A DNA stretch of 57,952 nucleotides, from IMG/VR virus record IMGVR_UViG_3300034109_000966, positions 1 to 57,952 of that record; one strand, written 5' to 3'. Shown here piece by piece: positions 1-57,952 of the stretch. The DNA is from a virus (Duplodnaviria > Caudoviricetes). How positions within the stretch are numbered: position 1 is the stretch's first letter; each line of letters opens with the position of its first letter. The position numbers and the translations under genes are program-made. Under the pieces are notes generated by a model. That model did no database searches. It was given only the letters and a program-made list of their open reading frames with translations, and had not been told where the DNA came from.

Positions 1-1
1 G

Positions 2-847
2 AAAAGCTGGACGACGAACGAGCACGCGGGCAGGCTGGCCTACATGAACACGGCGGCCATCACTGCGGCCTCGGGCTCGGCCGCAGGGCAGGTAGTCCGC
101 ATCACGAGCAACACGGCCACCACACTGACCTTCGCCGCGACCGTTACCGCCCCGACGAACGGCGTGAGCCGCTACAGCATCGCGCGCGGTGACGCGATCG
201 GCACGCTCGATTTCGGTGTCGCGACCGGCACGCAGAGCACAACGACGATTCAGGACACGTCGAAGAGTTGGACGACCAACATCTACGCCGGTCGGCGCGT
301 GCGCGTGCTCACGTCGGGTGGTCCCATCGAGGTGATCGTCGCGTCGAACACGGCCAACACGCTGACCGTCGCCACGATCACCCTGCCGGTGACGGCCGTC
401 ACCCAATACGCGATCCTTGAAGGCAACGCGAAGGGCACCGGCACCAATGCGAATTGGGCCTTCGGCACGTCGAGCGAGGCGCTGCGTGGTCGCTACATGT
501 TTATCGCGCGCGGCGGCGGCGCGTATGGCTTTGAGCGCGTGGACCTCACGACCGATCGCATCAGGGCGATCAACACCGCGCCGCTCACGGAGACCCTCAC
601 CACCGGCTCCATGACGGCCTACGACGGCGGCGACCGCATTTACTTCCACAAGGACGCCACGCAGCGCGTCTACAGCTTGGATGTCGTCACCGGCAAAGTC
701 AACGGCGCGAGCATGTATCCCTACGCCGCGCCGACCGCCGTGATCGGCAACCGCATGGAGATTTTCACGACGAAGGACGGCTTGCGGTATCTCTGGCTGA
801 ACCGCGCCTCGTTCGCCGAGTGCTTCCGCTGCCTGCTCTACTGGTAG
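2..847 (+). CDS. Virion structural/decoration protein with repeated (DT)SKSWTTN..AG modules, 5'-truncated
   Basis: Frame is open from base 2 (KSWTTNEHAGRLAYM...), matching the internal repeat SKSWTTNIYAGRRV; Thr/Ala/Gly-rich beta-type composition. Confidence 0.6.
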   Translation, partial: KSWTTNEHAGRLAYMNTAAITAASGSAAGQVVRITSNTATTLTFAATVTAPTNGVSRYSIARGDAIGTLDFGVATGTQSTTTIQDTSKSWTTNIYAGRRVRVLTSGGPIEVIVASNTANTLTVATITLPVTAVTQYAILEGNAKGTGTNANWAFGTSSEALRGRYMFIARGGGAYGFERVDLTTDRIRAINTAPLTETLTTGSMTAYDGGDRIYFHKDATQRVYSLDVVTGKVNGASMYPYAAPTAVIGNRMEIFTTKDGLRYLWLNRASFAECFRCLLYW

Positions 848-858
848 GAGATCGTCAC

Positions 859-1032
859 ATGACGCTTGATGACATTCTGACGATCCTCGGCCACCGCGTC
901 ACGGCGCTCAGGAATGAGCGCGTGCTCGCGGTCTCGGCGGGCCAGCTCCAGCAGGTCGTGCAGGTCGACGCCGACATCGCGGAGACCGAGATCACGATGC
1001 AATCGATCCAGGCGCTGCTCGCCGGCCAGTAG
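859..1032 (+). CDS. Small coiled-coil hypothetical protein
   Basis: AGGAG RBS before ATG 859; tightly packed between neighbouring genes. Confidence 0.6.
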   Translation: MTLDDILTILGHRVTALRNERVLAVSAGQLQQVVQVDADIAETEITMQSIQALLAGQ

Positions 1033-1038
1033 TCCGTC

Positions 1039-2451
1039 ATGCTGCTCACGTTACTGTCGCCCCGCGAGGCGCAGGTCGGGCGCCTCAGTGGCGCACGCCT
1101 CTGGCGCCTCGTCGGCGACGGTGACGATGACCAGTGGCGGATACCGCTACGCGTTCCGACAACGACGGTTGCGCGCGATCCGGCCGCTGGTGCGCTGGTC
1201 CTGTCTGGCGTCGCGCCGTCGCTGCAGACTACCGTCGCGGTGCCGCTAGGTTCGCTCGTCCTGTTGGGACTGGCACCGTCGATTCCCGCCGCTGGAACGC
1301 CTCCAGCCGGTGCGCTGGTGCTGGTCGGGTACTCGCCGTCGCTGCAGTCTCGCGTCGAGGTGCCTGCAGCCTCCCTGGTGCTGTCTGGCGCGGCGGCGTC
1401 TGCTCGGCACACGCTCACGGTTCCGTCGGCGTCCTTGGCCTTGCAGGGTGCTGTTCCGACGCTGCCAGCGTTTGGTGGCCCACCCGCGGGCACGCTGTCG
1501 CTGACTGGTGCCGTGCCGGCGCTGTTGCTCGCCGTGCCGGTCCCGCAGGGCGCTCTTGCCCTGACCGGTGCGGCGCCGACGTTGTCGGCGGCGTCTACGG
1601 CGTCACCGGATCGCGCGCCGCTGTCCTTGGTGGGCAGTGCCTCGAGCCTCGACGCGCGTCTGACGCCTGCGGCTGCGACGCTGTCGGTGACGGGTCACAC
1701 GCCGTCGCTGCTGGGACAGAACTCGCGCACGCCGGACGCCGGTGCGCTGGTGCTCGCGGGACAGTCGCCGACGCTGCAGACCCGAACGGTCGTTCCTGTC
1801 GGCTCGTTGGCGCTGACGGGACTGGCGCCGACGTTGACGGTGGCGTCTGGCGCGGCACCGCCGTCCGGTGCGCTGACGCTGTCGGGCGTCCCGCCGTCGC
1901 TGCGGTGGGCGTTGCCGGTGCCGGCCGGCAGCCTGTCGCTGACGGGTCAGGCTGGCACGACCGATGTGCGCGTGACGACTCCGACGTCGTTGCTCGCGCT
2001 GTCGGGTCATGCGTCGTCGGTGCAGTCGTCGCTGACGCCTTCGGCTGCGACGCTTGTGCTGTCGGGACGGGTGCCTGCGCTCCGAGAAACGCTGACGCCT
2101 GCAGCTGCGACGCTCGCCTTGGCAGGATACGCGCCCTCGCTGACGGTGCAGGTCCGAGTCCCGGCGGGCAGCTTGGCCCTAGCAGGACTCGCGCCGACGG
2201 CGACGCCAGCCGCAGTGCCCATGTCGTCGGCGCTCGCCTTGACGGGGCATGCGCCGACGCTTCGGTGGGTCGTGTCGCCGAACGCGGCGTCGCTGTCGCT
2301 GCTCGGATGGGTGCCGTTCGCTGAACGGGCGAGCGCTTCGAAGTCGGTGTGGGAATACGACGCGGCTCGAGCGGGCGAAGTTCTGGAGGAAGATGTCTTG
2401 GTGTTGCAGTCGAAGGAGTTTGACGTCTCACGAAAGGGGCCTGAGCAGTGA
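1039..2451 (+). CDS. Repeat-rich putative virion protein
   Basis: Roughly twenty tandem 20-22 aa repeats of the form P..(G/A)(A/S)L.L.G..P.L. Confidence 0.65.
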   Translation: MLLTLLSPREAQVGRLSGARLWRLVGDGDDDQWRIPLRVPTTTVARDPAAGALVLSGVAPSLQTTVAVPLGSLVLLGLAPSIPAAGTPPAGALVLVGYSPSLQSRVEVPAASLVLSGAAASARHTLTVPSASLALQGAVPTLPAFGGPPAGTLSLTGAVPALLLAVPVPQGALALTGAAPTLSAASTASPDRAPLSLVGSASSLDARLTPAAATLSVTGHTPSLLGQNSRTPDAGALVLAGQSPTLQTRTVVPVGSLALTGLAPTLTVASGAAPPSGALTLSGVPPSLRWALPVPAGSLSLTGQAGTTDVRVTTPTSLLALSGHASSVQSSLTPSAATLVLSGRVPALRETLTPAAATLALAGYAPSLTVQVRVPAGSLALAGLAPTATPAAVPMSSALALTGHAPTLRWVVSPNAASLSLLGWVPFAERASASKSVWEYDAARAGEVLEEDVLVLQSKEFDVSRKGPEQ

Positions 2452-2762
2452 GTACTCCACAAATGCGCGTCGGAGACGTTGGGAACGTCATCCGAGCTCG
2501 GATCATCGACAGCGGCGTGCCGTTCGACTTGTCGAGCGCGTCCGTGCTTCAGCTGAAGTTCCTCAAGCCCAGCGGAGTCGTCATCGTGCGGACGGCGACA
2601 GTCACGAATAGCCCGGGAACCGATGGGCGCATGCACTACGAAACTGTGGCGGGAGACCTGGATGAGTCTGGGCCCTGGCAGGGTCAGGCGTACGTTGAAT
2701 CTGGGACCCAGAAGTTCCACACGACCGTTTTCTCGTTCCCGGTCGCGTCTAACCTGAGCTAG
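2448..2762 (+). CDS. BppU N-terminal-like (Ig-like) structural protein
   Basis: GDVG..IR.RI, KPSG and GDLDESGPWQGQAYV pattern typical of this family; GTGA overlap with upstream gene. Confidence 0.6.
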   Translation: MSTPQMRVGDVGNVIRARIIDSGVPFDLSSASVLQLKFLKPSGVVIVRTATVTNSPGTDGRMHYETVAGDLDESGPWQGQAYVESGTQKFHTTVFSFPVASNLS

Positions 2763-2764
2763 CG

Positions 2765-3424
2765 ATGGTCTACGGTCCTCCACGTCTTGAAGACCTGCCG
2801 TACCGGGAGCGCCTCGTCTACTTACTGGGCGACAGGTCGAAGTACCCGGGTGGTCGCTACCCGAACGAGCAGGACCGTGAACCTGGTTCCACCTTGAAAT
2901 CCATCGACACCGAGGAGCCGGTGTCGCTAGAAGCGCTGGGGCGTCTGGAGTCGAGCATCGAGAGGTCGGGCTTTGACGGCGTCGCGGACTTGGCCTTCAG
3001 GGAGATCAAGGGATTCGGGAGCGTGAAGCCCATGGCGGAGTTCCGGTCCGATGGGTCGATCTATGTCAACGCGGAACTTCTGGTTGACCTCGAAGACTCG
3101 GATGACGACTCTCAGCTGGATGGCATCATCGCGCACGAAGTCTCACACGCGCGGTATTCTACGGTGAAGAAGATGCTGGCGAATGGTTCGGCGCCGAAGT
3201 TCGGCGACCACCTCAACAAGAAGCAAGACGAGCTTCGGAAGACCGGCCGGGACGTCTCTCCGTATGCGAAGGCGTGGTGGGACGCCGGCGCGAGGTATCA
3301 CACGGTCATCGATGAGACTCTCGCCGAAGTCGCCGCGGCAAGAATGTCCGGTAAGTCCGTGCCTGACGTCTGGAGTGAAGCGTACGACTTGATGGTCTCG
3401 GCTGCCAAGGGAGCAGACCAGTGA
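2765..3424 (+). CDS. GDRSKYP-tagged zincin-like metallopeptidase
   Basis: N-terminal LPYRERLVYLLGDRSKYPGGRYPNE; HEVSH (HExxH) and downstream SPYA...DETLAE. Confidence 0.75.
   Translation: MVYGPPRLEDLPYRERLVYLLGDRSKYPGGRYPNEQDREPGSTLKSIDTEEPVSLEALGRLESSIERSGFDGVADLAFREIKGFGSVKPMAEFRSDGSIYVNAELLVDLEDSDDDSQLDGIIAHEVSHARYSTVKKMLANGSAPKFGDHLNKKQDELRKTGRDVSPYAKAWWDAGARYHTVIDETLAEVAAARMSGKSVPDVWSEAYDLMVSAAKGADQ
2795..2869 (+). repeat. Tag peptide copy 1: LPYRERLVYLLGDRSKYPGGRYPNE
   Basis: Direct translation. Confidence 0.95.
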
Positions 3425-4917
3425 GAATCCGCGTCGAAGACCTCAAGACGTTCACGCCATCGCCTGACGGCAAGTACGTCGTTGTCCGCGATGAAGAAGT
3501 GAACGGCATCTTCAAGGTCGGCATGCAGTACGAACTCGGCGATCGCTCGAAGTATCCAGGTGGCAAGTACCCGAACGAAGCGGATGACCCGTTAGCGGGG
3601 GAACCTGCGGGTGTTCATCGGCCCGCCGCCATGAAGCGTGTGATGTCGTATCTCGAGACGGCCGCTGGCGTGAAGCTCAAGCCGCATGGGTCTGTGGGGA
3701 AAGGCGTTGATTCAGGGAACGATTTCGACATCCTGCTTGTGGAACCGTCCGACGAAGAGCTTGCGGCGTTGGAAGATGAAGGACGTCGCGAGGAAGACGA
3801 AGTGAAGGCGAAGTTCGACCGCGGAGAGATTTCTCGCGATCAGATGATGGAGGAGCTTTTCGGCGAGTATGAAGACAAGGTCGACACGGCGCTTGAGAAG
3901 ATCGGGTTCAAGTACGTCAAGACCGCTCGGTGGCTTGGGATCATGGCGCACCGGTACGAGAACGAATCGACGAAGCACGCCATCGAGCTCTGGGAGAAAG
4001 ACCCAGACGACAGCCACTACGGGTTGTCGTACCGAGAGAAGCTGGCGATGATGTTGAACGCGCAGTACCCGCCGAAGGCCGGCGAGGGCACCAGGCGCCT
4101 GATCGACGAAGGGCAGGCCCCAGGTCGCTCTCGGATGCGTGCGCCGACGAAGAAGGACCAGGCGCGGATCAAGGCGCTAGGCGTCCCGCCGGCGTGGACT
4201 GATGTGCGGGTGTCAGAAGACCCGAACGCAGCGCTGCAGGTGACCGGAGTCGACGCCAAGGGCCGCTCGCAGCGCATCTACAGCGCCGAGCACACGGCGC
4301 GTGCCGCGGCGGAGAAGTTTGAGCGCGTGAAGGAGTTTCACAAGACGCTGCCGTCGATACGGAAGGCGGTGTTGGAGGACCTGAAGTCTGGCACGCCGGC
4401 AGACCGCGAGAACGCGGCGGTCCTGTACCTGATCGACCAGACAGGGTTCCGCGTCGGGTCGGACACTGACACCGGTGGAGACGTGCAGGCGTTCGGCGCC
4501 ACGACGCTGCGCCGAGAGCACGTCAAGGTGGCCGGGTCGACTGTATCGTTTTCATTCACGGGCAAGAAGGGTGTCGCGATCGAGAAGTCCGTGACCGACA
4601 CGCGCCTCGCCGGGATGATCCGAGACCGCATGCGTCGCGACAACCAGTTGTTTGAGACGGACGACGCGTCTGTGCGTGGCTATCTGAAGAAGGTCGCGGG
4701 TGATTTCAAGGTGAAGGATTACCGGACCTGGCACGGCACGTCGAAAGCGTTGGCGACGATGAAGAAGATGCCGGCGCCAAAGAACAACGCGGAGTTCAAG
4801 CGGGCGCAGGCAGCGGTCTCGAAGGTCGTCGCGGAGCACCTCGGCAACACGCCGACGGTCGCCAAGGCGTCGTACATCGACCCGTCGGTCTGGTCGAAGT
4901 GGGCAGGTGGCAAATGA
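3421..4917 (+). CDS. GDRSKYP-tagged fusion of a Pol-beta-type nucleotidyltransferase-like domain and a bacterial-type DNA topoisomerase IB
   Basis: HGS...NDFDILL NTase motif; TopIB motifs PPAWTDV, GVDAKGRSQRIY, GFRVG, FTGKKG, KDYRTWHGT, LGNTPTVAKASYIDP. Confidence 0.85.
   Translation: MRIRVEDLKTFTPSPDGKYVVVRDEEVNGIFKVGMQYELGDRSKYPGGKYPNEADDPLAGEPAGVHRPAAMKRVMSYLETAAGVKLKPHGSVGKGVDSGNDFDILLVEPSDEELAALEDEGRREEDEVKAKFDRGEISRDQMMEELFGEYEDKVDTALEKIGFKYVKTARWLGIMAHRYENESTKHAIELWEKDPDDSHYGLSYREKLAMMLNAQYPPKAGEGTRRLIDEGQAPGRSRMRAPTKKDQARIKALGVPPAWTDVRVSEDPNAALQVTGVDAKGRSQRIYSAEHTARAAAEKFERVKEFHKTLPSIRKAVLEDLKSGTPADRENAAVLYLIDQTGFRVGSDTDTGGDVQAFGATTLRREHVKVAGSTVSFSFTGKKGVAIEKSVTDTRLAGMIRDRMRRDNQLFETDDASVRGYLKKVAGDFKVKDYRTWHGTSKALATMKKMPAPKNNAEFKRAQAAVSKVVAEHLGNTPTVAKASYIDPSVWSKWAGGK
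3529..3579 (+). repeat. Tag peptide copy 2: YELGDRSKYPGGKYPNE
   Basis: Direct translation. Confidence 0.95.
4024..4074 (+). repeat. Half copy of tag: LSYREKLAMMLNAQYPP, before the TopIB domain
   Basis: Matches the LSYR(E/D)(R/K)L...L half only. Confidence 0.7.
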
Positions 4918-6251
4918 GCGACGAGAAGCACGATCCGAACGACGAACTCGCGTCCGAGATGGACGAGTTGTTCGAGACCGTCCGGTTCGAAGGGGACGTG
5001 CAGCCGTGGCGCGACGTCGCGGAGACCGATGAGGACCCAGACGACGAGTCGCCGGCCACGGTGTCTCTGGCCGATCGCGTCCACGAAGGGCTGATGGTCG
5101 CGATCCCGGTGCCGACGACGATTGCGACGGCGCTGCAGGTGCTCGACGGCATTGCGCCCGAAGACATGCACCTGACGCTCTGCTACGTCGGCCGCGAACG
5201 TGCGTCCGTGTTGTCGCCGCAGGACTTGATTGACCTGACGTTCGCGGTGGCCACGGTGGTCGAGCGGACGGACCCGTTCGAGGTCCGCCTCGAGCGCCTG
5301 GACCGGTTCCCGGCCTCGGACTCGTCGGACGGCCAGGACGTGATCCACGCGGTTGTGACCGGTGACGCGCTGCTGGAGCTCCGGAAGAAGGTCTACGCCG
5401 CGCTCAAGAAGGCCGGCTCCGAGCCGAAGCACGACTTCGAGTACACGCCGCACATCACGATTCAGTACGTGGCGCCAGGCTCGCAGCATCTGCTTGACGA
5501 GATTCCGCCGATGGTGATGCCGGTGACGTCCGTCGAGATGTTCAAGGTCGGCAAGATCGCGATGATCCCGCTCGGCGTGCAGAACGTGAAAGACGCCGAA
5601 GCGCTGGAGCGCCTCCGCCGCCTGCCGCGCGCCAGCGAACGGGGCGTCGAGTGCGTCCGCACGCGCGACATCTTCGACCATCCGATGTTCGAGGTGAAGG
5701 CCCCGTTGAACCGGAAGACGACGATGAACGTGCTTGAGCACGTCCCGCTCGCCAGCTTGGCGCCGAGCCAGGCGCTGATCCCGGCGCAGGGGTTGGAACG
5801 GTACATCACGAAGCCACGGAAGGACCCGTCGGACATCGCGCGGTTCGAATCGCGCACGGGTCAGGTGCGGTACGTGATTCAGGAAGGTCACACGCGGTTG
5901 GCCGCGGCCAAGCTCCGACAGCCCGACGCATCGATCGAGTCGCGCGTCTGGATGTTCGAAGAGGACGACCGTGGCGACTGGAAGCCGGTCGAGCGCGGCA
6001 TGCACAAGCGCGCGAAGTTGAACCTGTCGGCCGACAAGGAAGACGTCGATGACGGCCGGTGGGTCACGAATCCGTATGAAGACATCGTGATCGTCGAGCG
6101 TTCGGAGTCAGGACACAGCCTGACGCTGGACGCGATCGCACGAGGACGTGCACGCGTCGCCGCCGGCGAGAACATCGACGATGTCATCGAAGACCTGATT
6201 GCCGAGGACTTGCTCGAGAAGGGGCTCGTGCCAGGAGTCTCGAATGCTTAG
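4914..6251 (+). CDS. 2H phosphoesterase (2'-5' RNA ligase-like) fused to a ParB/Srx-like domain
   Basis: Two HxT motifs (MHLTL, PHITI); VIQEGHTRLAAA ParB-like motif; ATGA overlap with upstream stop. Confidence 0.75.
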   Translation: MSDEKHDPNDELASEMDELFETVRFEGDVQPWRDVAETDEDPDDESPATVSLADRVHEGLMVAIPVPTTIATALQVLDGIAPEDMHLTLCYVGRERASVLSPQDLIDLTFAVATVVERTDPFEVRLERLDRFPASDSSDGQDVIHAVVTGDALLELRKKVYAALKKAGSEPKHDFEYTPHITIQYVAPGSQHLLDEIPPMVMPVTSVEMFKVGKIAMIPLGVQNVKDAEALERLRRLPRASERGVECVRTRDIFDHPMFEVKAPLNRKTTMNVLEHVPLASLAPSQALIPAQGLERYITKPRKDPSDIARFESRTGQVRYVIQEGHTRLAAAKLRQPDASIESRVWMFEEDDRGDWKPVERGMHKRAKLNLSADKEDVDDGRWVTNPYEDIVIVERSESGHSLTLDAIARGRARVAAGENIDDVIEDLIAEDLLEKGLVPGVSNA

Positions 6252-9200
6252 CTACCGCGACCGTATCCGATACGAGCTCGGCGACCGTTCCAAGTACCCG
6301 GACGGAAAGTACCCCGGAGAAGCCGGGTATCACGGCACGTCTATCGAAGCGGCACGTAAGATCAAGACCGAAGGGCTGAAGCTGTCGAAGACGCCGCATA
6401 ACATGCCTGGCGTCTGGGTCGCGCACAAAGAGTCGGACGCCCTGAGTTACGCGGTTGGTCAGGGACGCGGCATCGGCAGCAAGCACGTTGTTCCCGACGA
6501 CGACGACTTGATCGCGCTCGTTGTGGTACGGCCCTCAGCGGCTTCGCTATTCACGCGCTACCCTGGTCAAGGCGCGTCAGTCTCGATGAAGGATGTACCA
6601 GCCAAGCATATCGAAGAAGTACGAGTCTACCGCGCTGGCGATGTGCGGAGATGGCAGGACCGTGGCGAGAAGAGCAAGCTGAAGTATACGAACTTGTCAG
6701 ACGAGTCAGGCTACACGTACGTCTCGATCTTGTTGTCGAAAGACGAGGAAGTAGTTAGTCTAGGCGATCGTTCGAAGTACCCGGGTGGGCTGTATCCGAA
6801 CGAACAGGACGAGATCGAGTCGAACGGCGTCGACTTCAGCAGCCTGAAGCGAGTCGGTGAGGCGCAGGGCTCGAACCCGGGTGGCTTCTACGAAGACGCC
6901 GCTGGCGATAAGTGGTACGTCAAAGACTACAAGAACCCGGACCAAGGCGCCGCGGAACACGTCTCGAATGCGATCTACCGTGCCGTGGGCATCGACGTGC
7001 CCGTCTCGGTGCTCGGCGAGGGCCCGGACCACGGCAAGTACGCCAGCCAGATTCGCGAGGGCAAGATTCTCGCGAGGGCGGGTCTGACCGAGGAGACCGC
7101 GAACAAGGTGCTTGACGGCTTCGCGGCCGACGTGCTGACGATGAACTGGGACGCGGTCGGCACAGGCCACGACAACGTGCTCGTCGAGGCAGGGACCGGT
7201 ACGCCGGTGCGCATCGATCAGGGCGGGACGCTCACGTTCCGTGCGCAGGGAGCGCCGAAGCCGGCGGACTTGTTGAAGGGGATTGGCGAGTGGGAGTCGC
7301 TGCACTCGCAGAACTCGTACTACCGCGCGGTCTTCACCCGCGCGGGGCTCAAGGGCCCGGACGACCCCAAGTTCGCGAGCCGCGTGAAGGCGCAGGTCTC
7401 GAAGATCGTGAAAGCGCGTCCGGCGGGTGGTTGGTCGAAAGTCGTGAACAGGTTCGCGCCTTCGACGAAAGACGCGGTGAAGAAGACGTGGGCGGAAATG
7501 CTCGACGCGCGCACCGAGGCGCTGGCGCGGAAGGTCGGCATCGATCTGTCGATGAGCTATCGGGACAAGCTCGTCTTCCTGCTCGGCGATCGGTCGAAGT
7601 ATCCAGACGGGAAGTATCCGAACGAACAGCAGAGCGGACCCAAGCCGCCGGCGAAGCGCTACGCCGTCAAGCAGCGGCCTGACGGAAAGTGGCAGATTTA
7701 CGACCGCGTCTTCACGTACAAGGACAAGGACTCGCCGCAGGGACCAGGCCACGTGAAGGCCACGAAGGAAGAAGCGCTCGCGAAGGCCGCGCACATGGAG
7801 GCGAAGTTCGGCGCCGGTCATCCGGAGTGGGAGAAGATTGCGGAGCAGATCGCGGTGTTCAACCAGTCTGGACTGCACGGCAGCGAGTGGAAGAAGGCGA
7901 ACATCTGGAAGGCGAAGATTCTTGCCAAGGAGATGAAGGCGACGTCTCCTTCGGACGCGGCGTCGGTGGGGATGACGCCAGATCAGTTCATGGCGGCGAC
8001 GTCGAACATCGCGAAGGCCGAATCGTCGCTCAAGGAGGCGCTGCTGTCTCCGGCGCCAGATGGCTGGCCGATTGGTGACGACGTGATGCGCATAGACGGC
8101 CAGAAGTACCCAGCGGTCGTGAATAAGGCGTACGAAAAGTGGATGTCCGGTCTTAACAACGACGAATTGGAAGCTGTCGAGAGATACACGGCGAACGGCT
8201 ACGACTCGTGGAACGCGTATCTTCGAATGACTCAACCGAAGATGGGCACGATCGTGAATCCTGAAACGCTTCCCACGAAAACGAACACCCTGCAGCGAGC
8301 GCTTCACCGGGCGCCGTCGCCGCCGCCGCCTGAGTTGGTCTGGAGAAAGACGGGAGGCGCGAGCTTCTACGATGGCTTGTCGTCTGGCGACACGATCAAG
8401 TTGACGGGATTCACGAGCGCGTCGATTTCGGTCGGCACATGGTCTGGCAGCACCGTGTTGGAAATCTTGCCTGTCGCTGGTGCGTATGTCGACCCGATCT
8501 CGTCGAGCAAGGGAGAGAAGGAGTACCTGCTCCCGCACGCCGCGAGGTACAAGGTCGTAGGACGAAAAGAACTCAAGCTGGGCTACTCGAAGAAGACGGT
8601 CGTGCAGCTGAAGATGCTCGACAAGGGTCCGGACGTCGTCGTCCCGGAGAAGACGGTGAAGCTCTCGTACCGTGAGCGCCTTGTGTTTATGCTCGGCGAC
8701 CGCTCGAAGTATCCAGGCGGGAAGTATCCGAACGAAGAAGGGGCGTCTGAGTCGCCGGTAGGCGACGAGGAGTGGGACCTCGAGGGGTCCGGCGTGATGA
8801 ACATGCCGGACATCAGCGATGTGTCGTTCCCGACGATGATCGGCGCCGTCGACCCGGTGAATCCCAAGAAGAAGTCGCGGAAGAAGCGCGTCCCGTATCA
8901 GGGCGTCATGCTCGGCCGTCGGCCGACGGAGTTCGAGTCGGAAGTCTTGTCGCTGTCAGCGATCCCGAAGCGGTTCGACAGTGAGGTTGAACGTGCGTCC
9001 GCACAAGTTGTCGAGCTCCGTCTGCAGTACGCACGCGACCAGAACCTGCCGTCGCTCGATCAGGGGCTGTCGGTGGTGCTCTCAAGCGCGCAGGACCGCA
9101 TCGCGCGGTACGGCGCCGCGGAGCTCCGGAACGAATGCCGGCGGCAGTACTTGCCGATCTCGCTGTGCGATGAATCGGACGCGCGCTTCGACGGCTTGTC

Positions 9201-9699
9201 CACGGCCGTGGCGTCTTCGGCGATCGAGACGGCGAAGATGTTGTCGACCGAGTGGGCGTCGGAAGTGACGCGGGTCGGCTCACGCACGCGCAGGGCTCGT
9301 CGCCCCGATGCGCTGCTGGAGCTCGCAACGCCTCGCGCGGACTGGGGCGTGAAGAGCGCGGTGCGTCGGTTGCTGAACGAGAGTTTCGCGTTGGCGCGTC
9401 GGACGCATATGATGTCGATCGCGTCGTCATGTGAGCGCTCGAACGTGATCTCGCTGAAGGTCGTCGACGCCGACAAGGCGGAGGAGTTGGTGGACTACGT
9501 GATCCAGTCCGCGGTGATGGACACGTCGACCTGCGATCCGTGCGCGGATGCGGATGGTCTCACGTTCGAGTACGACAGCGACGAGATGATCGAGCATCAG
9601 CCGCCGTACTTCCGGTGCTTGGGTGGCGATCACTGCCGGTGCGTGCAGGTGTACGTGTTGAAGGACGGTGGTTCATGGGTGATGCGAGGCGCTCCGTAA
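6244..9699 (+). CDS. Polyvalent MuF-type minor head protein: H-Y-type ART, PI3/4-kinase/HipA-like kinase, unknown domain plus VIP2/Alt-like ART, C-terminal MuF; four GDRSKYP tags
   Basis: CCAGGAG RBS before ATG 6244; YHGTS..GVWVA..ALSYA; GSNPGGFY..WYVK..NWDAVG..DNV..RIDQGG; RYT..Y..NAYLR..VWR..GFTSAS..EKEYLLP; AVMDTSTCDPC..PPY..HCRC; lies shortly upstream of the head protease gene. Confidence 0.8.
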   Translation: MLSYRDRIRYELGDRSKYPDGKYPGEAGYHGTSIEAARKIKTEGLKLSKTPHNMPGVWVAHKESDALSYAVGQGRGIGSKHVVPDDDDLIALVVVRPSAASLFTRYPGQGASVSMKDVPAKHIEEVRVYRAGDVRRWQDRGEKSKLKYTNLSDESGYTYVSILLSKDEEVVSLGDRSKYPGGLYPNEQDEIESNGVDFSSLKRVGEAQGSNPGGFYEDAAGDKWYVKDYKNPDQGAAEHVSNAIYRAVGIDVPVSVLGEGPDHGKYASQIREGKILARAGLTEETANKVLDGFAADVLTMNWDAVGTGHDNVLVEAGTGTPVRIDQGGTLTFRAQGAPKPADLLKGIGEWESLHSQNSYYRAVFTRAGLKGPDDPKFASRVKAQVSKIVKARPAGGWSKVVNRFAPSTKDAVKKTWAEMLDARTEALARKVGIDLSMSYRDKLVFLLGDRSKYPDGKYPNEQQSGPKPPAKRYAVKQRPDGKWQIYDRVFTYKDKDSPQGPGHVKATKEEALAKAAHMEAKFGAGHPEWEKIAEQIAVFNQSGLHGSEWKKANIWKAKILAKEMKATSPSDAASVGMTPDQFMAATSNIAKAESSLKEALLSPAPDGWPIGDDVMRIDGQKYPAVVNKAYEKWMSGLNNDELEAVERYTANGYDSWNAYLRMTQPKMGTIVNPETLPTKTNTLQRALHRAPSPPPPELVWRKTGGASFYDGLSSGDTIKLTGFTSASISVGTWSGSTVLEILPVAGAYVDPISSSKGEKEYLLPHAARYKVVGRKELKLGYSKKTVVQLKMLDKGPDVVVPEKTVKLSYRERLVFMLGDRSKYPGGKYPNEEGASESPVGDEEWDLEGSGVMNMPDISDVSFPTMIGAVDPVNPKKKSRKKRVPYQGVMLGRRPTEFESEVLSLSAIPKRFDSEVERASAQVVELRLQYARDQNLPSLDQGLSVVLSSAQDRIARYGAAELRNECRRQYLPISLCDESDARFDGLSTAVASSAIETAKMLSTEWASEVTRVGSRTRRARRPDALLELATPRADWGVKSAVRRLLNESFALARRTHMMSIASSCERSNVISLKVVDADKAEELVDYVIQSAVMDTSTCDPCADADGLTFEYDSDEMIEHQPPYFRCLGGDHCRCVQVYVLKDGGSWVMRGAP
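6247..6321 (+). repeat. Tag peptide copy 3: LSYRDRIRYELGDRSKYPDGKYPGE
   Basis: Direct translation. Confidence 0.95.
6751..6804 (+). repeat. Tag peptide copy 4: VVSLGDRSKYPGGLYPNE
   Basis: Direct translation. Confidence 0.95.
7546..7626 (+). repeat. Tag peptide copy 5: LSMSYRDKLVFLLGDRSKYPDGKYPNE
   Basis: Direct translation. Confidence 0.95.
8662..8736 (+). repeat. Tag peptide copy 6: LSYRERLVFMLGDRSKYPGGKYPNE
   Basis: Direct translation. Confidence 0.95.
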
Positions 9700-9995
9700 T
9701 GAAGTGGCTGAAAGCGATGCTCGGGTGGGATCGTGACGCGGTGCCAGCGTCGACGGAGCATCTCGTGGAGCGCGTCGACGTCTTTGTCGTGGCTCGCTGT
9801 CCGTGCGGATCGGAACACGAGCACCAGTTGGCGCTGCACAGCGTCTCGCTGTGCAGGCGCTGCGGGCAGGAGATCGCGATCCGATCGCTGCAGTACGTTC
9901 GGCAGGATTCGGCAATTCCGCGAACAAGTGTGCATGTGGGACCGGTCGCGTCACGCGAGGCGCTCCGACGCCGGGCCACCACGGGCGTCCACTGA
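9699..9995 (+). CDS. Small zinc-ribbon protein
   Basis: TAATG coupling to the MuF gene; CPCG...CRRCG. Confidence 0.6.
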   Translation: MKWLKAMLGWDRDAVPASTEHLVERVDVFVVARCPCGSEHEHQLALHSVSLCRRCGQEIAIRSLQYVRQDSAIPRTSVHVGPVASREALRRRATTGVH

Positions 9996-10207
9996 TGCGC
10001 TGCTCGTTCTGCCGTCTGCGCCGTGTCCGCGTCGTGCTGTCCGGCGACCGCTGGTTGTGGTTGTTCGCGTGCACGAAATGCGCGCGCAAGCACGAATTCG
10101 AGACGGATTACCCGCCCGCCAGCATCGCGGAACTCCATAGAATCAACACGTTACGGAAGGGTATTGCAAGGCGAACAATGATTTCGCACAGTACCATCCG
10201 TGCCTGA
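9995..10207 (+). CDS. Small zinc-ribbon protein
   Basis: TGATG coupling; CSFC...CTKC. Confidence 0.5.
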   Translation: MRCSFCRLRRVRVVLSGDRWLWLFACTKCARKHEFETDYPPASIAELHRINTLRKGIARRTMISHSTIRA

Positions 10208-11939
10208 AACCTTCGACAAGGTCGTCATCTCGTGGCCGAAGTCGCTGATCAACGCGTCTGAAGTCCAGAAGTCCGGCCCGCGCCGGTCCTGGATTCAGTT
10301 GGCGAGGACGGGCTCGTTCACGAGCAACCGGTACGGGAAGTTCAGCATCACGCGAGACGACCTCTCGCAGATGCTCCACAACTTCAACAACATCACGCCG
10401 AAGAAGCCGACTGAGCTCCCGATCGACTACGACCATCTGTCGATGGACCCGAAGAAGCCTGGGGACGGCATCGCCGCGGGATGGATGAAGTCGCTCGAGC
10501 TTCGTGGCGACGAACTGTGGGCGGAAGTCGAGTGGACGCCAGACGGTGCGAAGCGCGTCGACGCCGGCGAGTACCGCTTCATCAGCCCGAGCTTCGTCAA
10601 GGACCACACGCACAAGGACGGGAAGAAGATCGGCACGACGCTGCTCGCCGCGGCGGTGACGAACCACCCGTTCCTGGAAGGCATGAAGTCGCTCACGCTG
10701 AGCAACGACTCGGTCTTCGGATCGCTCGGCGTCTCCGATGACGCCGAAGTCGTGAACCTGTCGGCGCAGATCGGTCAGCGCGTCATGATCGCCCCGGGGC
10801 ACGCGCGCACGGCCGACGAGATGGGCAGCACGTTCGAGATCGTGGATGCCATCGGCGAAGGCGAAGACTGCTTTGTGGCGCTGAAGGACCTGAACGGCGT
10901 GCTCCACAAGTGGTTCAAGGCGACGGAACTGCTGCCGTCGTCCGCGACGCCTGCGTCTCCGCTCGCGCCGAACCTAGTCGCATCGCCGGGGACGCCAGCC
11001 GCGCTGCAGCCAGGCTCCGGACTCCCGGCTGACGCTGCCGCTGGTGCGCCAGGAGCCGTAGACCCCGCTGCAGACCCTGTGGCTGCGGCCATGGCGTCCG
11101 GCGACCCGGCTGAGATGGCGGCGGCGATCGAGGAAGACCCTGAAGCCGCGGCGGCCGCGATGGCGGAGGACCCGGAAGCGCTGCCGATGGACCCGGACGC
11201 GCTGGCGGAGGACGAACTCGCTGGTGAGACCGACGAGTTTGCCGGCGACGAAGCCGATGCCGAAGACGAGGGCTTCGAAGAAGAAGTGGCGTCGGATGAA
11301 GAAACCACGGAAGACGACGAAGAACCAACTTCGTTCCTCCGCAAGCGGGCCATGGCCGCCAAACAGAAGGGGACAGTGAACATGCGATTCCAGCTCAGGA
11401 ACGACAAGAACGAAGTGATCGAGGTGACGGCCGAGCAGCTTGCGGCCGCCGGCATCCAGGTGGTTCCGGAAGGCGCCACCGTGATCGGCAAGAAAGACCT
11501 CAACGACCTCCGCAGCAAGGTGACGAACCTGTCGTCGACCGTCGAAGAGCTCCGGAAGTCGAACGAGGAGTCGCTCGCGGCGTCGCGTCAGGCGCAGATG
11601 CAGGCTGACCTCGACCGCCTCTCGGGCGAAGGCTACATCACGAAGCCTCAGCGCGAGTTCGCGCTCTCGACGTGGGGCGAAGCCTCGGAAGCGGACATGA
11701 AGGCGTTCGGCGCGTGGGCGAAGACGTTCACGAAGCCGGTCGTGCACCTGAACCGCGAGCACGGCATCGGCGGCGACGCCGACGTCGAATCGCGTGAGGC
11801 GTCGGCGGGTTCGGAGCTCATCGATCTCGCGAACGACCTGGCGGACACGAAGAACCTGTCGATGCGCGACGCGATGATCGAGGCGAGCCGGCAGCGGCCG
11901 GACCTGGCGCTCGCGTACCGCGAGCACTACGCCGACTAG
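10200..11939 (+). CDS. Mu gpI-like prohead protease/scaffold protein
   Basis: WIQLARTG, PIDYDH, AAGWM, LWAEVEWT, EYRFISPSF, AAVTNHPFLEGM; acidic linker and coiled-coil C-terminal scaffold. Confidence 0.9.
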   Translation: MPETFDKVVISWPKSLINASEVQKSGPRRSWIQLARTGSFTSNRYGKFSITRDDLSQMLHNFNNITPKKPTELPIDYDHLSMDPKKPGDGIAAGWMKSLELRGDELWAEVEWTPDGAKRVDAGEYRFISPSFVKDHTHKDGKKIGTTLLAAAVTNHPFLEGMKSLTLSNDSVFGSLGVSDDAEVVNLSAQIGQRVMIAPGHARTADEMGSTFEIVDAIGEGEDCFVALKDLNGVLHKWFKATELLPSSATPASPLAPNLVASPGTPAALQPGSGLPADAAAGAPGAVDPAADPVAAAMASGDPAEMAAAIEEDPEAAAAAMAEDPEALPMDPDALAEDELAGETDEFAGDEADAEDEGFEEEVASDEETTEDDEEPTSFLRKRAMAAKQKGTVNMRFQLRNDKNEVIEVTAEQLAAAGIQVVPEGATVIGKKDLNDLRSKVTNLSSTVEELRKSNEESLAASRQAQMQADLDRLSGEGYITKPQREFALSTWGEASEADMKAFGAWAKTFTKPVVHLNREHGIGGDADVESREASAGSELIDLANDLADTKNLSMRDAMIEASRQRPDLALAYREHYAD

Positions 11940-11987
11940 TCGGCAGACGTTTCCCACGACCCAGTCTGAGAGCTACGAGGAGCACAC

Positions 11988-12389
11988 ATGAGGATCAACC
12001 GTCCGGGAATGGACACGACGATCGAAGCGTCGGCGGACCTTTCCACGCATCAGTTCAAGTTCGTGATCGGCGCGGCGGCGTCCGGCAACTCGCAGCTGGC
12101 CCGTGTGAACGTCTCCGGCGCCAACGGCCGGTCGTTCGGCATTCTGCAGAACAAGCCTTCGGCGGCGGGTCTGGGCGCGGTCGTGCGTCTCGCCGGCACG
12201 TCGAAGCTCGTCGTGGACGGCAGCGGCTCGGCCATCTCGGTGGGTAGCCCGCTGAAGGCGGACGCGTCGGGACGCGGTGTCGTCGCCGGCACGGACAAGG
12301 ACAAGGTCGGCGCCATCGCGCTCGAAGCGAGCTCGGCGGCGAACGATGTGATCGAAGCGCTGATCTGCATCTACGACATCGCGGTGTAG
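11988..12389 (+). CDS. Capsid decoration/cement protein (DUF2190-like)
   Basis: GILQNKP, ADASGR, GAIALEA pattern; between protease and capsid genes; GAGGAG RBS. Confidence 0.8.
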   Translation: MRINRPGMDTTIEASADLSTHQFKFVIGAAASGNSQLARVNVSGANGRSFGILQNKPSAAGLGAVVRLAGTSKLVVDGSGSAISVGSPLKADASGRGVVAGTDKDKVGAIALEASSAANDVIEALICIYDIAV

Positions 12390-12489
12390 TCGTCGTCTAG
12401 CGGCGGCGGGCACGGGCGCAAGTACGTAGGGGCCGTAGGCCAGCGCCCGGAGGCCACCGTCACAACCAGTCTTCTAGGAAAGAAACACG

Positions 12490-13413
12490 ATGCCGCTGAT
12501 CACCTCAGTGAAGTTCGACCAGCTGCTGACGAACATCTCGCTGCAGTTCGCCGCTGCGCCGGACGGCTACTTGGCCGACATGGTGCTGCCGTCGGTGCCT
12601 GTCGCGAAGGAGTCAGCTGCGTACTGGGTCTACGACCGTTCTCGGATGGACGCCCCGGACTCGAAGCGCGCGCCGCGCAGCGAGTACAACCGGATCGACT
12701 GGAACGTGTCGACCGACACGTACCTGTGCGAGCAGTACGGTCTCGAGGGCGAGATCGACGACCAGGAGCGCAAGAACTCCGCGGCGCCGCTCGACCTCGA
12801 TGTCGACACGACGGAAATCGTGACCGACATGGTGCTGAACGGCCGCGAGAAGCGCGTTGCCGACCTCGTGCTCGCGACGGCGAACATCTCGCAGAACACG
12901 ACGCTCGCCGGCGTGAACCAGTGGAGCGACCCGGGCAGCGACCCGCTGAACGACGTGCGGATCGCGCGCGTCGCGATCTACACCGGGGCGCCGGGCTACA
13001 CGCCGAACACGATGGTGATCGGCTACCAGGTGTTCGAAGCGCTGAAGCAGCACCCGGACGTCAAGGAAATCGTGAAGTACACGGAGCGTGCGATCATCAC
13101 GCGCCAGATTCTCGCCGCCGTGTTCGAGGTGGACGAGCTCCTGGTCGGCAAGGTGACCCGCCGCACGTCGAAGGAAGGCCAGACCGACGCCTTCGGCGAC
13201 GTGTGGGGCAAGGACGCCCTGCTGTACTTCCGCGAGATGCGTCCGTCGCTGAAGCGCGCGAGCTTCGGCTACCAGATGCGTCAGGAAGACCTCAAGGTGT
13301 TCCGCTACCGTGAGGACAAGCGCGACACGGACGTCATCCGCGTCTCGGAGAAGCAGGACGAGAAGCTCGTCGCCGAGAAGCTGGCGTACCTGTTCAAGGC
13401 AGCGGTGGCCTAG
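12490..13413 (+). CDS. Major capsid protein
   Basis: DQLLTNIS, AD.VLP.VPV, E.RVA.LV, QWSD..SDP, PNTMVIG, WGKDALL, YLFKAAVA; size and position. Confidence 0.88.
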   Translation: MPLITSVKFDQLLTNISLQFAAAPDGYLADMVLPSVPVAKESAAYWVYDRSRMDAPDSKRAPRSEYNRIDWNVSTDTYLCEQYGLEGEIDDQERKNSAAPLDLDVDTTEIVTDMVLNGREKRVADLVLATANISQNTTLAGVNQWSDPGSDPLNDVRIARVAIYTGAPGYTPNTMVIGYQVFEALKQHPDVKEIVKYTERAIITRQILAAVFEVDELLVGKVTRRTSKEGQTDAFGDVWGKDALLYFREMRPSLKRASFGYQMRQEDLKVFRYREDKRDTDVIRVSEKQDEKLVAEKLAYLFKAAVA

Positions 13414-13802
13414 TGCCGCGCTGTAAGGTCCTGACCAATCTCCGCGCGAACGAAGGCACGTTCGTGCTTGGCGACATCGCGGAGCTTGAGCAGGCCACCA
13501 TCGATGCACTTCCCGAAGGGACGGTGCGCCTCCTCGCAGAGGCTCCGCCGCCTCTTCGGACCGATGGTCCGACGCTGGAGGAGTACGTGTCGGCGGGCAA
13601 CGAACCGGCGTCGTATCCGCCGGCCGGGTATACGGAGCGAGAGTCCGAGGGACTGACGGCGTTCCGTGAACAGCAGAAGGCGGACGAACTCGAAGCGGCG
13701 AAGGCGCGTGTGGCGTCGTTGCTAGGCACGAAGTCGGAGCCCGGGACGCCTGTCGAACCTGTAGCCCCGCCGGCACCGACGAAGGACAGCAAGAAGAAGT
13801 AG
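13413..13802 (+). CDS. Hypothetical head-associated protein
   Basis: TAGTG coupling to the capsid gene. Confidence 0.6.
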   Translation: MPRCKVLTNLRANEGTFVLGDIAELEQATIDALPEGTVRLLAEAPPPLRTDGPTLEEYVSAGNEPASYPPAGYTERESEGLTAFREQQKADELEAAKARVASLLGTKSEPGTPVEPVAPPAPTKDSKKK

Positions 13803-13805
13803 CCC

Positions 13806-14267
13806 ATGCCCTACGCCACCATCGATGACGTGCAGCGACGGATGCCGCAGTTTCAACTGCTGCCGACGTCGAAGCCGTCCATCGAATCGGCGCAGGTGTT
13901 CCTCGACGATTGCCACGCGCACTTCGACGCGGCGATGTCGAACTTGGGCTACGTGATCCCGCTCACGGGTAAGCGAGCGCTCTCGCAAGCCCGTGAAATC
14001 GTGTCTCAGGGCACGATCGCGCGCATCTTGTACGCGCGCGGCGCGGCCTTGGGCACGGACGCGGCCTTCCAGAGCGCTGACCGTGCGCAGAAGCAGTACG
14101 ACGACGCACTGAAGGCGCTCGCGGACCCGCGGTCTCCCGCAGAACTGTCGGATGCGGCCCGGACCGATGATCAGACGGAGAAGCCAGGCAACGAGCTTGG
14201 CGGTCTGCTGGTCGACGAAGACGGGTACGACATCGAACCGCGCATCACCATGAGCACGGATTTCTGA
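13806..14267 (+). CDS. Head-tail adaptor (Mu gp36-like)
   Basis: MPYATIDDV start, GYVIPL, YDDALKAL; synteny. Confidence 0.75.
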   Translation: MPYATIDDVQRRMPQFQLLPTSKPSIESAQVFLDDCHAHFDAAMSNLGYVIPLTGKRALSQAREIVSQGTIARILYARGAALGTDAAFQSADRAQKQYDDALKALADPRSPAELSDAARTDDQTEKPGNELGGLLVDEDGYDIEPRITMSTDF

Positions 14268-14770
14268 TGGCGACGGTGCTGTCGTTCAACGTCGAAGGTG
14301 GTGACCGGACGTTGCAGGGGTTGGCGGCGCTGGACACGGCGCTCAAGGACCTTCGCCCGTTCTGGCGCGACGTCTTTGCCCCGAAGTACTTCGGCGTCGT
14401 GCAGGACCTGTTCGCGACGGGCGGGCGGGCGCGCGGCGGCGGTGGACGCTTCAAGTCTGGTGCGTGGGCGCCGTTGTCGCCGGCGTATCGCGAGTGGAAG
14501 AAGAAGCACTTCCCCGGGCAGCCGATCTTGGTGCGGTCCGGTGATTTGCGGGAGTCGGTGCGGTGGGATGGCGCGCGTCTCGGCGCCGGCGGCCAGTTCG
14601 ATGCGCAGCCGGGATTCGTGATCGCGGGCACGACCATCCCGTACGGCAAGCACCACCAGAACGGCGCCGGGAAGATGCCGAAGCGCGAGTTCTTGCCGAG
14701 CCCGGACCCTGCGGTCTTCGCTCCGTTGCTGGCCGCGTGGCTGATTCGCAACACGAGTGGGGTGAAGTGA
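14267..14770 (+). CDS. Virion morphogenesis/tail completion protein (Mu gpG-like)
   Basis: WAPLSPAY..K, ILVRSGDLRES, YGKHHQNG, MPKREFL. Confidence 0.8.
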   Translation: MATVLSFNVEGGDRTLQGLAALDTALKDLRPFWRDVFAPKYFGVVQDLFATGGRARGGGGRFKSGAWAPLSPAYREWKKKHFPGQPILVRSGDLRESVRWDGARLGAGGQFDAQPGFVIAGTTIPYGKHHQNGAGKMPKREFLPSPDPAVFAPLLAAWLIRNTSGVK

Positions 14771-15244
14771 GTGTTCTTCCACGTCACGCAGGCGAAGCGC
14801 AAGCTGAAGCAGCGCCTCAGCGACGAGTTGCCAAGGCTGTTGTCGTACGCAGACGGGATGGCGGCCGACGGCATCTACACGCCGCCGCCGTTCGAGATTT
14901 ACACGACGGACAAGGCGGACCTCGGCGGCTACCCGTCACTCGAGCTCATCGTGACGGACTCGACGCCCAGGAGCGACTCGTACGCGTCGATCTACCGGCA
15001 CCGGATCGTCATCGGCGTTACCGTCGGCGGGGACACCGAAGAGACGCTCTCGGCCCAGGTCGAGCGGTATCTCTGGTGCTTGCGCCAGGTCGCGAAGGAC
15101 TCGCACCTGACGCCGTCTGAAGGGACTGTTCCGATCGACGTCGGAGGCGAACAGTACACGCCGCTGCAGCAGCGGCCAGAGACCGTAGAATCACCGTTCG
15201 TGAAGGGTGCGTTCATCGAAGTCTTCATCACGACGGTTGAGTAG
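14771..15244 (+). CDS. Putative tail terminator protein
   Basis: Size and position between neck and tail tube genes. Confidence 0.55.
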   Translation: MFFHVTQAKRKLKQRLSDELPRLLSYADGMAADGIYTPPPFEIYTTDKADLGGYPSLELIVTDSTPRSDSYASIYRHRIVIGVTVGGDTEETLSAQVERYLWCLRQVAKDSHLTPSEGTVPIDVGGEQYTPLQQRPETVESPFVKGAFIEVFITTVE

Positions 15245-15255
15245 GGGAGACGCCA

Positions 15256-15597
15256 ATGGCTGTTCTGAGTGTTCAGGTTCCGACGACGGCAGGCCCGACG
15301 TTCACGGCTGCGGCCGCGGCGGTCGGTGGTGACAGCTTCGTCAACACGGGCGTCGAGTTCTTCTACGTGAAGAACGGCAGCGGTGGCGCACTCACCGTGA
15401 CCTTCGACTCGCCGGGTACGTGCAGCTTTGGCCTCGCGGCCAGCGCGTCGCACGACCTCGCGGTATCGGTGGGCGCCGGCGTGGAGAAGATCATCGGGCC
15501 GTTCCCGCGCGATCGCTTCAGTGACGCGAACGGCTCGGTGCAGGTGACGTACTCTGGCGTGACGTCGCTGACGGTCGCCGTGCTGAGGCAGTCGTAG
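15256..15597 (+). CDS. Hypothetical virion protein
   Basis: GGAG RBS; GGDSFVNTG...IGPFP..F pattern seen in phage structural genes. Confidence 0.65.
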   Translation: MAVLSVQVPTTAGPTFTAAAAAVGGDSFVNTGVEFFYVKNGSGGALTVTFDSPGTCSFGLAASASHDLAVSVGAGVEKIIGPFPRDRFSDANGSVQVTYSGVTSLTVAVLRQS

Positions 15598-15600
15598 GCT

Positions 15601-15918
15601 ATGGCGTTCTACAAGGTGCGCCCGGGCCAGCTGCTCGGTCATCACGGTCGAACGCTCGAAGAGGGCGCCATCGTCGAGCTCCCGCCCCATGTCGGGCTGG
15701 ACGTCGCCGAGAAGGTGGAGCCGTGCACGGACACCGGCGAGCCGCTGGGGCACTTGTCCGCCGAAGCCCTAGTCGTCGCGCAGGCACGGAAGCACGAGCG
15801 GGAATCGATCATCGAGCAGCAGATCGCGGAGTTGGAAGCGCGTCTGGCGGATGCTAAGCAGCGGCTGGCTGACGAAAAGGTCACGTCGGTTCCGCCAGTG
15901 AAGAAGACGACCAAGTAA
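15601..15918 (+). CDS. Hypothetical protein with C-terminal coiled coil
   Basis: Packed ORF in the structural operon. Confidence 0.6.
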   Translation: MAFYKVRPGQLLGHHGRTLEEGAIVELPPHVGLDVAEKVEPCTDTGEPLGHLSAEALVVAQARKHERESIIEQQIAELEARLADAKQRLADEKVTSVPPVKKTTK

Positions 15919-15931
15919 CGGAGACCACGCA

Positions 15932-16510
15932 ATGGCGCTCAGCAACGCGAACATTCACATCGGTGCAGCGAGGATCTTCCTCGGCGTGACGAACCCGGCC
16001 TCGGGTACGCCGCCGACTCTGATGACGCACACCGACGGCGTGCCGGCCACCGGCACGGAAGTCGGCTACACGGAAGGCCCGACGAAGTTCACCTACCGGC
16101 AGAACAAGCAGGAGGTGACCGCCGAGCAGTCGCTGAACCCGGTCGACGTCTTCGTCACGGACGAAGAGATCATGATCGAGTTCACGGCCATGGAGCACGT
16201 GTACAACACGCTCAAGGCTGCGTTCGACAACGTCGGCACGGTGGACGACGGGTCCAAGTCGCTGTTCTACGGCGGCGATGGCTCGGGCCTGGTGAACGTG
16301 ACGACGCAGTCGGTGATGCTCTCAAGCCGCCGGCGCGACGCCACGACCAAGTTCGAAATCCTCGTGATCTACAAGGTCTACAACATGCAGGGCATGGAAA
16401 TTCCGTATGCCCGCACCGAAGCGGCCAAGTACACGATTCAGCTGAAGGGGCTCGTCGACACGGCGCGGAACGCCGGCGACCGTCTCTTCCAGTGGCACCG
16501 GGAAAAGTAG
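15932..16510 (+). CDS. Major tail (tube) protein
   Basis: NIHIGAARIF, VGYTEGPT.FTY pattern; lies upstream of chaperone and tape measure genes. Confidence 0.8.
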   Translation: MALSNANIHIGAARIFLGVTNPASGTPPTLMTHTDGVPATGTEVGYTEGPTKFTYRQNKQEVTAEQSLNPVDVFVTDEEIMIEFTAMEHVYNTLKAAFDNVGTVDDGSKSLFYGGDGSGLVNVTTQSVMLSSRRRDATTKFEILVIYKVYNMQGMEIPYARTEAAKYTIQLKGLVDTARNAGDRLFQWHREK

Positions 16511-16511
16511 C

Positions 16512-17096
16512 ATGCGCTCTGACGCGCTCTCCGCGCTGATCCGGAAGCGGTTCGCTGTGCTCTTTGAGCTCGGCGACCGCTCCAAGTACCCGGGCGGGAA
16601 GTATCCGAGCGAAGAAGGCGGATCAGAGAGCTCGGGCGCTAAGGCTGCTCCACTTCCTGGCGATGACGATTTCGACTACGACGCCGACGACGCCTACGAT
16701 GAGGCGATGGCGAAAGAAGACGACAGGGATAACGCTCGTCGTCAGTCTGAGCGCGACGAAATCGCTCGCACGGAGAAGCACTACGCAGAGAAGCGAGCCA
16801 AGCTCGACAAAGACGAATCCGGAGAGACGGACGTCGAGAACGCGCTTCGAGATGGGCAGTCACGCGAAGAATTCTTGAGCGCGGTCACCGCAAACAGGCG
16901 TTTCTCCAGTATTTCAGACACGCTGCAGTCACGCGGCTACAAGTCCGGGAAGCCGAAGACCGTGCGTAACGCGACCACGGCGATCTTCAAGAAGAAGGGC
17001 AGCGACGATGTGTCGGTGCAAGTCATCTCTCCGAGCCCGCTCGACGCCAGCCGTGGGCAGCACTCGACCATCGTTCGTACGACAGTGATGAAGTAG
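16512..17096 (+). CDS. GDRSKYP-tagged protein of unknown function inserted in the tail operon
   Basis: LFELGDRSKYPGGKYPSEE near the N terminus; acidic/charged middle; small basic C-terminal domain. Confidence 0.75.
   Translation: MRSDALSALIRKRFAVLFELGDRSKYPGGKYPSEEGGSESSGAKAAPLPGDDDFDYDADDAYDEAMAKEDDRDNARRQSERDEIARTEKHYAEKRAKLDKDESGETDVENALRDGQSREEFLSAVTANRRFSSISDTLQSRGYKSGKPKTVRNATTAIFKKKGSDDVSVQVISPSPLDASRGQHSTIVRTTVMK
16563..16613 (+). repeat. Tag peptide copy 7: FELGDRSKYPGGKYPSE
   Basis: Direct translation. Confidence 0.95.
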
Positions 17097-17103
17097 ACAC
17101 GAC

Positions 17104-17502
17104 ATGAGCGCATTGCTTCCAGCCTCCACGATCACGACGGCCGCCACGACAGTGGGTCCGACCGCGCGCATCCCCGACTGGGCGACGTACTTGTTGCTTG
17201 AGGGCCGGCTGACGTACGGGTCAGGCGGCACGTCGGTGAAGGCGTATGTGCAGACGCGTGTGACGGGCGGCACCTGGCGCGACATCGCGTGCTTCGCTTT
17301 CACGACGGCGTCGGCGTCGAAGTTCAGCGCGGTGCTGTCCCGCATCGCGCTGGCCGCGGCGACCGCCGTCTCGGATGGGGCGCTCGCGGACGACACGATT
17401 CTGAACGGATTCCTCGGCGACGATCTTCGGGTGAAGTTCGTCTCGGTGGGCACGTACGCTGGTGGCACCACGCTCGCGGTCGATGTGAAGTATCGGCGGT
17501 AG
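17104..17502 (+). CDS. Hypothetical virion protein (beta-rich)
   Basis: YGSGGTSVKAYVQT..GG.W.DIACFAFTTAS; structural operon context. Confidence 0.65.
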   Translation: MSALLPASTITTAATTVGPTARIPDWATYLLLEGRLTYGSGGTSVKAYVQTRVTGGTWRDIACFAFTTASASKFSAVLSRIALAAATAVSDGALADDTILNGFLGDDLRVKFVSVGTYAGGTTLAVDVKYRR

Positions 17503-17567
17503 TCCTGAGCAGCCCGGCTCTTTCCGGGCATTCCGGTTGTTGCGACGCCGGATAAAGGAGATAGACC

Positions 17568-17930
17568 ATGGGTGTGACGAACAAGCAGCGCGGTCGGCAG
17601 ATTTTCTCGGGCGGTGTGACCCCGAACGTCCGCGTGGCGTCGGCCGACGGCGCGGTGAACCCGAACGTCGACGGACTGATCCCAATCACAAAGGCTGGCG
17701 TCTGCGCCATGACCCTGGCCGCGCCGGCGCGCGACGGCATCGAGCTCGAGTTCATCTCGCGGACGGCCAACGCGCACACGATCACGGCGACGGGCCTGAT
17801 CGACGACGGCGTCACGGGCGGCTCGAAGACGACGGCGACGTTCGCCGCGTTCGCCGGGGCGTCGTGCGCCTTCCGCAGCTACGGTGGGAAGTGGAACACC
17901 GTGTCGCTGAAGGCTGTGACTGTCTCCTAG
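17568..17930 (+). CDS. Hypothetical virion protein
   Basis: AAGGAG RBS; ITKAGVCAMTLAAP, AHTITATG. Confidence 0.65.
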   Translation: MGVTNKQRGRQIFSGGVTPNVRVASADGAVNPNVDGLIPITKAGVCAMTLAAPARDGIELEFISRTANAHTITATGLIDDGVTGGSKTTATFAAFAGASCAFRSYGGKWNTVSLKAVTVS

Positions 17931-17932
17931 TC

Positions 17933-18109
17933 ATGACGAGCCCACGCGAGTGGTGGCACGCGCACGACCACCCCGTCTGGGGGCTGGCGAAGCTGGTGGT
18001 CATCGCCTGTGCGGCGGTGGGTATCAGCTACGTGAACTCGTCGAGTTTCGACATGGGTGAGGTCATCACGGCCCTCGGGTCCGTGACTGTGACGAAGCTG
18101 CTCAGCTAG
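17933..18109 (+). CDS. Small membrane protein
   Basis: Hydrophobic segment LAKLVVIACAAVGISYV. Confidence 0.5.
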   Translation: MTSPREWWHAHDHPVWGLAKLVVIACAAVGISYVNSSSFDMGEVITALGSVTVTKLLS

Positions 18110-18239
18110 TCGGCGCGTTGCTGGGAACGGAATGTCCGACGGGGAAGACCGGGCCGGCTGAGATGCTGCCGCGCCCAATCGGTGGACCTGTTGTTCCGGG
18201 ATGAATCGCCGGGTGTTCCGATGCTAAAGCGCCGGGTAG

Positions 18240-18276
18240 AGCGCCACTCCTTTCGAGGGGGTGGCGCTAGTTTTTT
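18240..18276 (+). terminator. Intrinsic terminator
   Basis: AGCGCCACTCC / GGGGTGGCGCT stem followed by AGTTTTTT. Confidence 0.85.
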
Positions 18277-18317
18277 GGGCCACTTGTTACTGTAGAATGT
18301 TATCTTAGAGTGGCAAC

Positions 18318-18746
18318 GTGGAAATCACAGAAGAAGTCGTCTATCTTCGTGGCAAGGTCGCAGAACTTTCGGCTCTGGTTGTAGAGCTCCTAAAGTCGAA
18401 CACGGACATGCTCGAAGAATCTCGTCGGTTAGGCCGCGGGATTGGCAAAGTCTATCGGTGCAAATGCGGCCAGGCGTCTCGTGGACGTGGCCAGAGCTAC
18501 TGCAAGTCATGTCATGCGGCGTATATCCGGGCGTACCGTCGTCGTGTTCCGTTGACGCCAGATCAGAAGAAGAAGTCGACCTGCCGCGCGTACACGAAGG
18601 TTCTACAGTCTCGCGGTGTGCTCCCGGCTGGAGTCTGTGAAGGATGCGGCGACCCTCGGGCGCAGAACCACCACCACTGGGGGTACGACAAGCCGCGGTG
18701 GTTCATCCGCTTTTGCAAGGCATGCCACCGAGCGGTCCATGGCTGA
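18318..18746 (+). CDS. HNH-like zinc-finger protein
   Basis: CEGCG...HHHWGYDKP....FCKACH; TAGAGT -10 box 6 nt before the GTG. Confidence 0.65.
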   Translation: MEITEEVVYLRGKVAELSALVVELLKSNTDMLEESRRLGRGIGKVYRCKCGQASRGRGQSYCKSCHAAYIRAYRRRVPLTPDQKKKSTCRAYTKVLQSRGVLPAGVCEGCGDPRAQNHHHWGYDKPRWFIRFCKACHRAVHG

Positions 18747-19353
18747 CCGCCCGTACGTGTTTCGAAACGGTGTGCCGATGCAGGCGCCAGAGGGCTACGC
18801 TCTCACGCCAGCACACCAGGCGTTCGTCCGAAAGATGTCCGACGCAGAGACGTTCGCGGCGGCGGTCGAGGCGCTGGAACAGGCGCCGCTAGACGCGTGG
18901 GCCTCGGCGGACCTCCTGACGGGTGCTCCGTGGGCGCGGCGGTACCTGACGAGCATGGCGCTGCTGTGGGCCCGCGGGAAAGAAGGGCGCCGCTTGTCCC
19001 AGCGCGGTGTCCGGGCCCTCCTGACGGCCCTGTCGGGACGCCGGCCCCGTGTCGGGCGGAAGGGCGCGGCGCCGCTCACGCCGGACGAACTCGTCGAGGC
19101 GACGGAATGCCTAGTGCGCTGGCGTTCGGTCGTGCACGCCGCCTGGGACGGCCCACGAGAGGCGATGTTCGACGTCCTGCGGCTAGAGGCCGTGAAGCGC
19201 TTCGACCTCTCTGAGGCCCATCGTCGCCAGCTGCGCGCGCTCCTGTACCGGAAGTCGACGCGCCGGCACCACGTCGCGTTGGCGCTCGCCTCGTGGGAGT
19301 TCGGCCGGTCGGTGCGTGCCGCGGCCGAAGTGGCAGATGTGGTGTACGGTTAA
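18739..19353 (+). CDS. Hypothetical protein
   Basis: ATG overlapping the end of the upstream gene. Confidence 0.55.
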   Translation: MADRPYVFRNGVPMQAPEGYALTPAHQAFVRKMSDAETFAAAVEALEQAPLDAWASADLLTGAPWARRYLTSMALLWARGKEGRRLSQRGVRALLTALSGRRPRVGRKGAAPLTPDELVEATECLVRWRSVVHAAWDGPREAMFDVLRLEAVKRFDLSEAHRRQLRALLYRKSTRRHHVALALASWEFGRSVRAAAEVADVVYG

Positions 19354-19408
19354 TCGCGTGCGGTGTTAGAAGTACTCGGTTCGTTGTCAGAATGGTGGAG
19401 GAGTGTCT

Positions 19409-19924
19409 ATGGCGAAGCGGTTGTCAGCGCGGGAAGTCAACGAGAAGAACACGGTCGAGGTCGATCTGGGCGACGGCACGTCGGTCCTGGCGCGGAAGCG
19501 CTCGATGGACGACTTGCTGTTCGAAGGGAAGCTGAAGATGCCGCTCCTGCTGGCCGTGCAGCGGATGGTCGGACTCGGCGAGAAGGCGTCGCTGATGGAC
19601 CGGGTGCAGGCGCTCGGGCCGCAGGGCGAGGAACTGGCGCAGGTGCTGCGGCAGCATGCGGTCGACGTCGTGCTGGACCCGAAGATGACGACCGAGAAGG
19701 TCTCGGAGCACCCAGACATCCTGTCGGCGTGGGACGTGGCCCTGCCGAAGCTGATGCTGATCTGGTCGGCGACCGTCACGAGTCCAAAGGTGGTGGCCGA
19801 CGCGGCGGATCGATTTCGTCGAGGAGCACGTGCACACGCTGCTCCTGCTGCACCAGCTGGGAAGCGCGTACGGAAGGCCGCCAAGCAGCTGGATCGTAAG
19901 CGCGTCGAGTTCGCTGGCCGCTGA
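19409..19924 (+). CDS. Tail assembly chaperone (G-like)
   Basis: GGAGGAG RBS; lies just upstream of the tape measure gene; internal DRFRR motif. Confidence 0.7.
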   Translation: MAKRLSAREVNEKNTVEVDLGDGTSVLARKRSMDDLLFEGKLKMPLLLAVQRMVGLGEKASLMDRVQALGPQGEELAQVLRQHAVDVVLDPKMTTEKVSEHPDILSAWDVALPKLMLIWSATVTSPKVVADAADRFRRGARAHAAPAAPAGKRVRKAAKQLDRKRVEFAGR

Positions 19925-20054
19925 CCGCGAATTCGCGCTCGACCTCGACGCCGCTTGCTTGACGCTGGGCCTCGACGCGGCCAAGCGTGCGAAGGAACAG
20001 CGGGACGCCCAGCGCGGAAGTTCGTCGTCGTACACGAAGACTTTCGGGAGCTAA
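19815..20054 (+). CDS. Tail assembly chaperone GT-like extension (+1 frame)
   Basis: Overlapping frame with no good start; G..YG.PPS.W...A..LD.A pattern; ends 6 nt before the tape measure ATG. Confidence 0.6.
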   Translation, partial: FVEEHVHTLLLLHQLGSAYGRPPSSWIVSASSSLAADREFALDLDAACLTLGLDAAKRAKEQRDAQRGSSSSYTKTFGS

Positions 20055-20060
20055 CGACCG

Positions 20061-23000
20061 ATGGGCGACAACGAAGTTCTGATCAAGGTCGCGGCGGACA
20101 TTGCGTCCGCCGTGGCCGCGTTGTCGCAGGTGTCGGGCCAGCTGAATGATCTGCTCGCCGGCGTCGCCGGCATGCAGGAACAGACCGAAGAAACAGAAGT
20201 CGCGACGAAGTCGTTCTGGGAGACGTGGGTCACCGGGGCGCAAGGCGGCACGACCGCGAGCGTCCTGTGGGGCGAGCAGCTGTCGAAGTCCGTCGACATC
20301 CTGAAGTCCGGCCTGTACGACCTGGCGATGTCGTTCCCGAACTCGGTGAGTCAGGCGGCGAATCTGGGCGATGAGCTCTTCACGATGAGCAATCGCATCG
20401 GCGTCAGCGTCGAGGCGCTTGGAGAACTCCGCTACATCGCGTCCCAGACCGGGGCGCCGCTGGAAGCGATGGGGCGCACGATCTTCGACCTCGTGCGGAA
20501 TCTGTCCGAGGGGAGCGACGACTTCGTCAAGGCCATCCAGAAGCTCGGCTTCACGCTGGAACAGCTTCGGGCGATGAGGCCAGAAGACGCGTACTTCGCT
20601 ATCCTGAAGGCCATCCAAGAGACGGTGCCGGTCTCGGACCGTGCTGCGGTCGCGATCGAGATTTTCGGCAGCAAGTTCCGCACGCAGTCGATGCTGCTGA
20701 ACGAGGACATCAGCGACATCCGTGACCGCTTCAAGGAGCTCGAGCTCGGCATCAGTAAGGAGTTCGCGGAAGCAGGCGACAAGTTCAACGACGCGCTCGA
20801 CGACATCCGGAAGACCCAGGAAAAGTGGACCAACGACATGGCGCTGAAGGTGCTGCCCACGTTGACGACCTTCTTGGAGTATCTGCCGGTGGTCGGCGGC
20901 GCTGTGCTGAACCTAGTCGACGGCCTGGAGTCGTTCGCCATGTCGTTCGTGCCGCTCGCGGCGAATATCGCGACGATCAAGAGCGCGAACATGCTCGGCT
21001 GGGTCACCACGCTGGGCAACACGATCCCGGTCCTGACCGCGCGCATCTGGCTGCTCGAAGCCTCGGAGAAGGCGCTGGCGCTTGCGACCTGGGCCGCCGG
21101 CACCGCGTTCGCGTCGCTGGCTGTCGGTCTCGCGGCCGTGACGGCAGCGGTCACGATCCTGTACCAGGCGTGGAAGTGGTGGGAAGAAGCGTCGGCGCGT
21201 TCATCGGCCGCGGAACGCCAGGCCGTCATCGACAAGTCGAACCTGGAACGCATCAACAAGCGTCTCGGCACGAGCTACACGTCGCTCGCCGAAGCCGTGG
21301 CGGCGTACAACAAGCAACAGAAGGACAATCCGCCGGCGAAGCAGGACCCGTACGCGAAGCAGGCCGCAGACCTGTTGGCGGCGAAGACCCGCCTGAACGA
21401 ACTCAGTGCGTCCCAGAAGGCGGCGATTGTTACCGCGCTGGAGTACAGGAACGCGTCCGACGTGTCGAAGGAGTTCAACGTCAGCGAACTCGCGCTGAAG
21501 CTCCTGACGAAGGAAGTGAAGTCGCACGCCGACGCGACCAAAGAAGCTCGGGAGTTCCAGCAGAAGTTTCAGGAATCGGTCGAAGAGAACCGCCTCAAGT
21601 CCATCGAAGCGTCGAAGGAATTGAGTGCGTACATCAAAAAGACGAATCAGGACCTCGTCAACAGCGCGGCGAAGCTGTCGGACGTCTCGCGGTATCTCGA
21701 AGATCGCTACACGAAGCCGATCGCGGATGCGGTGCTTCGCACGACGAAGAACATCTCGGAGATGAATCAGGCGCTCATCATCGACCAGATGACGGGCATC
21801 GAGAAGCGCTTCGAACTGATCAACCGCGCTGAAGCCGCTGAGATCGAAGCCGTGCGTTCGACCGTCGGGATCAGTGATGTGCTTCGCAAGCAGGAGCTCG
21901 ACGCGATCGCGAGGAAGTACGCGGATCAGCGCAAGTTGGCCTTGAAGTACACCGGCGATGTGAAGCGTGACGCGGAAATGCGCGGGATCGAGTTGAAGCA
22001 AGAGCTCTTGGTCGAGTACGCGACCGAGAAGCAAGTGCTTGCCGACATGTTGAAGAACCGTGAAATGTTCACGGACGACGCGATCAAGCAGCAGAAGCGC
22101 ATCGTCGACGGAGCGAAGAAGGCGGCCGGCGAAGAGGGACTGTCGTTGGTCAAGATGTTCGAGACCGTGGCTGGTGTCGTTGACCAGACCTCGGCCTCGC
22201 TCGCGCGCTTGGGTGACGTGAGCGGCAATGAGACGCTCGGCAAGTTCGCGAAGGGATACCAGAAGGCGTCGCAGTACATCAAGGACGGTGCGGCCGCGGC
22301 GAAGGCGTGGGCCTCAGGCGATTACCTTTCTGCGGTGATTCAGTCGATCAACCTCGCCATCAACCTGATGGGCGACTTGTGGGACACGTTCACGAAGTCG
22401 CCTGGCGAGAAGCAGGCACGTGAAGTCGGCCGAGATTTCGGCGTCGCGATCTCCGAGGCCATGGGCGACACGATCGCGGCGGAAGCCGAGAAGCTGTTCG
22501 GCGGCGATCGGTTTGCGGCCTCGATCTACAAGATGGCCGACATCATCAAGGAGGCCGGCGGCGTCACGGAGAAGAACTTCTCGCAGATGCTGGGCCGTCT
22601 CCGCGATGTCTTCTCGATGATTGAGACGGGCAAGTTCACGGTCGAGCAGGCGACGCAGGTCCTGAACGAGAACTTCGACGCGTTCGCGGCGCATGTCGCC
22701 AACAGCAAGACGATTGTCGACCAGTCGTTCCAAGAAATCTTCGAACTCAATGCGCGCTTTGGCACGGAGAGCGAGAAGATCGCGGCGTTCCTTGAGCGCC
22801 AGACGGCGGTGATCGGTGCGGGTCTGTCGGCGCAGTTGAACGCAGCGAACGGCACGTATCAGGGTCTCGCGGAGCGCGTCTCGAAAGCCAAGGATGAAGT
22901 CGAGAAGCTGACGAAGGCTCAGGCGGATGGGAAGGACGTCTCGCGGGAGCTCGCGAAGGCGCAGGCCGACCTCGCGCAGGCGCTGTCGCTCCAGAAGGAC

Positions 23001-24254
23001 GGCGCCGCCGGCGTCGCTGACGATCTCGACCGCGTCGGTCGCCTGGCGGTCGCGTCGTTCAACGCAGCGATTGCGAAGGGCGCAGACTGGGTGACGGCGA
23101 TCGGCGCGATCGGCCCAGCGTTGAAGTCGATCACGACGCTGCAGGAGAACCTCGGCATCGTGTCGAACGATGCGGCAGTGAACGAGCTTCTTCGCTACCA
23201 GCGTCTGACGGAAGAACACAAAGGACTGTTCGAAGCCGCGTCCGGCCTCAATCAAGTTATGGTCGCGATGTCGTCGATCGGCGCTCTAAACGTAGAGACC
23301 CTTGCTGACCTCGAGGCGCAGGGCTTGGACACGTTCGAGCAGCTGACGGCGGCTGGTCTGTCAGAACAGCAGGCGTTGATGCAGATGAAGGACTGGCTGG
23401 TGAACGTCGAGAAGGCCCACAAGGACCTCGGCATCCCGGTCGACGAGAACACGCAGAAGCTGCTCGACCAGGCGCGTGCGCAGGGCATCTTGAAGGATGA
23501 AGGCATGAGCACGAACGACATCCTGATCGAGGGCTTGCGGGCCCTGATCCAGGCGGTCGGTGGCGACGTGCCGGACGCGTTCAACAAGATGTCGCGTTCC
23601 GCGAAGGCCGCAGCGGAAGAGACAGGCACGTCGATCGAGGATCGTGTGCAGGACCCGATTGACGAAGTAGATGTGAAGCTCCGGGAAACCCAGTGGGCTG
23701 CTTACGCAGAGCGTGGGTCGTCGGCGTCTGACGACATCGCGGGTAGTCTTGGCATGCTCGACGACGGCTTCGGCGGAATCGCGCACCAGATTGAGACGAC
23801 GGACTGGAGCAGCTGGGCGCAAGAACTTGTTGAAGCCGCGGAAGAAGCGTCGTACGCCGTTGACGCGGTGTCTCTGGGCCACTCTCCCGGCGGCCTGAAG
23901 GAAATCCCGTTGAAGGTGAAGGACGCCGTGCGGTCTTTCCGGGACTTCGAGCGCTACGGTGTGGCTGCAGCGGAGGCCGTCGGACGTGAAGTGGACGCCC
24001 TGTCTGCGGCCAGCGTGGGCATCTCGTCAGCGTCGAATAACGCGGTCGCTCGGGCGTCGGAAGAGAAGGACCGTCAGACTGTCGTGAACACTGAGTTGGT
24101 GAACGAACTCACGCTGATGCTCGAAGTCGACCCTGCGTCGGGTGACATCAAGGCGCGAACGACCGAAGGTGAAGTGCTTCGCATCGTGCGTCGAGGCTTG
24201 TCTGAAGGTACGATTGCGGTTCCGGTCAGGTCGCTGACCTCTCGGGTGACATAG
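20061..24254 (+). CDS. Tape measure protein
   Basis: 1397 aa, Ala-rich and helical with a hydrophobic segment; HSPGG motif near the C terminus; synteny. Confidence 0.92.
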   Translation: MGDNEVLIKVAADIASAVAALSQVSGQLNDLLAGVAGMQEQTEETEVATKSFWETWVTGAQGGTTASVLWGEQLSKSVDILKSGLYDLAMSFPNSVSQAANLGDELFTMSNRIGVSVEALGELRYIASQTGAPLEAMGRTIFDLVRNLSEGSDDFVKAIQKLGFTLEQLRAMRPEDAYFAILKAIQETVPVSDRAAVAIEIFGSKFRTQSMLLNEDISDIRDRFKELELGISKEFAEAGDKFNDALDDIRKTQEKWTNDMALKVLPTLTTFLEYLPVVGGAVLNLVDGLESFAMSFVPLAANIATIKSANMLGWVTTLGNTIPVLTARIWLLEASEKALALATWAAGTAFASLAVGLAAVTAAVTILYQAWKWWEEASARSSAAERQAVIDKSNLERINKRLGTSYTSLAEAVAAYNKQQKDNPPAKQDPYAKQAADLLAAKTRLNELSASQKAAIVTALEYRNASDVSKEFNVSELALKLLTKEVKSHADATKEAREFQQKFQESVEENRLKSIEASKELSAYIKKTNQDLVNSAAKLSDVSRYLEDRYTKPIADAVLRTTKNISEMNQALIIDQMTGIEKRFELINRAEAAEIEAVRSTVGISDVLRKQELDAIARKYADQRKLALKYTGDVKRDAEMRGIELKQELLVEYATEKQVLADMLKNREMFTDDAIKQQKRIVDGAKKAAGEEGLSLVKMFETVAGVVDQTSASLARLGDVSGNETLGKFAKGYQKASQYIKDGAAAAKAWASGDYLSAVIQSINLAINLMGDLWDTFTKSPGEKQAREVGRDFGVAISEAMGDTIAAEAEKLFGGDRFAASIYKMADIIKEAGGVTEKNFSQMLGRLRDVFSMIETGKFTVEQATQVLNENFDAFAAHVANSKTIVDQSFQEIFELNARFGTESEKIAAFLERQTAVIGAGLSAQLNAANGTYQGLAERVSKAKDEVEKLTKAQADGKDVSRELAKAQADLAQALSLQKDGAAGVADDLDRVGRLAVASFNAAIAKGADWVTAIGAIGPALKSITTLQENLGIVSNDAAVNELLRYQRLTEEHKGLFEAASGLNQVMVAMSSIGALNVETLADLEAQGLDTFEQLTAAGLSEQQALMQMKDWLVNVEKAHKDLGIPVDENTQKLLDQARAQGILKDEGMSTNDILIEGLRALIQAVGGDVPDAFNKMSRSAKAAAEETGTSIEDRVQDPIDEVDVKLRETQWAAYAERGSSASDDIAGSLGMLDDGFGGIAHQIETTDWSSWAQELVEAAEEASYAVDAVSLGHSPGGLKEIPLKVKDAVRSFRDFERYGVAAAEAVGREVDALSAASVGISSASNNAVARASEEKDRQTVVNTELVNELTLMLEVDPASGDIKARTTEGEVLRIVRRGLSEGTIAVPVRSLTSRVT

Positions 24255-25027
24255 TGCCGAACATTCGCATTGGATACGTGAACCGCTGGACGACCGGCAC
24301 GCTGACGGCGTCGACAGCAGCGACGGGCCTGCCGGCCGAGGCTTCGCAGAATCCGGATCGCTCGTACGTGTGGCGCTCGACAGCGTCGACTGGCGCGGCG
24401 ACGTTGGACATCGACTTGGGCGCAGCGTCTCGACCCACGATGGTCGCTGTAGCGAACGTGAAGCTGGTCGGCACTGGCGTCCTGCGCCTGAACCAGCGGG
24501 GCATCAGCGGGTCGCCAGGCTCCGCGACGCTGGTGGCGACGTTGCCGACGCAGAACACGGAGACGTCGACGGCGGTTGTGTTCCTCCAAGTCGACCCAGC
24601 AGATTCGTTCCGGCACTGGCAGTTGGAGTGGACGAACCCTTCGGCGACGAGCGACTACGCGGAGCTCGGCTTCGCGTTCTTGGGCACGTACTTCGAACCC
24701 ACGCTGAACATCAAGTCTGGCTGGGAATCGGAACGCCCGGACCCCAGCGTTGAACGCGTGTCGCTGGGCCGCCAGAAGCAGTTCGCCGTGCGTCCGAAGT
24801 ACTTCCGTGGGTCGTTTGTCTGGGATGCCCTGAAGACGACGGACTTCGACACTTTGTCGTCGGTGTGGCACACCGTCGGCCGCACGACTCCGGTAGTGCT
24901 GTCGGTCGATGCGGAGAACGCAGCTTGGTCCACCTGGTTCGCGCGGCTGGTCGAAGCGCCACGCCGTCAGCATCGTCTGGCGTCGCGTCGTCACGGGTAC
25001 ACGCTGTCATGGGAAGAGGTGCTGTAG
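24254..25027 (+). CDS. Putative distal tail protein
   Basis: Directly follows the tape measure gene; ends in TLSWEEVL. Confidence 0.6.
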   Translation: MPNIRIGYVNRWTTGTLTASTAATGLPAEASQNPDRSYVWRSTASTGAATLDIDLGAASRPTMVAVANVKLVGTGVLRLNQRGISGSPGSATLVATLPTQNTETSTAVVFLQVDPADSFRHWQLEWTNPSATSDYAELGFAFLGTYFEPTLNIKSGWESERPDPSVERVSLGRQKQFAVRPKYFRGSFVWDALKTTDFDTLSSVWHTVGRTTPVVLSVDAENAAWSTWFARLVEAPRRQHRLASRRHGYTLSWEEVL

Positions 25028-27010
25028 ATGGCGACCTTCGCGGCGTTTCTGGCGGCGTATGAGCGACAGGAAGTCATCGTCGCGTGGATGAAGACGCGTC
25101 GGCAAACGACGGGCTGGACCGCGGTAGGCGTCGGTGCGCCCAACGCGTATCAGACGGCGATGTCCGGGTTCATCGGAACCTCCCAAGTCGTCGGCGGAGT
25201 GTACGCGAAGGTGACAGCGGTCTACGAAAACGACGTAACGCTCACTGAGCGGACGTCGTTGGCGCTGGTGAACTCGAACGCCGGCTCGTGGTATTGGGAC
25301 CCTGCGGCAGCGCTGCTCTACGTGCGCTCGACTGGCGGTGGCGACCCGGACACGTACTCGATGTACGCAGTTGAACGCGAGATCACGTTGTCTACGACAC
25401 CGATCGTGCTGAACGACACGGATGGCAGTGCGTCGACTGGCCGGTACTACCACCCGTGGATTTCTAGCGAAATCGGCTCGGTGCTCGCGGAATCGACCGA
25501 TCCGACGACGGGTCGCATGAACTTCCGTGGCGGGTCGCTGACGCTCGCGTCTGTGGGCGGGTTCTGGCACGCGCTCGTAGCGGCCGACAGCGGCTACACG
25601 TGGGAGAACGTGCGCATCACGTTTGCGATCGGCGGCAGCTACGGCGCGGAAGTACTGTTGAAGTCGCAGTACTCGACGATCGCGTCGATGACGATCTACC
25701 GAGTTGACGACCTCGACGACACGTCCGTGACTTTTCGCATGAACCCGATCGCGAAGAGCTTGGACGTCTCGTCGGCGCCGACCCCGATCTTTGAAACGTC
25801 ATATCCGAACCTTGCGGACGGCGTGCGTGGCTTGCGGAAGCCGATCGTGTACGGCCGGCTGTGGATGCGACCCGTCTGCGTAGACACGGCGACGAGCTAC
25901 GGGGTGTTCTTGATCGCCGACGCCACGTTCCAGACACTGACGGCGATCCACCGAGTCGATGCGATCCCGAAGTCTGGCGGCCAGCGCGTCCAGTTGAGTT
26001 TTGGGTCAGATTTCACGTTCAATCTGACGACGTGCACGGTCACGCTGGTCTCGCCGTCGTACACGTATCTGACGCACGACATCATCGTCTATGTGTCGGG
26101 AAAGCCTGGCGGAGTTCGTGGGTACCTGTCGACGTTCGGAGAGATTGGGCAAGACCTGTTGACTGCGGTAGCGCGCGTCCCGACGTCTGACATCGACACG
26201 GCGTCGTTCACGCAGGCGACGAATGACTACCCAGCGGAACTCGCGGTCTTCTTGGACACGACGCGCACGGTAGCCTCGGTCATCTCGAGCGCCGAACCTG
26301 GGACTCCCTCGCTCGAGCGGTCGATCCACGGGTCGATCTACGTGAGCCGCGAAGGCAAGTTCACGGCGCGTGTCTGGTCGCCGCCTAAAGACGTGTCGAC
26401 GTTGACGCTACTCCGCAAGGAACAGTGCGAAGGACTGAAGTTCCACCATCGAGAAGAACGTCTGATTGTGAGCGGCACCCGGGTGTTCTACGCGCGAGAC
26501 TACGCGCTGAACACGTGGGCGTTCTACGAGAAGATCGACACGCCGAAGCAGTATCTGGGGAAGACGAACGACGTGATGGAGTTGTACACGTATCTCGCAG
26601 CGCAGGCGAACGCGCAGGCGCAGGCGGAGCGGTACCAGATTTTGTTCGCGACGGCGTACATGGAAGCAGACATAGCGGAGATCGGGGCGACGCAGTTGCT
26701 CTCGTCCCCGATGGATCGCGTGCTCCTGACGTACTCGCCGGCGCCAGTGTCCGGTGTGGCGTACTCGTTGCGCGTGTTCGAATTCGTTAGACTGGAGCGC
26801 ATCTACGCGCCACAGTTGGGCGTGCGCGCGTCAATCTGGGACTTAGAAGCGACGGGGTTGGCGAAGAACGGCGGTCTGTGGATGTCGTCTGGATCGCCGA
26901 CATATGCCGCGGCGTCGGCGGCGCAACGCGAAGTCTCGGGGTTCTGGTGTGATTCCGCAGGAGACCCGGGTTCTGGTGGGGCCTTTGTAGGCCGATCGAA
27001 GTGGGTATAG
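25028..27010 (+). CDS. Putative tail tip/hub protein
   Basis: YPNL...G..KPIVYG motif; size and position. Confidence 0.65.
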   Translation: MATFAAFLAAYERQEVIVAWMKTRRQTTGWTAVGVGAPNAYQTAMSGFIGTSQVVGGVYAKVTAVYENDVTLTERTSLALVNSNAGSWYWDPAAALLYVRSTGGGDPDTYSMYAVEREITLSTTPIVLNDTDGSASTGRYYHPWISSEIGSVLAESTDPTTGRMNFRGGSLTLASVGGFWHALVAADSGYTWENVRITFAIGGSYGAEVLLKSQYSTIASMTIYRVDDLDDTSVTFRMNPIAKSLDVSSAPTPIFETSYPNLADGVRGLRKPIVYGRLWMRPVCVDTATSYGVFLIADATFQTLTAIHRVDAIPKSGGQRVQLSFGSDFTFNLTTCTVTLVSPSYTYLTHDIIVYVSGKPGGVRGYLSTFGEIGQDLLTAVARVPTSDIDTASFTQATNDYPAELAVFLDTTRTVASVISSAEPGTPSLERSIHGSIYVSREGKFTARVWSPPKDVSTLTLLRKEQCEGLKFHHREERLIVSGTRVFYARDYALNTWAFYEKIDTPKQYLGKTNDVMELYTYLAAQANAQAQAERYQILFATAYMEADIAEIGATQLLSSPMDRVLLTYSPAPVSGVAYSLRVFEFVRLERIYAPQLGVRASIWDLEATGLAKNGGLWMSSGSPTYAAASAAQREVSGFWCDSAGDPGSGGAFVGRSKWV

Positions 27011-27013
27011 ACG

Positions 27014-27505
27014 ATGCCTCTGACTCAGACTGTTCCTTCGGTAGGTAACGCGACGAAAGCCGATGAAGCGATCGCGTTTCGAGACAATGACCGTATCTGC
27101 GGTGCAGGCGTTGTCGCAGGACATCCTCTGCTGATCGGAGGGAGTCATGACGACTTCGAGTACGGTACGACCTACGCTCGCTTGCCTGACTGTCCGGCGT
27201 TTGAAATTGACGGAGCGTTGGCGCAATACGTAACAGTGTATCTTGAGGCGGAAGCTATTCGAGAACCATCAGCGTCAGGCACTGTCAGTTGCGTAGTTGA
27301 TCTCTACAACTTGACAGACGCTGCGCAAGTCTCTGGGTCTGAATTGACTATCAGTGTTGACGTAGCGAATCCAAGCACCAAGCACGGGAAGACGTCGTCG
27401 TTCACGCTCAATAGCGGAGTAAAGAGATACCACTTCAGAATCAAGACAGGTACGTCTCTCGTCGGCGTGGCCGCTTGGGTTAAACTCGTGGGGAAATCAT
27501 CATGA
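27014..27505 (+). CDS. Minor tail protein
   Basis: Position; visibly more A/T-ending codons than neighbours. Confidence 0.55.
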   Translation: MPLTQTVPSVGNATKADEAIAFRDNDRICGAGVVAGHPLLIGGSHDDFEYGTTYARLPDCPAFEIDGALAQYVTVYLEAEAIREPSASGTVSCVVDLYNLTDAAQVSGSELTISVDVANPSTKHGKTSSFTLNSGVKRYHFRIKTGTSLVGVAAWVKLVGKSS

Positions 27506-28524
27506 CGAAAGCGTTTCTGTCTATCGTTCTCTTGCTTGCGCTGTCGTCTCAGGCGAACGCGCAGCGGTACTACATCTTCCCGAACCTTGTGCAGATTCGA
27601 GGCACGGCGACCGTCGCGCTCGAGGTGCTCGGCGGCATCAAGACGGCGAAAGAAGTCGTAACCGAAATCACAGACGCGGGCACAAGCAACGTCACGACGG
27701 CCGCGATCTTCTCGAGGAATGGTGCGTCGACTACGACAGTGGCGCGCGGCGTGGGCATCGCCTTTCGTGACGCCAACAATCAGACATGGGTAGCGGGCAT
27801 CTACGCTGAACGCACGAACTCGTTCGCGAACTACAACGGCGACTTGGTCATCAAGGTTGCCGAGGGGGGGGCGGCGGTGCCGTCGACGACGTGGAGCGGC
27901 GCTGGAGGCTTGACCGAGCGCCTGCGCGTCAAGTCCGGAGGTCCCGTCACGATCACCGGTGGGATGTCAGCGTCTGGGGATGTCTCGGCTTTGACGGTCT
28001 CGGCTGGTACGGTTGGAACTGGAACGTCAGCAACGTTGCACGCGACGTCTAGCTTGCTGTCTCCGCCGTACTTGGAACTCGGCTATGAGCCGAACGACAA
28101 CGGTGCGGCTGGTCGTATCAAGTGGACGATGAAGACCGGATCGATCCGCTACACGTGGATCGACAGCGCGGGCGACATGCGCATCCACACGGCCGCTCCA
28201 AACAACGATGTCGCGAATGACAATGGGACGTTCGGCGGAGTGGCCGTCGGTGCGCAGACGTCGACATGGGAAAGCAAGAACATCTTGGAAACGGTGTCGA
28301 ACACGGCATGGGCGCTGGATGAAATGCTGCGTACGCCGGTGTACCGCTTCACGTACAAGAACGGTCGGTACGATGGCGAAGAGTTCATCGGCATCACGAC
28401 TAAGACGTCTCCGCTCTTTGGCATGGACCACGCCAAGGCGTTCAACCCCCTGACGTCGTTCGGCGTGACGGTGTTGGCGATTCAGGAACTCGAAAAGCGC
28501 ATCAAGGCGCTGGAACAGAGGTAA
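27502..28524 (+). CDS. Tail fibre/spike with C-terminal S74-like intramolecular chaperone and N-terminal signal-peptide-like sequence
   Basis: TSTWESKNI...L...PVYRFTYKN...IGI...AIQELEKRIKALE; starts MTKAFLSIVLLLALSSQANA. Confidence 0.75.
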   Translation: MTKAFLSIVLLLALSSQANAQRYYIFPNLVQIRGTATVALEVLGGIKTAKEVVTEITDAGTSNVTTAAIFSRNGASTTTVARGVGIAFRDANNQTWVAGIYAERTNSFANYNGDLVIKVAEGGAAVPSTTWSGAGGLTERLRVKSGGPVTITGGMSASGDVSALTVSAGTVGTGTSATLHATSSLLSPPYLELGYEPNDNGAAGRIKWTMKTGSIRYTWIDSAGDMRIHTAAPNNDVANDNGTFGGVAVGAQTSTWESKNILETVSNTAWALDEMLRTPVYRFTYKNGRYDGEEFIGITTKTSPLFGMDHAKAFNPLTSFGVTVLAIQELEKRIKALEQR

Positions 28525-28527
28525 CCC

Positions 28528-28626
28528 ATGAAGAACGTAGTGTGTGCCGTCCTGCTGGTGTTCGTCGGCGTTGCGGCCGCGGCGTCGCAGATCAGCTGAC
28601 GCTTCCAGGCACTCGAGAAGAAGTGA
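28528..28626 (+). pseudogene. Gene remnant: signal-peptide-like stretch, in-frame TGA, then RFQALEKK
   Basis: Translates as MKNVVCAVLLVFVGVAAAASQIS*RFQALEKK*; the last stop overlaps the next ATG. Confidence 0.45.
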
Positions 28627-28916
28627 TGACTCGCTTTGTGTCGGTTTTCATCGTCTGTTTTCTCGTAGGCGCGGCTACCGCGCAAAGCCAACTGCTTGAC
28701 GCGCTGCCTGACCTACAGCGCTCGAGGTGGGAAGCGCACGTGCTCCGCGTCGAGAACGCGACGCTGCGGGCTGAAATTGCGGACCTCCGCGCGAAACTCG
28801 ATTCGGCGAACCTGTCGTCGGAGCGCTTCTTGCTGGAGCAAGAGTTCCGGGACGTCCTGAAACCGCCCACGGATGCGCTGTTCGACTGGTCGACGGGACG
28901 TTTTGTGAAGAAATAG
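28626..28916 (+). CDS. Signal-peptide-bearing coiled-coil protein
   Basis: MTRFVSVFIVCFLVGAATA then a heptad-rich region. Confidence 0.6.
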   Translation: MTRFVSVFIVCFLVGAATAQSQLLDALPDLQRSRWEAHVLRVENATLRAEIADLRAKLDSANLSSERFLLEQEFRDVLKPPTDALFDWSTGRFVKK

Positions 28917-28977
28917 ACGGATGAATTTTACGTGCAACGTCGTAGAATTCACCGTGCAGAATCGCTAGAATCCCGAT

Positions 28978-29202
28978 GTGCCTATCGACGAAATCCTCCG
29001 ACTCGTCAGGGATGGCGGTTCCATGGCACTCCTGGTTGTTGCCGTACTGGGCGGCTTCAAGGGGTGGTACGTGTGGCGTTGGCAGCATGATGCCGTCATC
29101 GCGCAGTACGTCGAGGAAGTCGACGCGCTGCGGCAAGAACGTGACGAGTGGAAGGCTGTCGCTCTTCGTGGGTTGTCAGTAGCCGAGCGGGTGACTTCTT
29201 GA
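28978..29202 (+). CDS. Putative holin-like membrane protein
   Basis: TM segment ALLVVAVLGGFKGWYVW plus coiled coil; upstream of the endolysin. Confidence 0.6.
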   Translation: MPIDEILRLVRDGGSMALLVVAVLGGFKGWYVWRWQHDAVIAQYVEEVDALRQERDEWKAVALRGLSVAERVTS

Positions 29203-29390
29203 AGAAGAGTATCTTTGCTCTTATGACTAAGCCTCGCAAAGTCGCTGGACGAGACACTGCATCGGATCTGTCCCGGCGCAACGAATTGGAAGCGGCGAAG
29301 TCGAGGTTGGACGTCGTCGAGTCCAGGGAAACACGGCGCGATGAGCTTCTGCACTTCGTGCTCGCCTCCGCGAGTAGCCGAGCGAACTGA
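29199..29390 (+). CDS. Hypothetical lysis-cassette protein
   Basis: TTGA and TGATG overlaps with both neighbours; start codon uncertain. Confidence 0.45.
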   Translation: MKKSIFALMTKPRKVAGRDTASDLSRRNELEAAKSRLDVVESRETRRDELLHFVLASASSRAN

Positions 29391-29869
29391 TGGACCGTTC
29401 GCTGGACTCGTTGTCGTCGGCGTTCTATCCGTTGGCGTGCCAGTGGATCGCTCGAGTTGTTGCTCGTGGCGTCGCTGTGCAAATCATCCAGACGTCTCGG
29501 ACGCTCGCTGAGCACCAAGCGAACCTCGCGTCCGGCACCTCCTCCACTTCGCATTCGTTGCACCTGCCACGCCTGATGCGTTGGAACCGCGAGCTCGCGG
29601 TCTTCGACGTGACAGACGCGAAGAAAGCGGACGCGATGGACATCGCGCCGTACGAGCAGTACTCGCTGCACGGTCCGGACAAGCTCCAGTGGAACGCGTC
29701 TGATCCGGCGTGGGGTGTCATCGGCGAGGAAGCGGAGCGGCTGGGCCTCCGCTGGGGCGGTCGCTGGAAGCAGCCGTTTGACCCAGGCCACGCCGAACTT
29801 GTGCTGCCGTGGACCGTCAGCCGCTTGCGCGAAGAGCGGCTGCGCCCGTGGCCGACGTTCAAAACCTAG
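29390..29869 (+). CDS. Endolysin, M15 family peptidase
   Basis: SRT..EH, SLHL, AMDI, GLRWGGRW..FDPGHAEL. Confidence 0.85.
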   Translation: MDRSLDSLSSAFYPLACQWIARVVARGVAVQIIQTSRTLAEHQANLASGTSSTSHSLHLPRLMRWNRELAVFDVTDAKKADAMDIAPYEQYSLHGPDKLQWNASDPAWGVIGEEAERLGLRWGGRWKQPFDPGHAELVLPWTVSRLREERLRPWPTFKT

Positions 29870-29871
29870 CC

Positions 29872-30113
29872 ATGGACGCGTTCAACGAGCATCGGACGAC
29901 CGCCGGTGCGTTGCTGCGCTCGGGGTTAGCAGAAGTCGAAAGATTCCGATTCCTGAAGGGCGGACGGGACGCGCCGTTGTCGTCACCGACCTGCAGAACG
30001 TGCACGTCGGGATGGCGTGGTTGACACCGCGTGGGTGGCAAATCGACGCGAGCGTGTCGGTGGCGATTCGCGACAAGCGCTCTGTGAAGGCCGCCGTCTC
30101 GGTTGAGTGGTAG
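29872..30113 (+). pseudogene. Apparently frameshifted gene after the endolysin; C-terminal amphipathic beta strands ending in W
   Basis: MDAFNEH...LAEVE continues plausibly in the -1 frame as KIPIPEG...KAAVSVEW near 29940. Confidence 0.4.
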
Positions 30114-30145
30114 ACGGATTCGACTGCCCAAGCCCTAGTAGGGTG

Positions 30146-30182
30146 TAGACGCAAGTGTCCAACCCCTTGTAAGATGCCGGCA
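30146..30182 (+). promoter_or_regulatory. Promoter for a leaderless HTH gene
   Basis: TAGACG-18-TAAGAT-6 nt-ATG; no Shine-Dalgarno. Confidence 0.65.
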
Positions 30183-30412
30183 TGCCCACCGTGAATGCGA
30201 CCATCGTCGCGAATCAGATCAAGGACGTGCTCGATAAGCGAGACCTTACGCAGCAGGATGCTGCGAAAGGCATCGGCGTCTCCTACCGTCAGTTCAACAG
30301 GATCGTGATGGGAGAAGCTGAACCCACGTACCTGTTCGTCAAGAAGTTGTCGGCCTTCGCGCGTGTGCCGCAGGACGACTTGTTTCAAGTGAAGATCACC
30401 AAGAAGGCGTAG
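30182..30412 (+). CDS. XRE/Cro-type HTH regulator
   Basis: LTQQDAAKGIGVSYRQFNRIVMGEAEPT. Confidence 0.85.
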   Translation: MPTVNATIVANQIKDVLDKRDLTQQDAAKGIGVSYRQFNRIVMGEAEPTYLFVKKLSAFARVPQDDLFQVKITKKA

Positions 30413-30415
30413 TCC

Positions 30416-30637
30416 ATGGCCGCATTCCAGACGCACAAGATCGTGATCGACATGGGAGGTCGGAAGTTCTCGACGCTCCAGATCGGGTCCTCGCAGGTGT
30501 CGGTCCTGCGCGAGGAGCACTCGCTCCTGTTGGCGGTCGCCGCGGCGGCGTGCAACTGCGACATCGAGGACTTGACGGTCGACCAGGTCAAGTCGCTCGA
30601 CCTCAAGGCGCTTCGCGCCCGTGCCGCTCAAGGCTAG
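30416..30637 (+). CDS. Hypothetical protein
   Basis: Packed ORF. Confidence 0.55.
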   Translation: MAAFQTHKIVIDMGGRKFSTLQIGSSQVSVLREEHSLLLAVAAAACNCDIEDLTVDQVKSLDLKALRARAAQG

Positions 30638-31058
30638 TCCCGCGCTGCTCGCCTTACTGAAGGCGCGTTGCGCGACGAAGCGCCCGAAGTACGGCAACAC
30701 GAAGGTCCGTCTTGATGGACTTGCGTTCGACTCGAAGCTCGAAGCGCGACGCTATCAAGAGCTCAGCATCCTGCAGAAAAGCGGGGAAATTCGCGACCTT
30801 CGAACGCAAGTGTCGTACACGATCGTTGTCAACGGCGAGAAGATTTGCCGCTACGTTGCAGACTTCGTGTACGAGAAACGCCGTCCTGTTGCCGTGCTGT
30901 GGGGAACAGACTGGCAGTGGACGACGGTCGTGGAAGACTGCAAGAGTGAAGCAACGAAGACGGCGACGTATCGCCTGAAGAAGAAGCTGATGAAGGCGGT
31001 GCATGGCATTGCCATTGTGGAAGTCGAGAGGTTGCCGTCATGGAAGAAATTGTCCTGA
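30621..31058 (+). CDS. DUF1064-family PD-(D/E)XK nuclease
   Basis: KYGN.K..DG..FDSK.EARRY, YVADFVY, VVEDCKS, YRLKKKLM. Confidence 0.85.
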   Translation: MPLKASPALLALLKARCATKRPKYGNTKVRLDGLAFDSKLEARRYQELSILQKSGEIRDLRTQVSYTIVVNGEKICRYVADFVYEKRRPVAVLWGTDWQWTTVVEDCKSEATKTATYRLKKKLMKAVHGIAIVEVERLPSWKKLS

Positions 31059-31225
31059 AGATCACGCGCACGCCGGAAGGGAACGTCCAAGTCGAAGGCC
31101 CGCTGGACAACAAGATGTTGTGCTACGGGATGCTTGGGATTGCACATGAAGCGGTGATGAAAGCGGGCTCGAAGATCGTGAAGCCCGACTTCGCGATTCC
31201 GCCCGATTTGCGTCGTCCGAGTTAG
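31040..31225 (+). CDS. Hypothetical protein
   Basis: GAGG RBS; V.GPL.NK.LCYGML. Confidence 0.55.
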   Translation: MEEIVLKITRTPEGNVQVEGPLDNKMLCYGMLGIAHEAVMKAGSKIVKPDFAIPPDLRRPS

Positions 31226-31252
31226 ACGGAAACGTCCGTCGTCTGCTATGCT
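31223..31252 (+). promoter_or_regulatory. Promoter with palindromic operator candidate
   Basis: TAGACG-18-TATGCT with extended TG; contains TAGACGGAAACGTCCG, also present at 48387 and 53512. Confidence 0.7.
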
Positions 31253-31269
31253 GGTCCTTTGGAGGCCAC

Positions 31270-32421
31270 ATGGCAGAGCCCACGAACTCACCGGATGCGC
31301 CGCAGACCGCGGCGCAGTCCGTCCCGCCGACTGACGCACCAGCCACGAAAACCGTCGATAAGTTCAAGATGCCCGAAGTGATTCGTTCGTCGGAAGACTA
31401 CGAGCGCACGTTCGCGTATCTGAAGTCCCGCTATCACCTGCTGACGCCAGTCGCGTCGTTCAGCGGGATGGCGCCGCAGCACGGTCTCGTCGTCGCGAAG
31501 GTGATGATCAGCCCGGACCCGGCTGACGGTGAAGTCTACCAGGACAAGCTGTTCTGCAAGACCGGGTCGAGGAATCAAGACGACGACGAAGTCGCGATCA
31601 CGAAGGTCGGCCTGCGGAAGCTGGCCTTGGCCGCCGGCCTCAATCTCAGTGCCGAGATTCTGCTGGCTGAACAGAACCACTGGATCGTGCGCGGGAACTG
31701 CCAGTTCCTCGGTCTCGATGGCTCGGTCCAGTCGTTCTCGGCGACGGAAGAATACGACCTCCGTGACGGGTCACCGCAGGTTCGCAAGAACGCCTCGGAA
31801 GCCGAGAAGCGCATGGCTCGCTCGCATGGCTTGCGCGGCGCGGAGTCTCGCGCGCTCAACGCCGCCTGTCGAGAGTACGGCATCCGTCAGAAGTACACGC
31901 GCGGCGAACTGAAGAAGGCGTTTGTGCTGATGCGGATGATGTTCATCCCGGACGCCTCGAACGAAGTGCAGATGCGGCTGGTGACGCAGCAGGCGCTCGC
32001 CGGCGTGAGCCGCATGTTTCCGCAGCCGTCGCTGACGACGCCGCCGTCGCTCGAACCGATTCAAGGGTTGCCCGCGCAGGGCACTCCGATGCCACCGTGG
32101 CAGGATGAACCGATCGACACACACACGGTCGAAGACGATCGCGCTGACGTGTCTGACGACGGTGCGCCGGACGGCGTGACGCGCATCCAGAAGATCATCG
32201 AGACTCAGAAGGAGCGCAAGGCGCCCAAGACCGGCAAGTTCACGAAGTGGACAGTCGTTGACGCTGAGGGCGTCGAGTACGTGACGATCAAGTCCGACAT
32301 CGCGAAAGCGGCCGAGGCGCTCTGGAACAAGAGCGACTGGACGAAGGGCCGGCTGGTCGAGATTCAGTTCCGTCGCAACAACTGGAACGAGAACGAAATC
32401 GAAGAGATTCTTCCATGCTGA
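31270..32421 (+). CDS. Putative DNA recombination/ssDNA-annealing protein
   Basis: GGAGG RBS; ITKVGLRKLA..AG and AESRALNAACR..GIRQKYT..EL motifs; first gene of the recombination cluster; family uncertain. Confidence 0.45.
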   Translation: MAEPTNSPDAPQTAAQSVPPTDAPATKTVDKFKMPEVIRSSEDYERTFAYLKSRYHLLTPVASFSGMAPQHGLVVAKVMISPDPADGEVYQDKLFCKTGSRNQDDDEVAITKVGLRKLALAAGLNLSAEILLAEQNHWIVRGNCQFLGLDGSVQSFSATEEYDLRDGSPQVRKNASEAEKRMARSHGLRGAESRALNAACREYGIRQKYTRGELKKAFVLMRMMFIPDASNEVQMRLVTQQALAGVSRMFPQPSLTTPPSLEPIQGLPAQGTPMPPWQDEPIDTHTVEDDRADVSDDGAPDGVTRIQKIIETQKERKAPKTGKFTKWTVVDAEGVEYVTIKSDIAKAAEALWNKSDWTKGRLVEIQFRRNNWNENEIEEILPC

Positions 32422-32795
32422 CGGACCGCCAGCACGCGACCTTGTCGGTGCTCGTGCCAAAGAAGGATTCTGCGCCGCATGCAGTGATCAAGCCGAAGTC
32501 GGCCGTTGTCGGCGTCGTGCACTCTGCGCAGAACGAGAACTGCGTGATGCTCGACGTCTACTACGAAGGCAACCTGTACGGCGCCGTGAATCTCGTCGAA
32601 TACGACGACCGTCTCCAGTGCGCGGCGGGACGGCTGTTGACGCGGTATCCAACAGTCGCCAGGGGTTTCTGGCTGGTCGACATGTTCGACATCGTCGGTC
32701 GGGTCAGCTACACGTACGACTCGGCGCACAAGCTCTGGCGGCGCGGTGATCTCGTCATCTCGGACCGAAAGGCGCTCGACGCATGGCTACAGTGA
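32415..32795 (+). CDS. Hypothetical protein
   Basis: Overlap-coupled ORF. Confidence 0.55.
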   Translation: MLTDRQHATLSVLVPKKDSAPHAVIKPKSAVVGVVHSAQNENCVMLDVYYEGNLYGAVNLVEYDDRLQCAAGRLLTRYPTVARGFWLVDMFDIVGRVSYTYDSAHKLWRRGDLVISDRKALDAWLQ

Positions 32796-33241
32796 TCCCG
32801 TTGGTGCCGACGTCGCCCTGCGGCCCGTGCACTCTCTGCTGCAAGGTGATGGGAGTCAAAGACGTGACGCCCGCCGGCGAGTGGTGCCAGCACGCGAAGA
32901 AATCTCGCGGCTGCGCCATCTACGATGACCGCCCGCAACCGTGCCGGGACTTCCAGTGCCTCTGGGTGATGGGACAGTTCGGTGAAGGTGCCGTCGAACT
33001 GCGGCCGGATCGGTTGCACGCCGTGGTCACGCGGACGAAAGACGGGACGAACATCGTTGTCTACGAAGATGCCGGGTGGCGAGGGCATGCACGTGCCTTC
33101 CTGCACGACACGATCCGGACGTACACGAGAGGCGATGTGAAGAACTACGTCATCGTCGTGTGCGGTGAAGAGCGCGTGTTCTACGGATGGAAGAAGCAGT
33201 TCGAAGCACTGCAGGCGCAAGACTCGCAATGGGGGACGTGA
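32783..33241 (+). CDS. CxxCxxCC (YkgJ-like) cysteine-cluster protein
   Basis: CGPCTLCC...C.IY..RP..CR.F.C.W. Confidence 0.8.
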   Translation: MATVIPLVPTSPCGPCTLCCKVMGVKDVTPAGEWCQHAKKSRGCAIYDDRPQPCRDFQCLWVMGQFGEGAVELRPDRLHAVVTRTKDGTNIVVYEDAGWRGHARAFLHDTIRTYTRGDVKNYVIVVCGEERVFYGWKKQFEALQAQDSQWGT

Positions 33242-33441
33242 TGGCGCTACTGACCAGAGACGAGATCGTGTCCGAAATCGCTTACGCCGTGCGCGATGGC
33301 GCGGCAAACATCAACTCCGTCCATGACCGTTTGTGCGGGCGCAGCCGCAAGGATAGCAGGTATTTCGCCGAGGTGCTTGGCGAGATGATCCGCGACGGCG
33401 TGCTGGTGTCAGTTCGCCCCGGTTTCGTGGCGGCGCGCTAA
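33241..33441 (+). CDS. Hypothetical small protein
   Basis: TGATG coupling. Confidence 0.5.
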   Translation: MALLTRDEIVSEIAYAVRDGAANINSVHDRLCGRSRKDSRYFAEVLGEMIRDGVLVSVRPGFVAAR

Positions 33442-33482
33442 TACTGGTGGTGGGGACGTTCGACAAGTAGTAGGAGTCGGGA

Positions 33483-33782
33483 ATGATGGTCTTCAAGTTC
33501 ACAGACACGGACAGGAAAACAGGCAAGCTCGCGGACCTCGACATCATCTTCACGGACGGCGACTTGCGAGGGCTGAAGCTCGTCGGGTTCGCCATCTGGG
33601 AGCGTGCCAACGGGAAGCCGAGCGTCACGTTTCCCGCGCGGCAGTACAAGGTCGGCGGCGAAAGTCGCTCGTACGCGTTGTTGCGTCCGGCAGAGAGCGT
33701 CGACGCGTCGAACGCGCTGCGAGACGCCATTCTGCAGTCGTACGACGCCTACGTGGCGGAGAAGAATGCCGCCGATGGTTAG
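33483..33782 (+). CDS. SpoVG-like nucleic-acid-binding protein
   Basis: KLAD.DI.F...L.L.GF.IWE...VTFPAR...LRDAIL..Y; AGGAG RBS. Confidence 0.55.
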   Translation: MMVFKFTDTDRKTGKLADLDIIFTDGDLRGLKLVGFAIWERANGKPSVTFPARQYKVGGESRSYALLRPAESVDASNALRDAILQSYDAYVAEKNAADG

Positions 33783-35001
33783 CTTCATCGTGCCGGTCAT
33801 CGGCGACGCGCACTTCAAGAGCGACGCGCGCCAGGAAGACCGCCTGCGGTCGGTCGACCAGATCATCGACGAGTGTTTCCCAGAGCCCGTGGGGTTCTGG
33901 GCCATCCCAGGCGACCTGTTCGACGGGATTTCAGACGTGGCGTCGCGCAATGCGTGGCTCGATCGCGTGAAGCGCATGAAAGCGAAAGCGCCTGTCGTGA
34001 TCTGCTACGGGAACCACGACCGAGATGGCGACCTATACTACCTCGCCGACAGCAAGTTCTTCACGAATTCGTACCCGGTGTACGTGCTGGACCGTCCGAC
34101 GACGTTCGATCTCGTGACCCCGCAGCTGTTCAGCGTGCGGGTCTTCGCGTTGCCCTACCCGCATCCGTCAGGTCTGGTCGCCGACGGGACGCCGCCGGAC
34201 GCGGTGGTCGCGACGGCTGCCGCGATGCTCGACGTGATCTTCATGGACGCCGGAGCGAAGCTGATGCAGGCGGAAGCGTTGTGCCTGCCGACGCTGATGA
34301 TCGGCCACGCGAACGTCAGCGGCAGCCGAATGTCGACGGGCCAGCCGCTGATCGGCAAGGAGATCGAGCTCGACGCCGGCATGCTGCAACGCCTAGGGAG
34401 TTGCCCGAAGATTCTGAACCACATCCACTTCCCACAAGAGATCGGCGGTGCGGTGGAAGTCGGGTCCGTCACGGCGATGTCGTGGGGCGAGGTCGAACCG
34501 AAGCGCTACATCAAGGTGATCTACGGCCACGACAGCCTGCGATGGACGTGGACGTGGGACGTCGTGTCTGTGCCGCTGCGCACGCCTCGGCTCGTGCACG
34601 TGAACGCGACGTTCGACAACCTGTCGTTTGAGTACGACATCCAGCCGTCCGACGTGCCTCCGCAGTCTGACGTCCGCGTCCGGATCACGTTCAAGGAGTC
34701 GGAACGGCTGTTCTACGAGCATGGGCGCGGTCAAGTCCTCGATGCGTTCGTGCACGCCAGGCGCGTCTTCTTGGACCCGATCTGCGAAGCCGACACGGGC
34801 TTGCGGTCGCCAGAAGTCGCGGCCGCGGTGACGCTGGTCGAGAAGATCGAAGCCTGGGCGCATGTCGTCGGGCTGCAGGTGCCGGACATCGCGTCGGCTG
34901 TGGCGGAACTCGAGACAAAGACGCCAGACGAAGTCGTGCTGGCCTGTGAGCGCCGGTTGGACGCGCTGATGAAAGGGACCGATGGGTCGATTGAAAGCTG
35001 A
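33766..35001 (+). CDS. sbcD: SbcD/Mre11-like metallophosphoesterase nuclease
   Basis: GDAH, GDLFD, GNHD, GH, NHIH motifs; close to the SbcC gene. Confidence 0.85.
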   Translation: MPPMVSFIVPVIGDAHFKSDARQEDRLRSVDQIIDECFPEPVGFWAIPGDLFDGISDVASRNAWLDRVKRMKAKAPVVICYGNHDRDGDLYYLADSKFFTNSYPVYVLDRPTTFDLVTPQLFSVRVFALPYPHPSGLVADGTPPDAVVATAAAMLDVIFMDAGAKLMQAEALCLPTLMIGHANVSGSRMSTGQPLIGKEIELDAGMLQRLGSCPKILNHIHFPQEIGGAVEVGSVTAMSWGEVEPKRYIKVIYGHDSLRWTWTWDVVSVPLRTPRLVHVNATFDNLSFEYDIQPSDVPPQSDVRVRITFKESERLFYEHGRGQVLDAFVHARRVFLDPICEADTGLRSPEVAAAVTLVEKIEAWAHVVGLQVPDIASAVAELETKTPDEVVLACERRLDALMKGTDGSIES

Positions 35002-35215
35002 TTCGGTCGCCGACGCGACGGACGCCGTCGACGAAATGGAACGTGCGGTCTTCCACTTGCGCTCCGCCACAGCGGCGGCAGCGTTGGCGGATGCGCCGAT
35101 GCTGCTGAAGAAGTTGAAAGGGATCAAGAAGTCTGCCGCTGGCGCATTGAACCACGCGCGCCATCGGCTGTCTCGGACGAAGCGCAACCGCCCGATGAAT
35201 CGTCGAGGTGCCTGA
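34982..35215 (+). CDS. Hypothetical protein
   Basis: Packed ORF. Confidence 0.5.
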   Translation: MGRLKADSVADATDAVDEMERAVFHLRSATAAAALADAPMLLKKLKGIKKSAAGALNHARHRLSRTKRNRPMNRRGA

Positions 35216-35544
35216 TGGAAACCCAGGAACGAGAACTCCGCGCTGCAGCGTTGCTGCGGCACAACGCCGTGCTGAAGACCAGGTCTCCGAAAGAGACGTC
35301 TGCGCATCTGGGCTCGTACCAGCTGGAGCATGAAGACTTCAGCTTGTTCGGCCATGACTCGGATGAACTGCTCGTGTTGGGCTGCGAGATGCTCGGGATC
35401 GTCGGCTACTTCGTCTACATGCGTCGCGTCACGACGTACCGCGTGTTCGAATCCAGCGCCGAAAACGCGCAGGACGCGTTCTTCGATGACAACGCGGTCG
35501 AAATCGATTCTGAGACAGTTGCCTGCGACGTGGAAACCGAATAG
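35215..35544 (+). CDS. Hypothetical protein
   Basis: GAGGT RBS; TGATG coupling. Confidence 0.55.
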   Translation: METQERELRAAALLRHNAVLKTRSPKETSAHLGSYQLEHEDFSLFGHDSDELLVLGCEMLGIVGYFVYMRRVTTYRVFESSAENAQDAFFDDNAVEIDSETVACDVETE

Positions 35545-35640
35545 CGGTGCTAGACTGACCGGGCTGGGCCTGACGCTACCCGGTACGCCGCGTTCCGTGC
35601 AATTCCGCACGGGCGCGGCGTTCGTCGTTGTGGAGCTTGT

Positions 35641-37887
35641 ATGAAATTGTTGAGAGTCGCGTACGCGAAGATGTGCGGCTTCGCCGGCGGAGAACTGGAC
35701 CTGCGACAGATCGGTCCTGGACTCGTCACGCTGGCCGGACCGAACTGGAACGGGAAGACGACGCTGCTCGAACTGCCGTTGGCGGTGTTCTACCGAGAAT
35801 GGGCGAGCCGCACCACGAACGACGTCGCGCACTGGGCCGATGCGCGCGATAGTTGGGTCGAAGCCGACTTCGACGTTGAAGGCGCAGTGTATCGGGCGCG
35901 GGTGAACATCGACGGCACGACGAGGAAGTCGCAGGCCGTGCTGATGCGCCAAGGCGCCGACGGCTGGTCGCTGCTGACCGACGGGAAAGTCTCCACGTAC
36001 GACGACGCGATGGCGACGCTCGTCCCGCCGAAGGACGCGCTGCTCTGCTCGCAGTTCGCGGCGCAGAACCGCGCCGGGTCGCTGACGGGCGCCTCGCGGT
36101 CGAACCGGAAGGACTTGTTCCTGTACTTCTTGTGGCTCGACCGCTACGTGCCGATGGCAGATGCGTCGAAGCAGTGCGCGCAAACCGTGTTGCGGACGTC
36201 GTCGGCCGTGCGTACCAAGATCGAGACGCTGCTCGGAGAATGCACCGATGAACGTCGGGATACGCTGCAGGCGCAGCATGCGGAGAAGCGCAGCCGATAC
36301 GACCACCTGTCCGTCGCGCGTGGGTTTCTGGAAGAAGAGCTTGCAGACGCCATCAGCGCGCGCTTCGCGATCGGCGACGCGGTCGCGCAGTACCTCGACG
36401 TCTCGGAGCGCCTGACGTCGATTGTGGCGCGACAGCAGTCGGTCTTTGCGTCGCTGAAGGCGCTGCCGTCGCAACGGGACCGGATCACCGCTGACTACCA
36501 CGCTGATGCGTCTCGAGACCGGGCCCGCGTGGCGAAGCGGACCGCCGTCTTGGTAGAGAAAATCGAGCAGTTCAACGCGCTCGTCGGCAACGTCGACGTG
36601 CTGCGCGCACAGGCGAAAGAGAAGCACGACCTAGTCGTCTTGCGCGCGGAATACTCGTCGTCGCTCGAAACGCTGCGCTTCGAAGAGTTCGAACTCAATG
36701 CTCGACTGCAGGACGCGCGTCTTGCGGACACCGTGAGCGTGGTGCCGTGCGGCGGGCGGGAGCCGTACGACCAGTGCGGCTTCTTGACGGAAGCGGTCGC
36801 CGCGCTGGGGCGCCTGGAAGGCCGTACGGCGCCCGACCTCGAGGCAAGGCTCTTGGGCTCGCAGGAAGAATCCGTGTCGCTCCTGGCCCGCCGTAGCGCC
36901 GTAGACGACCGCCTGAAGGCGCTGTCGCACGTCGACTTCGATCTGGCGAACGCGGAGGTGGCCACGGAACGGCTTGCCGGCCATGAATGGGAGCTCGCGA
37001 ATGCCCGCGAAGAACACGAACTGCACATGGCGTCGTTGGCCACGAGGAAAGACGAACGCCTGACCGAGCTCGAAGACGAACTCGACAAGTTGCGAGAAGA
37101 AGAAGACGCGCTCCTCGCCGAGGAAGCAGCCTGCCGGCGCGACGTCGACGTGCACCACGCGGCCTACCAGCGCGCGCTCGTACTCGACGCGTCGATCACG
37201 AAAGTGAAAGAAGACCTGGCGACGACGAACCAGGAAATGGCGGTATTGACGACAGAAATCGACGTGCTGGTCGAGCAGTTGGCGGCGTGGTCCGAGAAGC
37301 GCGCAGCCGTCGATCGCTTGCAGCCGAAGCTGCAGGTGCTCGACGACGAGCTCCGGCTGTACACGTTCTTGGCGAAGGCGCTGCACCGAGACGGACTCCC
37401 GACGCTGGAAATTGCGGCCGCGGCGCCGGCGATCAGCCAGTTGACGACGGACCTGCTCGAGCACAGTGGGTTTGGCACCAGGTTCCGCGTGGACGTGACG
37501 ACGCTCGTGCCGACGGCAGACGGCAAGGACATGAAGGAAGACTTCGCGATTCGGGTCTACGACAACGAGCGCGGCAAGGACATCAAGGACATCGGCGACT
37601 TGTCGGGCGGTGAGCGCATTCTTGTCGAAGAAGCGCTGCGCGCGGCGTTGACTATCTACATGGCATCGAGGCACACTCATCGCGTCCGGACCTGTTGGCG
37701 GGACGAAACGACGGGCCCGCTCGATGCGGAGAACCGTCCGCGCTACATCGCGATGCTGCGACGTCTGCGTGCACTGGGCGGCTACGATCACGTCATCTAC
37801 GTCTCGCACGCGGATGATTCGATCGATGCTGCCGATACGGTGGTGGACGTCCGTCGAGGTGCGGCGACGATTCGGAGGACGGGATGA
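35641..37887 (+). CDS. sbcC: SbcC/Rad50-like SMC ATPase
   Basis: GPNWNGKTT, Q-loop, coiled coils with central PC...C hook, LSGGE, DETTGPLD, VSH. Confidence 0.9.
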   Translation: MKLLRVAYAKMCGFAGGELDLRQIGPGLVTLAGPNWNGKTTLLELPLAVFYREWASRTTNDVAHWADARDSWVEADFDVEGAVYRARVNIDGTTRKSQAVLMRQGADGWSLLTDGKVSTYDDAMATLVPPKDALLCSQFAAQNRAGSLTGASRSNRKDLFLYFLWLDRYVPMADASKQCAQTVLRTSSAVRTKIETLLGECTDERRDTLQAQHAEKRSRYDHLSVARGFLEEELADAISARFAIGDAVAQYLDVSERLTSIVARQQSVFASLKALPSQRDRITADYHADASRDRARVAKRTAVLVEKIEQFNALVGNVDVLRAQAKEKHDLVVLRAEYSSSLETLRFEEFELNARLQDARLADTVSVVPCGGREPYDQCGFLTEAVAALGRLEGRTAPDLEARLLGSQEESVSLLARRSAVDDRLKALSHVDFDLANAEVATERLAGHEWELANAREEHELHMASLATRKDERLTELEDELDKLREEEDALLAEEAACRRDVDVHHAAYQRALVLDASITKVKEDLATTNQEMAVLTTEIDVLVEQLAAWSEKRAAVDRLQPKLQVLDDELRLYTFLAKALHRDGLPTLEIAAAAPAISQLTTDLLEHSGFGTRFRVDVTTLVPTADGKDMKEDFAIRVYDNERGKDIKDIGDLSGGERILVEEALRAALTIYMASRHTHRVRTCWRDETTGPLDAENRPRYIAMLRRLRALGGYDHVIYVSHADDSIDAADTVVDVRRGAATIRRTG

Positions 37888-38141
37888 GTGTTCCGCACAC
37901 GTCGGTGATCCGCGTAGGCATCATCAACGGAGAAGTGCAAGTCGTCTGCCAGTGTGATCACTGCGACGTGTTCGAAATTCGTGTGCCCGTCGAGCACATG
38001 GCGACCGTCTCGAACGCGTTGGCGGAAGCGGCGCGTCAGTTCGGGCTGACCAGCCAGATCGAAACGCTGACGACGACGACCCATCAAGCCTCGGCCGACG
38101 AATACATGTCGGTCATGCAGGGCAAGTCACGCACGCACTAG
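37884..38141 (+). CDS. Hypothetical protein with CxCxxC
   Basis: GGAGG RBS; ATGA overlap. Confidence 0.55.
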   Translation: MSVPHTSVIRVGIINGEVQVVCQCDHCDVFEIRVPVEHMATVSNALAEAARQFGLTSQIETLTTTTHQASADEYMSVMQGKSRTH

Positions 38142-38590
38142 GGGACCGCGCAGCTGACGGCCCTACATCTTGTGGTTGAAGTAGGAGGACGTCGACATTA
38201 CGCTCGGTGCTCCAAATTGAAAAGCCGGCTGGGGTTCGAGGCCCCGAGCCGGCTAGGTGACACGCGGCAGCTACGCGACGAGTCGTCTGCAAGTGTACGA
38301 CCCGCCTGAATAACCTGTCCACCACAATCTCGCACTGCCCCTTGGACGCACCGCACCAGCGGGGGGTAGTGGTTCGGCCGTGAGCACTGGGGGATCGTGC
38401 CGCTCACAGCGTAGGCGGGTTAGGACGCGCACGGGTGCCGTGGTTGGCCACGGTCTCAAGCCTGACCATGTGGATGTCGCACGCCAACTTGGCGACGTCT
38501 GCCCTGTGAAGCGGCTGAGCCGTCGTGGCCATGACCGTGGGCAGGAGCCGACCCTCTTAGGGGTCGTGCTCTGCCTGCTCGCAACTAACC
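38142..38590 (+). ncRNA. Candidate structured non-coding RNA or leader
   Basis: About 450 nt without a credible ORF; several stems (AGCCGGCT/GGGG-TTCGAGG-CCCC; GTGAGC/GCTCAC; CGACCC/GGGTCG). Confidence 0.35.
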
Positions 38591-38608
38591 TTCGAAGCCA
38601 TAACGCTT

Positions 38609-39109
38609 ATGAAAGCACTTAGTAGAGGTATAGCTGCACTACAGAAGTCTCAGAGATATGCCACAGCACTGCGTGATGCGGCGACTTCTTCTGAGAAGGA
38701 GATGTGCCGTCTTCTGGACCTCTCGAAGATCAGCTACGTCTTCCAGTCGAACATGTGCGACATGACGTCCGGCACAGTGTTCATCGCGGACTTCAAGATC
38801 AAGCGCGTCCCGCCGAAGCGCCCGTCAGGCATGCCGAGGAAACAGTGGGAACGCGAGCGCGATCACCGGAAACTCTTCGTTGAAATCGACGGCACGTCTC
38901 ACGTAGGACGTGCCGTCTACGACAAGAAGCGCACGCGCTGGATGGAGTCGCATCGGAATGCTGTTGTCTTGCGGTTCTCGAACGACGATGTCTGGACGCG
39001 ACCGAGTTACGTCCTCGAAGAAATCGAGAAATACTCTCCAGCGAGAAAAACCGTGAACGTCTCGTCGACGAGCCTGTCCCCTAGGCTCATCAAGAGTAGG
39101 CGTGTATGA
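38609..39109 (+). CDS. DUF559/Vsr-like endonuclease
   Basis: A..LR...T.SE, FIADF, VEIDGTSH, D..R, VLRFSN. Confidence 0.85.
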   Translation: MKALSRGIAALQKSQRYATALRDAATSSEKEMCRLLDLSKISYVFQSNMCDMTSGTVFIADFKIKRVPPKRPSGMPRKQWERERDHRKLFVEIDGTSHVGRAVYDKKRTRWMESHRNAVVLRFSNDDVWTRPSYVLEEIEKYSPARKTVNVSSTSLSPRLIKSRRV

Positions 39110-39693
39110 CCGTCGATTTGCAGGCACTGTATGCGCTCGCTGACAGCGCGCACGTGGTCTTCTCGCACCGAAAGTTCTCGACCATGTCTTCGTCGGCGCT
39201 CGGCGTCTGGATGCGGATGCTGGTCTACCTCCGCATCGAACGACGCGAAGCTGTCCCCGATGCCCTCATCAGGAAGTGGAAGGGCGCCCGCGCGCTGGCA
39301 GAACTCGAGCAGCTGGCGCTGATTCGGAAAGTTCAAGGCGGGTATCGGATGCGGAGCCTGGATTCACCGGTGGAATCACCGGCGACGCCGGTCGCAAGCG
39401 TCGACGATGCCGTGATGACGTTCCCGGTCGTTGGCGACGAGAAGGAATGGACGCTGACGCGTGACCTCGTGAAGATCATGGAAGAAGCGTACCCCATCGA
39501 TGTGCACGAACAGTTGCGGTTGGCGAAGGGGTGGCTGGAACTGAACCCTAGCCGGCGAAAGACGGCTAGGGGGATGCCGCGGTTCCTGTCGGCGTGGATG
39601 ATGAACACGATCGACCGGAGAAAGGCGACGCGTGTGGGCACGGGTCGCACGGGAGCCACGCAAGGGAAGTACGCGAAGGTGCACGATGAATAA
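39106..39693 (+). CDS. Putative replication initiator/replisome organiser
   Basis: YP.DV..QL...W...NP.RRKT.RGM.RFL..W; directly upstream of the DnaC-like loader. Confidence 0.6.
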   Translation: MTVDLQALYALADSAHVVFSHRKFSTMSSSALGVWMRMLVYLRIERREAVPDALIRKWKGARALAELEQLALIRKVQGGYRMRSLDSPVESPATPVASVDDAVMTFPVVGDEKEWTLTRDLVKIMEEAYPIDVHEQLRLAKGWLELNPSRRKTARGMPRFLSAWMMNTIDRRKATRVGTGRTGATQGKYAKVHDE

Positions 39694-40414
39694 GAAGCCG
39701 ATGATGTCTGCGTCTCAGGTGATCTCGTCGCTCAAGGCGCGCGTTGATGCGTTGAAGCTCTCGGAAGAGTCGCCCGTCGCGTGCGAGAAGTGCGGCGACA
39801 GTAAGTGGGTCGAGACGGCGCTCGGATACGTTCGCTGTGAATGCTTCGGCGGAGCCGTCGATGCGTTCGCGCCAACCGTGCCGGCAGAGTTCAAGCACGC
39901 GCTGCTGTCGAACTACGAGAAGCTGCCTGGTAACGAGAAAGCCATCGCGGCTGCGTCGGGGTTCCTGAAAGCTGAATCAGGCGACATGTATCTCTTCGGC
40001 GGTGTCGGGTCCGGGAAGTCGCGACTCGCGGCATCCGTGCTGAACGAGTACTGGCGGACGAGACGCACCGGCGTCTTCTTTCGTGTGCCGAAGCTGTTGC
40101 ACGACTTGTCGCCAGCGGTGCCAGACGAAACACGTGACTGGACGTTGTCGCACGTCACCACGACGAAACTCGTTGTGCTCGACGACGTTGGCGCTGAACG
40201 CGATGTCGCCACAGACTACACGAGGCGCACGTTGCTGATGATCTACGAAGACCGCGGAGATCGCGGCCTGCGCACGATCTGGACGTCGAATAAGCACCTC
40301 GACGACTTGGCGACGATGCTCGAAGACGACCGCCTGACGTCGCGTATCGCAGGACGATCCGACGTCGTCTACGTGAAGACTTCAGATCAGCGGATGGCGA
40401 GGCGCCGGCGATGA
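39686..40414 (+). CDS. DnaC/IstB-like helicase loader
   Basis: CEKC...CEC zinc site; GGVGSGKS; VVLDDVGAE; TIWTSN; R..SRI. Confidence 0.85.
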   Translation: MNKKPMMSASQVISSLKARVDALKLSEESPVACEKCGDSKWVETALGYVRCECFGGAVDAFAPTVPAEFKHALLSNYEKLPGNEKAIAAASGFLKAESGDMYLFGGVGSGKSRLAASVLNEYWRTRRTGVFFRVPKLLHDLSPAVPDETRDWTLSHVTTTKLVVLDDVGAERDVATDYTRRTLLMIYEDRGDRGLRTIWTSNKHLDDLATMLEDDRLTSRIAGRSDVVYVKTSDQRMARRRR

Positions 40415-40836
40415 GCAAGATGACGATCGAATTTCAGAAAATGATGGACGAGCTTCGCGGGAAGAAGCCATCGCTGACGATCAAGCAGGAAAAGACAGAA
40501 AAGCGCGCAGGACATCGAGATGTCGTCAGCGACGTTCGGGCGAAAGTCTTCGAACTCGACAGAGCGTGCATCTGCGGCAAGTGCCCGCCGTCCGACACCG
40601 ACGAGATGCACGAGCTCGAATCGCGCGCGAAGACGCGTGGTCGCCCGCCAGAAGAACGATTCTCGACGAAGAACTGCGTCCGCCTGAGCCGCAAGTGCCA
40701 CCTCGAGACGACAGGCGACATCGGACGAGGGCGCACGCTCGACATCCAGGTTCTTGACCCTGAGAAGGGTGCAGACGGGAAACTTATGCTGATGTTCAAG
40801 AACGGGCGTCTCGCTTTCTACGAGAGAAAGGCATGA
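40411..40836 (+). CDS. HNH-like endonuclease
   Basis: VF..D..CICG...EMHE...NCV.L..KCH. Confidence 0.6.
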   Translation: MSKMTIEFQKMMDELRGKKPSLTIKQEKTEKRAGHRDVVSDVRAKVFELDRACICGKCPPSDTDEMHELESRAKTRGRPPEERFSTKNCVRLSRKCHLETTGDIGRGRTLDIQVLDPEKGADGKLMLMFKNGRLAFYERKA

Positions 40837-41300
40837 ACCTTCCTCGCCATGTTGAAGACATCGTCGCATGGATCGGCCGAGAAGCGAGGCGTATTTGGCC
40901 TAGTTCAGATTTCCGAGCGTTTGAGCTTCCTACGGCTAGGGCCGTCGCGTTTGAATTGAGAGTGCGCATGGCAGACCATCAAATTGTCCAGGCCGAGATT
41001 ACCGTGAGCGACGAAGAACTGTACGTCTCAAGAGCGAGCAGAGACGCGATGATGAAAGTCATCGAAGAACAGCTGTTCCATGAAATAGAAGAGCGCATCT
41101 ACTACGCGTCGATGCCGTTCAGCAAGTCGAATTATCGAGCGTTTGAGCACAGAGTGTCTCGGCAGTCCATGTCCGAGAACTGGTGGGAAAGCCCGACTCA
41201 GAAGATCGACGCTCCGTACCAGTCGCTGAAACAAGAAGTAGCAGTCGAAGCCAAGAGCGACGTGCCGCGGTGGTTCCGGAAGATCGACCTCGACGACTAG
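40833..41300 (+). CDS. Hypothetical protein
   Basis: ATGA overlap. Confidence 0.55.
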   Translation: MNLPRHVEDIVAWIGREARRIWPSSDFRAFELPTARAVAFELRVRMADHQIVQAEITVSDEELYVSRASRDAMMKVIEEQLFHEIEERIYYASMPFSKSNYRAFEHRVSRQSMSENWWESPTQKIDAPYQSLKQEVAVEAKSDVPRWFRKIDLDD

Positions 41301-41325
41301 TAGTCGCACGCATAGCATGGCGGCA
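41290..41325 (+). promoter_or_regulatory. Repeated early promoter, leaderless
   Basis: TCGACG-17-TAGCAT-GGCGGC-ATG. Confidence 0.75.
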
Positions 41326-41690
41326 TGGCACCCACCTTTGATTGGAAATTCCGCATCCCGAGAGAAGACAACCCGAACAACTACAGCACGTCGCTGCTGT
41401 GCACCGTTCGACAGATTGTTCTCGGCCTCAAGCGCCCAGTCATCCAGAAGATGCTGGAGTTCAACGCGCCATCGTCCATCCTGTGGGAAGAAATGAAAGT
41501 GTTCCACCCGGAGATGGCGCCGGTGTCGAGCAAGCCGCAGCTGGCACTGCTGAAACAGTGGGCCGACGCGAGAGTCGTTGCAGTGACTAGACAGGGAGCG
41601 AAAGCGCCGGTGTACACGATCGTGACAGATCGTGGGACCATCCAGTTCGCGCCGCGAGGGCGTTTCGGTCCGCACCTGAAAGTCGTCTAG
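41325..41690 (+). CDS. Hypothetical protein
   Basis: Starts at the predicted +1 of the repeated promoter. Confidence 0.65.
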   Translation: MAPTFDWKFRIPREDNPNNYSTSLLCTVRQIVLGLKRPVIQKMLEFNAPSSILWEEMKVFHPEMAPVSSKPQLALLKQWADARVVAVTRQGAKAPVYTIVTDRGTIQFAPRGRFGPHLKVV

Positions 41691-41693
41691 CAC

Positions 41694-41729
41694 TGGACGA
41701 CAACGGTTCGCACGCCTAGCATTGCGGCA
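41694..41729 (+). promoter_or_regulatory. Repeated early promoter, leaderless
   Basis: TGGACG-17-TAGCAT-TGCGGC-ATG. Confidence 0.8.
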
Positions 41730-41917
41730 TGTTCACACGTCCAGAATTAGCAGTTTTGCTGCAAGCGCTAGGGCTCGCTGAGCGCTACTACAAAGACAAC
41801 GGATGCCACGTTGCCGGCATGTTCCCTCCAACGGAAGACACCAGGAAAGAACGCCTTGCGTCTATCCAGCCGCTGATCGAGCGGATTATCGCCATCGAAC
41901 AGGACGGACGACGATGA
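41729..41917 (+). CDS. Hypothetical protein
   Basis: Starts at the predicted +1 of the repeated promoter. Confidence 0.6.
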   Translation: MFTRPELAVLLQALGLAERYYKDNGCHVAGMFPPTEDTRKERLASIQPLIERIIAIEQDGRR

Positions 41918-42150
41918 TTCGACATTGCCGCAAGTGCAAGAACGAGATACCGAAAATTCGACTCGACGCGCTTCCGCACACGCGCACCTGTGTCGACTGC
42001 TCAGACGTGACGGCTCCGGTCGGCCACATGTCGTGGGAACACAAGACCGCACCGATGTTCCAGATCGTGCAGCCGTCGCAGTCCGAGTGGTTCCATCGCC
42101 ATCGTCGCGTCACCGCCGGCGCGCGGTTGCCATTCAGTAGGAAATCGTAG
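41914..42150 (+). CDS. DksA/TraR-type C4 zinc-finger protein
   Basis: CRKCKNEIPKIRLDALPHTRTCVDCS. Confidence 0.8.
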   Translation: MIRHCRKCKNEIPKIRLDALPHTRTCVDCSDVTAPVGHMSWEHKTAPMFQIVQPSQSEWFHRHRRVTAGARLPFSRKS

Positions 42151-42152
42151 CC

Positions 42153-42380
42153 ATGAACGATCAGCTTGATGTAGTACGAGCGCTGCTTGCTGACGCGTCG
42201 AACGCGGTCAGCTACCTGATGGTCGAATCGGACTCGCCAGACAAAGACCGGCTGCTGGCCTACCTTGACAAGGCGATTGACGAGGCGCTCAACGCAGTCG
42301 ACGCGTGCACAGCCGACCACGACCAGATCGCCTACGACCGTCACGTCGACCAGCAGATCGACGAAGCGAGAAGGAAGTGA
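42153..42380 (+). CDS. Hypothetical protein
   Basis: Packed ORF. Confidence 0.55.
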   Translation: MNDQLDVVRALLADASNAVSYLMVESDSPDKDRLLAYLDKAIDEALNAVDACTADHDQIAYDRHVDQQIDEARRK

Positions 42381-42402
42381 TCCGCACGGTGTAGGACAGA
42401 AC

Positions 42403-42438
42403 TGGACCGACACTTGGCGCTCACTTAGCATTGCTGCA
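42403..42438 (+). promoter_or_regulatory. Repeated early promoter, leaderless
   Basis: TGGACC-17-TAGCAT-TGCTGC-ATG. Confidence 0.75.
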
Positions 42439-42665
42439 TGGCACACGTCGACATCAGAACGTACATCGACACGGACTGGACTGACGCCGTCGTCAAGAAC
42501 GGAAGCCCAGTCTACATCTCGTACGACGCGAACTCGACGAACGTCGTCGACTCCGCTACCGGGTGCGTGATCTACTCCACCAAGCGCACGCACCGTCATA
42601 AGATTCGGGCGGAAGCGTTCATCCGTCTGAACAAGCTCTCTGTCGTCAACAGCCCGGAGGCGTGA
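42438..42665 (+). CDS. Hypothetical protein
   Basis: Starts at the predicted +1 of the repeated promoter. Confidence 0.6.
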   Translation: MAHVDIRTYIDTDWTDAVVKNGSPVYISYDANSTNVVDSATGCVIYSTKRTHRHKIRAEAFIRLNKLSVVNSPEA

Positions 42666-42871
42666 TGGAAGACCGACTCATAGACGTAGAAGACGCAGTC
42701 GAAAACCTGTTCGATGTTTCGCTCGTGAAGCATTACGACTCGACGTCGGAAGACACGTTCGAAGAGTGCTTGATGTGCGGAGACTGGGAAGGGCACAAAG
42801 AAGGGTGCCCGATCCCGCCGCTCAAGAAGTGGATGAAGATGCTCGAAGCTGGAGCGACGGTGAAGCGATGA
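42662..42871 (+). CDS. Hypothetical protein with CxxC..H...C
   Basis: GGAGG RBS; CLMCG...H.EGC. Confidence 0.6.
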   Translation: MMEDRLIDVEDAVENLFDVSLVKHYDSTSEDTFEECLMCGDWEGHKEGCPIPPLKKWMKMLEAGATVKR

Positions 42872-43170
42872 ACGCACTTACGCTGATCACGATGGGCTCG
42901 CGCACGTTCTTGGCGAAGTTCGCCAAGAGAGACAACGCTGAAGGGACTGCTCCGGACTGGAGCGACCCGACGGTCGTGACGTTGGACGTCGTCTTGCGTG
43001 AGCGAGACGTCAAGGTCTTCGGTCGGCAGCATTACGCCGGAGAAATCATCCGCATCTCGGTGTATGGACTGAACTGGTGCGACTACGGGCCCGAAGATTT
43101 CGGCGCAGACAACGTGTTCGAAACCGAAGAATGGCGGATGCAGCTGCTCGAGGACAGGAGCGATGCCTAA
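42868..43170 (+). CDS. Hypothetical protein
   Basis: GGAG RBS; ATGA overlap. Confidence 0.55.
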   Translation: MNALTLITMGSRTFLAKFAKRDNAEGTAPDWSDPTVVTLDVVLRERDVKVFGRQHYAGEIIRISVYGLNWCDYGPEDFGADNVFETEEWRMQLLEDRSDA

Positions 43171-43420
43171 CTACCTTCCCGGCATCCCGCCCGCCGTGTA
43201 CGAAGTGCGGTACCGAGACCCTAACACCGGCGACGCGTGGCTCGGCGAGATAGAACCTGAATGGACAGTCGAGCGCGGCTACACGTGCCATGGGATCGTC
43301 CGGCTGCACGTGGTCGGCCAGGAAGGCGACACGTGGAGAGTCGCGACGTCGCCAGGGAGCGCGCCTCGACGCAAGTTGTACGAAGAAGCAGACGCACGCG
43401 GACTGCAAGAAGTCCGCTAG
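43163..43420 (+). CDS. Hypothetical protein
   Basis: AGGAG RBS. Confidence 0.55.
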   Translation: MPNYLPGIPPAVYEVRYRDPNTGDAWLGEIEPEWTVERGYTCHGIVRLHVVGQEGDTWRVATSPGSAPRRKLYEEADARGLQEVR

Positions 43421-43430
43421 GAGCGAGAAG

Positions 43431-43832
43431 ATGTGGGTGATTTCGAAGTCAGGTTTCTACTCCGTCGTGCAAACGACGGACGGCAAAGTTCAGGTCCGGT
43501 CCCGTTCACGGGAAGACCTCGAACGGCTGCAGCAGTTCATGCCTGAGCCTCGAGCCGGCAAGATTCTCAGTACTCCGCACGCGGACTACCCGTACCGGAT
43601 CGTCGTGATGCCGTCTGTCTGGCAGTACTGCGTCTCGAAGCTGGCTGAAGAAATCGACTACCCGAACTTCAAGGATGCCGTAGCCGCCATCGACCAGGAC
43701 CGTGCGCAGGTCTACAGTGACGTCTGGGGGACCCTGCGTGCCATCGAACTTGACGCGCGCCGGCCGCGTCTCCGTCGTGACGACGTCGACGACGCCTTCG
43801 GCGTCCTACCGCGGCGCACACCCCGGCGCTAG
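43431..43832 (+). CDS. Conserved-looking hypothetical protein
   Basis: AGGAG RBS; MW....GFYSVV, VR.R..DL, DYPYR, IDYPNFK pattern. Confidence 0.7.
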   Translation: MWVISKSGFYSVVQTTDGKVQVRSRSREDLERLQQFMPEPRAGKILSTPHADYPYRIVVMPSVWQYCVSKLAEEIDYPNFKDAVAAIDQDRAQVYSDVWGTLRAIELDARRPRLRRDDVDDAFGVLPRRTPRR

Positions 43833-44245
43833 CTCTGCGCGTCTCAGCGACCCTTCCCACCATACGGCGTGTTGCTCACGCTGACCATGCGACGCCTTCG
43901 GGTGTCGGCCCCTTGACTGTCAGCCAGCGCGTCTAGCGACGCCGGCGCTACGTCGCGTGCCTGAGTGCCAGGGAGACGCGGCACCGTGTCAACCCCTGCG
44001 CTAGCTCGCGCGTACCAGCGATCCTCATCATCACCCGGGCGCGTGGCACAGCCGTGAACGGCGACGCCTTCGGGTGCTCCCACCTTGACGTCTCGTCCAG
44101 CGATAGCCGACGACCAGCGACATCAGCGCACTAGCCGACCAGCCTGCGTGCTCCCAGAGGCACCAGCGTTGTCAACCCCACCGCTAGCTCTGCGCGTGTC
44201 TCGGCTCCCTATCCTCACCCTCGCGCGTGGCACAGCCGTGTCTTT
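43821..44245. repeat. Degenerate tandem repeat (two full units plus a partial third; periods 172 and 183 nt) in a non-coding gap
   Basis: GCTAGCTC(T)GCGCGT at 43828, 44000, 44183; GCGACGCCTTCGGGTG at 43889, 44061; TGTCAACCCC twice; GCGCGTGGCACAGCCGTG at 44039, 44223. Confidence 0.8.
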
Positions 44246-44416
44246 GATCTGCATTCGGCGTGTACACAGCGTTCAGCGGTTCAGCGTCACCGACTCCGTG
44301 AACTCGAGAACACTGACGCCTTCCGAAATTCACGGCGTGTCGATAAAAACGGTCCCGCTAACTCACACACGTCATTCGATTTGTGGGCTGTCGCAAGCGC
44401 GTGTCCGGTGGTGTCC

Positions 44417-44452
44417 TCGACGTCGGTGGTGGTGCCGCATAGCATTGCGGCA
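44417..44452 (+). promoter_or_regulatory. Repeated early promoter, leaderless
   Basis: TCGACG-17-TAGCAT-TGCGGC-ATG. Confidence 0.8.
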
Positions 44453-44760
44453 TGGAAAGAACGCAACGTGAAGTCGTGAAAGTCGGCGCCAGCTTCATCA
44501 AGTCGGTTCGCTGGAACGAGGGGTCGATGACGGCGAAAGCAGTGACGCTGACGTCGAAGCTGTCAGAAGCCGCCACCTTCCTTCCTGCGCATGCGGCCGT
44601 GCTGCAGAAGCAGTTCGGACCGGAAGCGCGGGACGCGGCGATTGCGCGCCGCCGCGCCGCGGCGCTGACCGCGTCGAAGCTGTTCGCGGAAGCGGTCGCG
44701 TCGGTGGGCCTGAGCGACGCGGACATGGCGCACATGCGCCAGCTGCTGAAGGGGCTGTAA
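44452..44760 (+). CDS. Hypothetical protein
   Basis: Starts at the predicted +1 of the repeated promoter. Confidence 0.6.
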   Translation: MERTQREVVKVGASFIKSVRWNEGSMTAKAVTLTSKLSEAATFLPAHAAVLQKQFGPEARDAAIARRRAAALTASKLFAEAVASVGLSDADMAHMRQLLKGL

Positions 44761-44765
44761 CGAAC

Positions 44766-44803
44766 TGGATGTGCTAGTCAGCGCGGCATAGCATTGCTGC
44801 ATC
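44766..44803 (+). promoter_or_regulatory. Repeated early promoter, leadered version
   Basis: TGGATG-17-TAGCAT-TGCTGC-ATC; AAGGAG RBS further downstream. Confidence 0.75.
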
Positions 44804-44837
44804 AGTAACCGAGCGCGTTAGCTCGAAGGAGTCTCCG

Positions 44838-45110
44838 ATGACGACGACCGCATTTCTCTCCGCCCCGACTGCCAAGGTGACCGCGAAGTCCGCCGAGCGC
44901 ATCAAGAAGTCGCTGCAGTCCAAGCGCCCCGCGCTGCTCGCGAAGGTGCCCTCGATGTCGAAGGAAGGCGTCGGCTACGACGTCCGCAAGGGTGCCGACG
45001 GCAACATCTACTGCACGTGTCCAGCGTGGCGTTTCCAGCGCAAGCCGCTGATGGAGCGGACGTGCAAGCACATCAAGGCGCTGTCGGCGGCGATTCGGAG
45101 CGTGGCCTAG
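44838..45110 (+). CDS. SWIM zinc-finger protein
   Basis: YCTCPAWRF...CKHI. Confidence 0.8.
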   Translation: MTTTAFLSAPTAKVTAKSAERIKKSLQSKRPALLAKVPSMSKEGVGYDVRKGADGNIYCTCPAWRFQRKPLMERTCKHIKALSAAIRSVA

Positions 45111-45112
45111 CC

Positions 45113-45340
45113 ATGGCGACGCTGCTTGAAAAGGCGATGGCAGACAGCGGACGTCAGGTCGATGTGACCGACGAAGAGATCGATCTGGCGATCGCGTGGG
45201 CTGAGGGAAGGATCACCTTCAGCGCAGCGATGAGGGCGCTCGGAAAGCCGGGAAGTAACGGCACGTACGTGCGGCTTTCGCTCGGTCTGAAAGAATCTGT
45301 TCGGAAAGGGATTCTCGTTCGAGCGAAGGAAGGAGCCTAG
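45113..45340 (+). CDS. Hypothetical protein
   Basis: Packed ORF. Confidence 0.55.
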   Translation: MATLLEKAMADSGRQVDVTDEEIDLAIAWAEGRITFSAAMRALGKPGSNGTYVRLSLGLKESVRKGILVRAKEGA

Positions 45341-45343
45341 CCC

Positions 45344-45943
45344 ATGGCACTCACCTCCAAGTTCCCGGGCGTCTGCAAGCGTTGTGGGTGCCGTTTCCCG
45401 GCCGGCACCCAGATCGAGTGGAGCCGCGCCGGCGGTTCCACTCACCTTACCTCGGCAGACTGCGACGCGGCGAAAGCGTTGGGCGCCAGTGCGCCGGCGT
45501 TTGTCCGCCCGGTGGTGAACCTGCAAGCGGTCGCCGACTTCATCAGTGCGGCGAAGATGCGCGGGCTGAAGCGGCCGAAGGCGCGGTTCCTCGCGCCGGA
45601 CGGACAGAGCGAGATGCGGTTGTCGCTGTCGGTCGTCGGCCGCGAGCCTGGGTCAGTCGTCGTCACCATCTCCGGCGAGTACGTCGGTGTCGTCCGGAAG
45701 AACGGCGAAGTCTTCGGGCGGATCGCACACGACGACGCCGTGCTCAAGACGCTCGCGGCCATCGCGAGCGACCCGGTGACGGCCGCCACGCGCTACGGCG
45801 CGCTGACCTGCAAGTGCAGCTTCTGTGGCGCGACGCTGAAGGATGACGGGTCGGTTGAAGTCGGCTACGGGCCGGTCTGCGCGAAGAACTTCGGGCTCCC
45901 GTGGCGCCGCCAGGGCGTCAAGGTGCTCACCGCGGTCGCCTAG
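45344..45943 (+). CDS. Zinc-finger protein with DUF6011-like C terminus
   Basis: KF.G.C..CG..F..G; CSFCG..L.D..S...GYGPVCA. Confidence 0.7.
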   Translation: MALTSKFPGVCKRCGCRFPAGTQIEWSRAGGSTHLTSADCDAAKALGASAPAFVRPVVNLQAVADFISAAKMRGLKRPKARFLAPDGQSEMRLSLSVVGREPGSVVVTISGEYVGVVRKNGEVFGRIAHDDAVLKTLAAIASDPVTAATRYGALTCKCSFCGATLKDDGSVEVGYGPVCAKNFGLPWRRQGVKVLTAVA

Positions 45944-45952
45944 CGATCGACA

Positions 45953-45988
45953 TAGACGTATCCGTCTGAATAGCACAGCATAGGGACA
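45953..45988 (+). promoter_or_regulatory. Repeated early promoter, leaderless, with palindrome
   Basis: TAGACG-17-CAGCAT-AGGGAC-ATG; AGACG-TATC-CGTCT over the -35. Confidence 0.7.
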
Positions 45989-46164
45989 TGGCGAAGAACT
46001 TCAAAGTCGGCGACGAAGTCATTGTCCGCATCGGTCCCCGCCGGGGGGAGCGGGCCACCATCATCGAGCTCTTCAAGGAAGGCGTCTGGCGCATCGCTAG
46101 GGTCCTCCACTCGGACGGCGCCGAGCGCCTCCGGGATCGCCGGGACCTCCGGTCGGCCTCGTAA
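45988..46164 (+). CDS. Small KOW/SH3-like protein (58 aa, not in the ORF track)
   Basis: MAKNFKVGDEVIVRIGPRRGERATII. Confidence 0.7.
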   Translation: MAKNFKVGDEVIVRIGPRRGERATIIELFKEGVWRIARVLHSDGAERLRDRRDLRSAS

Positions 46165-46178
46165 GCCGGCGAAACTTC

Positions 46179-46216
46179 TGGACGTGCCTTTCGGCGCATT
46201 CCAGCATTGCAGCATC
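46179..46216 (+). promoter_or_regulatory. Repeated early promoter, leadered version
   Basis: TGGACG-17-CAGCAT-TGCAGC-ATC. Confidence 0.7.
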
Positions 46217-46239
46217 AGATTCGGAACGGAGACCACCAC

Positions 46240-46563
46240 ATGGCAAAGAAGACGACGAAGACCCGGGACCTCGGCAACAAGACGATGCACCAGACGAAGT
46301 TCGTGAGCAAGAGCGGGAAGAAGTTCGAAGTCAATCTCCGCCAGACGGCCGGCGGCTTCACGGTGTACGCGCTGATGAAGTTCCCGAAGGACGCCGATGG
46401 CAACCACGTCGGAGCGCAGCGCGGGCTGGTGACGACGCACCAGACGGTGGAAGACGCGCAGACGGCATTCGACGCGGTGGTCGCTGACGCCGCGGCGAAG
46501 GGCTGGAAGATGGCGGCGAAGGTGACCAAGTCGACGTTCGACACGGTGCCGAGCGCCGACTGA
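46240..46563 (+). CDS. Basic protein, paralog 1 of 3
   Basis: GGAG RBS; ends AKGW...KSTFDTVPSAD. Confidence 0.7.
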   Translation: MAKKTTKTRDLGNKTMHQTKFVSKSGKKFEVNLRQTAGGFTVYALMKFPKDADGNHVGAQRGLVTTHQTVEDAQTAFDAVVADAAAKGWKMAAKVTKSTFDTVPSAD

Positions 46564-46635
46564 GACGAAACGGAGCAGCTGAACGGCCCAATCGCGGGCA
46601 CCCAACGCAAGTCGTAGACAGAAACGGAGACTCAG

Positions 46636-46971
46636 ATGTCCAAGACCATCAGCACCCAGAAGACGGCGAAGACCCCCACGACCGGCGGCCCGAAGCGCTT
46701 CAGCGACGTGCGCAAGTTCGTCGGCCCGACGAAGAAGCTGCAGATCGTCGCCCGCGAGACGAAGGACGGCAAGTTCGCGGTCTACGCGCTCGTCGGCACG
46801 CCGGACGTGAAGGAGAAGCTGAAGGGCGCGATCGCCAGCTTCGCCAGCAAGCCGGACGCGATCATCCGCTTCGAGAAGCTCGCGATGGACGCGGTCGCCG
46901 CCGGCTGGACGCCGAAGGCCGCGGCGTCGCGCGCCAAGTCGGCCTTCGACGCCATCCCGACCGCCGAGTAG
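46636..46971 (+). CDS. Basic protein, paralog 2 of 3
   Basis: GGAG RBS; ends AAGW...KSAFDAIPTAE. Confidence 0.7.
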   Translation: MSKTISTQKTAKTPTTGGPKRFSDVRKFVGPTKKLQIVARETKDGKFAVYALVGTPDVKEKLKGAIASFASKPDAIIRFEKLAMDAVAAGWTPKAAASRAKSAFDAIPTAE

Positions 46972-46985
46972 GTCGGAACGCTGCG

Positions 46986-47018
46986 CTGACGCCCGCGGCA
47001 AACAGTCGCGGGCGTCGG
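46986..47018 (+). other. Intergenic GC-rich hairpin without U-tract
   Basis: CTGACGCCCGCGGC / GTCGCGGGCGTCGG. Confidence 0.5.
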
Positions 47019-47034
47019 GCGGAGCGTTCAGACC

Positions 47035-47232
47035 ATGGAACCGATGACGACACAAGAACTAGTAGACCAGCATCGTGCGTTGGCGGTCGCCGCCAGGGCG
47101 TACCACCATCCCGCGGCTGCGAACGCTGCGGATGCGAAGCTCGAGAAGATCGAAGCGGTGCTCGACGTCCGCGCAGCCGCTGGCGACGTGACCGCCCAGA
47201 ACTTCCTGTACGAGCTCCGGAATCCGTACTAG
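47035..47232 (+). CDS. Hypothetical protein
   Basis: GGAG RBS. Confidence 0.55.
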   Translation: MEPMTTQELVDQHRALAVAARAYHHPAAANAADAKLEKIEAVLDVRAAAGDVTAQNFLYELRNPY

Positions 47233-47264
47233 ACGTGCACGCTCGCGTGACTAGCATTGCGGCA
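47230..47264 (+). promoter_or_regulatory. Repeated early promoter
   Basis: TAGACG-16-TAGCAT-TGCGGC-ATG. Confidence 0.7.
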
Positions 47265-47596
47265 TGGAGGAGCAGATGAAAGTGACCCTGAGCGTGCACG
47301 ACGTCCGACAGATCATCGGTTGCCATCCAGCGGTCGAAGAGTACATCGAGTACTGCGAGCGCGTCGGTGTCGACGGTCGCCCTTGGTTCTCGTTGCCCGG
47401 GCGCTACAAAGTCGAAGTCGTCAGAGACGATTTCATCGACTGGCTTTCGGAGTACTCGGAAGAACTGTTTGAAGAAAGTGTGCAAGTCGTTTCGGCGGCA
47501 GGGATTGTGCTAGACACCGAGTGGACGCGGGGCATGTTGCTTGGTCCTGCGTCCAGCCAACTCGGTGGCTGGCAGAACCTGCCGGAGGAGAAGTGA
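47264..47596 (+). CDS. Hypothetical acidic protein
   Basis: Starts at the promoter +1, or at ATG 47276 after GGAGG. Confidence 0.6.
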   Translation: MEEQMKVTLSVHDVRQIIGCHPAVEEYIEYCERVGVDGRPWFSLPGRYKVEVVRDDFIDWLSEYSEELFEESVQVVSAAGIVLDTEWTRGMLLGPASSQLGGWQNLPEEK

Positions 47597-47742
47597 TGGG
47601 CGAAAGAATGAAGTCATGCCTGTTCATCGCGGTGTTCGTCGCTGTGGTTGTCGCCGGCGCCGTGTACGCGTGGGATGCAGAGGAACCGCTTGATCGGATG
47701 AAGATCGAGCGCCACCTGCAGATGCTCAAGGGAGGTCGGTGA
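47596..47742 (+). CDS. Small membrane protein
   Basis: LFIAVFVAVVVAGAVYAW. Confidence 0.55.
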   Translation: MGERMKSCLFIAVFVAVVVAGAVYAWDAEEPLDRMKIERHLQMLKGGR

Positions 47743-47951
47743 TGGCAGAGGCGCTGTTCGACGGCGTGAGACACTATGCACGAGCGAACTACGCCGCAGG
47801 GTGGGACATCATCGTCGAGGCGTGGACAAACGACGAGCTCGAAGATGTCGTCGGGAAGTGCCAGTCAGTCGATGAAGCCGTCGTGTTGCTCACGCCGTTC
47901 GTGAACGCGTGGGTCGAATCGGAGCAACGTGCTAGCCAGGAGACCAGATGA
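47739..47951 (+). CDS. Hypothetical protein
   Basis: GGAGG RBS; HYA..NY..GWD..VE.W. Confidence 0.6.
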   Translation: MMAEALFDGVRHYARANYAAGWDIIVEAWTNDELEDVVGKCQSVDEAVVLLTPFVNAWVESEQRASQETR

Positions 47952-48349
47952 CCAAGAAGATCGCACTCGCAGCGCTCGGTGTCGTTCTCATGTTTGTCGC
48001 GGTGACGCCCGCGCAGTCGCAGATCGTGAACGTGAACGTGTCGGTCGTGTCCGTCGCGACGCTGATCGGCCCGATCACGCTGACGCCGGCGACGCCGGGA
48101 GACGAGTTCCTCTACCAGACGGGGTGGTCGTCCGCGTTCTTCGTCGCTCGGATTCACCCGACGAAGTCCGGTCTGGCGGGTCAGACGCCGTCGCCTGGGC
48201 TCTGCGTCGAGATGGCGGTCGCGTCGTCGACGGTGCCGTCGCAAGCGCCAGTCGTGATGGACGTCGACGGAGACGGGGTCGAAGAGATCGTCGTCAAGAA
48301 CGGTAGCACGCATGAAATCGTGCGCCCGACGCTCATTTACTGCCGCTAG
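47948..48349 (+). CDS. Secreted protein with an FG-GAP-like DxDGDG motif
   Basis: Signal-like MTKKIALAALGVVLMFVAVTPAQS; DVDGDGVEEIVV. Confidence 0.65.
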   Translation: MTKKIALAALGVVLMFVAVTPAQSQIVNVNVSVVSVATLIGPITLTPATPGDEFLYQTGWSSAFFVARIHPTKSGLAGQTPSPGLCVEMAVASSTVPSQAPVVMDVDGDGVEEIVVKNGSTHEIVRPTLIYCR

Positions 48350-48386
48350 CCACAGGCCGTCTAGGGGTATTGCACCGCGATACTCC

Positions 48387-48423
48387 TAGACGGAAACGTC
48401 CGAATCCATTACCATTTGCTGCA
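48387..48423 (+). promoter_or_regulatory. Promoter with palindromic operator candidate
   Basis: TAGACG-17-TACCAT; contains TAGACGGAAACGTCCG. Confidence 0.7.
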
Positions 48424-48485
48424 TGGGCGCACTTCTCCCAATCACCGAACTTCTCACTCACCCGCTCGCCCTCGGAGTTTCACCA

Positions 48486-48791
48486 ATGCCCAAGAACCAG
48501 TCGCCGAAACAGTTCTTCCAGACCGTCCGCTACCACGGCGAAACCGCCAAGCTGACCCTCCACATCCGCGAAGGGAAGTCGGGCAAGCCGTGGCAGACCT
48601 ACTGCACCTTCGAAAAGGGTGACGGCACCAAGCAGCGCGGCATGATGGAGCAGCACAAGACGCGCGCCGCCGCCGAAGCGCGGTTCGAGGAGATGCAGAA
48701 AGACGTCGCCAGCGACGCCGGCTGGAAGAAGAAGGAACTCAAGTCCAGGGCGCAGAAGAGCGCGTTCGACGCCATCCCGGTTGCGGAGTAA
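48486..48791 (+). CDS. Basic protein, paralog 3 of 3
   Basis: GGAG RBS before ATG 48486; ends DAGW...KSAFDAIPVAE. Confidence 0.7.
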   Translation: MPKNQSPKQFFQTVRYHGETAKLTLHIREGKSGKPWQTYCTFEKGDGTKQRGMMEQHKTRAAAEARFEEMQKDVASDAGWKKKELKSRAQKSAFDAIPVAE

Positions 48792-48839
48792 GCGCCACTC
48801 ACAGAAGTCGTAGTCGTCGGAATCGAAAGAGAGGTCAGC

Positions 48840-49388
48840 ATGGCCCAGAACCTCAAGGCCAAGTCAGAACAAGTGCGCGAGAACTTTCTCGCAGCGGTCG
48901 AAACAGCGAAGGACCGACTGAAGAAAGCGCGCGGGAAGTACTTCTTCCACCCCACCCCAGCGAACGAGAAGTCGGTCGACGTCGCGCTGCAAGAACTCAG
49001 CGACGTGCGCGATGAACTCAAGAAGTTCGACGCGCGGCCGAAGCTTCCGAAGCCCCGCCAGCCCCGCCCCTCCAAGAAGTTCGACGAAAAGACGCTGCCG
49101 CTGCCGCCGCCAGTGATGCGGCCGAAGGCGCTCCACTCGACGGTCGTTACCACGCCGACGGGGAAGAAGGAGCGCCTGAGTTGGTGGGTCGGCCGCGACC
49201 GCGCAGAACTCGGTGCCGGGTCGTCGGTGTTGCGGTCGGTGCCGCCGAAGGCGACGTCGGAGCCGTTGTCGAAGCTGGACCTCAAGACGGCGTCGATGCG
49301 CGAGAGCGCTGAACGCGCCGCCTCGAAGCTGCAGTCAACCCTCAAGCCCACGGCCGGAGACTTCCGGTCCGTGCCGAAGTCGGAGTAG
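48840..49388 (+). CDS. Hypothetical basic protein
   Basis: GAGGT RBS. Confidence 0.6.
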   Translation: MAQNLKAKSEQVRENFLAAVETAKDRLKKARGKYFFHPTPANEKSVDVALQELSDVRDELKKFDARPKLPKPRQPRPSKKFDEKTLPLPPPVMRPKALHSTVVTTPTGKKERLSWWVGRDRAELGAGSSVLRSVPPKATSEPLSKLDLKTASMRESAERAASKLQSTLKPTAGDFRSVPKSE

Positions 49389-49391
49389 ACG

Positions 49392-49742
49392 ATGAAGACG
49401 GGCAAAGCGACAAGACCTGCAACGTGTGCTAGCTGCCGAGGAGCGATCGCGAAGGGTGACCGAGTGGTCTACCGGAACGTCGTTCACGAATCGTGCGCGC
49501 GAGGCGCCTTCACCGCCATTCCGGCCTCGCCGTCGCTGGAAAACAAGCGGCTCGAGACGTTGGTGCTGCTGGAAGAAACGATCGTGCTCGCCGCCAAGCG
49601 GAACGGCGTGACCGACGACATGCAGAAACAGTTCGACAAGTACGAGAAGTTGAAGGCGATGGCGCTCAAGCCAGGGTCGACCGGCGAAGAGCGCACGGCG
49701 TTTCGGATGGCGGTGCTCGAAGCCGTCAAGATGGCGTTCTGA
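49392..49742 (+). CDS. Zinc-finger hypothetical protein
   Basis: CASC...I..GD...H..C. Confidence 0.6.
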   Translation: MKTGKATRPATCASCRGAIAKGDRVVYRNVVHESCARGAFTAIPASPSLENKRLETLVLLEETIVLAAKRNGVTDDMQKQFDKYEKLKAMALKPGSTGEERTAFRMAVLEAVKMAF

Positions 49743-49750
49743 GGTCCACG

Positions 49751-49915
49751 ATGACACTGCACCTGAAGTTCGTGCGAGACAAAGTGACAGCGAACACCGT
49801 CCGCTTCAAGGAAGTTGCTGACAAGGCAGAAGCGGTCGTCGGTCAGATGTACGTTCGTAAATCCGTGGCCGGTTCGATCGATGAACTGTCGGTCACTCTC
49901 ACGTCGGAGGAGTAA
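49751..49915 (+). CDS. Small hypothetical protein
   Basis: GAGGT RBS; T.NTVRF.E...GQMYV.K. Confidence 0.6.
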   Translation: MTLHLKFVRDKVTANTVRFKEVADKAEAVVGQMYVRKSVAGSIDELSVTLTSEE

Positions 49916-49918
49916 GCG

Positions 49919-50488
49919 ATGGCAGACATGATTGTGCGTACGAAGGATGGTCTCACGTCGGCACTGGGCAACGGTCTCGAACGACGCGGGCTGCGCGCGT
50001 TGGTGACCGGTCCGCAGCCGAAGAACGTGCTGCTGCTGCTCGATTGCAGCGGGTCGATGGGCGGGGTGATGTCGACGGGTCAGCGTCGGATCGACGCGCT
50101 GCGCGCCATCGTCAACGACGTGCTCGCGGACGTGGTAGTGCCGATGGCGTCGTTTGGTCCGTCGAACGGAGAGATCGTATTGGCGGTGCCCGAACCGGGT
50201 GGGTCGACGCCGCTGGCGGAAGCGATCCAGTTCGCGCGCACGTGCGAAAAGGACCATCTGGTCGTCATCAGCGACGGAGAGCCCGACTCGGAAGTTGCGG
50301 CGCTCGATCAGGCGTCGCAGTTCGGCGGCAAGATCGACGCGATCTTCGTGGGACCGGAAGGTTCGCGCGGCGCGGACTTCATGCGCCGGTTGGCCGCGCT
50401 GACCGGCGGGTCCGGCGAAGTGCAGGACCTGCGGGATCAGCGTCTGCTGACCGACACCATCAAGGGCTTCCTCGGCGCCGGCGCGTAG
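49919..50488 (+). CDS. von Willebrand factor A domain protein
   Basis: MIDAS LLLDCSGSM, GSTPL, VISDGEP. Confidence 0.85.
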   Translation: MADMIVRTKDGLTSALGNGLERRGLRALVTGPQPKNVLLLLDCSGSMGGVMSTGQRRIDALRAIVNDVLADVVVPMASFGPSNGEIVLAVPEPGGSTPLAEAIQFARTCEKDHLVVISDGEPDSEVAALDQASQFGGKIDAIFVGPEGSRGADFMRRLAALTGGSGEVQDLRDQRLLTDTIKGFLGAGA

Positions 50489-50494
50489 GACAGA

Positions 50495-50528
50495 CGACGG
50501 CGGCTCGCCAGTCGGTGGGCCGCCGTCG
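50495..50528 (+). other. Intergenic GC-rich hairpin without U-tract
   Basis: CGACGGCGGCTCGCC / GGTGGGCCGCCGTCG. Confidence 0.5.
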
Positions 50529-50540
50529 CAAGCGCTAGCG

Positions 50541-51155
50541 GTGACGAAACAGGAGGTGTCGATGACTGGAATCGAGTACGCGAAACATGCCAGGGCGCTG
50601 GCGAAAGCGTTCCACGTCAGACTCGTCGAAGACAGCGGGATGGCGCTTGAAAAGTCGCACGTGTATACGCTGTCGCGCCTTCCGGATCGAGTGAAGGCGA
50701 CGATGGGACCGGACGCCGGCAAGTGGGTCGGGATCGTGTTTACGTCGCCCGTGGAAGACGCCACGACCTACGCAGTGGCGTTGCATGAGATCGGCCATGC
50801 GGTCGACCCGCTCGGAAACTTGAATCCTGAATACCGGGAAGCCAAGTCGCAAGCGGAGTTCAGGCGCCTGAAGATTCTCGCCGAAGAGTCGGCCTGGAAG
50901 TGGGCGCAGCACTACGCCGCGGAATGGACGCCAGACATGGACGCGGCGATGGCGTTCGGCCTCGCCTCCTACGAGTCGATGCCGAAAGAAGAAGACCCGA
51001 TGTTGGCGACATTGATTGCCGCCATCTTCGGTGGGGACGTGCCGACGGAAGTCGCGGCACCTATTAGTCCAGCAGACAGGCAACAGCACGCGGCGCAGGC
51101 GAAACAGACGGCGACGACGATCGTGTCGTCCATCAAGGCAAGGATGAAGCCATGA
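50541..51155 (+). CDS. Zincin-like metallopeptidase
   Basis: VALHEIGH...EESAWKWA; alternative start ATG 50562 after AGGAGGT. Confidence 0.7.
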   Translation: MTKQEVSMTGIEYAKHARALAKAFHVRLVEDSGMALEKSHVYTLSRLPDRVKATMGPDAGKWVGIVFTSPVEDATTYAVALHEIGHAVDPLGNLNPEYREAKSQAEFRRLKILAEESAWKWAQHYAAEWTPDMDAAMAFGLASYESMPKEEDPMLATLIAAIFGGDVPTEVAAPISPADRQQHAAQAKQTATTIVSSIKARMKP

Positions 51156-51412
51156 CCAAGGGTGGAGAAATCAAGATCACCGTGCGTGTCTCTCCGGAGA
51201 TGCTCGAAGCGTACGGAGGGAGCGGTCAGCAGTTGTCAGATCGCATCAAGAAGCTCGTCAACGACTTCCTCCGCCACCTGCAAGCGTCTGCGGACGACGA
51301 CGGTGATGACGACGTCGATGAATCCGACGAAGACGTTGATTACGACGATCTCGACGACGAAGACGCAGACGAGAACGACGCGTCAGGCGACGCTGACGTG
51401 CATGGGTCTTAG
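51152..51412 (+). CDS. Small protein with very acidic C terminus
   Basis: Asp/Glu run DDDGDDDVDESDEDVDYDDLDDED. Confidence 0.6.
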   Translation: MTKGGEIKITVRVSPEMLEAYGGSGQQLSDRIKKLVNDFLRHLQASADDDGDDDVDESDEDVDYDDLDDEDADENDASGDADVHGS

Positions 51413-51674
51413 AGACAGAGTTCAAGCGCTTGAACAAGCGACGACGGTGTCCAGACTCGATGCGGACACCTTCGTCGAAGCGCTGAAGCGAACGCACTTC
51501 TCGGTCGCGGGCCAGACGTGGGGTGCTCGCGGACCCGCCACGCACGAGGAGCTTGTCGCGGTGCTGTGCGACTCGCTCGAAACGCACGGGAACCTGACGC
51601 CAGACGAGTACTGGCGGTTCCGGTTGTTGTCGAAAGAAATCAAAGCAATCTTGGTCGCCAGGGCGACCGCGTAG
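51402..51674 (+). CDS. Hypothetical protein
   Basis: Overlap-coupled ORF. Confidence 0.5.
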   Translation: MGLRDRVQALEQATTVSRLDADTFVEALKRTHFSVAGQTWGARGPATHEELVAVLCDSLETHGNLTPDEYWRFRLLSKEIKAILVARATA

Positions 51675-51683
51675 GAGACGTAG

Positions 51684-52556
51684 ATGGCAAAGAAGCCGTT
51701 GATGACGACGAAAGAATTCGACGCGATGAGCGAGAAACCGAAGACACCCAAGCCCACGGCGAAGTCCGCTCCGTCGACGAAACCGTCGTGGAAAGGGCTG
51801 CTGTCGCTCGGTCTCGTGACCGTGCCTGTGCACCTGTACTCGACGTCGGAGACACGCTCGAAGGCGCCGACCGGTCACAACGTCCATCGCACCTGCCAGA
51901 CCCAGACGAAGCAGAAGAAGTGGTGCGAAAAGTGCAGTAAGGAAGTCCCGGACACGGAACTCATGAAGGGCTACGACTCGCCGACGACCGCCGGCAAGTT
52001 TGTCGAACTGACGGACGACGAACTCGACTCGCTGAAGACCGAATCGTCGAAGGTGATCCAGCTGACGAGTACGGCGCATGCGTCAGAACTCGAGCCGCTG
52101 ATGATCGCCGACACGTGGTTCCTCGTCGGCGACGGCTCCCCGGCCGCCTCGGACGCCGAAGCGGTGCTGGTCGAGGCGCTGCGCGGACGCGTTGCTGTCG
52201 GGACGATGGTTCGCAGCGGCAAGTCGCTGAACGTCGCCGTGATGGTCTACGGAAACGTGATGCTGCTCCACGTGCTGCGGACGGCAGACCAGATGCGGTC
52301 GTTCCCGGCTAGGACGGCGCTGCCTGATCCGAACGAAACGATGGTCGAGCTCGCCAAGCAGCTGGTGGACTCGATGCTCGAGCCGCTCGATCTGTCGGAC
52401 ACGACGGACGAATACGCGGACTCGCTGCGGGAGATGATCCTGCTGAAGGCCGACAAGCCGGATGTGCAGGTAGCGGCGGTGAAGAAGATCGAAGCGCCGA
52501 CGTTCTCGATGCTGGACGCGCTGAAGGCCAGCGTCGCCGCCAAGGCGAAGAAGTAG
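51684..52556 (+). CDS. ku: Ku DNA end-binding protein
   Basis: WKG.LSLGLV.VPV.LY, C..C..EV...L.KGY, V.LTDDEL, LA.QLV, D.Y...LRE.I, DALKASV. Confidence 0.9.
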   Translation: MAKKPLMTTKEFDAMSEKPKTPKPTAKSAPSTKPSWKGLLSLGLVTVPVHLYSTSETRSKAPTGHNVHRTCQTQTKQKKWCEKCSKEVPDTELMKGYDSPTTAGKFVELTDDELDSLKTESSKVIQLTSTAHASELEPLMIADTWFLVGDGSPAASDAEAVLVEALRGRVAVGTMVRSGKSLNVAVMVYGNVMLLHVLRTADQMRSFPARTALPDPNETMVELAKQLVDSMLEPLDLSDTTDEYADSLREMILLKADKPDVQVAAVKKIEAPTFSMLDALKASVAAKAKK

Positions 52557-52565
52557 GAGGTAGAC

Positions 52566-53069
52566 GTGGGCGTTCACGATGATGCCGTCGACGAGCTTCG
52601 AACGTACGTCGAATTCGTCGCGTCGCTGCGCCGGAGAGACAAGAGAGACGGCTACGCCTATGCCGGTGTCGAAGACTTCGTCTCGTCGCACGGCCGGGTT
52701 TGGGCGGTGAGCCCAGTCCAGAAGTGGCCGAAAATTCCCGTGCACTTCAAGGGATGTTTCGAGAACGCGCTGCGCCTCGCGAAGCGCTACCCGGCGCGGT
52801 ACCGGTACGTCGAAGGGATTGCGTCAGGGCGGGTCATCCCGGTGCATCACGCCTGGTGCGTTGATCAGGATGACCTTGTCATCGATCCCACGTGGTCGAA
52901 GTACTCCACAGTTGGTGGCGCGTACTTCGGTGTAGAAATCCCGACCGACGTCGCCTCGAAGATCGCCAACGCGCGATGCACGTCGGTCGTCTTGAACTGG
53001 CCGGACGTCCCGCTGCTGAAGAAGCCGTGGGTCGCAGGCGCCAGCGGAGAAGTTCATGACGTCCAGTGA
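52566..53069 (+). CDS. Papain/transglutaminase-like fold protein
   Basis: GCFENA...YVEG.A...HHAWCVD...IDPTW (Cys-His-Asp). Confidence 0.55.
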   Translation: MGVHDDAVDELRTYVEFVASLRRRDKRDGYAYAGVEDFVSSHGRVWAVSPVQKWPKIPVHFKGCFENALRLAKRYPARYRYVEGIASGRVIPVHHAWCVDQDDLVIDPTWSKYSTVGGAYFGVEIPTDVASKIANARCTSVVLNWPDVPLLKKPWVAGASGEVHDVQ

Positions 53070-53514
53070 CTGCAAACCCACCGACGAAGTCTTCACGCAC
53101 ATTGATGAACTGACCGGCGTCCAAGCGACGTACAACGCGACGCAGCTTCGAGCGTTCCTCGAACAGTCGAACCACGAGATCGTGCTCGTCCCGGTCGACG
53201 AAGCGCACGCGACGTACTGCATGGAGAATCGCGGCATCGAACCCGCGCGGCTTCTCAGCCTGATGCAGTCGAAGGACGCGTTCACCAAGCCGCTGATCCT
53301 AGCGTCGATGCCGGACGGATCGAGCTTGCTTGTCGACGGCACGCATCGGTTCGTGCTCGCGCATACCGTCGGCCTCGAGTGGATGCGTGCGTATCTCGTT
53401 GCGAACGACGTTGCGGCGCCGTTCCTGATCACAGATGCACCGGAGATGACAGAAGCGCAGTTGCGGGAGCCGTCGGGCCTCGACGCACTGCGGAAAGTGC
53501 TCGGGCACCAATAG
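53056..53514 (+). CDS. ParB/Srx-like domain protein
   Basis: P.I.......LVDGTHR. Confidence 0.6.
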   Translation: MTSSDCKPTDEVFTHIDELTGVQATYNATQLRAFLEQSNHEIVLVPVDEAHATYCMENRGIEPARLLSLMQSKDAFTKPLILASMPDGSSLLVDGTHRFVLAHTVGLEWMRAYLVANDVAAPFLITDAPEMTEAQLREPSGLDALRKVLGHQ

Positions 53515-53540
53515 ACGGAAACGTCCGCTCCCACTATACT
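53512..53540 (+). promoter_or_regulatory. Promoter with palindromic operator candidate
   Basis: TAGACG-17-TATACT; contains TAGACGGAAACGTCCG. Confidence 0.8.
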
Positions 53541-53563
53541 AACGGCCTCACCAAGGAGGGTCT

Positions 53564-54451
53564 ATGACCGAGCGCGGTGGCTCGATAGGCTGGTTCACGC
53601 CAGCCCCGATGACGGCGTACGCGAAGCCGAAAGAACTCGCGATCGACGACTACAAGAACGCCGGCGGATGGGTTGCAGAACCCAAGATTGACGGACATCG
53701 CATCACCGTGCGTGTCCGTGACGGCGAAGCGATGGCGTGGACGCGGCCTGGGCCCGGTCGTCCGTACGGGTTGCAGCGCGATCTCGGAGAGTATCCGGGT
53801 CTGCTGCCGGCCGTGTGCGCGTTGCCGAACGGCGTCTACGACGGAGAACTCGCAGAACTCAAGAACGTGCTCCCGTGGAAGTCGTTGCCCGAGGGCTGGG
53901 AGCAGAAAGCGTTCTTCGCGTTCGACCTGCTGGAGACACTCGAAACTCCAGTCATGGAGATGCGGTACACAGAGCGTCGCGCGATGCTCGAAGTCGCGTG
54001 TGGCGCAGACACCGGCCCGCTCGTGCAGTTCGTGCCGACCATCGAAGCAAGCGACGAACAGTACGAGAAGATTCTCGAGCTCGGCGGTGAAGGCGTAATG
54101 CTCAAGACGGAGCGGTCGATCTATCGGCCAGGCGCGCGCACGCGTGAATGGCTGAAAGTGAAAGACACACAGTTCGCGAAGACGAAGATCGTCGGATTCA
54201 AAGCGGCGATTCGCGGCCCGTACGCGACGCTGAAACTGAGGGACGTCGACGGCGTTGAACTGACCGTCAGCACGCCGAACAACGTGATCCGAATGGCCGA
54301 GCGAGACGCGGACGCGCTGCTCGGAGAAACCGTCATCATCAAGTACCAGATGCGGACTGGCACTGCGAACAACAGCTACCGCCACCCGAGATTCGATACG
54401 GCCCAGACGTTCGCGCTGTGGACGCGGAGAGGAATGAAAGTGCTGCCATGA
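53564..54451 (+). CDS. ATP-dependent DNA ligase
   Basis: EPKIDGHR (KxDG), DGEL, FAFDLL, EGVMLK, Y.PG.R...WLKVK, RHPRF. Confidence 0.9.
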   Translation: MTERGGSIGWFTPAPMTAYAKPKELAIDDYKNAGGWVAEPKIDGHRITVRVRDGEAMAWTRPGPGRPYGLQRDLGEYPGLLPAVCALPNGVYDGELAELKNVLPWKSLPEGWEQKAFFAFDLLETLETPVMEMRYTERRAMLEVACGADTGPLVQFVPTIEASDEQYEKILELGGEGVMLKTERSIYRPGARTREWLKVKDTQFAKTKIVGFKAAIRGPYATLKLRDVDGVELTVSTPNNVIRMAERDADALLGETVIIKYQMRTGTANNSYRHPRFDTAQTFALWTRRGMKVLP

Positions 54452-54645
54452 ATGACGCAAGAGCCATGAGTAAGTTCTGCGCTGGCGTCTGCGGAACGTG
54501 CCCAGCGTGTCTAGCCGCAGCGAAAGACGTTGAAGCGCTCGACCGAGTGCTTGCGACTCTGTCCGACGAAGATGTCGCGAGCCTGCTCCGGAAAGACGAA
54601 GACGACCCACGTTCGTACGCGCTCGATGCGAAAGGGAGACCATGA
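54448..54645 (+). CDS. Small cysteine-rich protein
   Basis: CAGVCGTCPAC; ATGA overlap. Confidence 0.45.
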   Translation: MNDARAMSKFCAGVCGTCPACLAAAKDVEALDRVLATLSDEDVASLLRKDEDDPRSYALDAKGRP

Positions 54646-54998
54646 AAATCTATCTCGCCGTCTGGACAGGAGACGCCGGCCAGGACGTTGACGTGTTCGA
54701 AGACGAAGCAGAATGGCGCGCAAGCCTGCTCGCGCGCATTCAGAAAAATTCGAATCAGACGTTCGCTTCGCTTAAACAGGCGCTGGACTGGTACGAAGAC
54801 GAAGGCGAACGAGAGATGGACATGCTCGACGTGCATCGTCTCGACATTGAATCAAGCGCAGAGCGGGTGATCGAGGGCATCAGGTCGGTGCTCGACGGCA
54901 AGGAGTGGGGTGCGGAATCACTCGACGCGATTGCCGAGATTCTGCGCGTCCACTTCCGCGACTTTCCGAACGCTATTCGAGACGTGGAGTCGTCATGA
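54642..54998 (+). CDS. Hypothetical protein
   Basis: GGGAG RBS; LDGKEW..E.LD.IAE. Confidence 0.6.
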   Translation: MKIYLAVWTGDAGQDVDVFEDEAEWRASLLARIQKNSNQTFASLKQALDWYEDEGEREMDMLDVHRLDIESSAERVIEGIRSVLDGKEWGAESLDAIAEILRVHFRDFPNAIRDVESS

Positions 54999-56515
54999 GC
55001 CGAATGTTGGAGCAATTCCGCGCCGCGCGCCGTGCGTCGACGCCGCTTGTCGCCGTCGAGACTCCTGACCCCGCTGAAACGGTGGACCACTTGATGGCGT
55101 TCGTGCGGGAGAAAGAACCGGAGTCTCAGTTCTACCGGTGGGACCGCGTCCGCGGCCTCGTCGGTCTCGACAAGAAGGCGCAGGGCACGCTCGGCGCGCT
55201 GAACTCGAATCCGAAGCAGACCGCGAACCCGGTTGAAGCGCTGACCACGTGCTGGAATCTGCCTGGTTCGCCCGTGTGCTCAGGATCGATTGTGTTCATG
55301 CTGAACGCGCAGCGTGTCATCGACGAAGCGTCGGTCATGCAGTCGATCTGGAACCTTCGAGACGAATTCAAGCGCAACAAGCGCACGCTGGTGCTGTTGG
55401 CGCCGTCGCTCAAGCTGCCGACAGAAATCGCGAACGACGTCGTTGTGCTCGACGAACCGTACCCGGATCGCGAGAAGCTCGCAGACATCGTCGCGAAGCA
55501 GTACAAGAACGCGAAGCTCGTCGAGCCAGACGGCAAGCAGATGGCGAAAGTGCTGGACGCGATCATCGGTCTGCCGGCGTACGCCGCTGAAACGGTCGTG
55601 GCGATGTCTCTGACGCGTGCTGCGAACGGCGTGGACCTCGACTTGGCCTGGAACCGCAAGGTGAAGGCGATCTCCCAAACGCAAGGCTTGAGCGTCTGGC
55701 GCGGCACCGACCGTCTGGAAGATGTGAAGGGTGTCGACCAAGCGGTCAAGTTCTTCCGGTTGATGGACGCGACGGACGCCTACAGCACGATCGTCTTTAT
55801 CGACGAGATGGAGAAGGCGCTCGCCGGCGGGATGTCGAACTATTCCGGCGACTCCGGCGTCTCGAAAGACCAAGTCGGCTACCTGCTGTCCTATATGGAA
55901 GACATGAAGGCGCAGGGAGCGATGCTCGCCGGAGTCGCCGGCACCGGGAAGACGCAGCTGGTGAAGGGACTCGCTGGGAGCACCGGCAAGCCGCTGATCA
56001 AGCTGGACCTGGGCGAGATGAAGGGCGGCAAGATCGGGTCTAGCGAGCAGGCGATTCGCGCGGCCGGGAAGACCATCACGGCGACGTCCGAAGGACGTGT
56101 GCTGTTCATCGCCACCGCCAACCAGACGGCGTCGTTCACGCCAGAAATCAACCGCCGCTTCGGCGACCAGTTCTTCTTCGACTCGCCGGACGAAGTCGGT
56201 CGCCGGTCGTTGTGGTCGCTGTACGTCCGCACCTACGGGTTGCCGCCGTCGGCGATGGACCTGCACGTCGGCCAGGATGAAGGCTGGACCGGCCACGAGA
56301 TCATGCGGATCTGCAAGCGCGCGTCGGAATTCAAGATTTCGCTCCGTCAAGCCTCAGAGTTCATCGTCCCGCTGTGCGTTCGGTCGAAAGACGTGTTGAA
56401 AGCTCAGCGCATGGAAGCCGCCGGGAAGTTCCTGTCCGCGTCGTACCCGGGCCCGTACCAGATGCCACCGGAACGGGAGCCTGTCATCGGAGATCGTCTC
56501 ATCGAGTTGGAGTAG
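54995..56515 (+). CDS. Ycf46-like AAA ATPase with Walker B preceding Walker A
   Basis: N-domain (F.WD...GL, LP.E....V) Ycf46-like; IVFIDEMEK at 55790 precedes GVAGTGKT at 55931; then FIATAN and RRF. Confidence 0.85.
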   Translation: MSRMLEQFRAARRASTPLVAVETPDPAETVDHLMAFVREKEPESQFYRWDRVRGLVGLDKKAQGTLGALNSNPKQTANPVEALTTCWNLPGSPVCSGSIVFMLNAQRVIDEASVMQSIWNLRDEFKRNKRTLVLLAPSLKLPTEIANDVVVLDEPYPDREKLADIVAKQYKNAKLVEPDGKQMAKVLDAIIGLPAYAAETVVAMSLTRAANGVDLDLAWNRKVKAISQTQGLSVWRGTDRLEDVKGVDQAVKFFRLMDATDAYSTIVFIDEMEKALAGGMSNYSGDSGVSKDQVGYLLSYMEDMKAQGAMLAGVAGTGKTQLVKGLAGSTGKPLIKLDLGEMKGGKIGSSEQAIRAAGKTITATSEGRVLFIATANQTASFTPEINRRFGDQFFFDSPDEVGRRSLWSLYVRTYGLPPSAMDLHVGQDEGWTGHEIMRICKRASEFKISLRQASEFIVPLCVRSKDVLKAQRMEAAGKFLSASYPGPYQMPPEREPVIGDRLIELE

Positions 56516-56519
56516 TCGT

Positions 56520-56966
56520 ATGGCAATGACCGAGCAAGAGAAGCTCTTCAAGTACGGTCCAGTCGTCGCGATCGTGCAGTCTGGGTCGCAACCGGACAAG
56601 AAGTACGAAGTCCGGCACCACAGCGGTACGAACACGTACAGCTGTCAGTGCAAGGGATGGGCGATTCGGAAAGTCTGCACGCACACGCGGGTCACGTCTG
56701 GCGATACGACGATCAAGATCAAGGCACCGACGGTCGGCGTTGTCCGTCCGGCGCCGGTGCCGCAGCGGCCTGACCTGCACGTCGTCTCGGTCAATCTCGC
56801 GGAATCGATCGTCGGCAAGATGTCGGTCAAGCCGGCAGCGCAGGCGATCGAGCGCACGCTTCGTGACATGATTGCCGCGTTCAGCGTGTCTGTGCCGACC
56901 GTCGTCGAAGCCGCCATCGAGACGACCGTCGACCGCGGCGTTCGTATCATCACGCTGGACGACTAG
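56520..56966 (+). CDS. SWIM zinc-finger protein
   Basis: S.S.PDK.Y.V...YSCQCKGW....CTH. Confidence 0.75.
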   Translation: MAMTEQEKLFKYGPVVAIVQSGSQPDKKYEVRHHSGTNTYSCQCKGWAIRKVCTHTRVTSGDTTIKIKAPTVGVVRPAPVPQRPDLHVVSVNLAESIVGKMSVKPAAQAIERTLRDMIAAFSVSVPTVVEAAIETTVDRGVRIITLDD

Positions 56967-56968
56967 CG

Positions 56969-57433
56969 ATGGCGTTCCTCACCACAGATACCGAGCTTCT
57001 GCTCGTGCTGGATGTCTCGAGCACATGGGAAGACTCAGATACCGCTGACGTGTGCGTCATCAGCCTGACGCCGGAAGCGCTTCAGCTGTTCCGCGACTTG
57101 CACCAGAAGTTCCTCGACGTGTCGTCGTCGATAGAAGACGTCGAGAGCATCACGTGGTGGTACTGGGGCGCGGAATGGTTCGTGTCAGACTACGAAGCTG
57201 CCGTGCTCGATGCTTACGGGATCTTCCCGCCAGCGAATCTCGACGATCCGGCGCGCGTCGTGGGAACGACCGTGTCGGCGTCGAAAGCTGGACTTCGCTT
57301 CGAAGGGTATGGCAAGCATACCGACGAAGTGCTCACTGCGTGGTTGTACAACAGAGACTTGGTCGAGATCGACCAGAAACTGAGAGAAAGACATGCTGAA
57401 CAAGGTGATGGTGATCGGGCATCTGGGGCGTGA
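56969..57433 (+). CDS. Hypothetical protein
   Basis: Packed ORF. Confidence 0.6.
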   Translation: MAFLTTDTELLLVLDVSSTWEDSDTADVCVISLTPEALQLFRDLHQKFLDVSSSIEDVESITWWYWGAEWFVSDYEAAVLDAYGIFPPANLDDPARVVGTTVSASKAGLRFEGYGKHTDEVLTAWLYNRDLVEIDQKLRERHAEQGDGDRASGA

Positions 57434-57797
57434 CGCGGAACTGAAGTTCACGACGAACGGCGATGCCGTGTGCAATTTCTCGGTTGCGACGACGGAGAAG
57501 TGGAACGACAGGAACGGCGAGAAGCAGGAGAAGACCGAGTGGCACCGGATCGTGCTGTGGGGCAAGGTCGCTGAATCGCTCAGCGAATACCTCGTGAAGG
57601 GGAAGATGGTGTACGTCGAGGGCAAGCTCGAGACGCGCCAGTGGGAGAAGGACGGCCAGAAGCACTACACGACGGAGATCAAGGCGTACCAGATTCGCCT
57701 GCTCGGCGGATCGGGCTCCAGGTCTGAATCCTCGTCGGGGTCTGCGGGCACGGCGCCCAGGTCGGCGGAACCGTCTGACGACGACATCCCTTTTTAG
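57393..57797 (+). CDS. ssb: Single-stranded DNA-binding protein
   Basis: NKVMVIGHLGRD, TEWHRIV.WG, VYVEGKL.TR.W, C-terminal DDDIPF. Confidence 0.97.
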   Translation: MLNKVMVIGHLGRDAELKFTTNGDAVCNFSVATTEKWNDRNGEKQEKTEWHRIVLWGKVAESLSEYLVKGKMVYVEGKLETRQWEKDGQKHYTTEIKAYQIRLLGGSGSRSESSSGSAGTAPRSAEPSDDDIPF

Positions 57798-57867
57798 AGA
57801 AATTCTCGAAGTTAGATGGTTGTGCGACGTCCAGCACAAGAAAGTGCATGCGAAGGGAAGTTAGGCT

Positions 57868-57952
57868 ATGGCGAACTACAACACGATCATTGTTCCTGAG
57901 TCAGCGCTGACTGTCAGCGCTGACGTCGCGGAACGTCTCGAAGCGCTGCTCC
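57868..57952 (+). CDS. 5' fragment of a hypothetical gene running off the window
   Basis: AGGGAAG then ATG; MANYNTIIVPESAL... open to the end. Confidence 0.4.
   Translation, partial: MANYNTIIVPESALTVSADVAERLEALL

Follow-up and report, generated by a model that had tools for sequence, protein, structure and literature searches.

A recurrent junction peptide ahead of effector modules in the structural gene region of a tailed phage

Genes and peptide copies at the locus

In a six-frame translation of a 57,952-nucleotide virus record (Caudoviricetes; the whole stretch is referred to here as the window) we identified a 15-residue peptide core, LGDRSKYP[GD]G[KRL]YP[NGS]E, with seven copies, all on the plus strand and within four open reading frames. 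The genes of the region that are relevant to the core are the following.

2765..3424, plus strand: tagged HExxH protein P0001, a candidate processing metallopeptidase
3421..4917, plus strand: tagged protein with an N-terminal domain and TopIB
4899..6251, plus strand: untagged neighbour with 2H phosphoesterase and DdrB/ParB-like domain; its stop and the polyvalent gene start overlap
6244..9699, plus strand: polyvalent protein, four tags, MuF module at the C-terminus; alternative TTG start at 6199
10200..11939, plus strand: prohead protease (Mu-like_Pro) fused to a beta-barrel, a linker and a scaffold-like domain; candidate tag partner
11913..11930, plus strand: AYREHY, resembling the junction helix motif, in the protease-scaffold protein, four residues short of its C-terminus
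12490..13413, plus strand: major capsid protein, used as marker for finding relatives
16512..17096, plus strand: tagged 194-aa protein in the tail gene cluster, encoded just 3' of the major tail protein gene

The window represents a siphovirus-type genome with a Mu-I-type prohead protease (PF10123, 8.4e-27), a lambda-like capsid protein and a lambda/Mu-like head module, and the protease, decoration and capsid genes lie directly 3' of the polyvalent gene. It contains no portal gene because the record is estimated to be 48% complete, so that any argument from the portal rests on relatives. Two features of the gene arrangement speak against the functional reading put forward below, namely that the 2H/ParB-like protein carries no tag in spite of its position in the same gene block, and that one tagged gene belongs to the tail cluster rather than the head cluster.

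A preliminary description of this DNA had assigned a series of enzymatic domains to the tagged proteins. The Mu-I-type protease was recovered in our searches, as were TopIB (Pfam 1.9e-31) and the VIP2-like ART of the polyvalent protein (ADPrib_exo_Tox 1.1e-13). The MuF assignment is weak (Phage_Mu_F 0.001; phrog_595 1.8e-10), and the proposed zincin P0001 does contain HExxH and has metalloprotease-like structural neighbours in the Atlas (TM 0.5-0.55), but its M48 Pfam match (0.0028) is weak and below the cut-off and its own predicted structure is poor. The nucleotidyltransferase, the first, HGT-type ART and the kinase, in contrast, found no support in Pfam or PDB sequence searches. The polyvalent protein comprises ADPrib_exo_Tox, Phage_Mu_F and two more tag-delimited regions, one of which is also found in phage proteins with ART or hypothetical annotations. 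The domains downstream of tags are unrelated.

The protease-scaffold protein combines Mu-like_Pro with a small SH3/Tudor/KOW-like beta-barrel, a linker of low complexity and, at the C-terminus, a scaffold-like domain. The helix pattern of its AYREHY ending has only seven matches in the six frames of the window, five of which are junctions, and the ending is partly conserved in the protease-scaffold proteins of relatives. The copies of the tag are located as follows.

2798..2869, plus strand: copy 1, helix PYRERLVYL and core LGDRSKYPGGRYPNE; residues 12-35 of the 219-aa HExxH (zincin-like) protein
3535..3579, plus strand: copy 2, core LGDRSKYPGGKYPNE without SYRExL helix; close to the N-terminus of the protein that ends in TopIB (498 aa)
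4027..4086, plus strand: half copy, helix SYREKLAMML and decayed core NAQYPPKAGE; immediately ahead of TopIB
6250..6321, plus strand: copy 3, helix SYRDRIRYE and core LGDRSKYPDGKYPGE; extreme N-terminus of the polyvalent protein (ATG 6244)
6760..6804, plus strand: copy 4, core LGDRSKYPGGLYPNE without SYRExL helix; after the first domain of the polyvalent protein
7555..7626, plus strand: copy 5, helix SYRDKLVFL and core LGDRSKYPDGKYPNE; followed by a further stretch and ADPrib_exo_Tox (residues 642-808)
8665..8736, plus strand: copy 6, helix SYRERLVFM and core LGDRSKYPGGKYPNE; before the MuF module, which starts with NMPDISDVSFPTMIGA
16569..16613, plus strand: copy 7, core LGDRSKYPGGKYPSE; residues 20-34 of the 194-aa protein, with an acidic low-complexity tail downstream

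A domain with an HGT motif begins four residues downstream of copy 3, and the domain behind copy 4 recurs in proteins of T5-like and Gordonia phages. The amphipathic helix [SP]YR[DE][KR][LI] precedes four of the seven copies as well as the half copy.

Conservation of the core at the peptide level

The seven copies had been noticed before, and our six-frame search agreed with their placement (core Gly codons at 2828, 3538, 6280, 6763, 7585, 8695 and 16572), with one copy each in the frames 2765-3424 and 16512-17096, one plus the half copy in 3421-4917 and four in 6199/6244-9699. A degenerate DNA pattern for GDRSKYP gave seven matches in the window compared to none in each of 100 dinucleotide-preserving shuffles, and a 37-position profile of the copies hit exactly seven sites across the 57,952-base record (E 1.6e-18 to 2.8e-23). 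The half copy, previously placed at 4024, was confirmed as SYREKLAMMLNAQYPPKAGE beginning at 4027. All seven copies fall within 2.8-16.6 kb amid head and tail genes, and neither six-frame translation nor the profile detected a copy in the remaining ~40 kb with the replication and repair genes, in agreement with the earlier failure to see the tag in early and replication genes.

Comparison of the core copies showed different codons in 119 of 283 same-residue codon pairs, and mean nucleotide identity was 0.80 in the core versus 0.30 and 0.37 in the 45-nt flanks. Since the copies diverge at synonymous sites, the peptide and not the DNA is the conserved entity, as originally proposed, and selection on the cassette of helix and core acts at the peptide level.

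Distribution of the core in other phages

When 1.84 billion proteins were searched exhaustively with a profile, as suggested together with the preliminary description, only 12 clusters foreign to the window came back, all phage-like, which makes the core very rare. The clusters comprise MuF polyproteins (three MuF proteins, 35-49% identical to the window MuF), TopIB (52% identity), ParB-like domains (about 50%), GNAT proteins and a small-protein family, whose relative in the related genome G004 is encoded directly after a Mu-type portal gene. Ahead of its TopIB domain, protein P0010 has FGHRHLYPKNQYPNE, a fuller copy of what is decayed in the window. P0007 and P0008 have the same ParB-like domain fused upstream of the junction helix, whereas in the window it is encoded by a separate gene, and the break between separate gene and fusion falls exactly at the helix.

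Including the window, whose core type we call type-D, the tally amounts to 25 copies in 16 proteins. Every one of the 25 has at least 47 residues downstream and closes its core with an invariant Glu. In seven of the 16 proteins the core begins among the first 40 residues, and there is therefore nothing upstream in these from which the downstream part would have to be separated. Only 2-4 residues lie between the cassette and the HGT motif of the next domain in two copies; in most, the order is helix, a core with conserved aromatic, Gly and Pro residues, a flexible Gly/Ser/acid-rich stretch and then cargo. The cassette is thus directional and marks the N-terminal boundary of a module, domain or tail, which upholds the earlier placement at domain edges insofar as the tag always stands before a unit, be it a domain or a tail. 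Its occurrence is limited to late structural modules, in phages whose head module is of Mu type.

Other motifs at equivalent junctions

Relatives with ~80% identical capsid protein lack the type-D core. They carry other short motifs at equivalent junctions, in one case at matching sites of two orthologues: in the alignment of P0016 with orf400 of G004 (E 1e-12), FALGDRSKYPDGLYPGE faces FFLGDAEGHPFRGNQW. Because relatives carry other motifs at the same junctions, we read the peptide as a directional leader or junction cassette. The idea of a portable label is supported by these orthologues and by gene boundaries exactly at the cassette. A single genome, and even a single protein, may contain several motif types, as polyprotein P0007 does with two core types, which argues against a simple picture of one tag and one receptor. 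A covarying receptor was not found among the candidates compared, the capsid protein being 80-82% identical and the protease domain closely similar despite quite different cores. The single shared tag of the preliminary description has to be divided: the SYRExL helix is what the clade has in common, and the 15-residue core varies.

One such motif, WDE..HPR...G.F, is widespread across viral contigs, where it occupies portal-effector junctions, the N-terminus of effector-protease fusions and positions between polyprotein domains. Among 88 instances, counted in complete ORFs only, 87 have at least 60 residues downstream and a single one lies in the last 40 residues; 34 are at most 70 residues from an upstream stop. 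The motif occurs on contigs of 43-56% G+C and alongside prohead proteases of two Pfam families: Mu-like_Pro in the window's clade (by Pfam for the window gene, by alignment for the G004 homologue) and DUF2213 in other lineages. A site specific to one protease is therefore hard to reconcile with this distribution. Profile comparison of the type-D and WDE..HPR cores detected no homology and aligned only the helix, so that the link between the motif types is a positional one.

A Mu-type portal is found upstream in the relatives. The G004 portal (643 aa; Portal_Mu, 9.7e-36) has a junction motif at residue 556, and five ORFs of 628-760 aa, chosen for a motif near the C-terminus, were all portals, in which the motif is followed by PBECR1 (three), LPD3 (one) or no assigned domain (one). 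The portal of the cultured Pseudomonas phage Orisa03 likewise continues into the motif and an ART-like domain. In the portal-effector linker the motif is the sole conserved element, and the Pfam domain models begin past it (LPD3 at 59 versus motif at 26; PBECR1 at 550 versus motif at 494). Orf469 of G004, the analogue of P0001, combines the helix, another motif and HExxH. Elsewhere, then, motifs in the equivalent position join effector domains to portal, MuF and prohead protease. Module shuffling is extensive, with the same domains in differing order, separate or fused, and the cassette always at the edge.

Comparison with known systems

For T4 IPIII, the account in PMC9026906 has the first 10 residues as sufficient for head incorporation and assigns targeting and prohead-protease cleavage to separate residues of the capsid-targeting sequence (CTS). 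The CTS is a short N-terminal leader common to otherwise unrelated head-internal proteins, and the cassette resembles it by preceding a unit in 25 of 25 copies with unrelated domains downstream. It also always ends in Glu, which may be compared with the Glu at position 10 that is important for processing of the CTS in T4, and this terminal residue may be taken as a suggestive hint of removal by a prohead protease. The CTS is further described in PMC9026906 as portable to foreign cargo, a trait that the cassette shares, and as uniting determinants of targeting and cleavage, which the cassette may do as well. The cassette differs, however, in being longer (about 15-26 residues versus 10), in occurring at internal polyprotein junctions as well as N-termini and in belonging to a motif family with several alternative cores. 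The window protease, Mu-like_Pro in a lambda/Mu-like head module, does not belong to the T4-type (gp21) proteases, nor is the head, with its lambda-like capsid protein, of T4 type.

The polyvalent proteins (Iyer et al. 2017, PMC5512222) and MuF toxins (PMC5576092) are, in the descriptions of these papers, likewise multi-effector polypeptides beside head genes, with ART, 2H, DdrB-like ParB, GNAT and PBECR domains and fusion to MuF or portal. The 6244-9699 protein conforms to this, having at least two effector-type domains, a position among head genes and a C-terminal MuF module. These papers define the domains but not a junction peptide; a recurrent one is described neither in the main text of PMC5512222 nor in the text of PMC5576092, and the supplementary alignments of both may show the motif at the edges of domains.

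Encapsulin cargo-loading peptides are usually C-terminal and bind the HK97-fold shell protein directly. What they and the cassette, on the proposed reading, have in common is a short, conserved and flexibly tethered peptide that recruits various enzymes to an HK97-fold shell, but the cassette is always ahead of its cargo; type-D is never C-terminal and two copies are 2-4 residues from the HGT motif of a domain, so that it is not a terminal peptide of the encapsulin type. In polymorphic toxins, boundary motifs precede variable toxin domains and are, like the cassette, short conserved motifs where variable effector modules are exchanged. The window proteins differ in that they belong to phage head modules, carry the motif many times per protein and conserve it only at the peptide level. 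The passages on the general framework for polymorphic toxins in PMC3482391 list the MuF system without such a motif.

No description of the core was found in Pfam, NCBIfam or the searchable literature, and the motif class, which many phages carry, yielded no prior description in these sources either. The earlier impression of a motif not yet described holds to this extent, but the window tag is one rare variant within a family of interchangeable junction motifs and not a stand-alone invention.

Possible functions of the cassette

As the most likely function, though with somewhat less than an even chance, we suggest that helix and core serve as a signal for loading and/or proteolytic release of effector modules that would be read in the prohead. 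Docking only, in which the cassette tethers cargo to the prohead interior (scaffold, shell or portal) without cleavage, similar to encapsulins, appears unlikely to us. The arrangement of helix, core, flexible stretch and cargo would suit it, as would the seven proteins that begin with the cassette, the stand-alone tagged proteins that have no MuF or portal as carrier, and, as a conceivable partner, the protease-scaffold protein with its SH3/Tudor/KOW-like barrel and partly kept, junction-helix-like AYREHY end. However, effectors fused to portal or MuF are tethered already and need release; a mere dock would not be expected to avoid the C-terminus, as type-D does always and WDE..HPR in all but one of 88 instances; and several core types per genome face a conserved capsid protein.

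The need for release also bears on a function after ejection, be it binding of a host factor, tail passage and refolding, or a cut site for the HExxH protein in the host cytoplasm, since a portal-fused effector would have to be freed before ejection. We regard such a function as improbable, and quite different cores in close relatives would be unexpected for a conserved host target, but the G+C range and the two protease families of WDE..HPR suggest a partner that is not lineage-specific, the tagged HExxH protein recurs, and processing after injection is one option that PMC5512222, in its discussion of polyvalent-protein metallopeptidase domains, allows. Extensive shuffling with the cassette always at the edge might finally point to a passive boundary, a spacer or module edge kept by shuffling without a partner of its own, similar to the motifs that precede toxin domains in polymorphic toxins. 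This seems very unlikely given fifteen nearly invariant residues despite near-saturated synonymous change and a core kept in 12 foreign clusters; a recombination site at the DNA level would conserve DNA, and a spacer would not require invariant G, R, Y, YP and E.

Under the loading and release reading, the cassette would head every effector module carried in the phage head, and the tagged proteins would be located in the virion. It would be bound in the prohead for incorporation, or cut to release the module, or both; a portal-fused effector that is not cut off cannot leave the capsid. The reader may be the Mu-I-type prohead protease or the tagged HExxH peptidase. The recurrence of the latter (P0001, G004 orf469) fits the processing of polyvalent proteins into units by a zincin-like metallopeptidase, as proposed among the domain functions in PMC5512222. 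The released, separately folded enzymes could then exit with the DNA.

Conserved peptide copies in the window

Our analysis did recover the seven copies of the 15-residue core LGDRSKYP[GD]G[KRL]YP[NGS]E (type D) that the preliminary description had reported. A six-frame translation of the window (one entire IMG/VR virus record of 57,952 bases, with a completeness estimate of 48%) placed the core at the Gly codons 2828, 3538, 6280, 6763, 7585, 8695 and 16572 only, all on the plus strand and spread over four ORFs. A profile of the copies recovered the same seven sites and no others (E 1.6e-18 to 2.8e-23), and a degenerate DNA pattern for GDRSKYP matched seven times in the window versus zero times in 100 shuffles. 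The half copy that had been noticed ahead of a TopIB domain is likewise real. An amphipathic helix, [SP]YR[DE][KR][LI], precedes four of the copies and the half copy; the core, usually behind this helix, is referred to as the cassette. A relaxed helix pattern gave seven matches in the six frames of the window, namely five junctions, one off-frame match and one near the C-terminus of the protease-scaffold protein (10200-11939). The tagged features are:

2765-3424, plus strand: P0001, tagged HExxH protein, with a weak M48 match and metalloprotease-like structural neighbours
Start 4027, plus strand: half copy SYREKLAMMLNAQYPPKAGE, preceding the TopIB domain
Plus strand: tagged protein ending in TopIB (Pfam 1.9e-31)
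6244-9699, plus strand: tagged polyvalent protein with a VIP2/C3-like ART (1.1e-13) and a C-terminal MuF module
Plus strand, directly after the major tail protein gene: tagged 194-residue protein that matches no known family

These matches bear out two of the domains named in the preliminary description, TopIB and the VIP2-like ART. Pfam and PDB sequence searches gave no support for the nucleotidyltransferase, the first ART and the kinase, and the zincin is a weak call, with its weak M48 hit and metalloprotease-like structural neighbours. The AlphaFold2 model of P0001 (single sequence, mean pLDDT 42.9) was unusable save for a helix at residues 13-20, and relatives of similar length were not found for this protein.

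Identical residues within the 45-nt cores gave 283 codon pairs, of which 119 used differing codons, and nucleotide identity was 0.80 in the core vs 0.30-0.37 in the flanks. As had been proposed, the peptide rather than the DNA is therefore the conserved entity, and the copies are no recent DNA duplicates. A DNA repeat or recent gene conversion was ruled out, since synonymous sites are near saturated. Likenesses of the tag to ribosome-skipping peptides, to autocleavage by Asn cyclisation, to isopeptide tags and to signals for type VII secretion were dropped, as the copies show no conserved residues that would define any of these.

Downstream of the polyvalent gene, the stretch 10200-13413 encodes a protease of the Mu-I type with a fused scaffold-like region, as well as a decoration protein and the major capsid protein. 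Portal and terminase genes are absent from the window, a record about 48% complete. The right 30 kb, with genes for Ku, ligase, SbcCD and SSB, is free of the tag, in agreement with the preliminary description, which had not seen it in early or replication genes. The repair set there (33604-37887 and 51684-57797) comprises an SbcD-like and an SbcC-like protein, a Ku-like end-binding protein, an ATP-dependent DNA ligase and SSB, and the presence of Ku together with a ligase suggests a phage-borne end-joining pair. The effector block is preceded (1039-2762) by a 470-residue protein, whose structural neighbours are fibre or beta-helix-like and which lacks a portal signature, and by the 104-residue BppU_N-like protein (9.6e-7) that follows it.

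Rarity of the type-D core

When 1.84 billion representative proteins were searched exhaustively with the profile, 17 matched at E <= 0.001: the four window proteins, 12 foreign clusters and one Cys-rich repeat protein that was taken as false. In total, 25 type-D copies were found in 16 proteins. The foreign carriers are MuF proteins (35-49% identity to the MuF module of the window), a GNAT/TopIB polyprotein whose TopIB is 52% identical, ParB-like polyproteins and small proteins. All 25 copies are followed by at least 47 residues and end in an invariant Glu, and in seven of the 16 proteins the core begins within the first 40 residues.

A word-based search of 5.8 billion proteins matched only the window's own protein, the polyvalent one, whose entry there comes from a 75,160-base contig, and IMG/VR scans with the tag profile and with two foreign carriers (P0007 and P0012) gave no further type-D copy. 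One locus was found in 185,579 species genomes and two in 241 million metagenome records; all three read LGDRSKYPG followed by unrelated sequence and were therefore taken as chance. Megablast of the window region against phage records gave no match. The window is the cleanest case among those examined, with seven near-identical copies ahead of unrelated domains.

Relatives with other cores at the same junctions

In IMG/VR, twenty loci have a capsid protein with 28-83% identity to that of the window, and five of these (G001-G005) were examined in full. Their capsid proteins are 80-82% and their protease-scaffold proteins 43-53% identical to those of the window. The type-D core is absent in all five, the profile matching the helix part only, and weakly. 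Behind a YR[DE]KL helix the relatives carry other cores:

L[DE]WDE..HPR...G.F
LGD[VTL][EP]GH.F.GNQ[WY]
GSGNFGHAGRPG

G001 showed helix-only junctions in the part of its record read. Two foreign type-D carriers, P0007 and P0008, combine an NP.G.NQWGGP..W..E core with type D within one protein. About 15 junctions were counted in the 122-kb record G004 (CheckV 100%); they span 22.6 to 49.5 kb, and all of them precede the genes for protease and capsid. They include:

Mu-type portal (Portal_Mu 9.7e-36), motif at residue 556 of 643
Gene adjoining the portal
2254-residue polyprotein with five motifs
Helix-motif-HExxH protein
ART-PolyVal protein and further polyproteins

A tagged HExxH protein is found in the window as well as in G004. 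Between portal and polyproteins, the place corresponding to 1039-2762 of the window, G004 has genes for a protein of 1486 aa with collagen repeats and for an fn3 protein of 805 aa.

An N-terminal domain is common to four small type-D proteins, P0012, P0015, P0016 and P0018. One of them, P0016, aligns with the portal-adjoining gene of G004 (E 1e-12), with FALGDRSKYPDGLYPGE opposite FFLGDAEGHPFRGNQW, and the pair is a case of one core swapped for another at an orthologous site. When the type-D and WDE..HPR profiles were compared by hhalign, the helix alone aligned (probability 1.4%); since this comparison gave no homology between the two cores, the relation between core types is positional. No repeated peptide was seen in the head block of Arthrobacter phage Waltz, a distant capsid relative, the 45-residue GNFGHAGRPG cassette had no match by tblastn against phage records, and inspection of Mu gp29, gp30 and gpI by eye revealed no such motif.

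One protein of the effector block (4899-6251) is untagged. It carries a 2H phosphoesterase domain (2_5_RNA_ligase2 4.1e-14; weak Acb1 4.8e-4). A further domain, DdrB/ParB-like, shares about 50% identity with domains of P0007 and P0008, and the stop of the gene overlaps the polyvalent gene's start. In both P0007 and P0008, this ParB-like domain is fused just upstream of a junction helix; a gene has thus been split, or two genes fused, precisely at the cassette.

The WDE..HPR class in other viral contigs

A DNA pattern for WDE..HPR...G.F matched at least 108 stretches in IMG/VR, with at least 127 instances across at least 108 loci; G+C was 43-56% in the seven loci checked. Among the matches listed, the motif in complete ORFs lay within 70 residues of an upstream stop in 34 of 88, was followed by at least 60 residues in 87 of 88 and stood in the last 40 residues in one of 88, and eight of the 115 motif-bearing ORFs listed (complete or cut) held two or more copies. 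Gene order in these lineages is portal, MuF, protease, capsid.

Ten chosen ORFs out of the 115 listed were checked with Pfam. All five with a near-C-terminal motif are Phage_portal_3 portals, in which the acidic linker and motif are followed by PBECR1 (three), LPD3 (one) or nothing assigned (one). Both ORFs beginning MNTQQRAIL consist of motif, LPD3 and DUF2213, the latter a head maturation protease in PHROGs. The remaining three matched no head-protein family by Pfam, one being a 1354-residue polyprotein with five copies. This polyprotein (L054, an unrelated viral contig, 955-5016) carries the five as [helix]DAEWDES.HPR..DGKFGPGG. The regions that follow the copies differ from one another, with weak matches of kinase, GNAT and ParB/Noc-like type; the layout is that of the polyvalent protein of the window, with a different core. 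In the cultured Pseudomonas phage Orisa03, a 704-residue gene annotated as hypothetical (gene 4, 2270-4381) consists of a portal, then an acidic linker and FDENKHPRSDDGKF, followed by an ART-like domain (YRG, STS, EKE). Upstream of a relative's MuF gene (L011, 2812-4917), a 702-residue ORF with about ten tandem repeats of about 55 residues (QGT...LGWF.P.D) had no family match.

Possible functions of the cassette

Portal, MuF and prohead protease are the three classic head-internal carriers. Judged from sequence, the cassette is most likely a directional element heading effector modules attached to or encoded beside these three. A portal-fused effector cannot exit the capsid uncut, and the cassette is the sole conserved element of the linker, an argument for a part in proteolytic release. 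Where a free-standing protein has its cassette at the extreme N-terminus, there are no domains for it to separate, which favours recruitment or a propeptide role. The Mu portal may undergo C-terminal processing, for which the literature searches gave no source.

The ten residues of the T4 capsid targeting sequence serve both targeting and cleavage (PMC9026906), and the cassette might, by analogy, serve as a leader for loading and/or release. For polyvalent proteins, cleavage into units by a metallopeptidase is a published proposal (PMC5512222). Given this precedent, this proposal and the tagged HExxH proteins here and in G004, the window motif may be read as such a leader, a reading to which we give slightly less than even chances. 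Several points count against simple lock-and-key recognition, with one core for one matching partner. Cores differ between phages with nearly identical capsid protein and protease domain, several coexist within one genome, and two protease families are found alongside the WDE..HPR core; moreover, the protein at 4899-6251 lacks a tag and the 194-residue tagged protein is encoded among tail genes.

Two features of the protease-scaffold protein are described here in their own right. About 60 residues (10743-10952, AlphaFold2 pLDDT 78) form a conserved barrel of five strands, which Foldseek matched weakly to barrels of KOW, Tudor and SH3-like type (best E 0.015, TM 0.55-0.62); from this model, the barrel is a possible candidate for a peptide-binding module. 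The protein ends in ...ALAYREHYAD (11913-11930), like the junction helix SYRE[KR]L, the helix-like match lying four residues from the C-terminus; relatives end in ...EAYRERFASADA and ...EAYRDQFM.... The likeness could be coincidental, or cargo could mimic the scaffold tail.

A wider reading, which we regard as rather doubtful, is that portal-MuF-protease phages share a leader-peptide code, in which interchangeable cassettes of 15-30 residues would be a common prohead signal loading and releasing effector modules. A cassette would head any such module, whether portal-, MuF- or protease-fused, strung in a polyprotein or free-standing, and the prohead would load cassette-headed modules and then cut them loose for injection. 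The core types of this putative code would be WDE..HPR...G.F, LGD..GH.F.GNQ[WY], GNFGHAGRPG, NP.G.NQWGGP and the window's LGDRSKYPGGKYPNE, the last a new, rare word.

Prior work covers polyvalent proteins, effectors fused to MuF or portal, and the T4 leader. The text available to us of PMC5512222, PMC5576092 and PMC3482391, whose supplementary alignments may bear on the matter, makes no mention of a recurrent exchangeable peptide at the front of modules. None of these motifs was found described in literature searches, which included the motif strings. The junction motif lies outside every Pfam and NCBIfam model, the Pfam domain models beginning after it; as far as these sources reach, this agrees with the preliminary description, which did not recognise the motif as described. 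What appears to be new is the recurrent, exchangeable peptide fronting each module, through which loading and processing of injected phage proteins would become readable from sequence and testable at defined residues.

To our knowledge, the entry of minor injected proteins into siphovirus and Mu/SPP1-type heads and the maturation of polyvalent proteins are processes for which detail is known only from T4. A sequence-readable leader would allow direct prediction of injected effectors, including anti-defence enzymes, from genomes and metagenomes, would bring the proposed processing of polyvalent proteins within reach of tests at defined sites, and would serve as a portable tag by which foreign proteins could be packaged in phage capsids. 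Cultured phages with junction motifs from the wider survey, such as Orisa03, are ready test cases for motif processing. The code, if true, would be a general handle to predict injected proteins from sequence and to load chosen cargo into capsids.

Follow-up and report, generated by a model that had tools for sequence, protein, structure and literature searches.

Poxviruses carry a type IB topoisomerase (TopIB) in the virion, where it supports early transcription, and the type IB enzymes of poxviruses and Deinococcus radiodurans need neither ATP, Mg2+ nor single-stranded DNA. Peptides that target proteins to capsids are also known, such as the CTS of T4 internal proteins, the C-terminal tail of the HK97 protease and the cargo-loading peptides of encapsulins. 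To our knowledge, no topoisomerase is known among the components of tailed-phage particles, and our literature search found no paper on TopIB as head cargo of a tailed phage. Four bodies of work come closest. Phage-type polyvalent proteins combine disparate enzyme domains, are encoded among late or virion genes and are predicted to be delivered together with the DNA (Iyer 2017, PMC5512222); the main text of that paper has the word 'topoisomerase' only within a reference title (its 131 domains are listed in the supplements), and its section 33 places Pol-beta nucleotidyltransferases (NTases) in conjugative elements only. MuF polymorphic toxins consist of a head-associated carrier and a variable C-terminal enzyme (Jamet 2017, PMC5576092, whose main text does not contain 'topoisomerase'). 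In the jumbo phages Lu11, PaBG and phiRSL1, TopIB is discussed together with DNA-topology and replication functions, and the passages on these phages describe no fusion to a head protein (Iyer 2021, PMC7824862). Finally, vaccinia H6R, a TopIB, is listed as a late gene (PMC11980589).

The gene considered here lies at 3421-4917 of a window of 57,952 nucleotides, by which we mean the whole stretch of viral DNA analysed; the corresponding record is a genome fragment (CheckV estimate 48%). Its product is a variant of the known theme of polyvalent or ejected effectors. Two disparate domains, NTase-like and TopIB, are joined in one polypeptide, and the gene has a late/virion neighbourhood (prohead protease, capsid, and an ADP-ribosyltransferase (ART) on a MuF-like protein) in which the zincin and MuF matches are sub-threshold. 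With the polyvalent proteins, as far as the main text of PMC5512222 describes them, it shares links to MuF, zincin-like peptidase, ART, 2H, InPase, NUDIX and ParB-like domains. It is not a MuF polymorphic toxin as these are defined, by MuF at the N-terminus of the polypeptide: a Pfam profile search of the ORF gave no MuF match, and an immunity gene is not apparent. Like H6R it encodes a small TopIB made late; in contrast, vaccinia is a eukaryotic virus without portal, tail or ejection, and H6R has neither a fusion partner nor tags.

Layout of gene 3421-4917 and its topoisomerase half

Features of gene 3421-4917 and of its neighbours in the window (positions are those of the window; res, residues of the respective protein)
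Position	Strand	Feature	Evidence or detail
2765..3424	+	Upstream gene, N-terminal tag and HExxH	Weak zincin/M48-like match (E 0.003, below curated threshold)
3407..3413	+	AAGGGAG, Shine-Dalgarno-like, 7 nt ahead of GTG start	Sequence reading
3421..4917	+	Whole ORF: leader, tag, NTase-like domain, second tag, TopIB	498 aa, open frame
3421..3534	+	N-terminal leader, res 1-38	Beta-hairpins predicted, low confidence (pLDDT 38-49)
3535..3579	+	Tag copy LGDRSKYPGGKYPNE, res 39-53	
3592..4005	+	NTase-like domain, probably minimal Pol-beta type, res 58-195	HGS 3685-3693, NDFD 3718-3729; E189 as possible third carboxylate
4024..4113	+	Second tag, variant type LSYREKLAMMLNAQYPPKAGEGTRRLIDEG, res 202-231	
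4150..4254	+	TopIB N-terminal domain	Top1B_N_bact, profile positions 15-49 of 49
4306..4914	+	TopIB catalytic domain	Topoisom_I profile, 2f4q alignment
4450-4452, 4564-4566, 4723-4725, 4846-4848, 4873-4875	+	Catalytic codons R344, K382, R435, N476, Y485	
4899..6251	+	Downstream gene, 2H phosphoesterase (LigT/Acb1-like)	Translation probably begins at ATG 4914 (ATGA overlap)
6199..9699	+	1166-aa multi-domain protein	Four tag copies set apart four segments; the third carries the ADP-ribosyltransferase
10200..11939	+	Prohead protease, Mu-like in its N-terminal part, acidic and helical towards the C-terminus	8e-27
12490..13413	+	Major capsid protein	phrog_1005 at 3e-79
16512..17096	+	Fourth tagged gene, tag at res 19-33	Directly 3' of tail-tube-like gene

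The C-terminal part of the 498-aa protein is, judged by its sequence, a complete topoisomerase IB of the bacterial/poxvirus type, and the relaxation activity of this class, independent of ATP and Mg and proceeding through a 3'-phosphotyrosyl intermediate, is predicted. In Pfam, Topoisom_I (PF01028) matches residues 296-483 at 1.9e-31 (109.7 bits, cut-off 23.7) and Top1B_N_bact (PF21338) matches residues 244-278 at 5e-13 (49 bits, cut-off 27); in a phmmer search of the PDB, D. radiodurans TopIB (2f4q) aligns with residues 247-498 at 4e-38, and variola TopIB (2h7f) matches the ORF at 2.8e-6. All five catalytic positions named in the original prediction are present, as seen in the 2f4q alignment and in a check of the codons. 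R344 (GFRVGSD), K382 (first K of GKKG), R435 (KDYRTW), N476 (LGNTP) and Y485 (SYIDP) correspond to 2f4q chain positions 137, 174, 239, 280 and 289, which we take to be the catalytic ones. The reading as a tyrosine recombinase or telomere resolvase was discarded, since profile matches were to TopIB families only. The phage enzyme shares the two-domain build and the pentad of the D. radiodurans and variola proteins, with the bacterial-style Asn rather than the poxvirus/eukaryotic His. It differs from bacterial and poxvirus TopIB in that roughly the first 14 positions of the profile are missing from its N-domain, and in that it sits behind another enzyme, with tags on its flank.

Cellular relatives are at most 46% identical to the phage protein, and all 17 of the loci read (of 80 kept genome loci) are stand-alone ORFs of 306-425 aa. 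Among 50,697 phage records, nine match, the best at less than 30% identity and over the TopIB half only (Lu11 TopIB is 29% identical to the window's protein); the same records contain no close cultured relative of the ORF and no DNA nearly identical to window positions 1-20000. In cultured phages (Bacteroides phage BS162P1, Xanthomonas phage PhiXhv-15) the surrounding genes mostly encode hypothetical proteins and are uninformative. The motif CCCTT, the cleavage site of poxvirus and Deinococcus TopIB, occurs 73 times against 56.3 +/- 7.2 expected, with 64 matches on the minus strand; we dropped this surplus as a signal of TopIB sites and explain it by a coding-strand effect (AAGGG being part of ribosome-binding sites and of Lys-Gly codons).

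The nucleotidyltransferase-like domain

The GS/DxD motif from which the original prediction had proposed an NTase-like domain holds up: HGS (residues 89-91) and NDFD (100-103) are invariant across 13 family members. The profile search that it had suggested for this segment gave no match: with the N-terminal 240 aa, Pfam stayed empty up to E 10, curated NTase profiles included, and nothing useful came from a search of the whole protein against NCBIfam.

Residues 58-195 probably form a minimal Pol-beta-type NTase fold in the predicted structure, whose block-mean pLDDT is 84-97 over residues 61-190. A Foldseek search of PDB and BFVD with the modelled NTase gave nothing at E <= 1e-3, and its weak top rows are nearly all NTases of the Pol-beta fold. 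With VIA-align the best structural match is LnuA (4wh5; Z 7.7, rmsd 2.7, 88 aligned), and many NTases reach Z 5-7. Support for the fold is the consistent identity of the weak Foldseek matches, taken together with these Z scores of 5-7.7. NuoC-like chains of complex I also reach Z 7.2; that fold was put aside, the invariant GS/NDxD motif being suited to an NTase. The family profile aligns the GS/NDxD stretch with GS...DMD of Pol beta at E 0.4, which alone is not significant. E189, nearly invariant and on predicted strand 186-193, is a candidate third carboxylate. With LnuA, MenT1, ANT(2''), TUTases and Pol X the domain shares the hG[GS] and DxD motifs and, as modelled, the fold, whereas it differs from them by a long helical insert (residues 111-160) that separates the DxD strand from those following it and by the conserved histidines H66, H89 and H186 of the phage family.

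The family is rare, with 27 other clusters, most of them within MuF-linked multi-domain phage proteins; nine of the 27 carry MuF and two carry TopIB, and one viral locus (L030) has the same order of NTase followed by TopIB. A neighbouring Atlas cluster that carries NTP_transf_2 (score 0.90) serves as a lead only.

Peptide tags and neighbouring genes

Seven copies of a LGDRSKYPGGKYPNE-type tag (LGDRSKYP type) are found in four genes of the window, and they agree at 12-15 of 16 residues. Between copies, 2 to 8 of the identical residues are written with different codons; since the copies differ by synonymous codons, selection acts on the tag peptide. A second peptide, LSYREKLAMML, had been described as a half tag. 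It is present (residues 202-212, nt 4024-4056), but it is not a half: it runs on as YPPKAGEGTRRLIDEG, and the two together are a whole tag of a second, variant type, which is also present in the closest related contig. A back-translated GDRSKYPGGKYP pattern gave 0 matches in viral contigs, and a looser pattern gave 0 in metagenome contigs (the window's own record being possibly excluded from both); a tag regex gave 0 over the 81 viral TopIB ORFs surveyed below. The tags resemble the capsid-targeting peptides of T4, HK97 and encapsulins in being short, common to otherwise unrelated cargo and found in a head-gene neighbourhood; they differ in length (about 15-27 aa), in sequence and in occurring also between domains, and their role is putative. 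One tagged gene (16512-17096) lies in the tail region, a poor fit to a purely head-directed signal.

The genes of this region are coupled by start/stop overlaps of the types GTGA and ATGA, the GTG start of the TopIB gene sharing GTGA with the stop of the gene upstream. No promoter-like site was found in 1-13500, and no terminator-like site on the plus strand before 10041. The C-terminal region of the phosphoesterase gene resembles the ParB-like part of gene 12171 of another viral locus, L089. That the TopIB gene lies in a head-gene region is borne out by the prohead protease and major capsid genes downstream. Of the MuF and protease neighbours first proposed, the protease is confirmed as Mu-like, but the match to MuF, at the Cys-rich C-terminus of the 1166-aa protein (E 0.001), is weak, at 20.2 bits against a Pfam threshold of 29.6. 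The gene is also far from the replication module, as had been claimed: genes of the recombination/replication type (Mre11-like, SbcC-like, DnaC/IstB-like, Ku) begin at about 33.6 kb. Neither portal nor terminase was found in the fragmentary record; searches of it with the Portal_Mu family and with the L089 portal protein gave 0 matches, which carries little weight as the family's control genomes also gave 0.

TopIB relatives in viruses and the proposed role

A TopIB relative is encoded in 254 of 277 candidate viral stretches. Gene context was surveyed at 81 loci, the best 80 of the 254 viral relatives plus one further locus (L008); seven pairs of loci are near-duplicates, so that independent counts are somewhat below the figures given here. 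TopIB is fused in frame with a portal family at 24 of the 81 loci and with MuF at six, the latter being a likeness to the MuF toxins of PMC5576092. A survey of TopIB genes beside MuF and protease genes had been suggested as a check, and it agrees with the expectation: of the 51 loci at which TopIB is not fused, 25 have a head family (portal, MuF, terminase, prohead protease or capsid) at most two same-strand ORFs away. Four more have weaker head-family matches nearby, 13 are accompanied by effector types alone (ART, Zeta toxin, NUDIX, InPase, PI3/4-kinase-like, SNF2), and nine have nothing head-related or effector-like nearby. Separate gene calls in a protein database, among the 120 matches listed, give MuF fusions in five and portal-family fusions in three; the first of the listed matches is identical to the window's protein and comes from a contig of 74.8 kb. 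In a tree, fused and unfused forms intermingle, with a minimum of 16 changes for portal fusion and five for MuF fusion; forks are often weak (support below 80 in 36 of 73). The closest relative (P0002, 59% identity) has an N-terminal tag, lies four genes past a Mu-type portal (7e-45) and has as neighbours a run of genes repeating its tag.

Virion association of the TopIB relatives is thus supported by comparative evidence, with 30 of the 81 loci fused to portal or MuF and 25 near head genes. The original prediction had proposed packaging for the window's protein itself, which is free-standing and has no in-frame head-protein fusion of its own; for this protein the case for loading rests on the common tag, a signal of putative function.

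The explanation we favour, and consider somewhat more probable than not, is that the gene encodes a two-enzyme head cargo, loaded by its tags and leaving the particle with the DNA; it is a proposal drawn from sequence. A late head operon would yield the TopIB fusion plus a co-expressed set of other tagged enzymes of the effector type, namely the zincin-like protein, the 2H phosphoesterase and the ADP-ribosyltransferase on its MuF-like carrier. The tags would bring these proteins into the procapsid, mark sites at which they are cut apart, or both, and the tagged proteins would exit together with the DNA. Because it requires neither ATP, Mg2+ nor single-stranded DNA, TopIB could serve as a swivel within the particle or immediately outside it, and we lean towards a role in freeing the phage genome of torsional stress as it is ejected and first transcribed. 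A wider version, which we regard as rather unlikely, would make this an undescribed, broad class of tailed phages with TopIB at the DNA-translocating vertex (by portal or MuF fusion, or by a tag), acting as a cofactor-free swivel on their own genome in packaging and ejection. In a bolder sub-case, the strand-transfer chemistry of TopIB would join the genome ends after entry.

Delivered cargo might instead be aimed at the host, TopIB relaxing the negatively supercoiled chromosome (shut-off) or acting as a C-terminal toxin of the MuF type; this is possible, if on the unlikely side. The TopIB match ends at most 18 residues before the ORF stop in 69 of the 81 ORFs, and this extreme C-terminal position is the place of the toxin domain in MuF toxins as the main text of PMC5576092 presents them. 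Neighbours and fusion partners are moreover of host-directed effector types (ART, Zeta toxin, NUDIX, Acb1-like 2H). However, the religation-competent pentad is fully retained, so nothing obvious marks TopIB as a DNA poison; the next gene overlaps TopIB, which leaves no small immunity-like gene directly 3' of it; and the few molecules injected would have to act against host gyrase.

A structural role was also considered, in which a TopIB anchored to the portal, through fusion or in the present case through its tag, would relax the twist that accumulates as the terminase packages the DNA, inside a capsid devoid of ATP. In solved portals the C-terminal end faces the capsid interior, the side on which the 24 portal-fused relatives carry TopIB, and the enzyme is cofactor-free. 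Most TopIB modules are nevertheless bounded by linker motifs that suggest separation or flexibility (HPR-type motifs lie at most 90 aa upstream of TopIB in 39 of 81), and the window's protein is free-standing; we consider this role distinctly unlikely. Least likely, to the point of being improbable, is an unpackaged, late cytoplasmic enzyme for replication, recombination or concatemer processing as assumed for jumbo-phage TopIB, whose place among head genes would be a mosaic accident: jumbo-phage TopIB is discussed with DNA topology in the relevant part of PMC7824862, and L008 has a family A DNA polymerase gene three genes ahead of TopIB, but the in-frame portal and MuF fusions at 30 of 81 loci would be left unexplained, and the window's own genes of the recombination/replication type begin about 28 kb away.

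Torsional stress on the genome as it enters or leaves the capsid is an open question in phage biology, and with dozens of contigs encoding portal-TopIB or MuF-TopIB, besides the tagged free-standing form, it is now directly testable. TopIB and a new minimal NTase family are additions to the set of proteins that probably enter the host along with phage DNA. Perhaps the repeated tag is a natural signal for cargo loading or processing; in that case it could offer a means of bringing foreign proteins into capsids.

A type IB topoisomerase behind a predicted nucleotidyltransferase

The C-terminal half of the protein encoded at 3421-4917 (+ strand, 498 open codons) matches the Pfam families Topoisom_I (1.9e-31, residues 296-483) and Top1B_N_bact (5e-13, residues 244-278). 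As the latter match begins at profile position 15 of 49, the window topoisomerase IB (TopIB) is without the first hairpin of cellular enzymes. Of all PDB sequences, the type IB enzyme of D. radiodurans (2f4q, 4e-38, residues 247-498) matches best, ahead of archaeal/eukaryotic-type and variola enzymes. Five residues pair with chain positions of 2f4q that we take to be its catalytic pentad (see table). Their codons were verified in the window DNA, and all five TopIB motifs of the original prediction proved correct. As in bacterial TopIB, Asn (N476) replaces the His of the pentad.

Residues 1-240 match no Pfam family, even at E 10, and an NCBIfam search returned nothing useful for them. In an exhaustive phmmer run against 1.84 billion representatives, residues 58-215 matched only 27 further clusters at E <= 1e-3, 24 of which reach 1e-10. 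In Pfam scans, nine of these clusters contain MuF (seven above the curated cut-off) and two contain TopIB: P0145 and P0132, the latter in the order MuF, NTase-like domain, TopIB. The remaining clusters that match a family carry NUDIX plus ART, 2H, GNAT, Tpt1, ParB-like nuclease or VapB-like domains, and 11 are without any Pfam family. A 5'-open ORF of the viral locus L030 is a third instance of the domain immediately ahead of TopIB.

In a 13-member alignment, L78, H89, G90, S91, G95, S98, N100, D101, D103, G162, F163, T184, H186 and W191 are invariant, and H66, R178 and E189 nearly so. The AlphaFold model obtained with this alignment as input has block-mean pLDDT values of 84-97 over residues 61-190 (residues 1-51 and 205-240 are predicted poorly), in the order helix, strand, GS turn, strand with DxD, three helices, three strands. 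Foldseek gave no PDB match to it at E <= 1e-3; almost all of its top rows are Pol-beta-fold transferases (URT1, TUT7, Cid1, Pol beta/lambda/mu). Among 48,161 chains, VIA-align places first the lincosamide adenylyltransferase LnuA (rmsd 2.7, 88 aligned) at Z 7.7, a value under 8 being middling by the tool's own warning; Trf4, TdT, TUT1, ASFV Pol X and MenT1 come after it at Z 6.6-6.8, and a complex I NuoC-like chain is also found at Z 7.2. Aligned through the family profile, HGSvgrGetSkNDfDiiv falls opposite CGSFRRGAESSGDMDVLL in Pol beta (E 0.4). A BFVD search added nothing significant, and an Atlas neighbour cluster with NTP_transf_2 (score 0.90) is a lead only. We consider it likely that the domain is a minimal Pol-beta-type nucleotidyltransferase. 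It belongs to a family, so far without a name, that is specific to phage proteins linked to MuF. The predicted fusion, of a complete TopIB behind an NTase-like domain, is confirmed.

Features of the window (nucleotide positions) and catalytic residues of its TopIB
Feature	Position	Observation
BppU_N-like gene	upstream of tagged gene 2765-3424	
Tag copy	2795-2884	N-terminal area of gene 2765-3424
Tagged protein with HEVSH	directly upstream of TopIB gene	M48, E 0.003, below threshold
Tag copy	3535-3579	residues 39-53 of the TopIB protein
TopIB R344		2f4q chain position 137 (alignment count)
TopIB K382		2f4q chain position 174 (alignment count)
TopIB R435		2f4q chain position 239 (alignment count)
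TopIB N476		2f4q chain position 280 (alignment count)
TopIB Y485		2f4q chain position 289 (alignment count)
2H phosphoesterase (LigT-like)	4899-6251	2_5_RNA_ligase2 4e-14; Acb1 5e-4
1166-aa tagged protein	6199-9699	ADP-ribosyltransferase 1e-13
Four tag copies	6247-6330, 6760-6816, 7552-7635, 8662-8745	1166-aa protein, each at a segment boundary
Mu-like prohead protease	downstream of 1166-aa protein	8e-27
Major capsid protein	downstream of prohead protease	phrog_1005 3e-79
Tail genes	downstream of major capsid gene	
Peptidase	downstream of capsid gene	Peptidase_M15_4, D-alanyl-D-alanine carboxypeptidase family
Tag copy	16569-16613	N-terminal area of gene 16512-17096

Peptide tags and module junctions

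Searched with the TopIB protein, the window record gave short matches in three other genes, and a regular-expression census found seven copies of LGDRSKYP(G/D)G(K/R/L)YP in four genes, often preceded by an LSYRERLVFML-like amphipathic stretch. Pairs of copies have 12-15 of 16 residues in common, with 2 to 8 identical residues written in different codons, which shows that the peptide has been kept by selection and does not reflect recent DNA duplication. The stretch at residues 202-212, described earlier as a half tag, is real but not a half: it continues as NAQYPPKAGEGTRRLIDEG, a tag of the type found in L089, the closest related metagenome contig. There, (L/F)..KYP(P/A)GAGE(A/G)TRRxIDEG occurs six times over five consecutive genes, downstream of a Mu-type portal (Portal_Mu, 7e-45), and the TopIB, 59% identical to that of the window, has the N-terminus LSYRDRL...KYPAGAGEGTRRMIDEG. 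An N-terminal module, M(R/K)I..(Q/T)R(S/T)DG..L...GGG.GV, is common to three of the tagged genes in L089 6540-13493. Each genome seems to have homogenised its tags, with the type differing from one genome to the next; the window type gave no match in viral contigs as a back-translated pattern, in metagenome contigs as a looser pattern, or in 81 viral TopIB ORFs.

In other phages, different short Gly/Pro/Arg-rich motifs occupy the spot ahead of TopIB. Within 90 residues upstream of it, the HPR..G.F type is present in 39 of the 81 ORFs, the G.FGH.GRPG type in seven, NP.HD..G.F in six, and GH.F.GNQW and GPGSGR.P in two each, while 25 have none of them. This makes the tags one lineage's form of a general module-junction device. 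Ahead of enzyme modules in portal- or MuF-linked proteins, the motifs read [EDNQ]xxHPRxxxGxF, GxFGHxGRPG, NPxHDxxGxF, GHxFxGNQW and GPGSGR(Y/H)P; the 25-residue Pfam family DUF7211 is matched within the TopIB ORF of locus L052 and in the adjoining ORF (L052:8741-11008). The role of junction motifs appears undescribed in the available text of PMC5512222, PMC5576092 and PMC7824862. Our best guess for the tag is procapsid loading and/or a cutting site; tagged gene 16512-17096 follows a tail-tube-like gene, which calls for caution with a purely head-directed reading.

The 1166-aa protein is polyprotein-like, its four tags splitting it into four segments, of which the first two (6328-7548), 142 and 245 aa long, have no Pfam match at E 0.05. 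A PI3/PI4-kinase-like match in the gene after TopIB in L030 makes a kinase a lead for the second. Its Cys-rich end is weakly MuF-like (Pfam 1e-3, 20.2 bits vs 29.6; TIGR01641 0.008; phrog_595 1.8e-10).

Gene neighbourhood and relatives

The GTG start of the TopIB gene has AAGGGAG 7 nt ahead and overlaps the upstream stop as GTGA, and for the following gene the ATG within an ATGA overlap, at 4914, is the probable start. No promoter-like sites were found in window 1-13500, nor terminator-like sites on the + strand ahead of 10041; together with the overlaps, this ties the TopIB gene into a closely coupled block of co-oriented genes. In the following gene the Acb1 (anti-CBASS) match is weak, the C-terminal region is similar to the ParB-like part of gene 12171 in L089, and an acidic N-terminus, ELxxEMDELFETVxFEGDVQPWRDV, is also kept in L089 gene 10891. 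Upstream of the tagged genes, a 470-aa protein (1039-2451) with many degenerate (A/S)LxL(S/T)G..P(S/T)L repeats has no family match. The Peptidase_M15_4 protein is taken for a predicted endolysin.

Recombination/replication-type genes (Metallophos/Mre11-like, SbcC-like, IstB/DnaC-like, Ku) begin only at 33.6 kb, and the TopIB gene is indeed remote from the replication module. A Ku homologue (51684-52556, Pfam Ku 4e-26) and Mre11-like and SbcC-like genes (33604-37887) suggest that the handling of DNA ends matters to the phage; this may be relevant to the action of an injected TopIB at genome ends. CCCTT occurs 73 times in the window (56 +/- 7 expected), 64 of them on the - strand, probably a coding-strand effect. 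The record, 57,952 bases long, is classed as linear, with a G+C of about 0.58-0.69 and a CheckV completeness of 48%; searches of it gave neither a portal nor a terminase, and both presumably lie on the missing part of the genome. An identical protein is recorded from a 74.8-kb contig.

TopIB genes beside head genes were surveyed, as proposed. A word-indexed search gave 786 proteins at E <= 1e-3. For the best 120, identity is 43-60% and confined to the TopIB half; among them are MuF (5), portal family (3), InPase (6), NUDIX (2), and ART, Acb1, DRAT and ParBc (one each). Pattern-scanned with a TopIB alignment, 2.9 million viral contigs yielded 277 stretches, 254 of them confirmed relatives, and we studied the best 80 of these plus L008 (81 loci, with seven near-duplicate pairs). 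The ORF reaches at least 150 aa upstream or at least 100 aa downstream beyond the TopIB match in 56 of the 81, and the match ends within 18 residues of the stop in 69. Pfam scans of the 56 extended ORFs revealed in-frame portal fusions (PF06381, PF04860, PF05136) at 24 of the 81 loci and MuF fusions at six, one below cut-off; other partners are ART-PolyVal, 2H, GNAT plus Acb1, InPase, NUDIX, Zeta toxin and DUF192. At the 51 loci lacking a portal or MuF fusion, up to two same-strand ORFs per side were scanned (185 proteins, E <= 1e-5): this range includes a portal, MuF, terminase, prohead-protease or capsid family at 25, weaker head signs (DUF4055, sub-threshold portal, DUF2213, an L008 portal match at 1.3e-5) are present at four, effector-type neighbours only at 13, and neither type at nine.

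Head-linked TopIB often has a Zeta-toxin-like kinase domain beside it or fused to it (L015, L018, L023, L032, L040, L043, L044), a ferritin-like gene immediately follows TopIB beside a portal-MuF fusion in L069 and L070, and adjoining genes contain intein splicing domains in L019 (2098-4026) and L035 (4159-6930, within a T4-type portal).

On a quick maximum-likelihood tree with many weak forks (76 distinct rows of 82), fused and unfused forms are intermixed, with at fewest 16 changes for portal fusion and five for MuF fusion, and the window TopIB groups at moderate support with loci adjoining or fused to portal/MuF. Among 185,579 prokaryotes (one genome per species), the best relatives, in Dehalococcoidia-type assemblies, are only 44-46% identical, many mycobacterial ones are 36-39% identical, and all 17 ORFs read are stand-alone (306-425 aa). 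Head-linked TopIBs therefore form a viral group apart from the distant cellular enzymes.

A putative cargo of the phage head

Carriage of TopIB in the particle, as originally proposed, is supported by strong comparative evidence, which comes from relatives and not from the window protein itself. We somewhat favor, from sequence comparison, a tagged, head-loaded NTase-TopIB cargo that would be co-delivered with the DNA, TopIB being an active, cofactor-free swivel; we lean towards the phage genome as its target, at ejection and during early transcription. A host-directed TopIB, relaxing host DNA or acting as a toxin, is conceivable but unlikely. Less probable again is a swivel that works at the portal during packaging, and least probable a late enzyme that stays out of the particle. 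The vaccinia TopIB, H6R, is packaged and supports early transcription. H6R is listed among late genes (PMC11980589).

Literature searches found no published description of TopIB as tailed-phage head cargo. Jumbo phages Lu11, PaBG and phiRSL1 have a phage-specific TopIB, placed under DNA-topology functions in the available text of PMC7824862, and that of the MuF-toxin paper PMC5576092 does not mention topoisomerase. Polyvalent proteins, as described in the accessible part of PMC5512222, are late-gene, MuF-linked, multi-enzyme proteins predicted to enter with the DNA, with zincin peptidases as proposed processing enzymes; the window protein is exactly of this kind. In the main text of that paper 'topoisomerase' occurs in a reference title only (the domain tables are supplementary), and the Pol-beta NTases it covers are from conjugative elements only. 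The window protein thus fits the known theme of polyvalent, ejected effectors, to which it adds two domains, the NTase-like domain and TopIB, that the available text of PMC5512222 does not describe.
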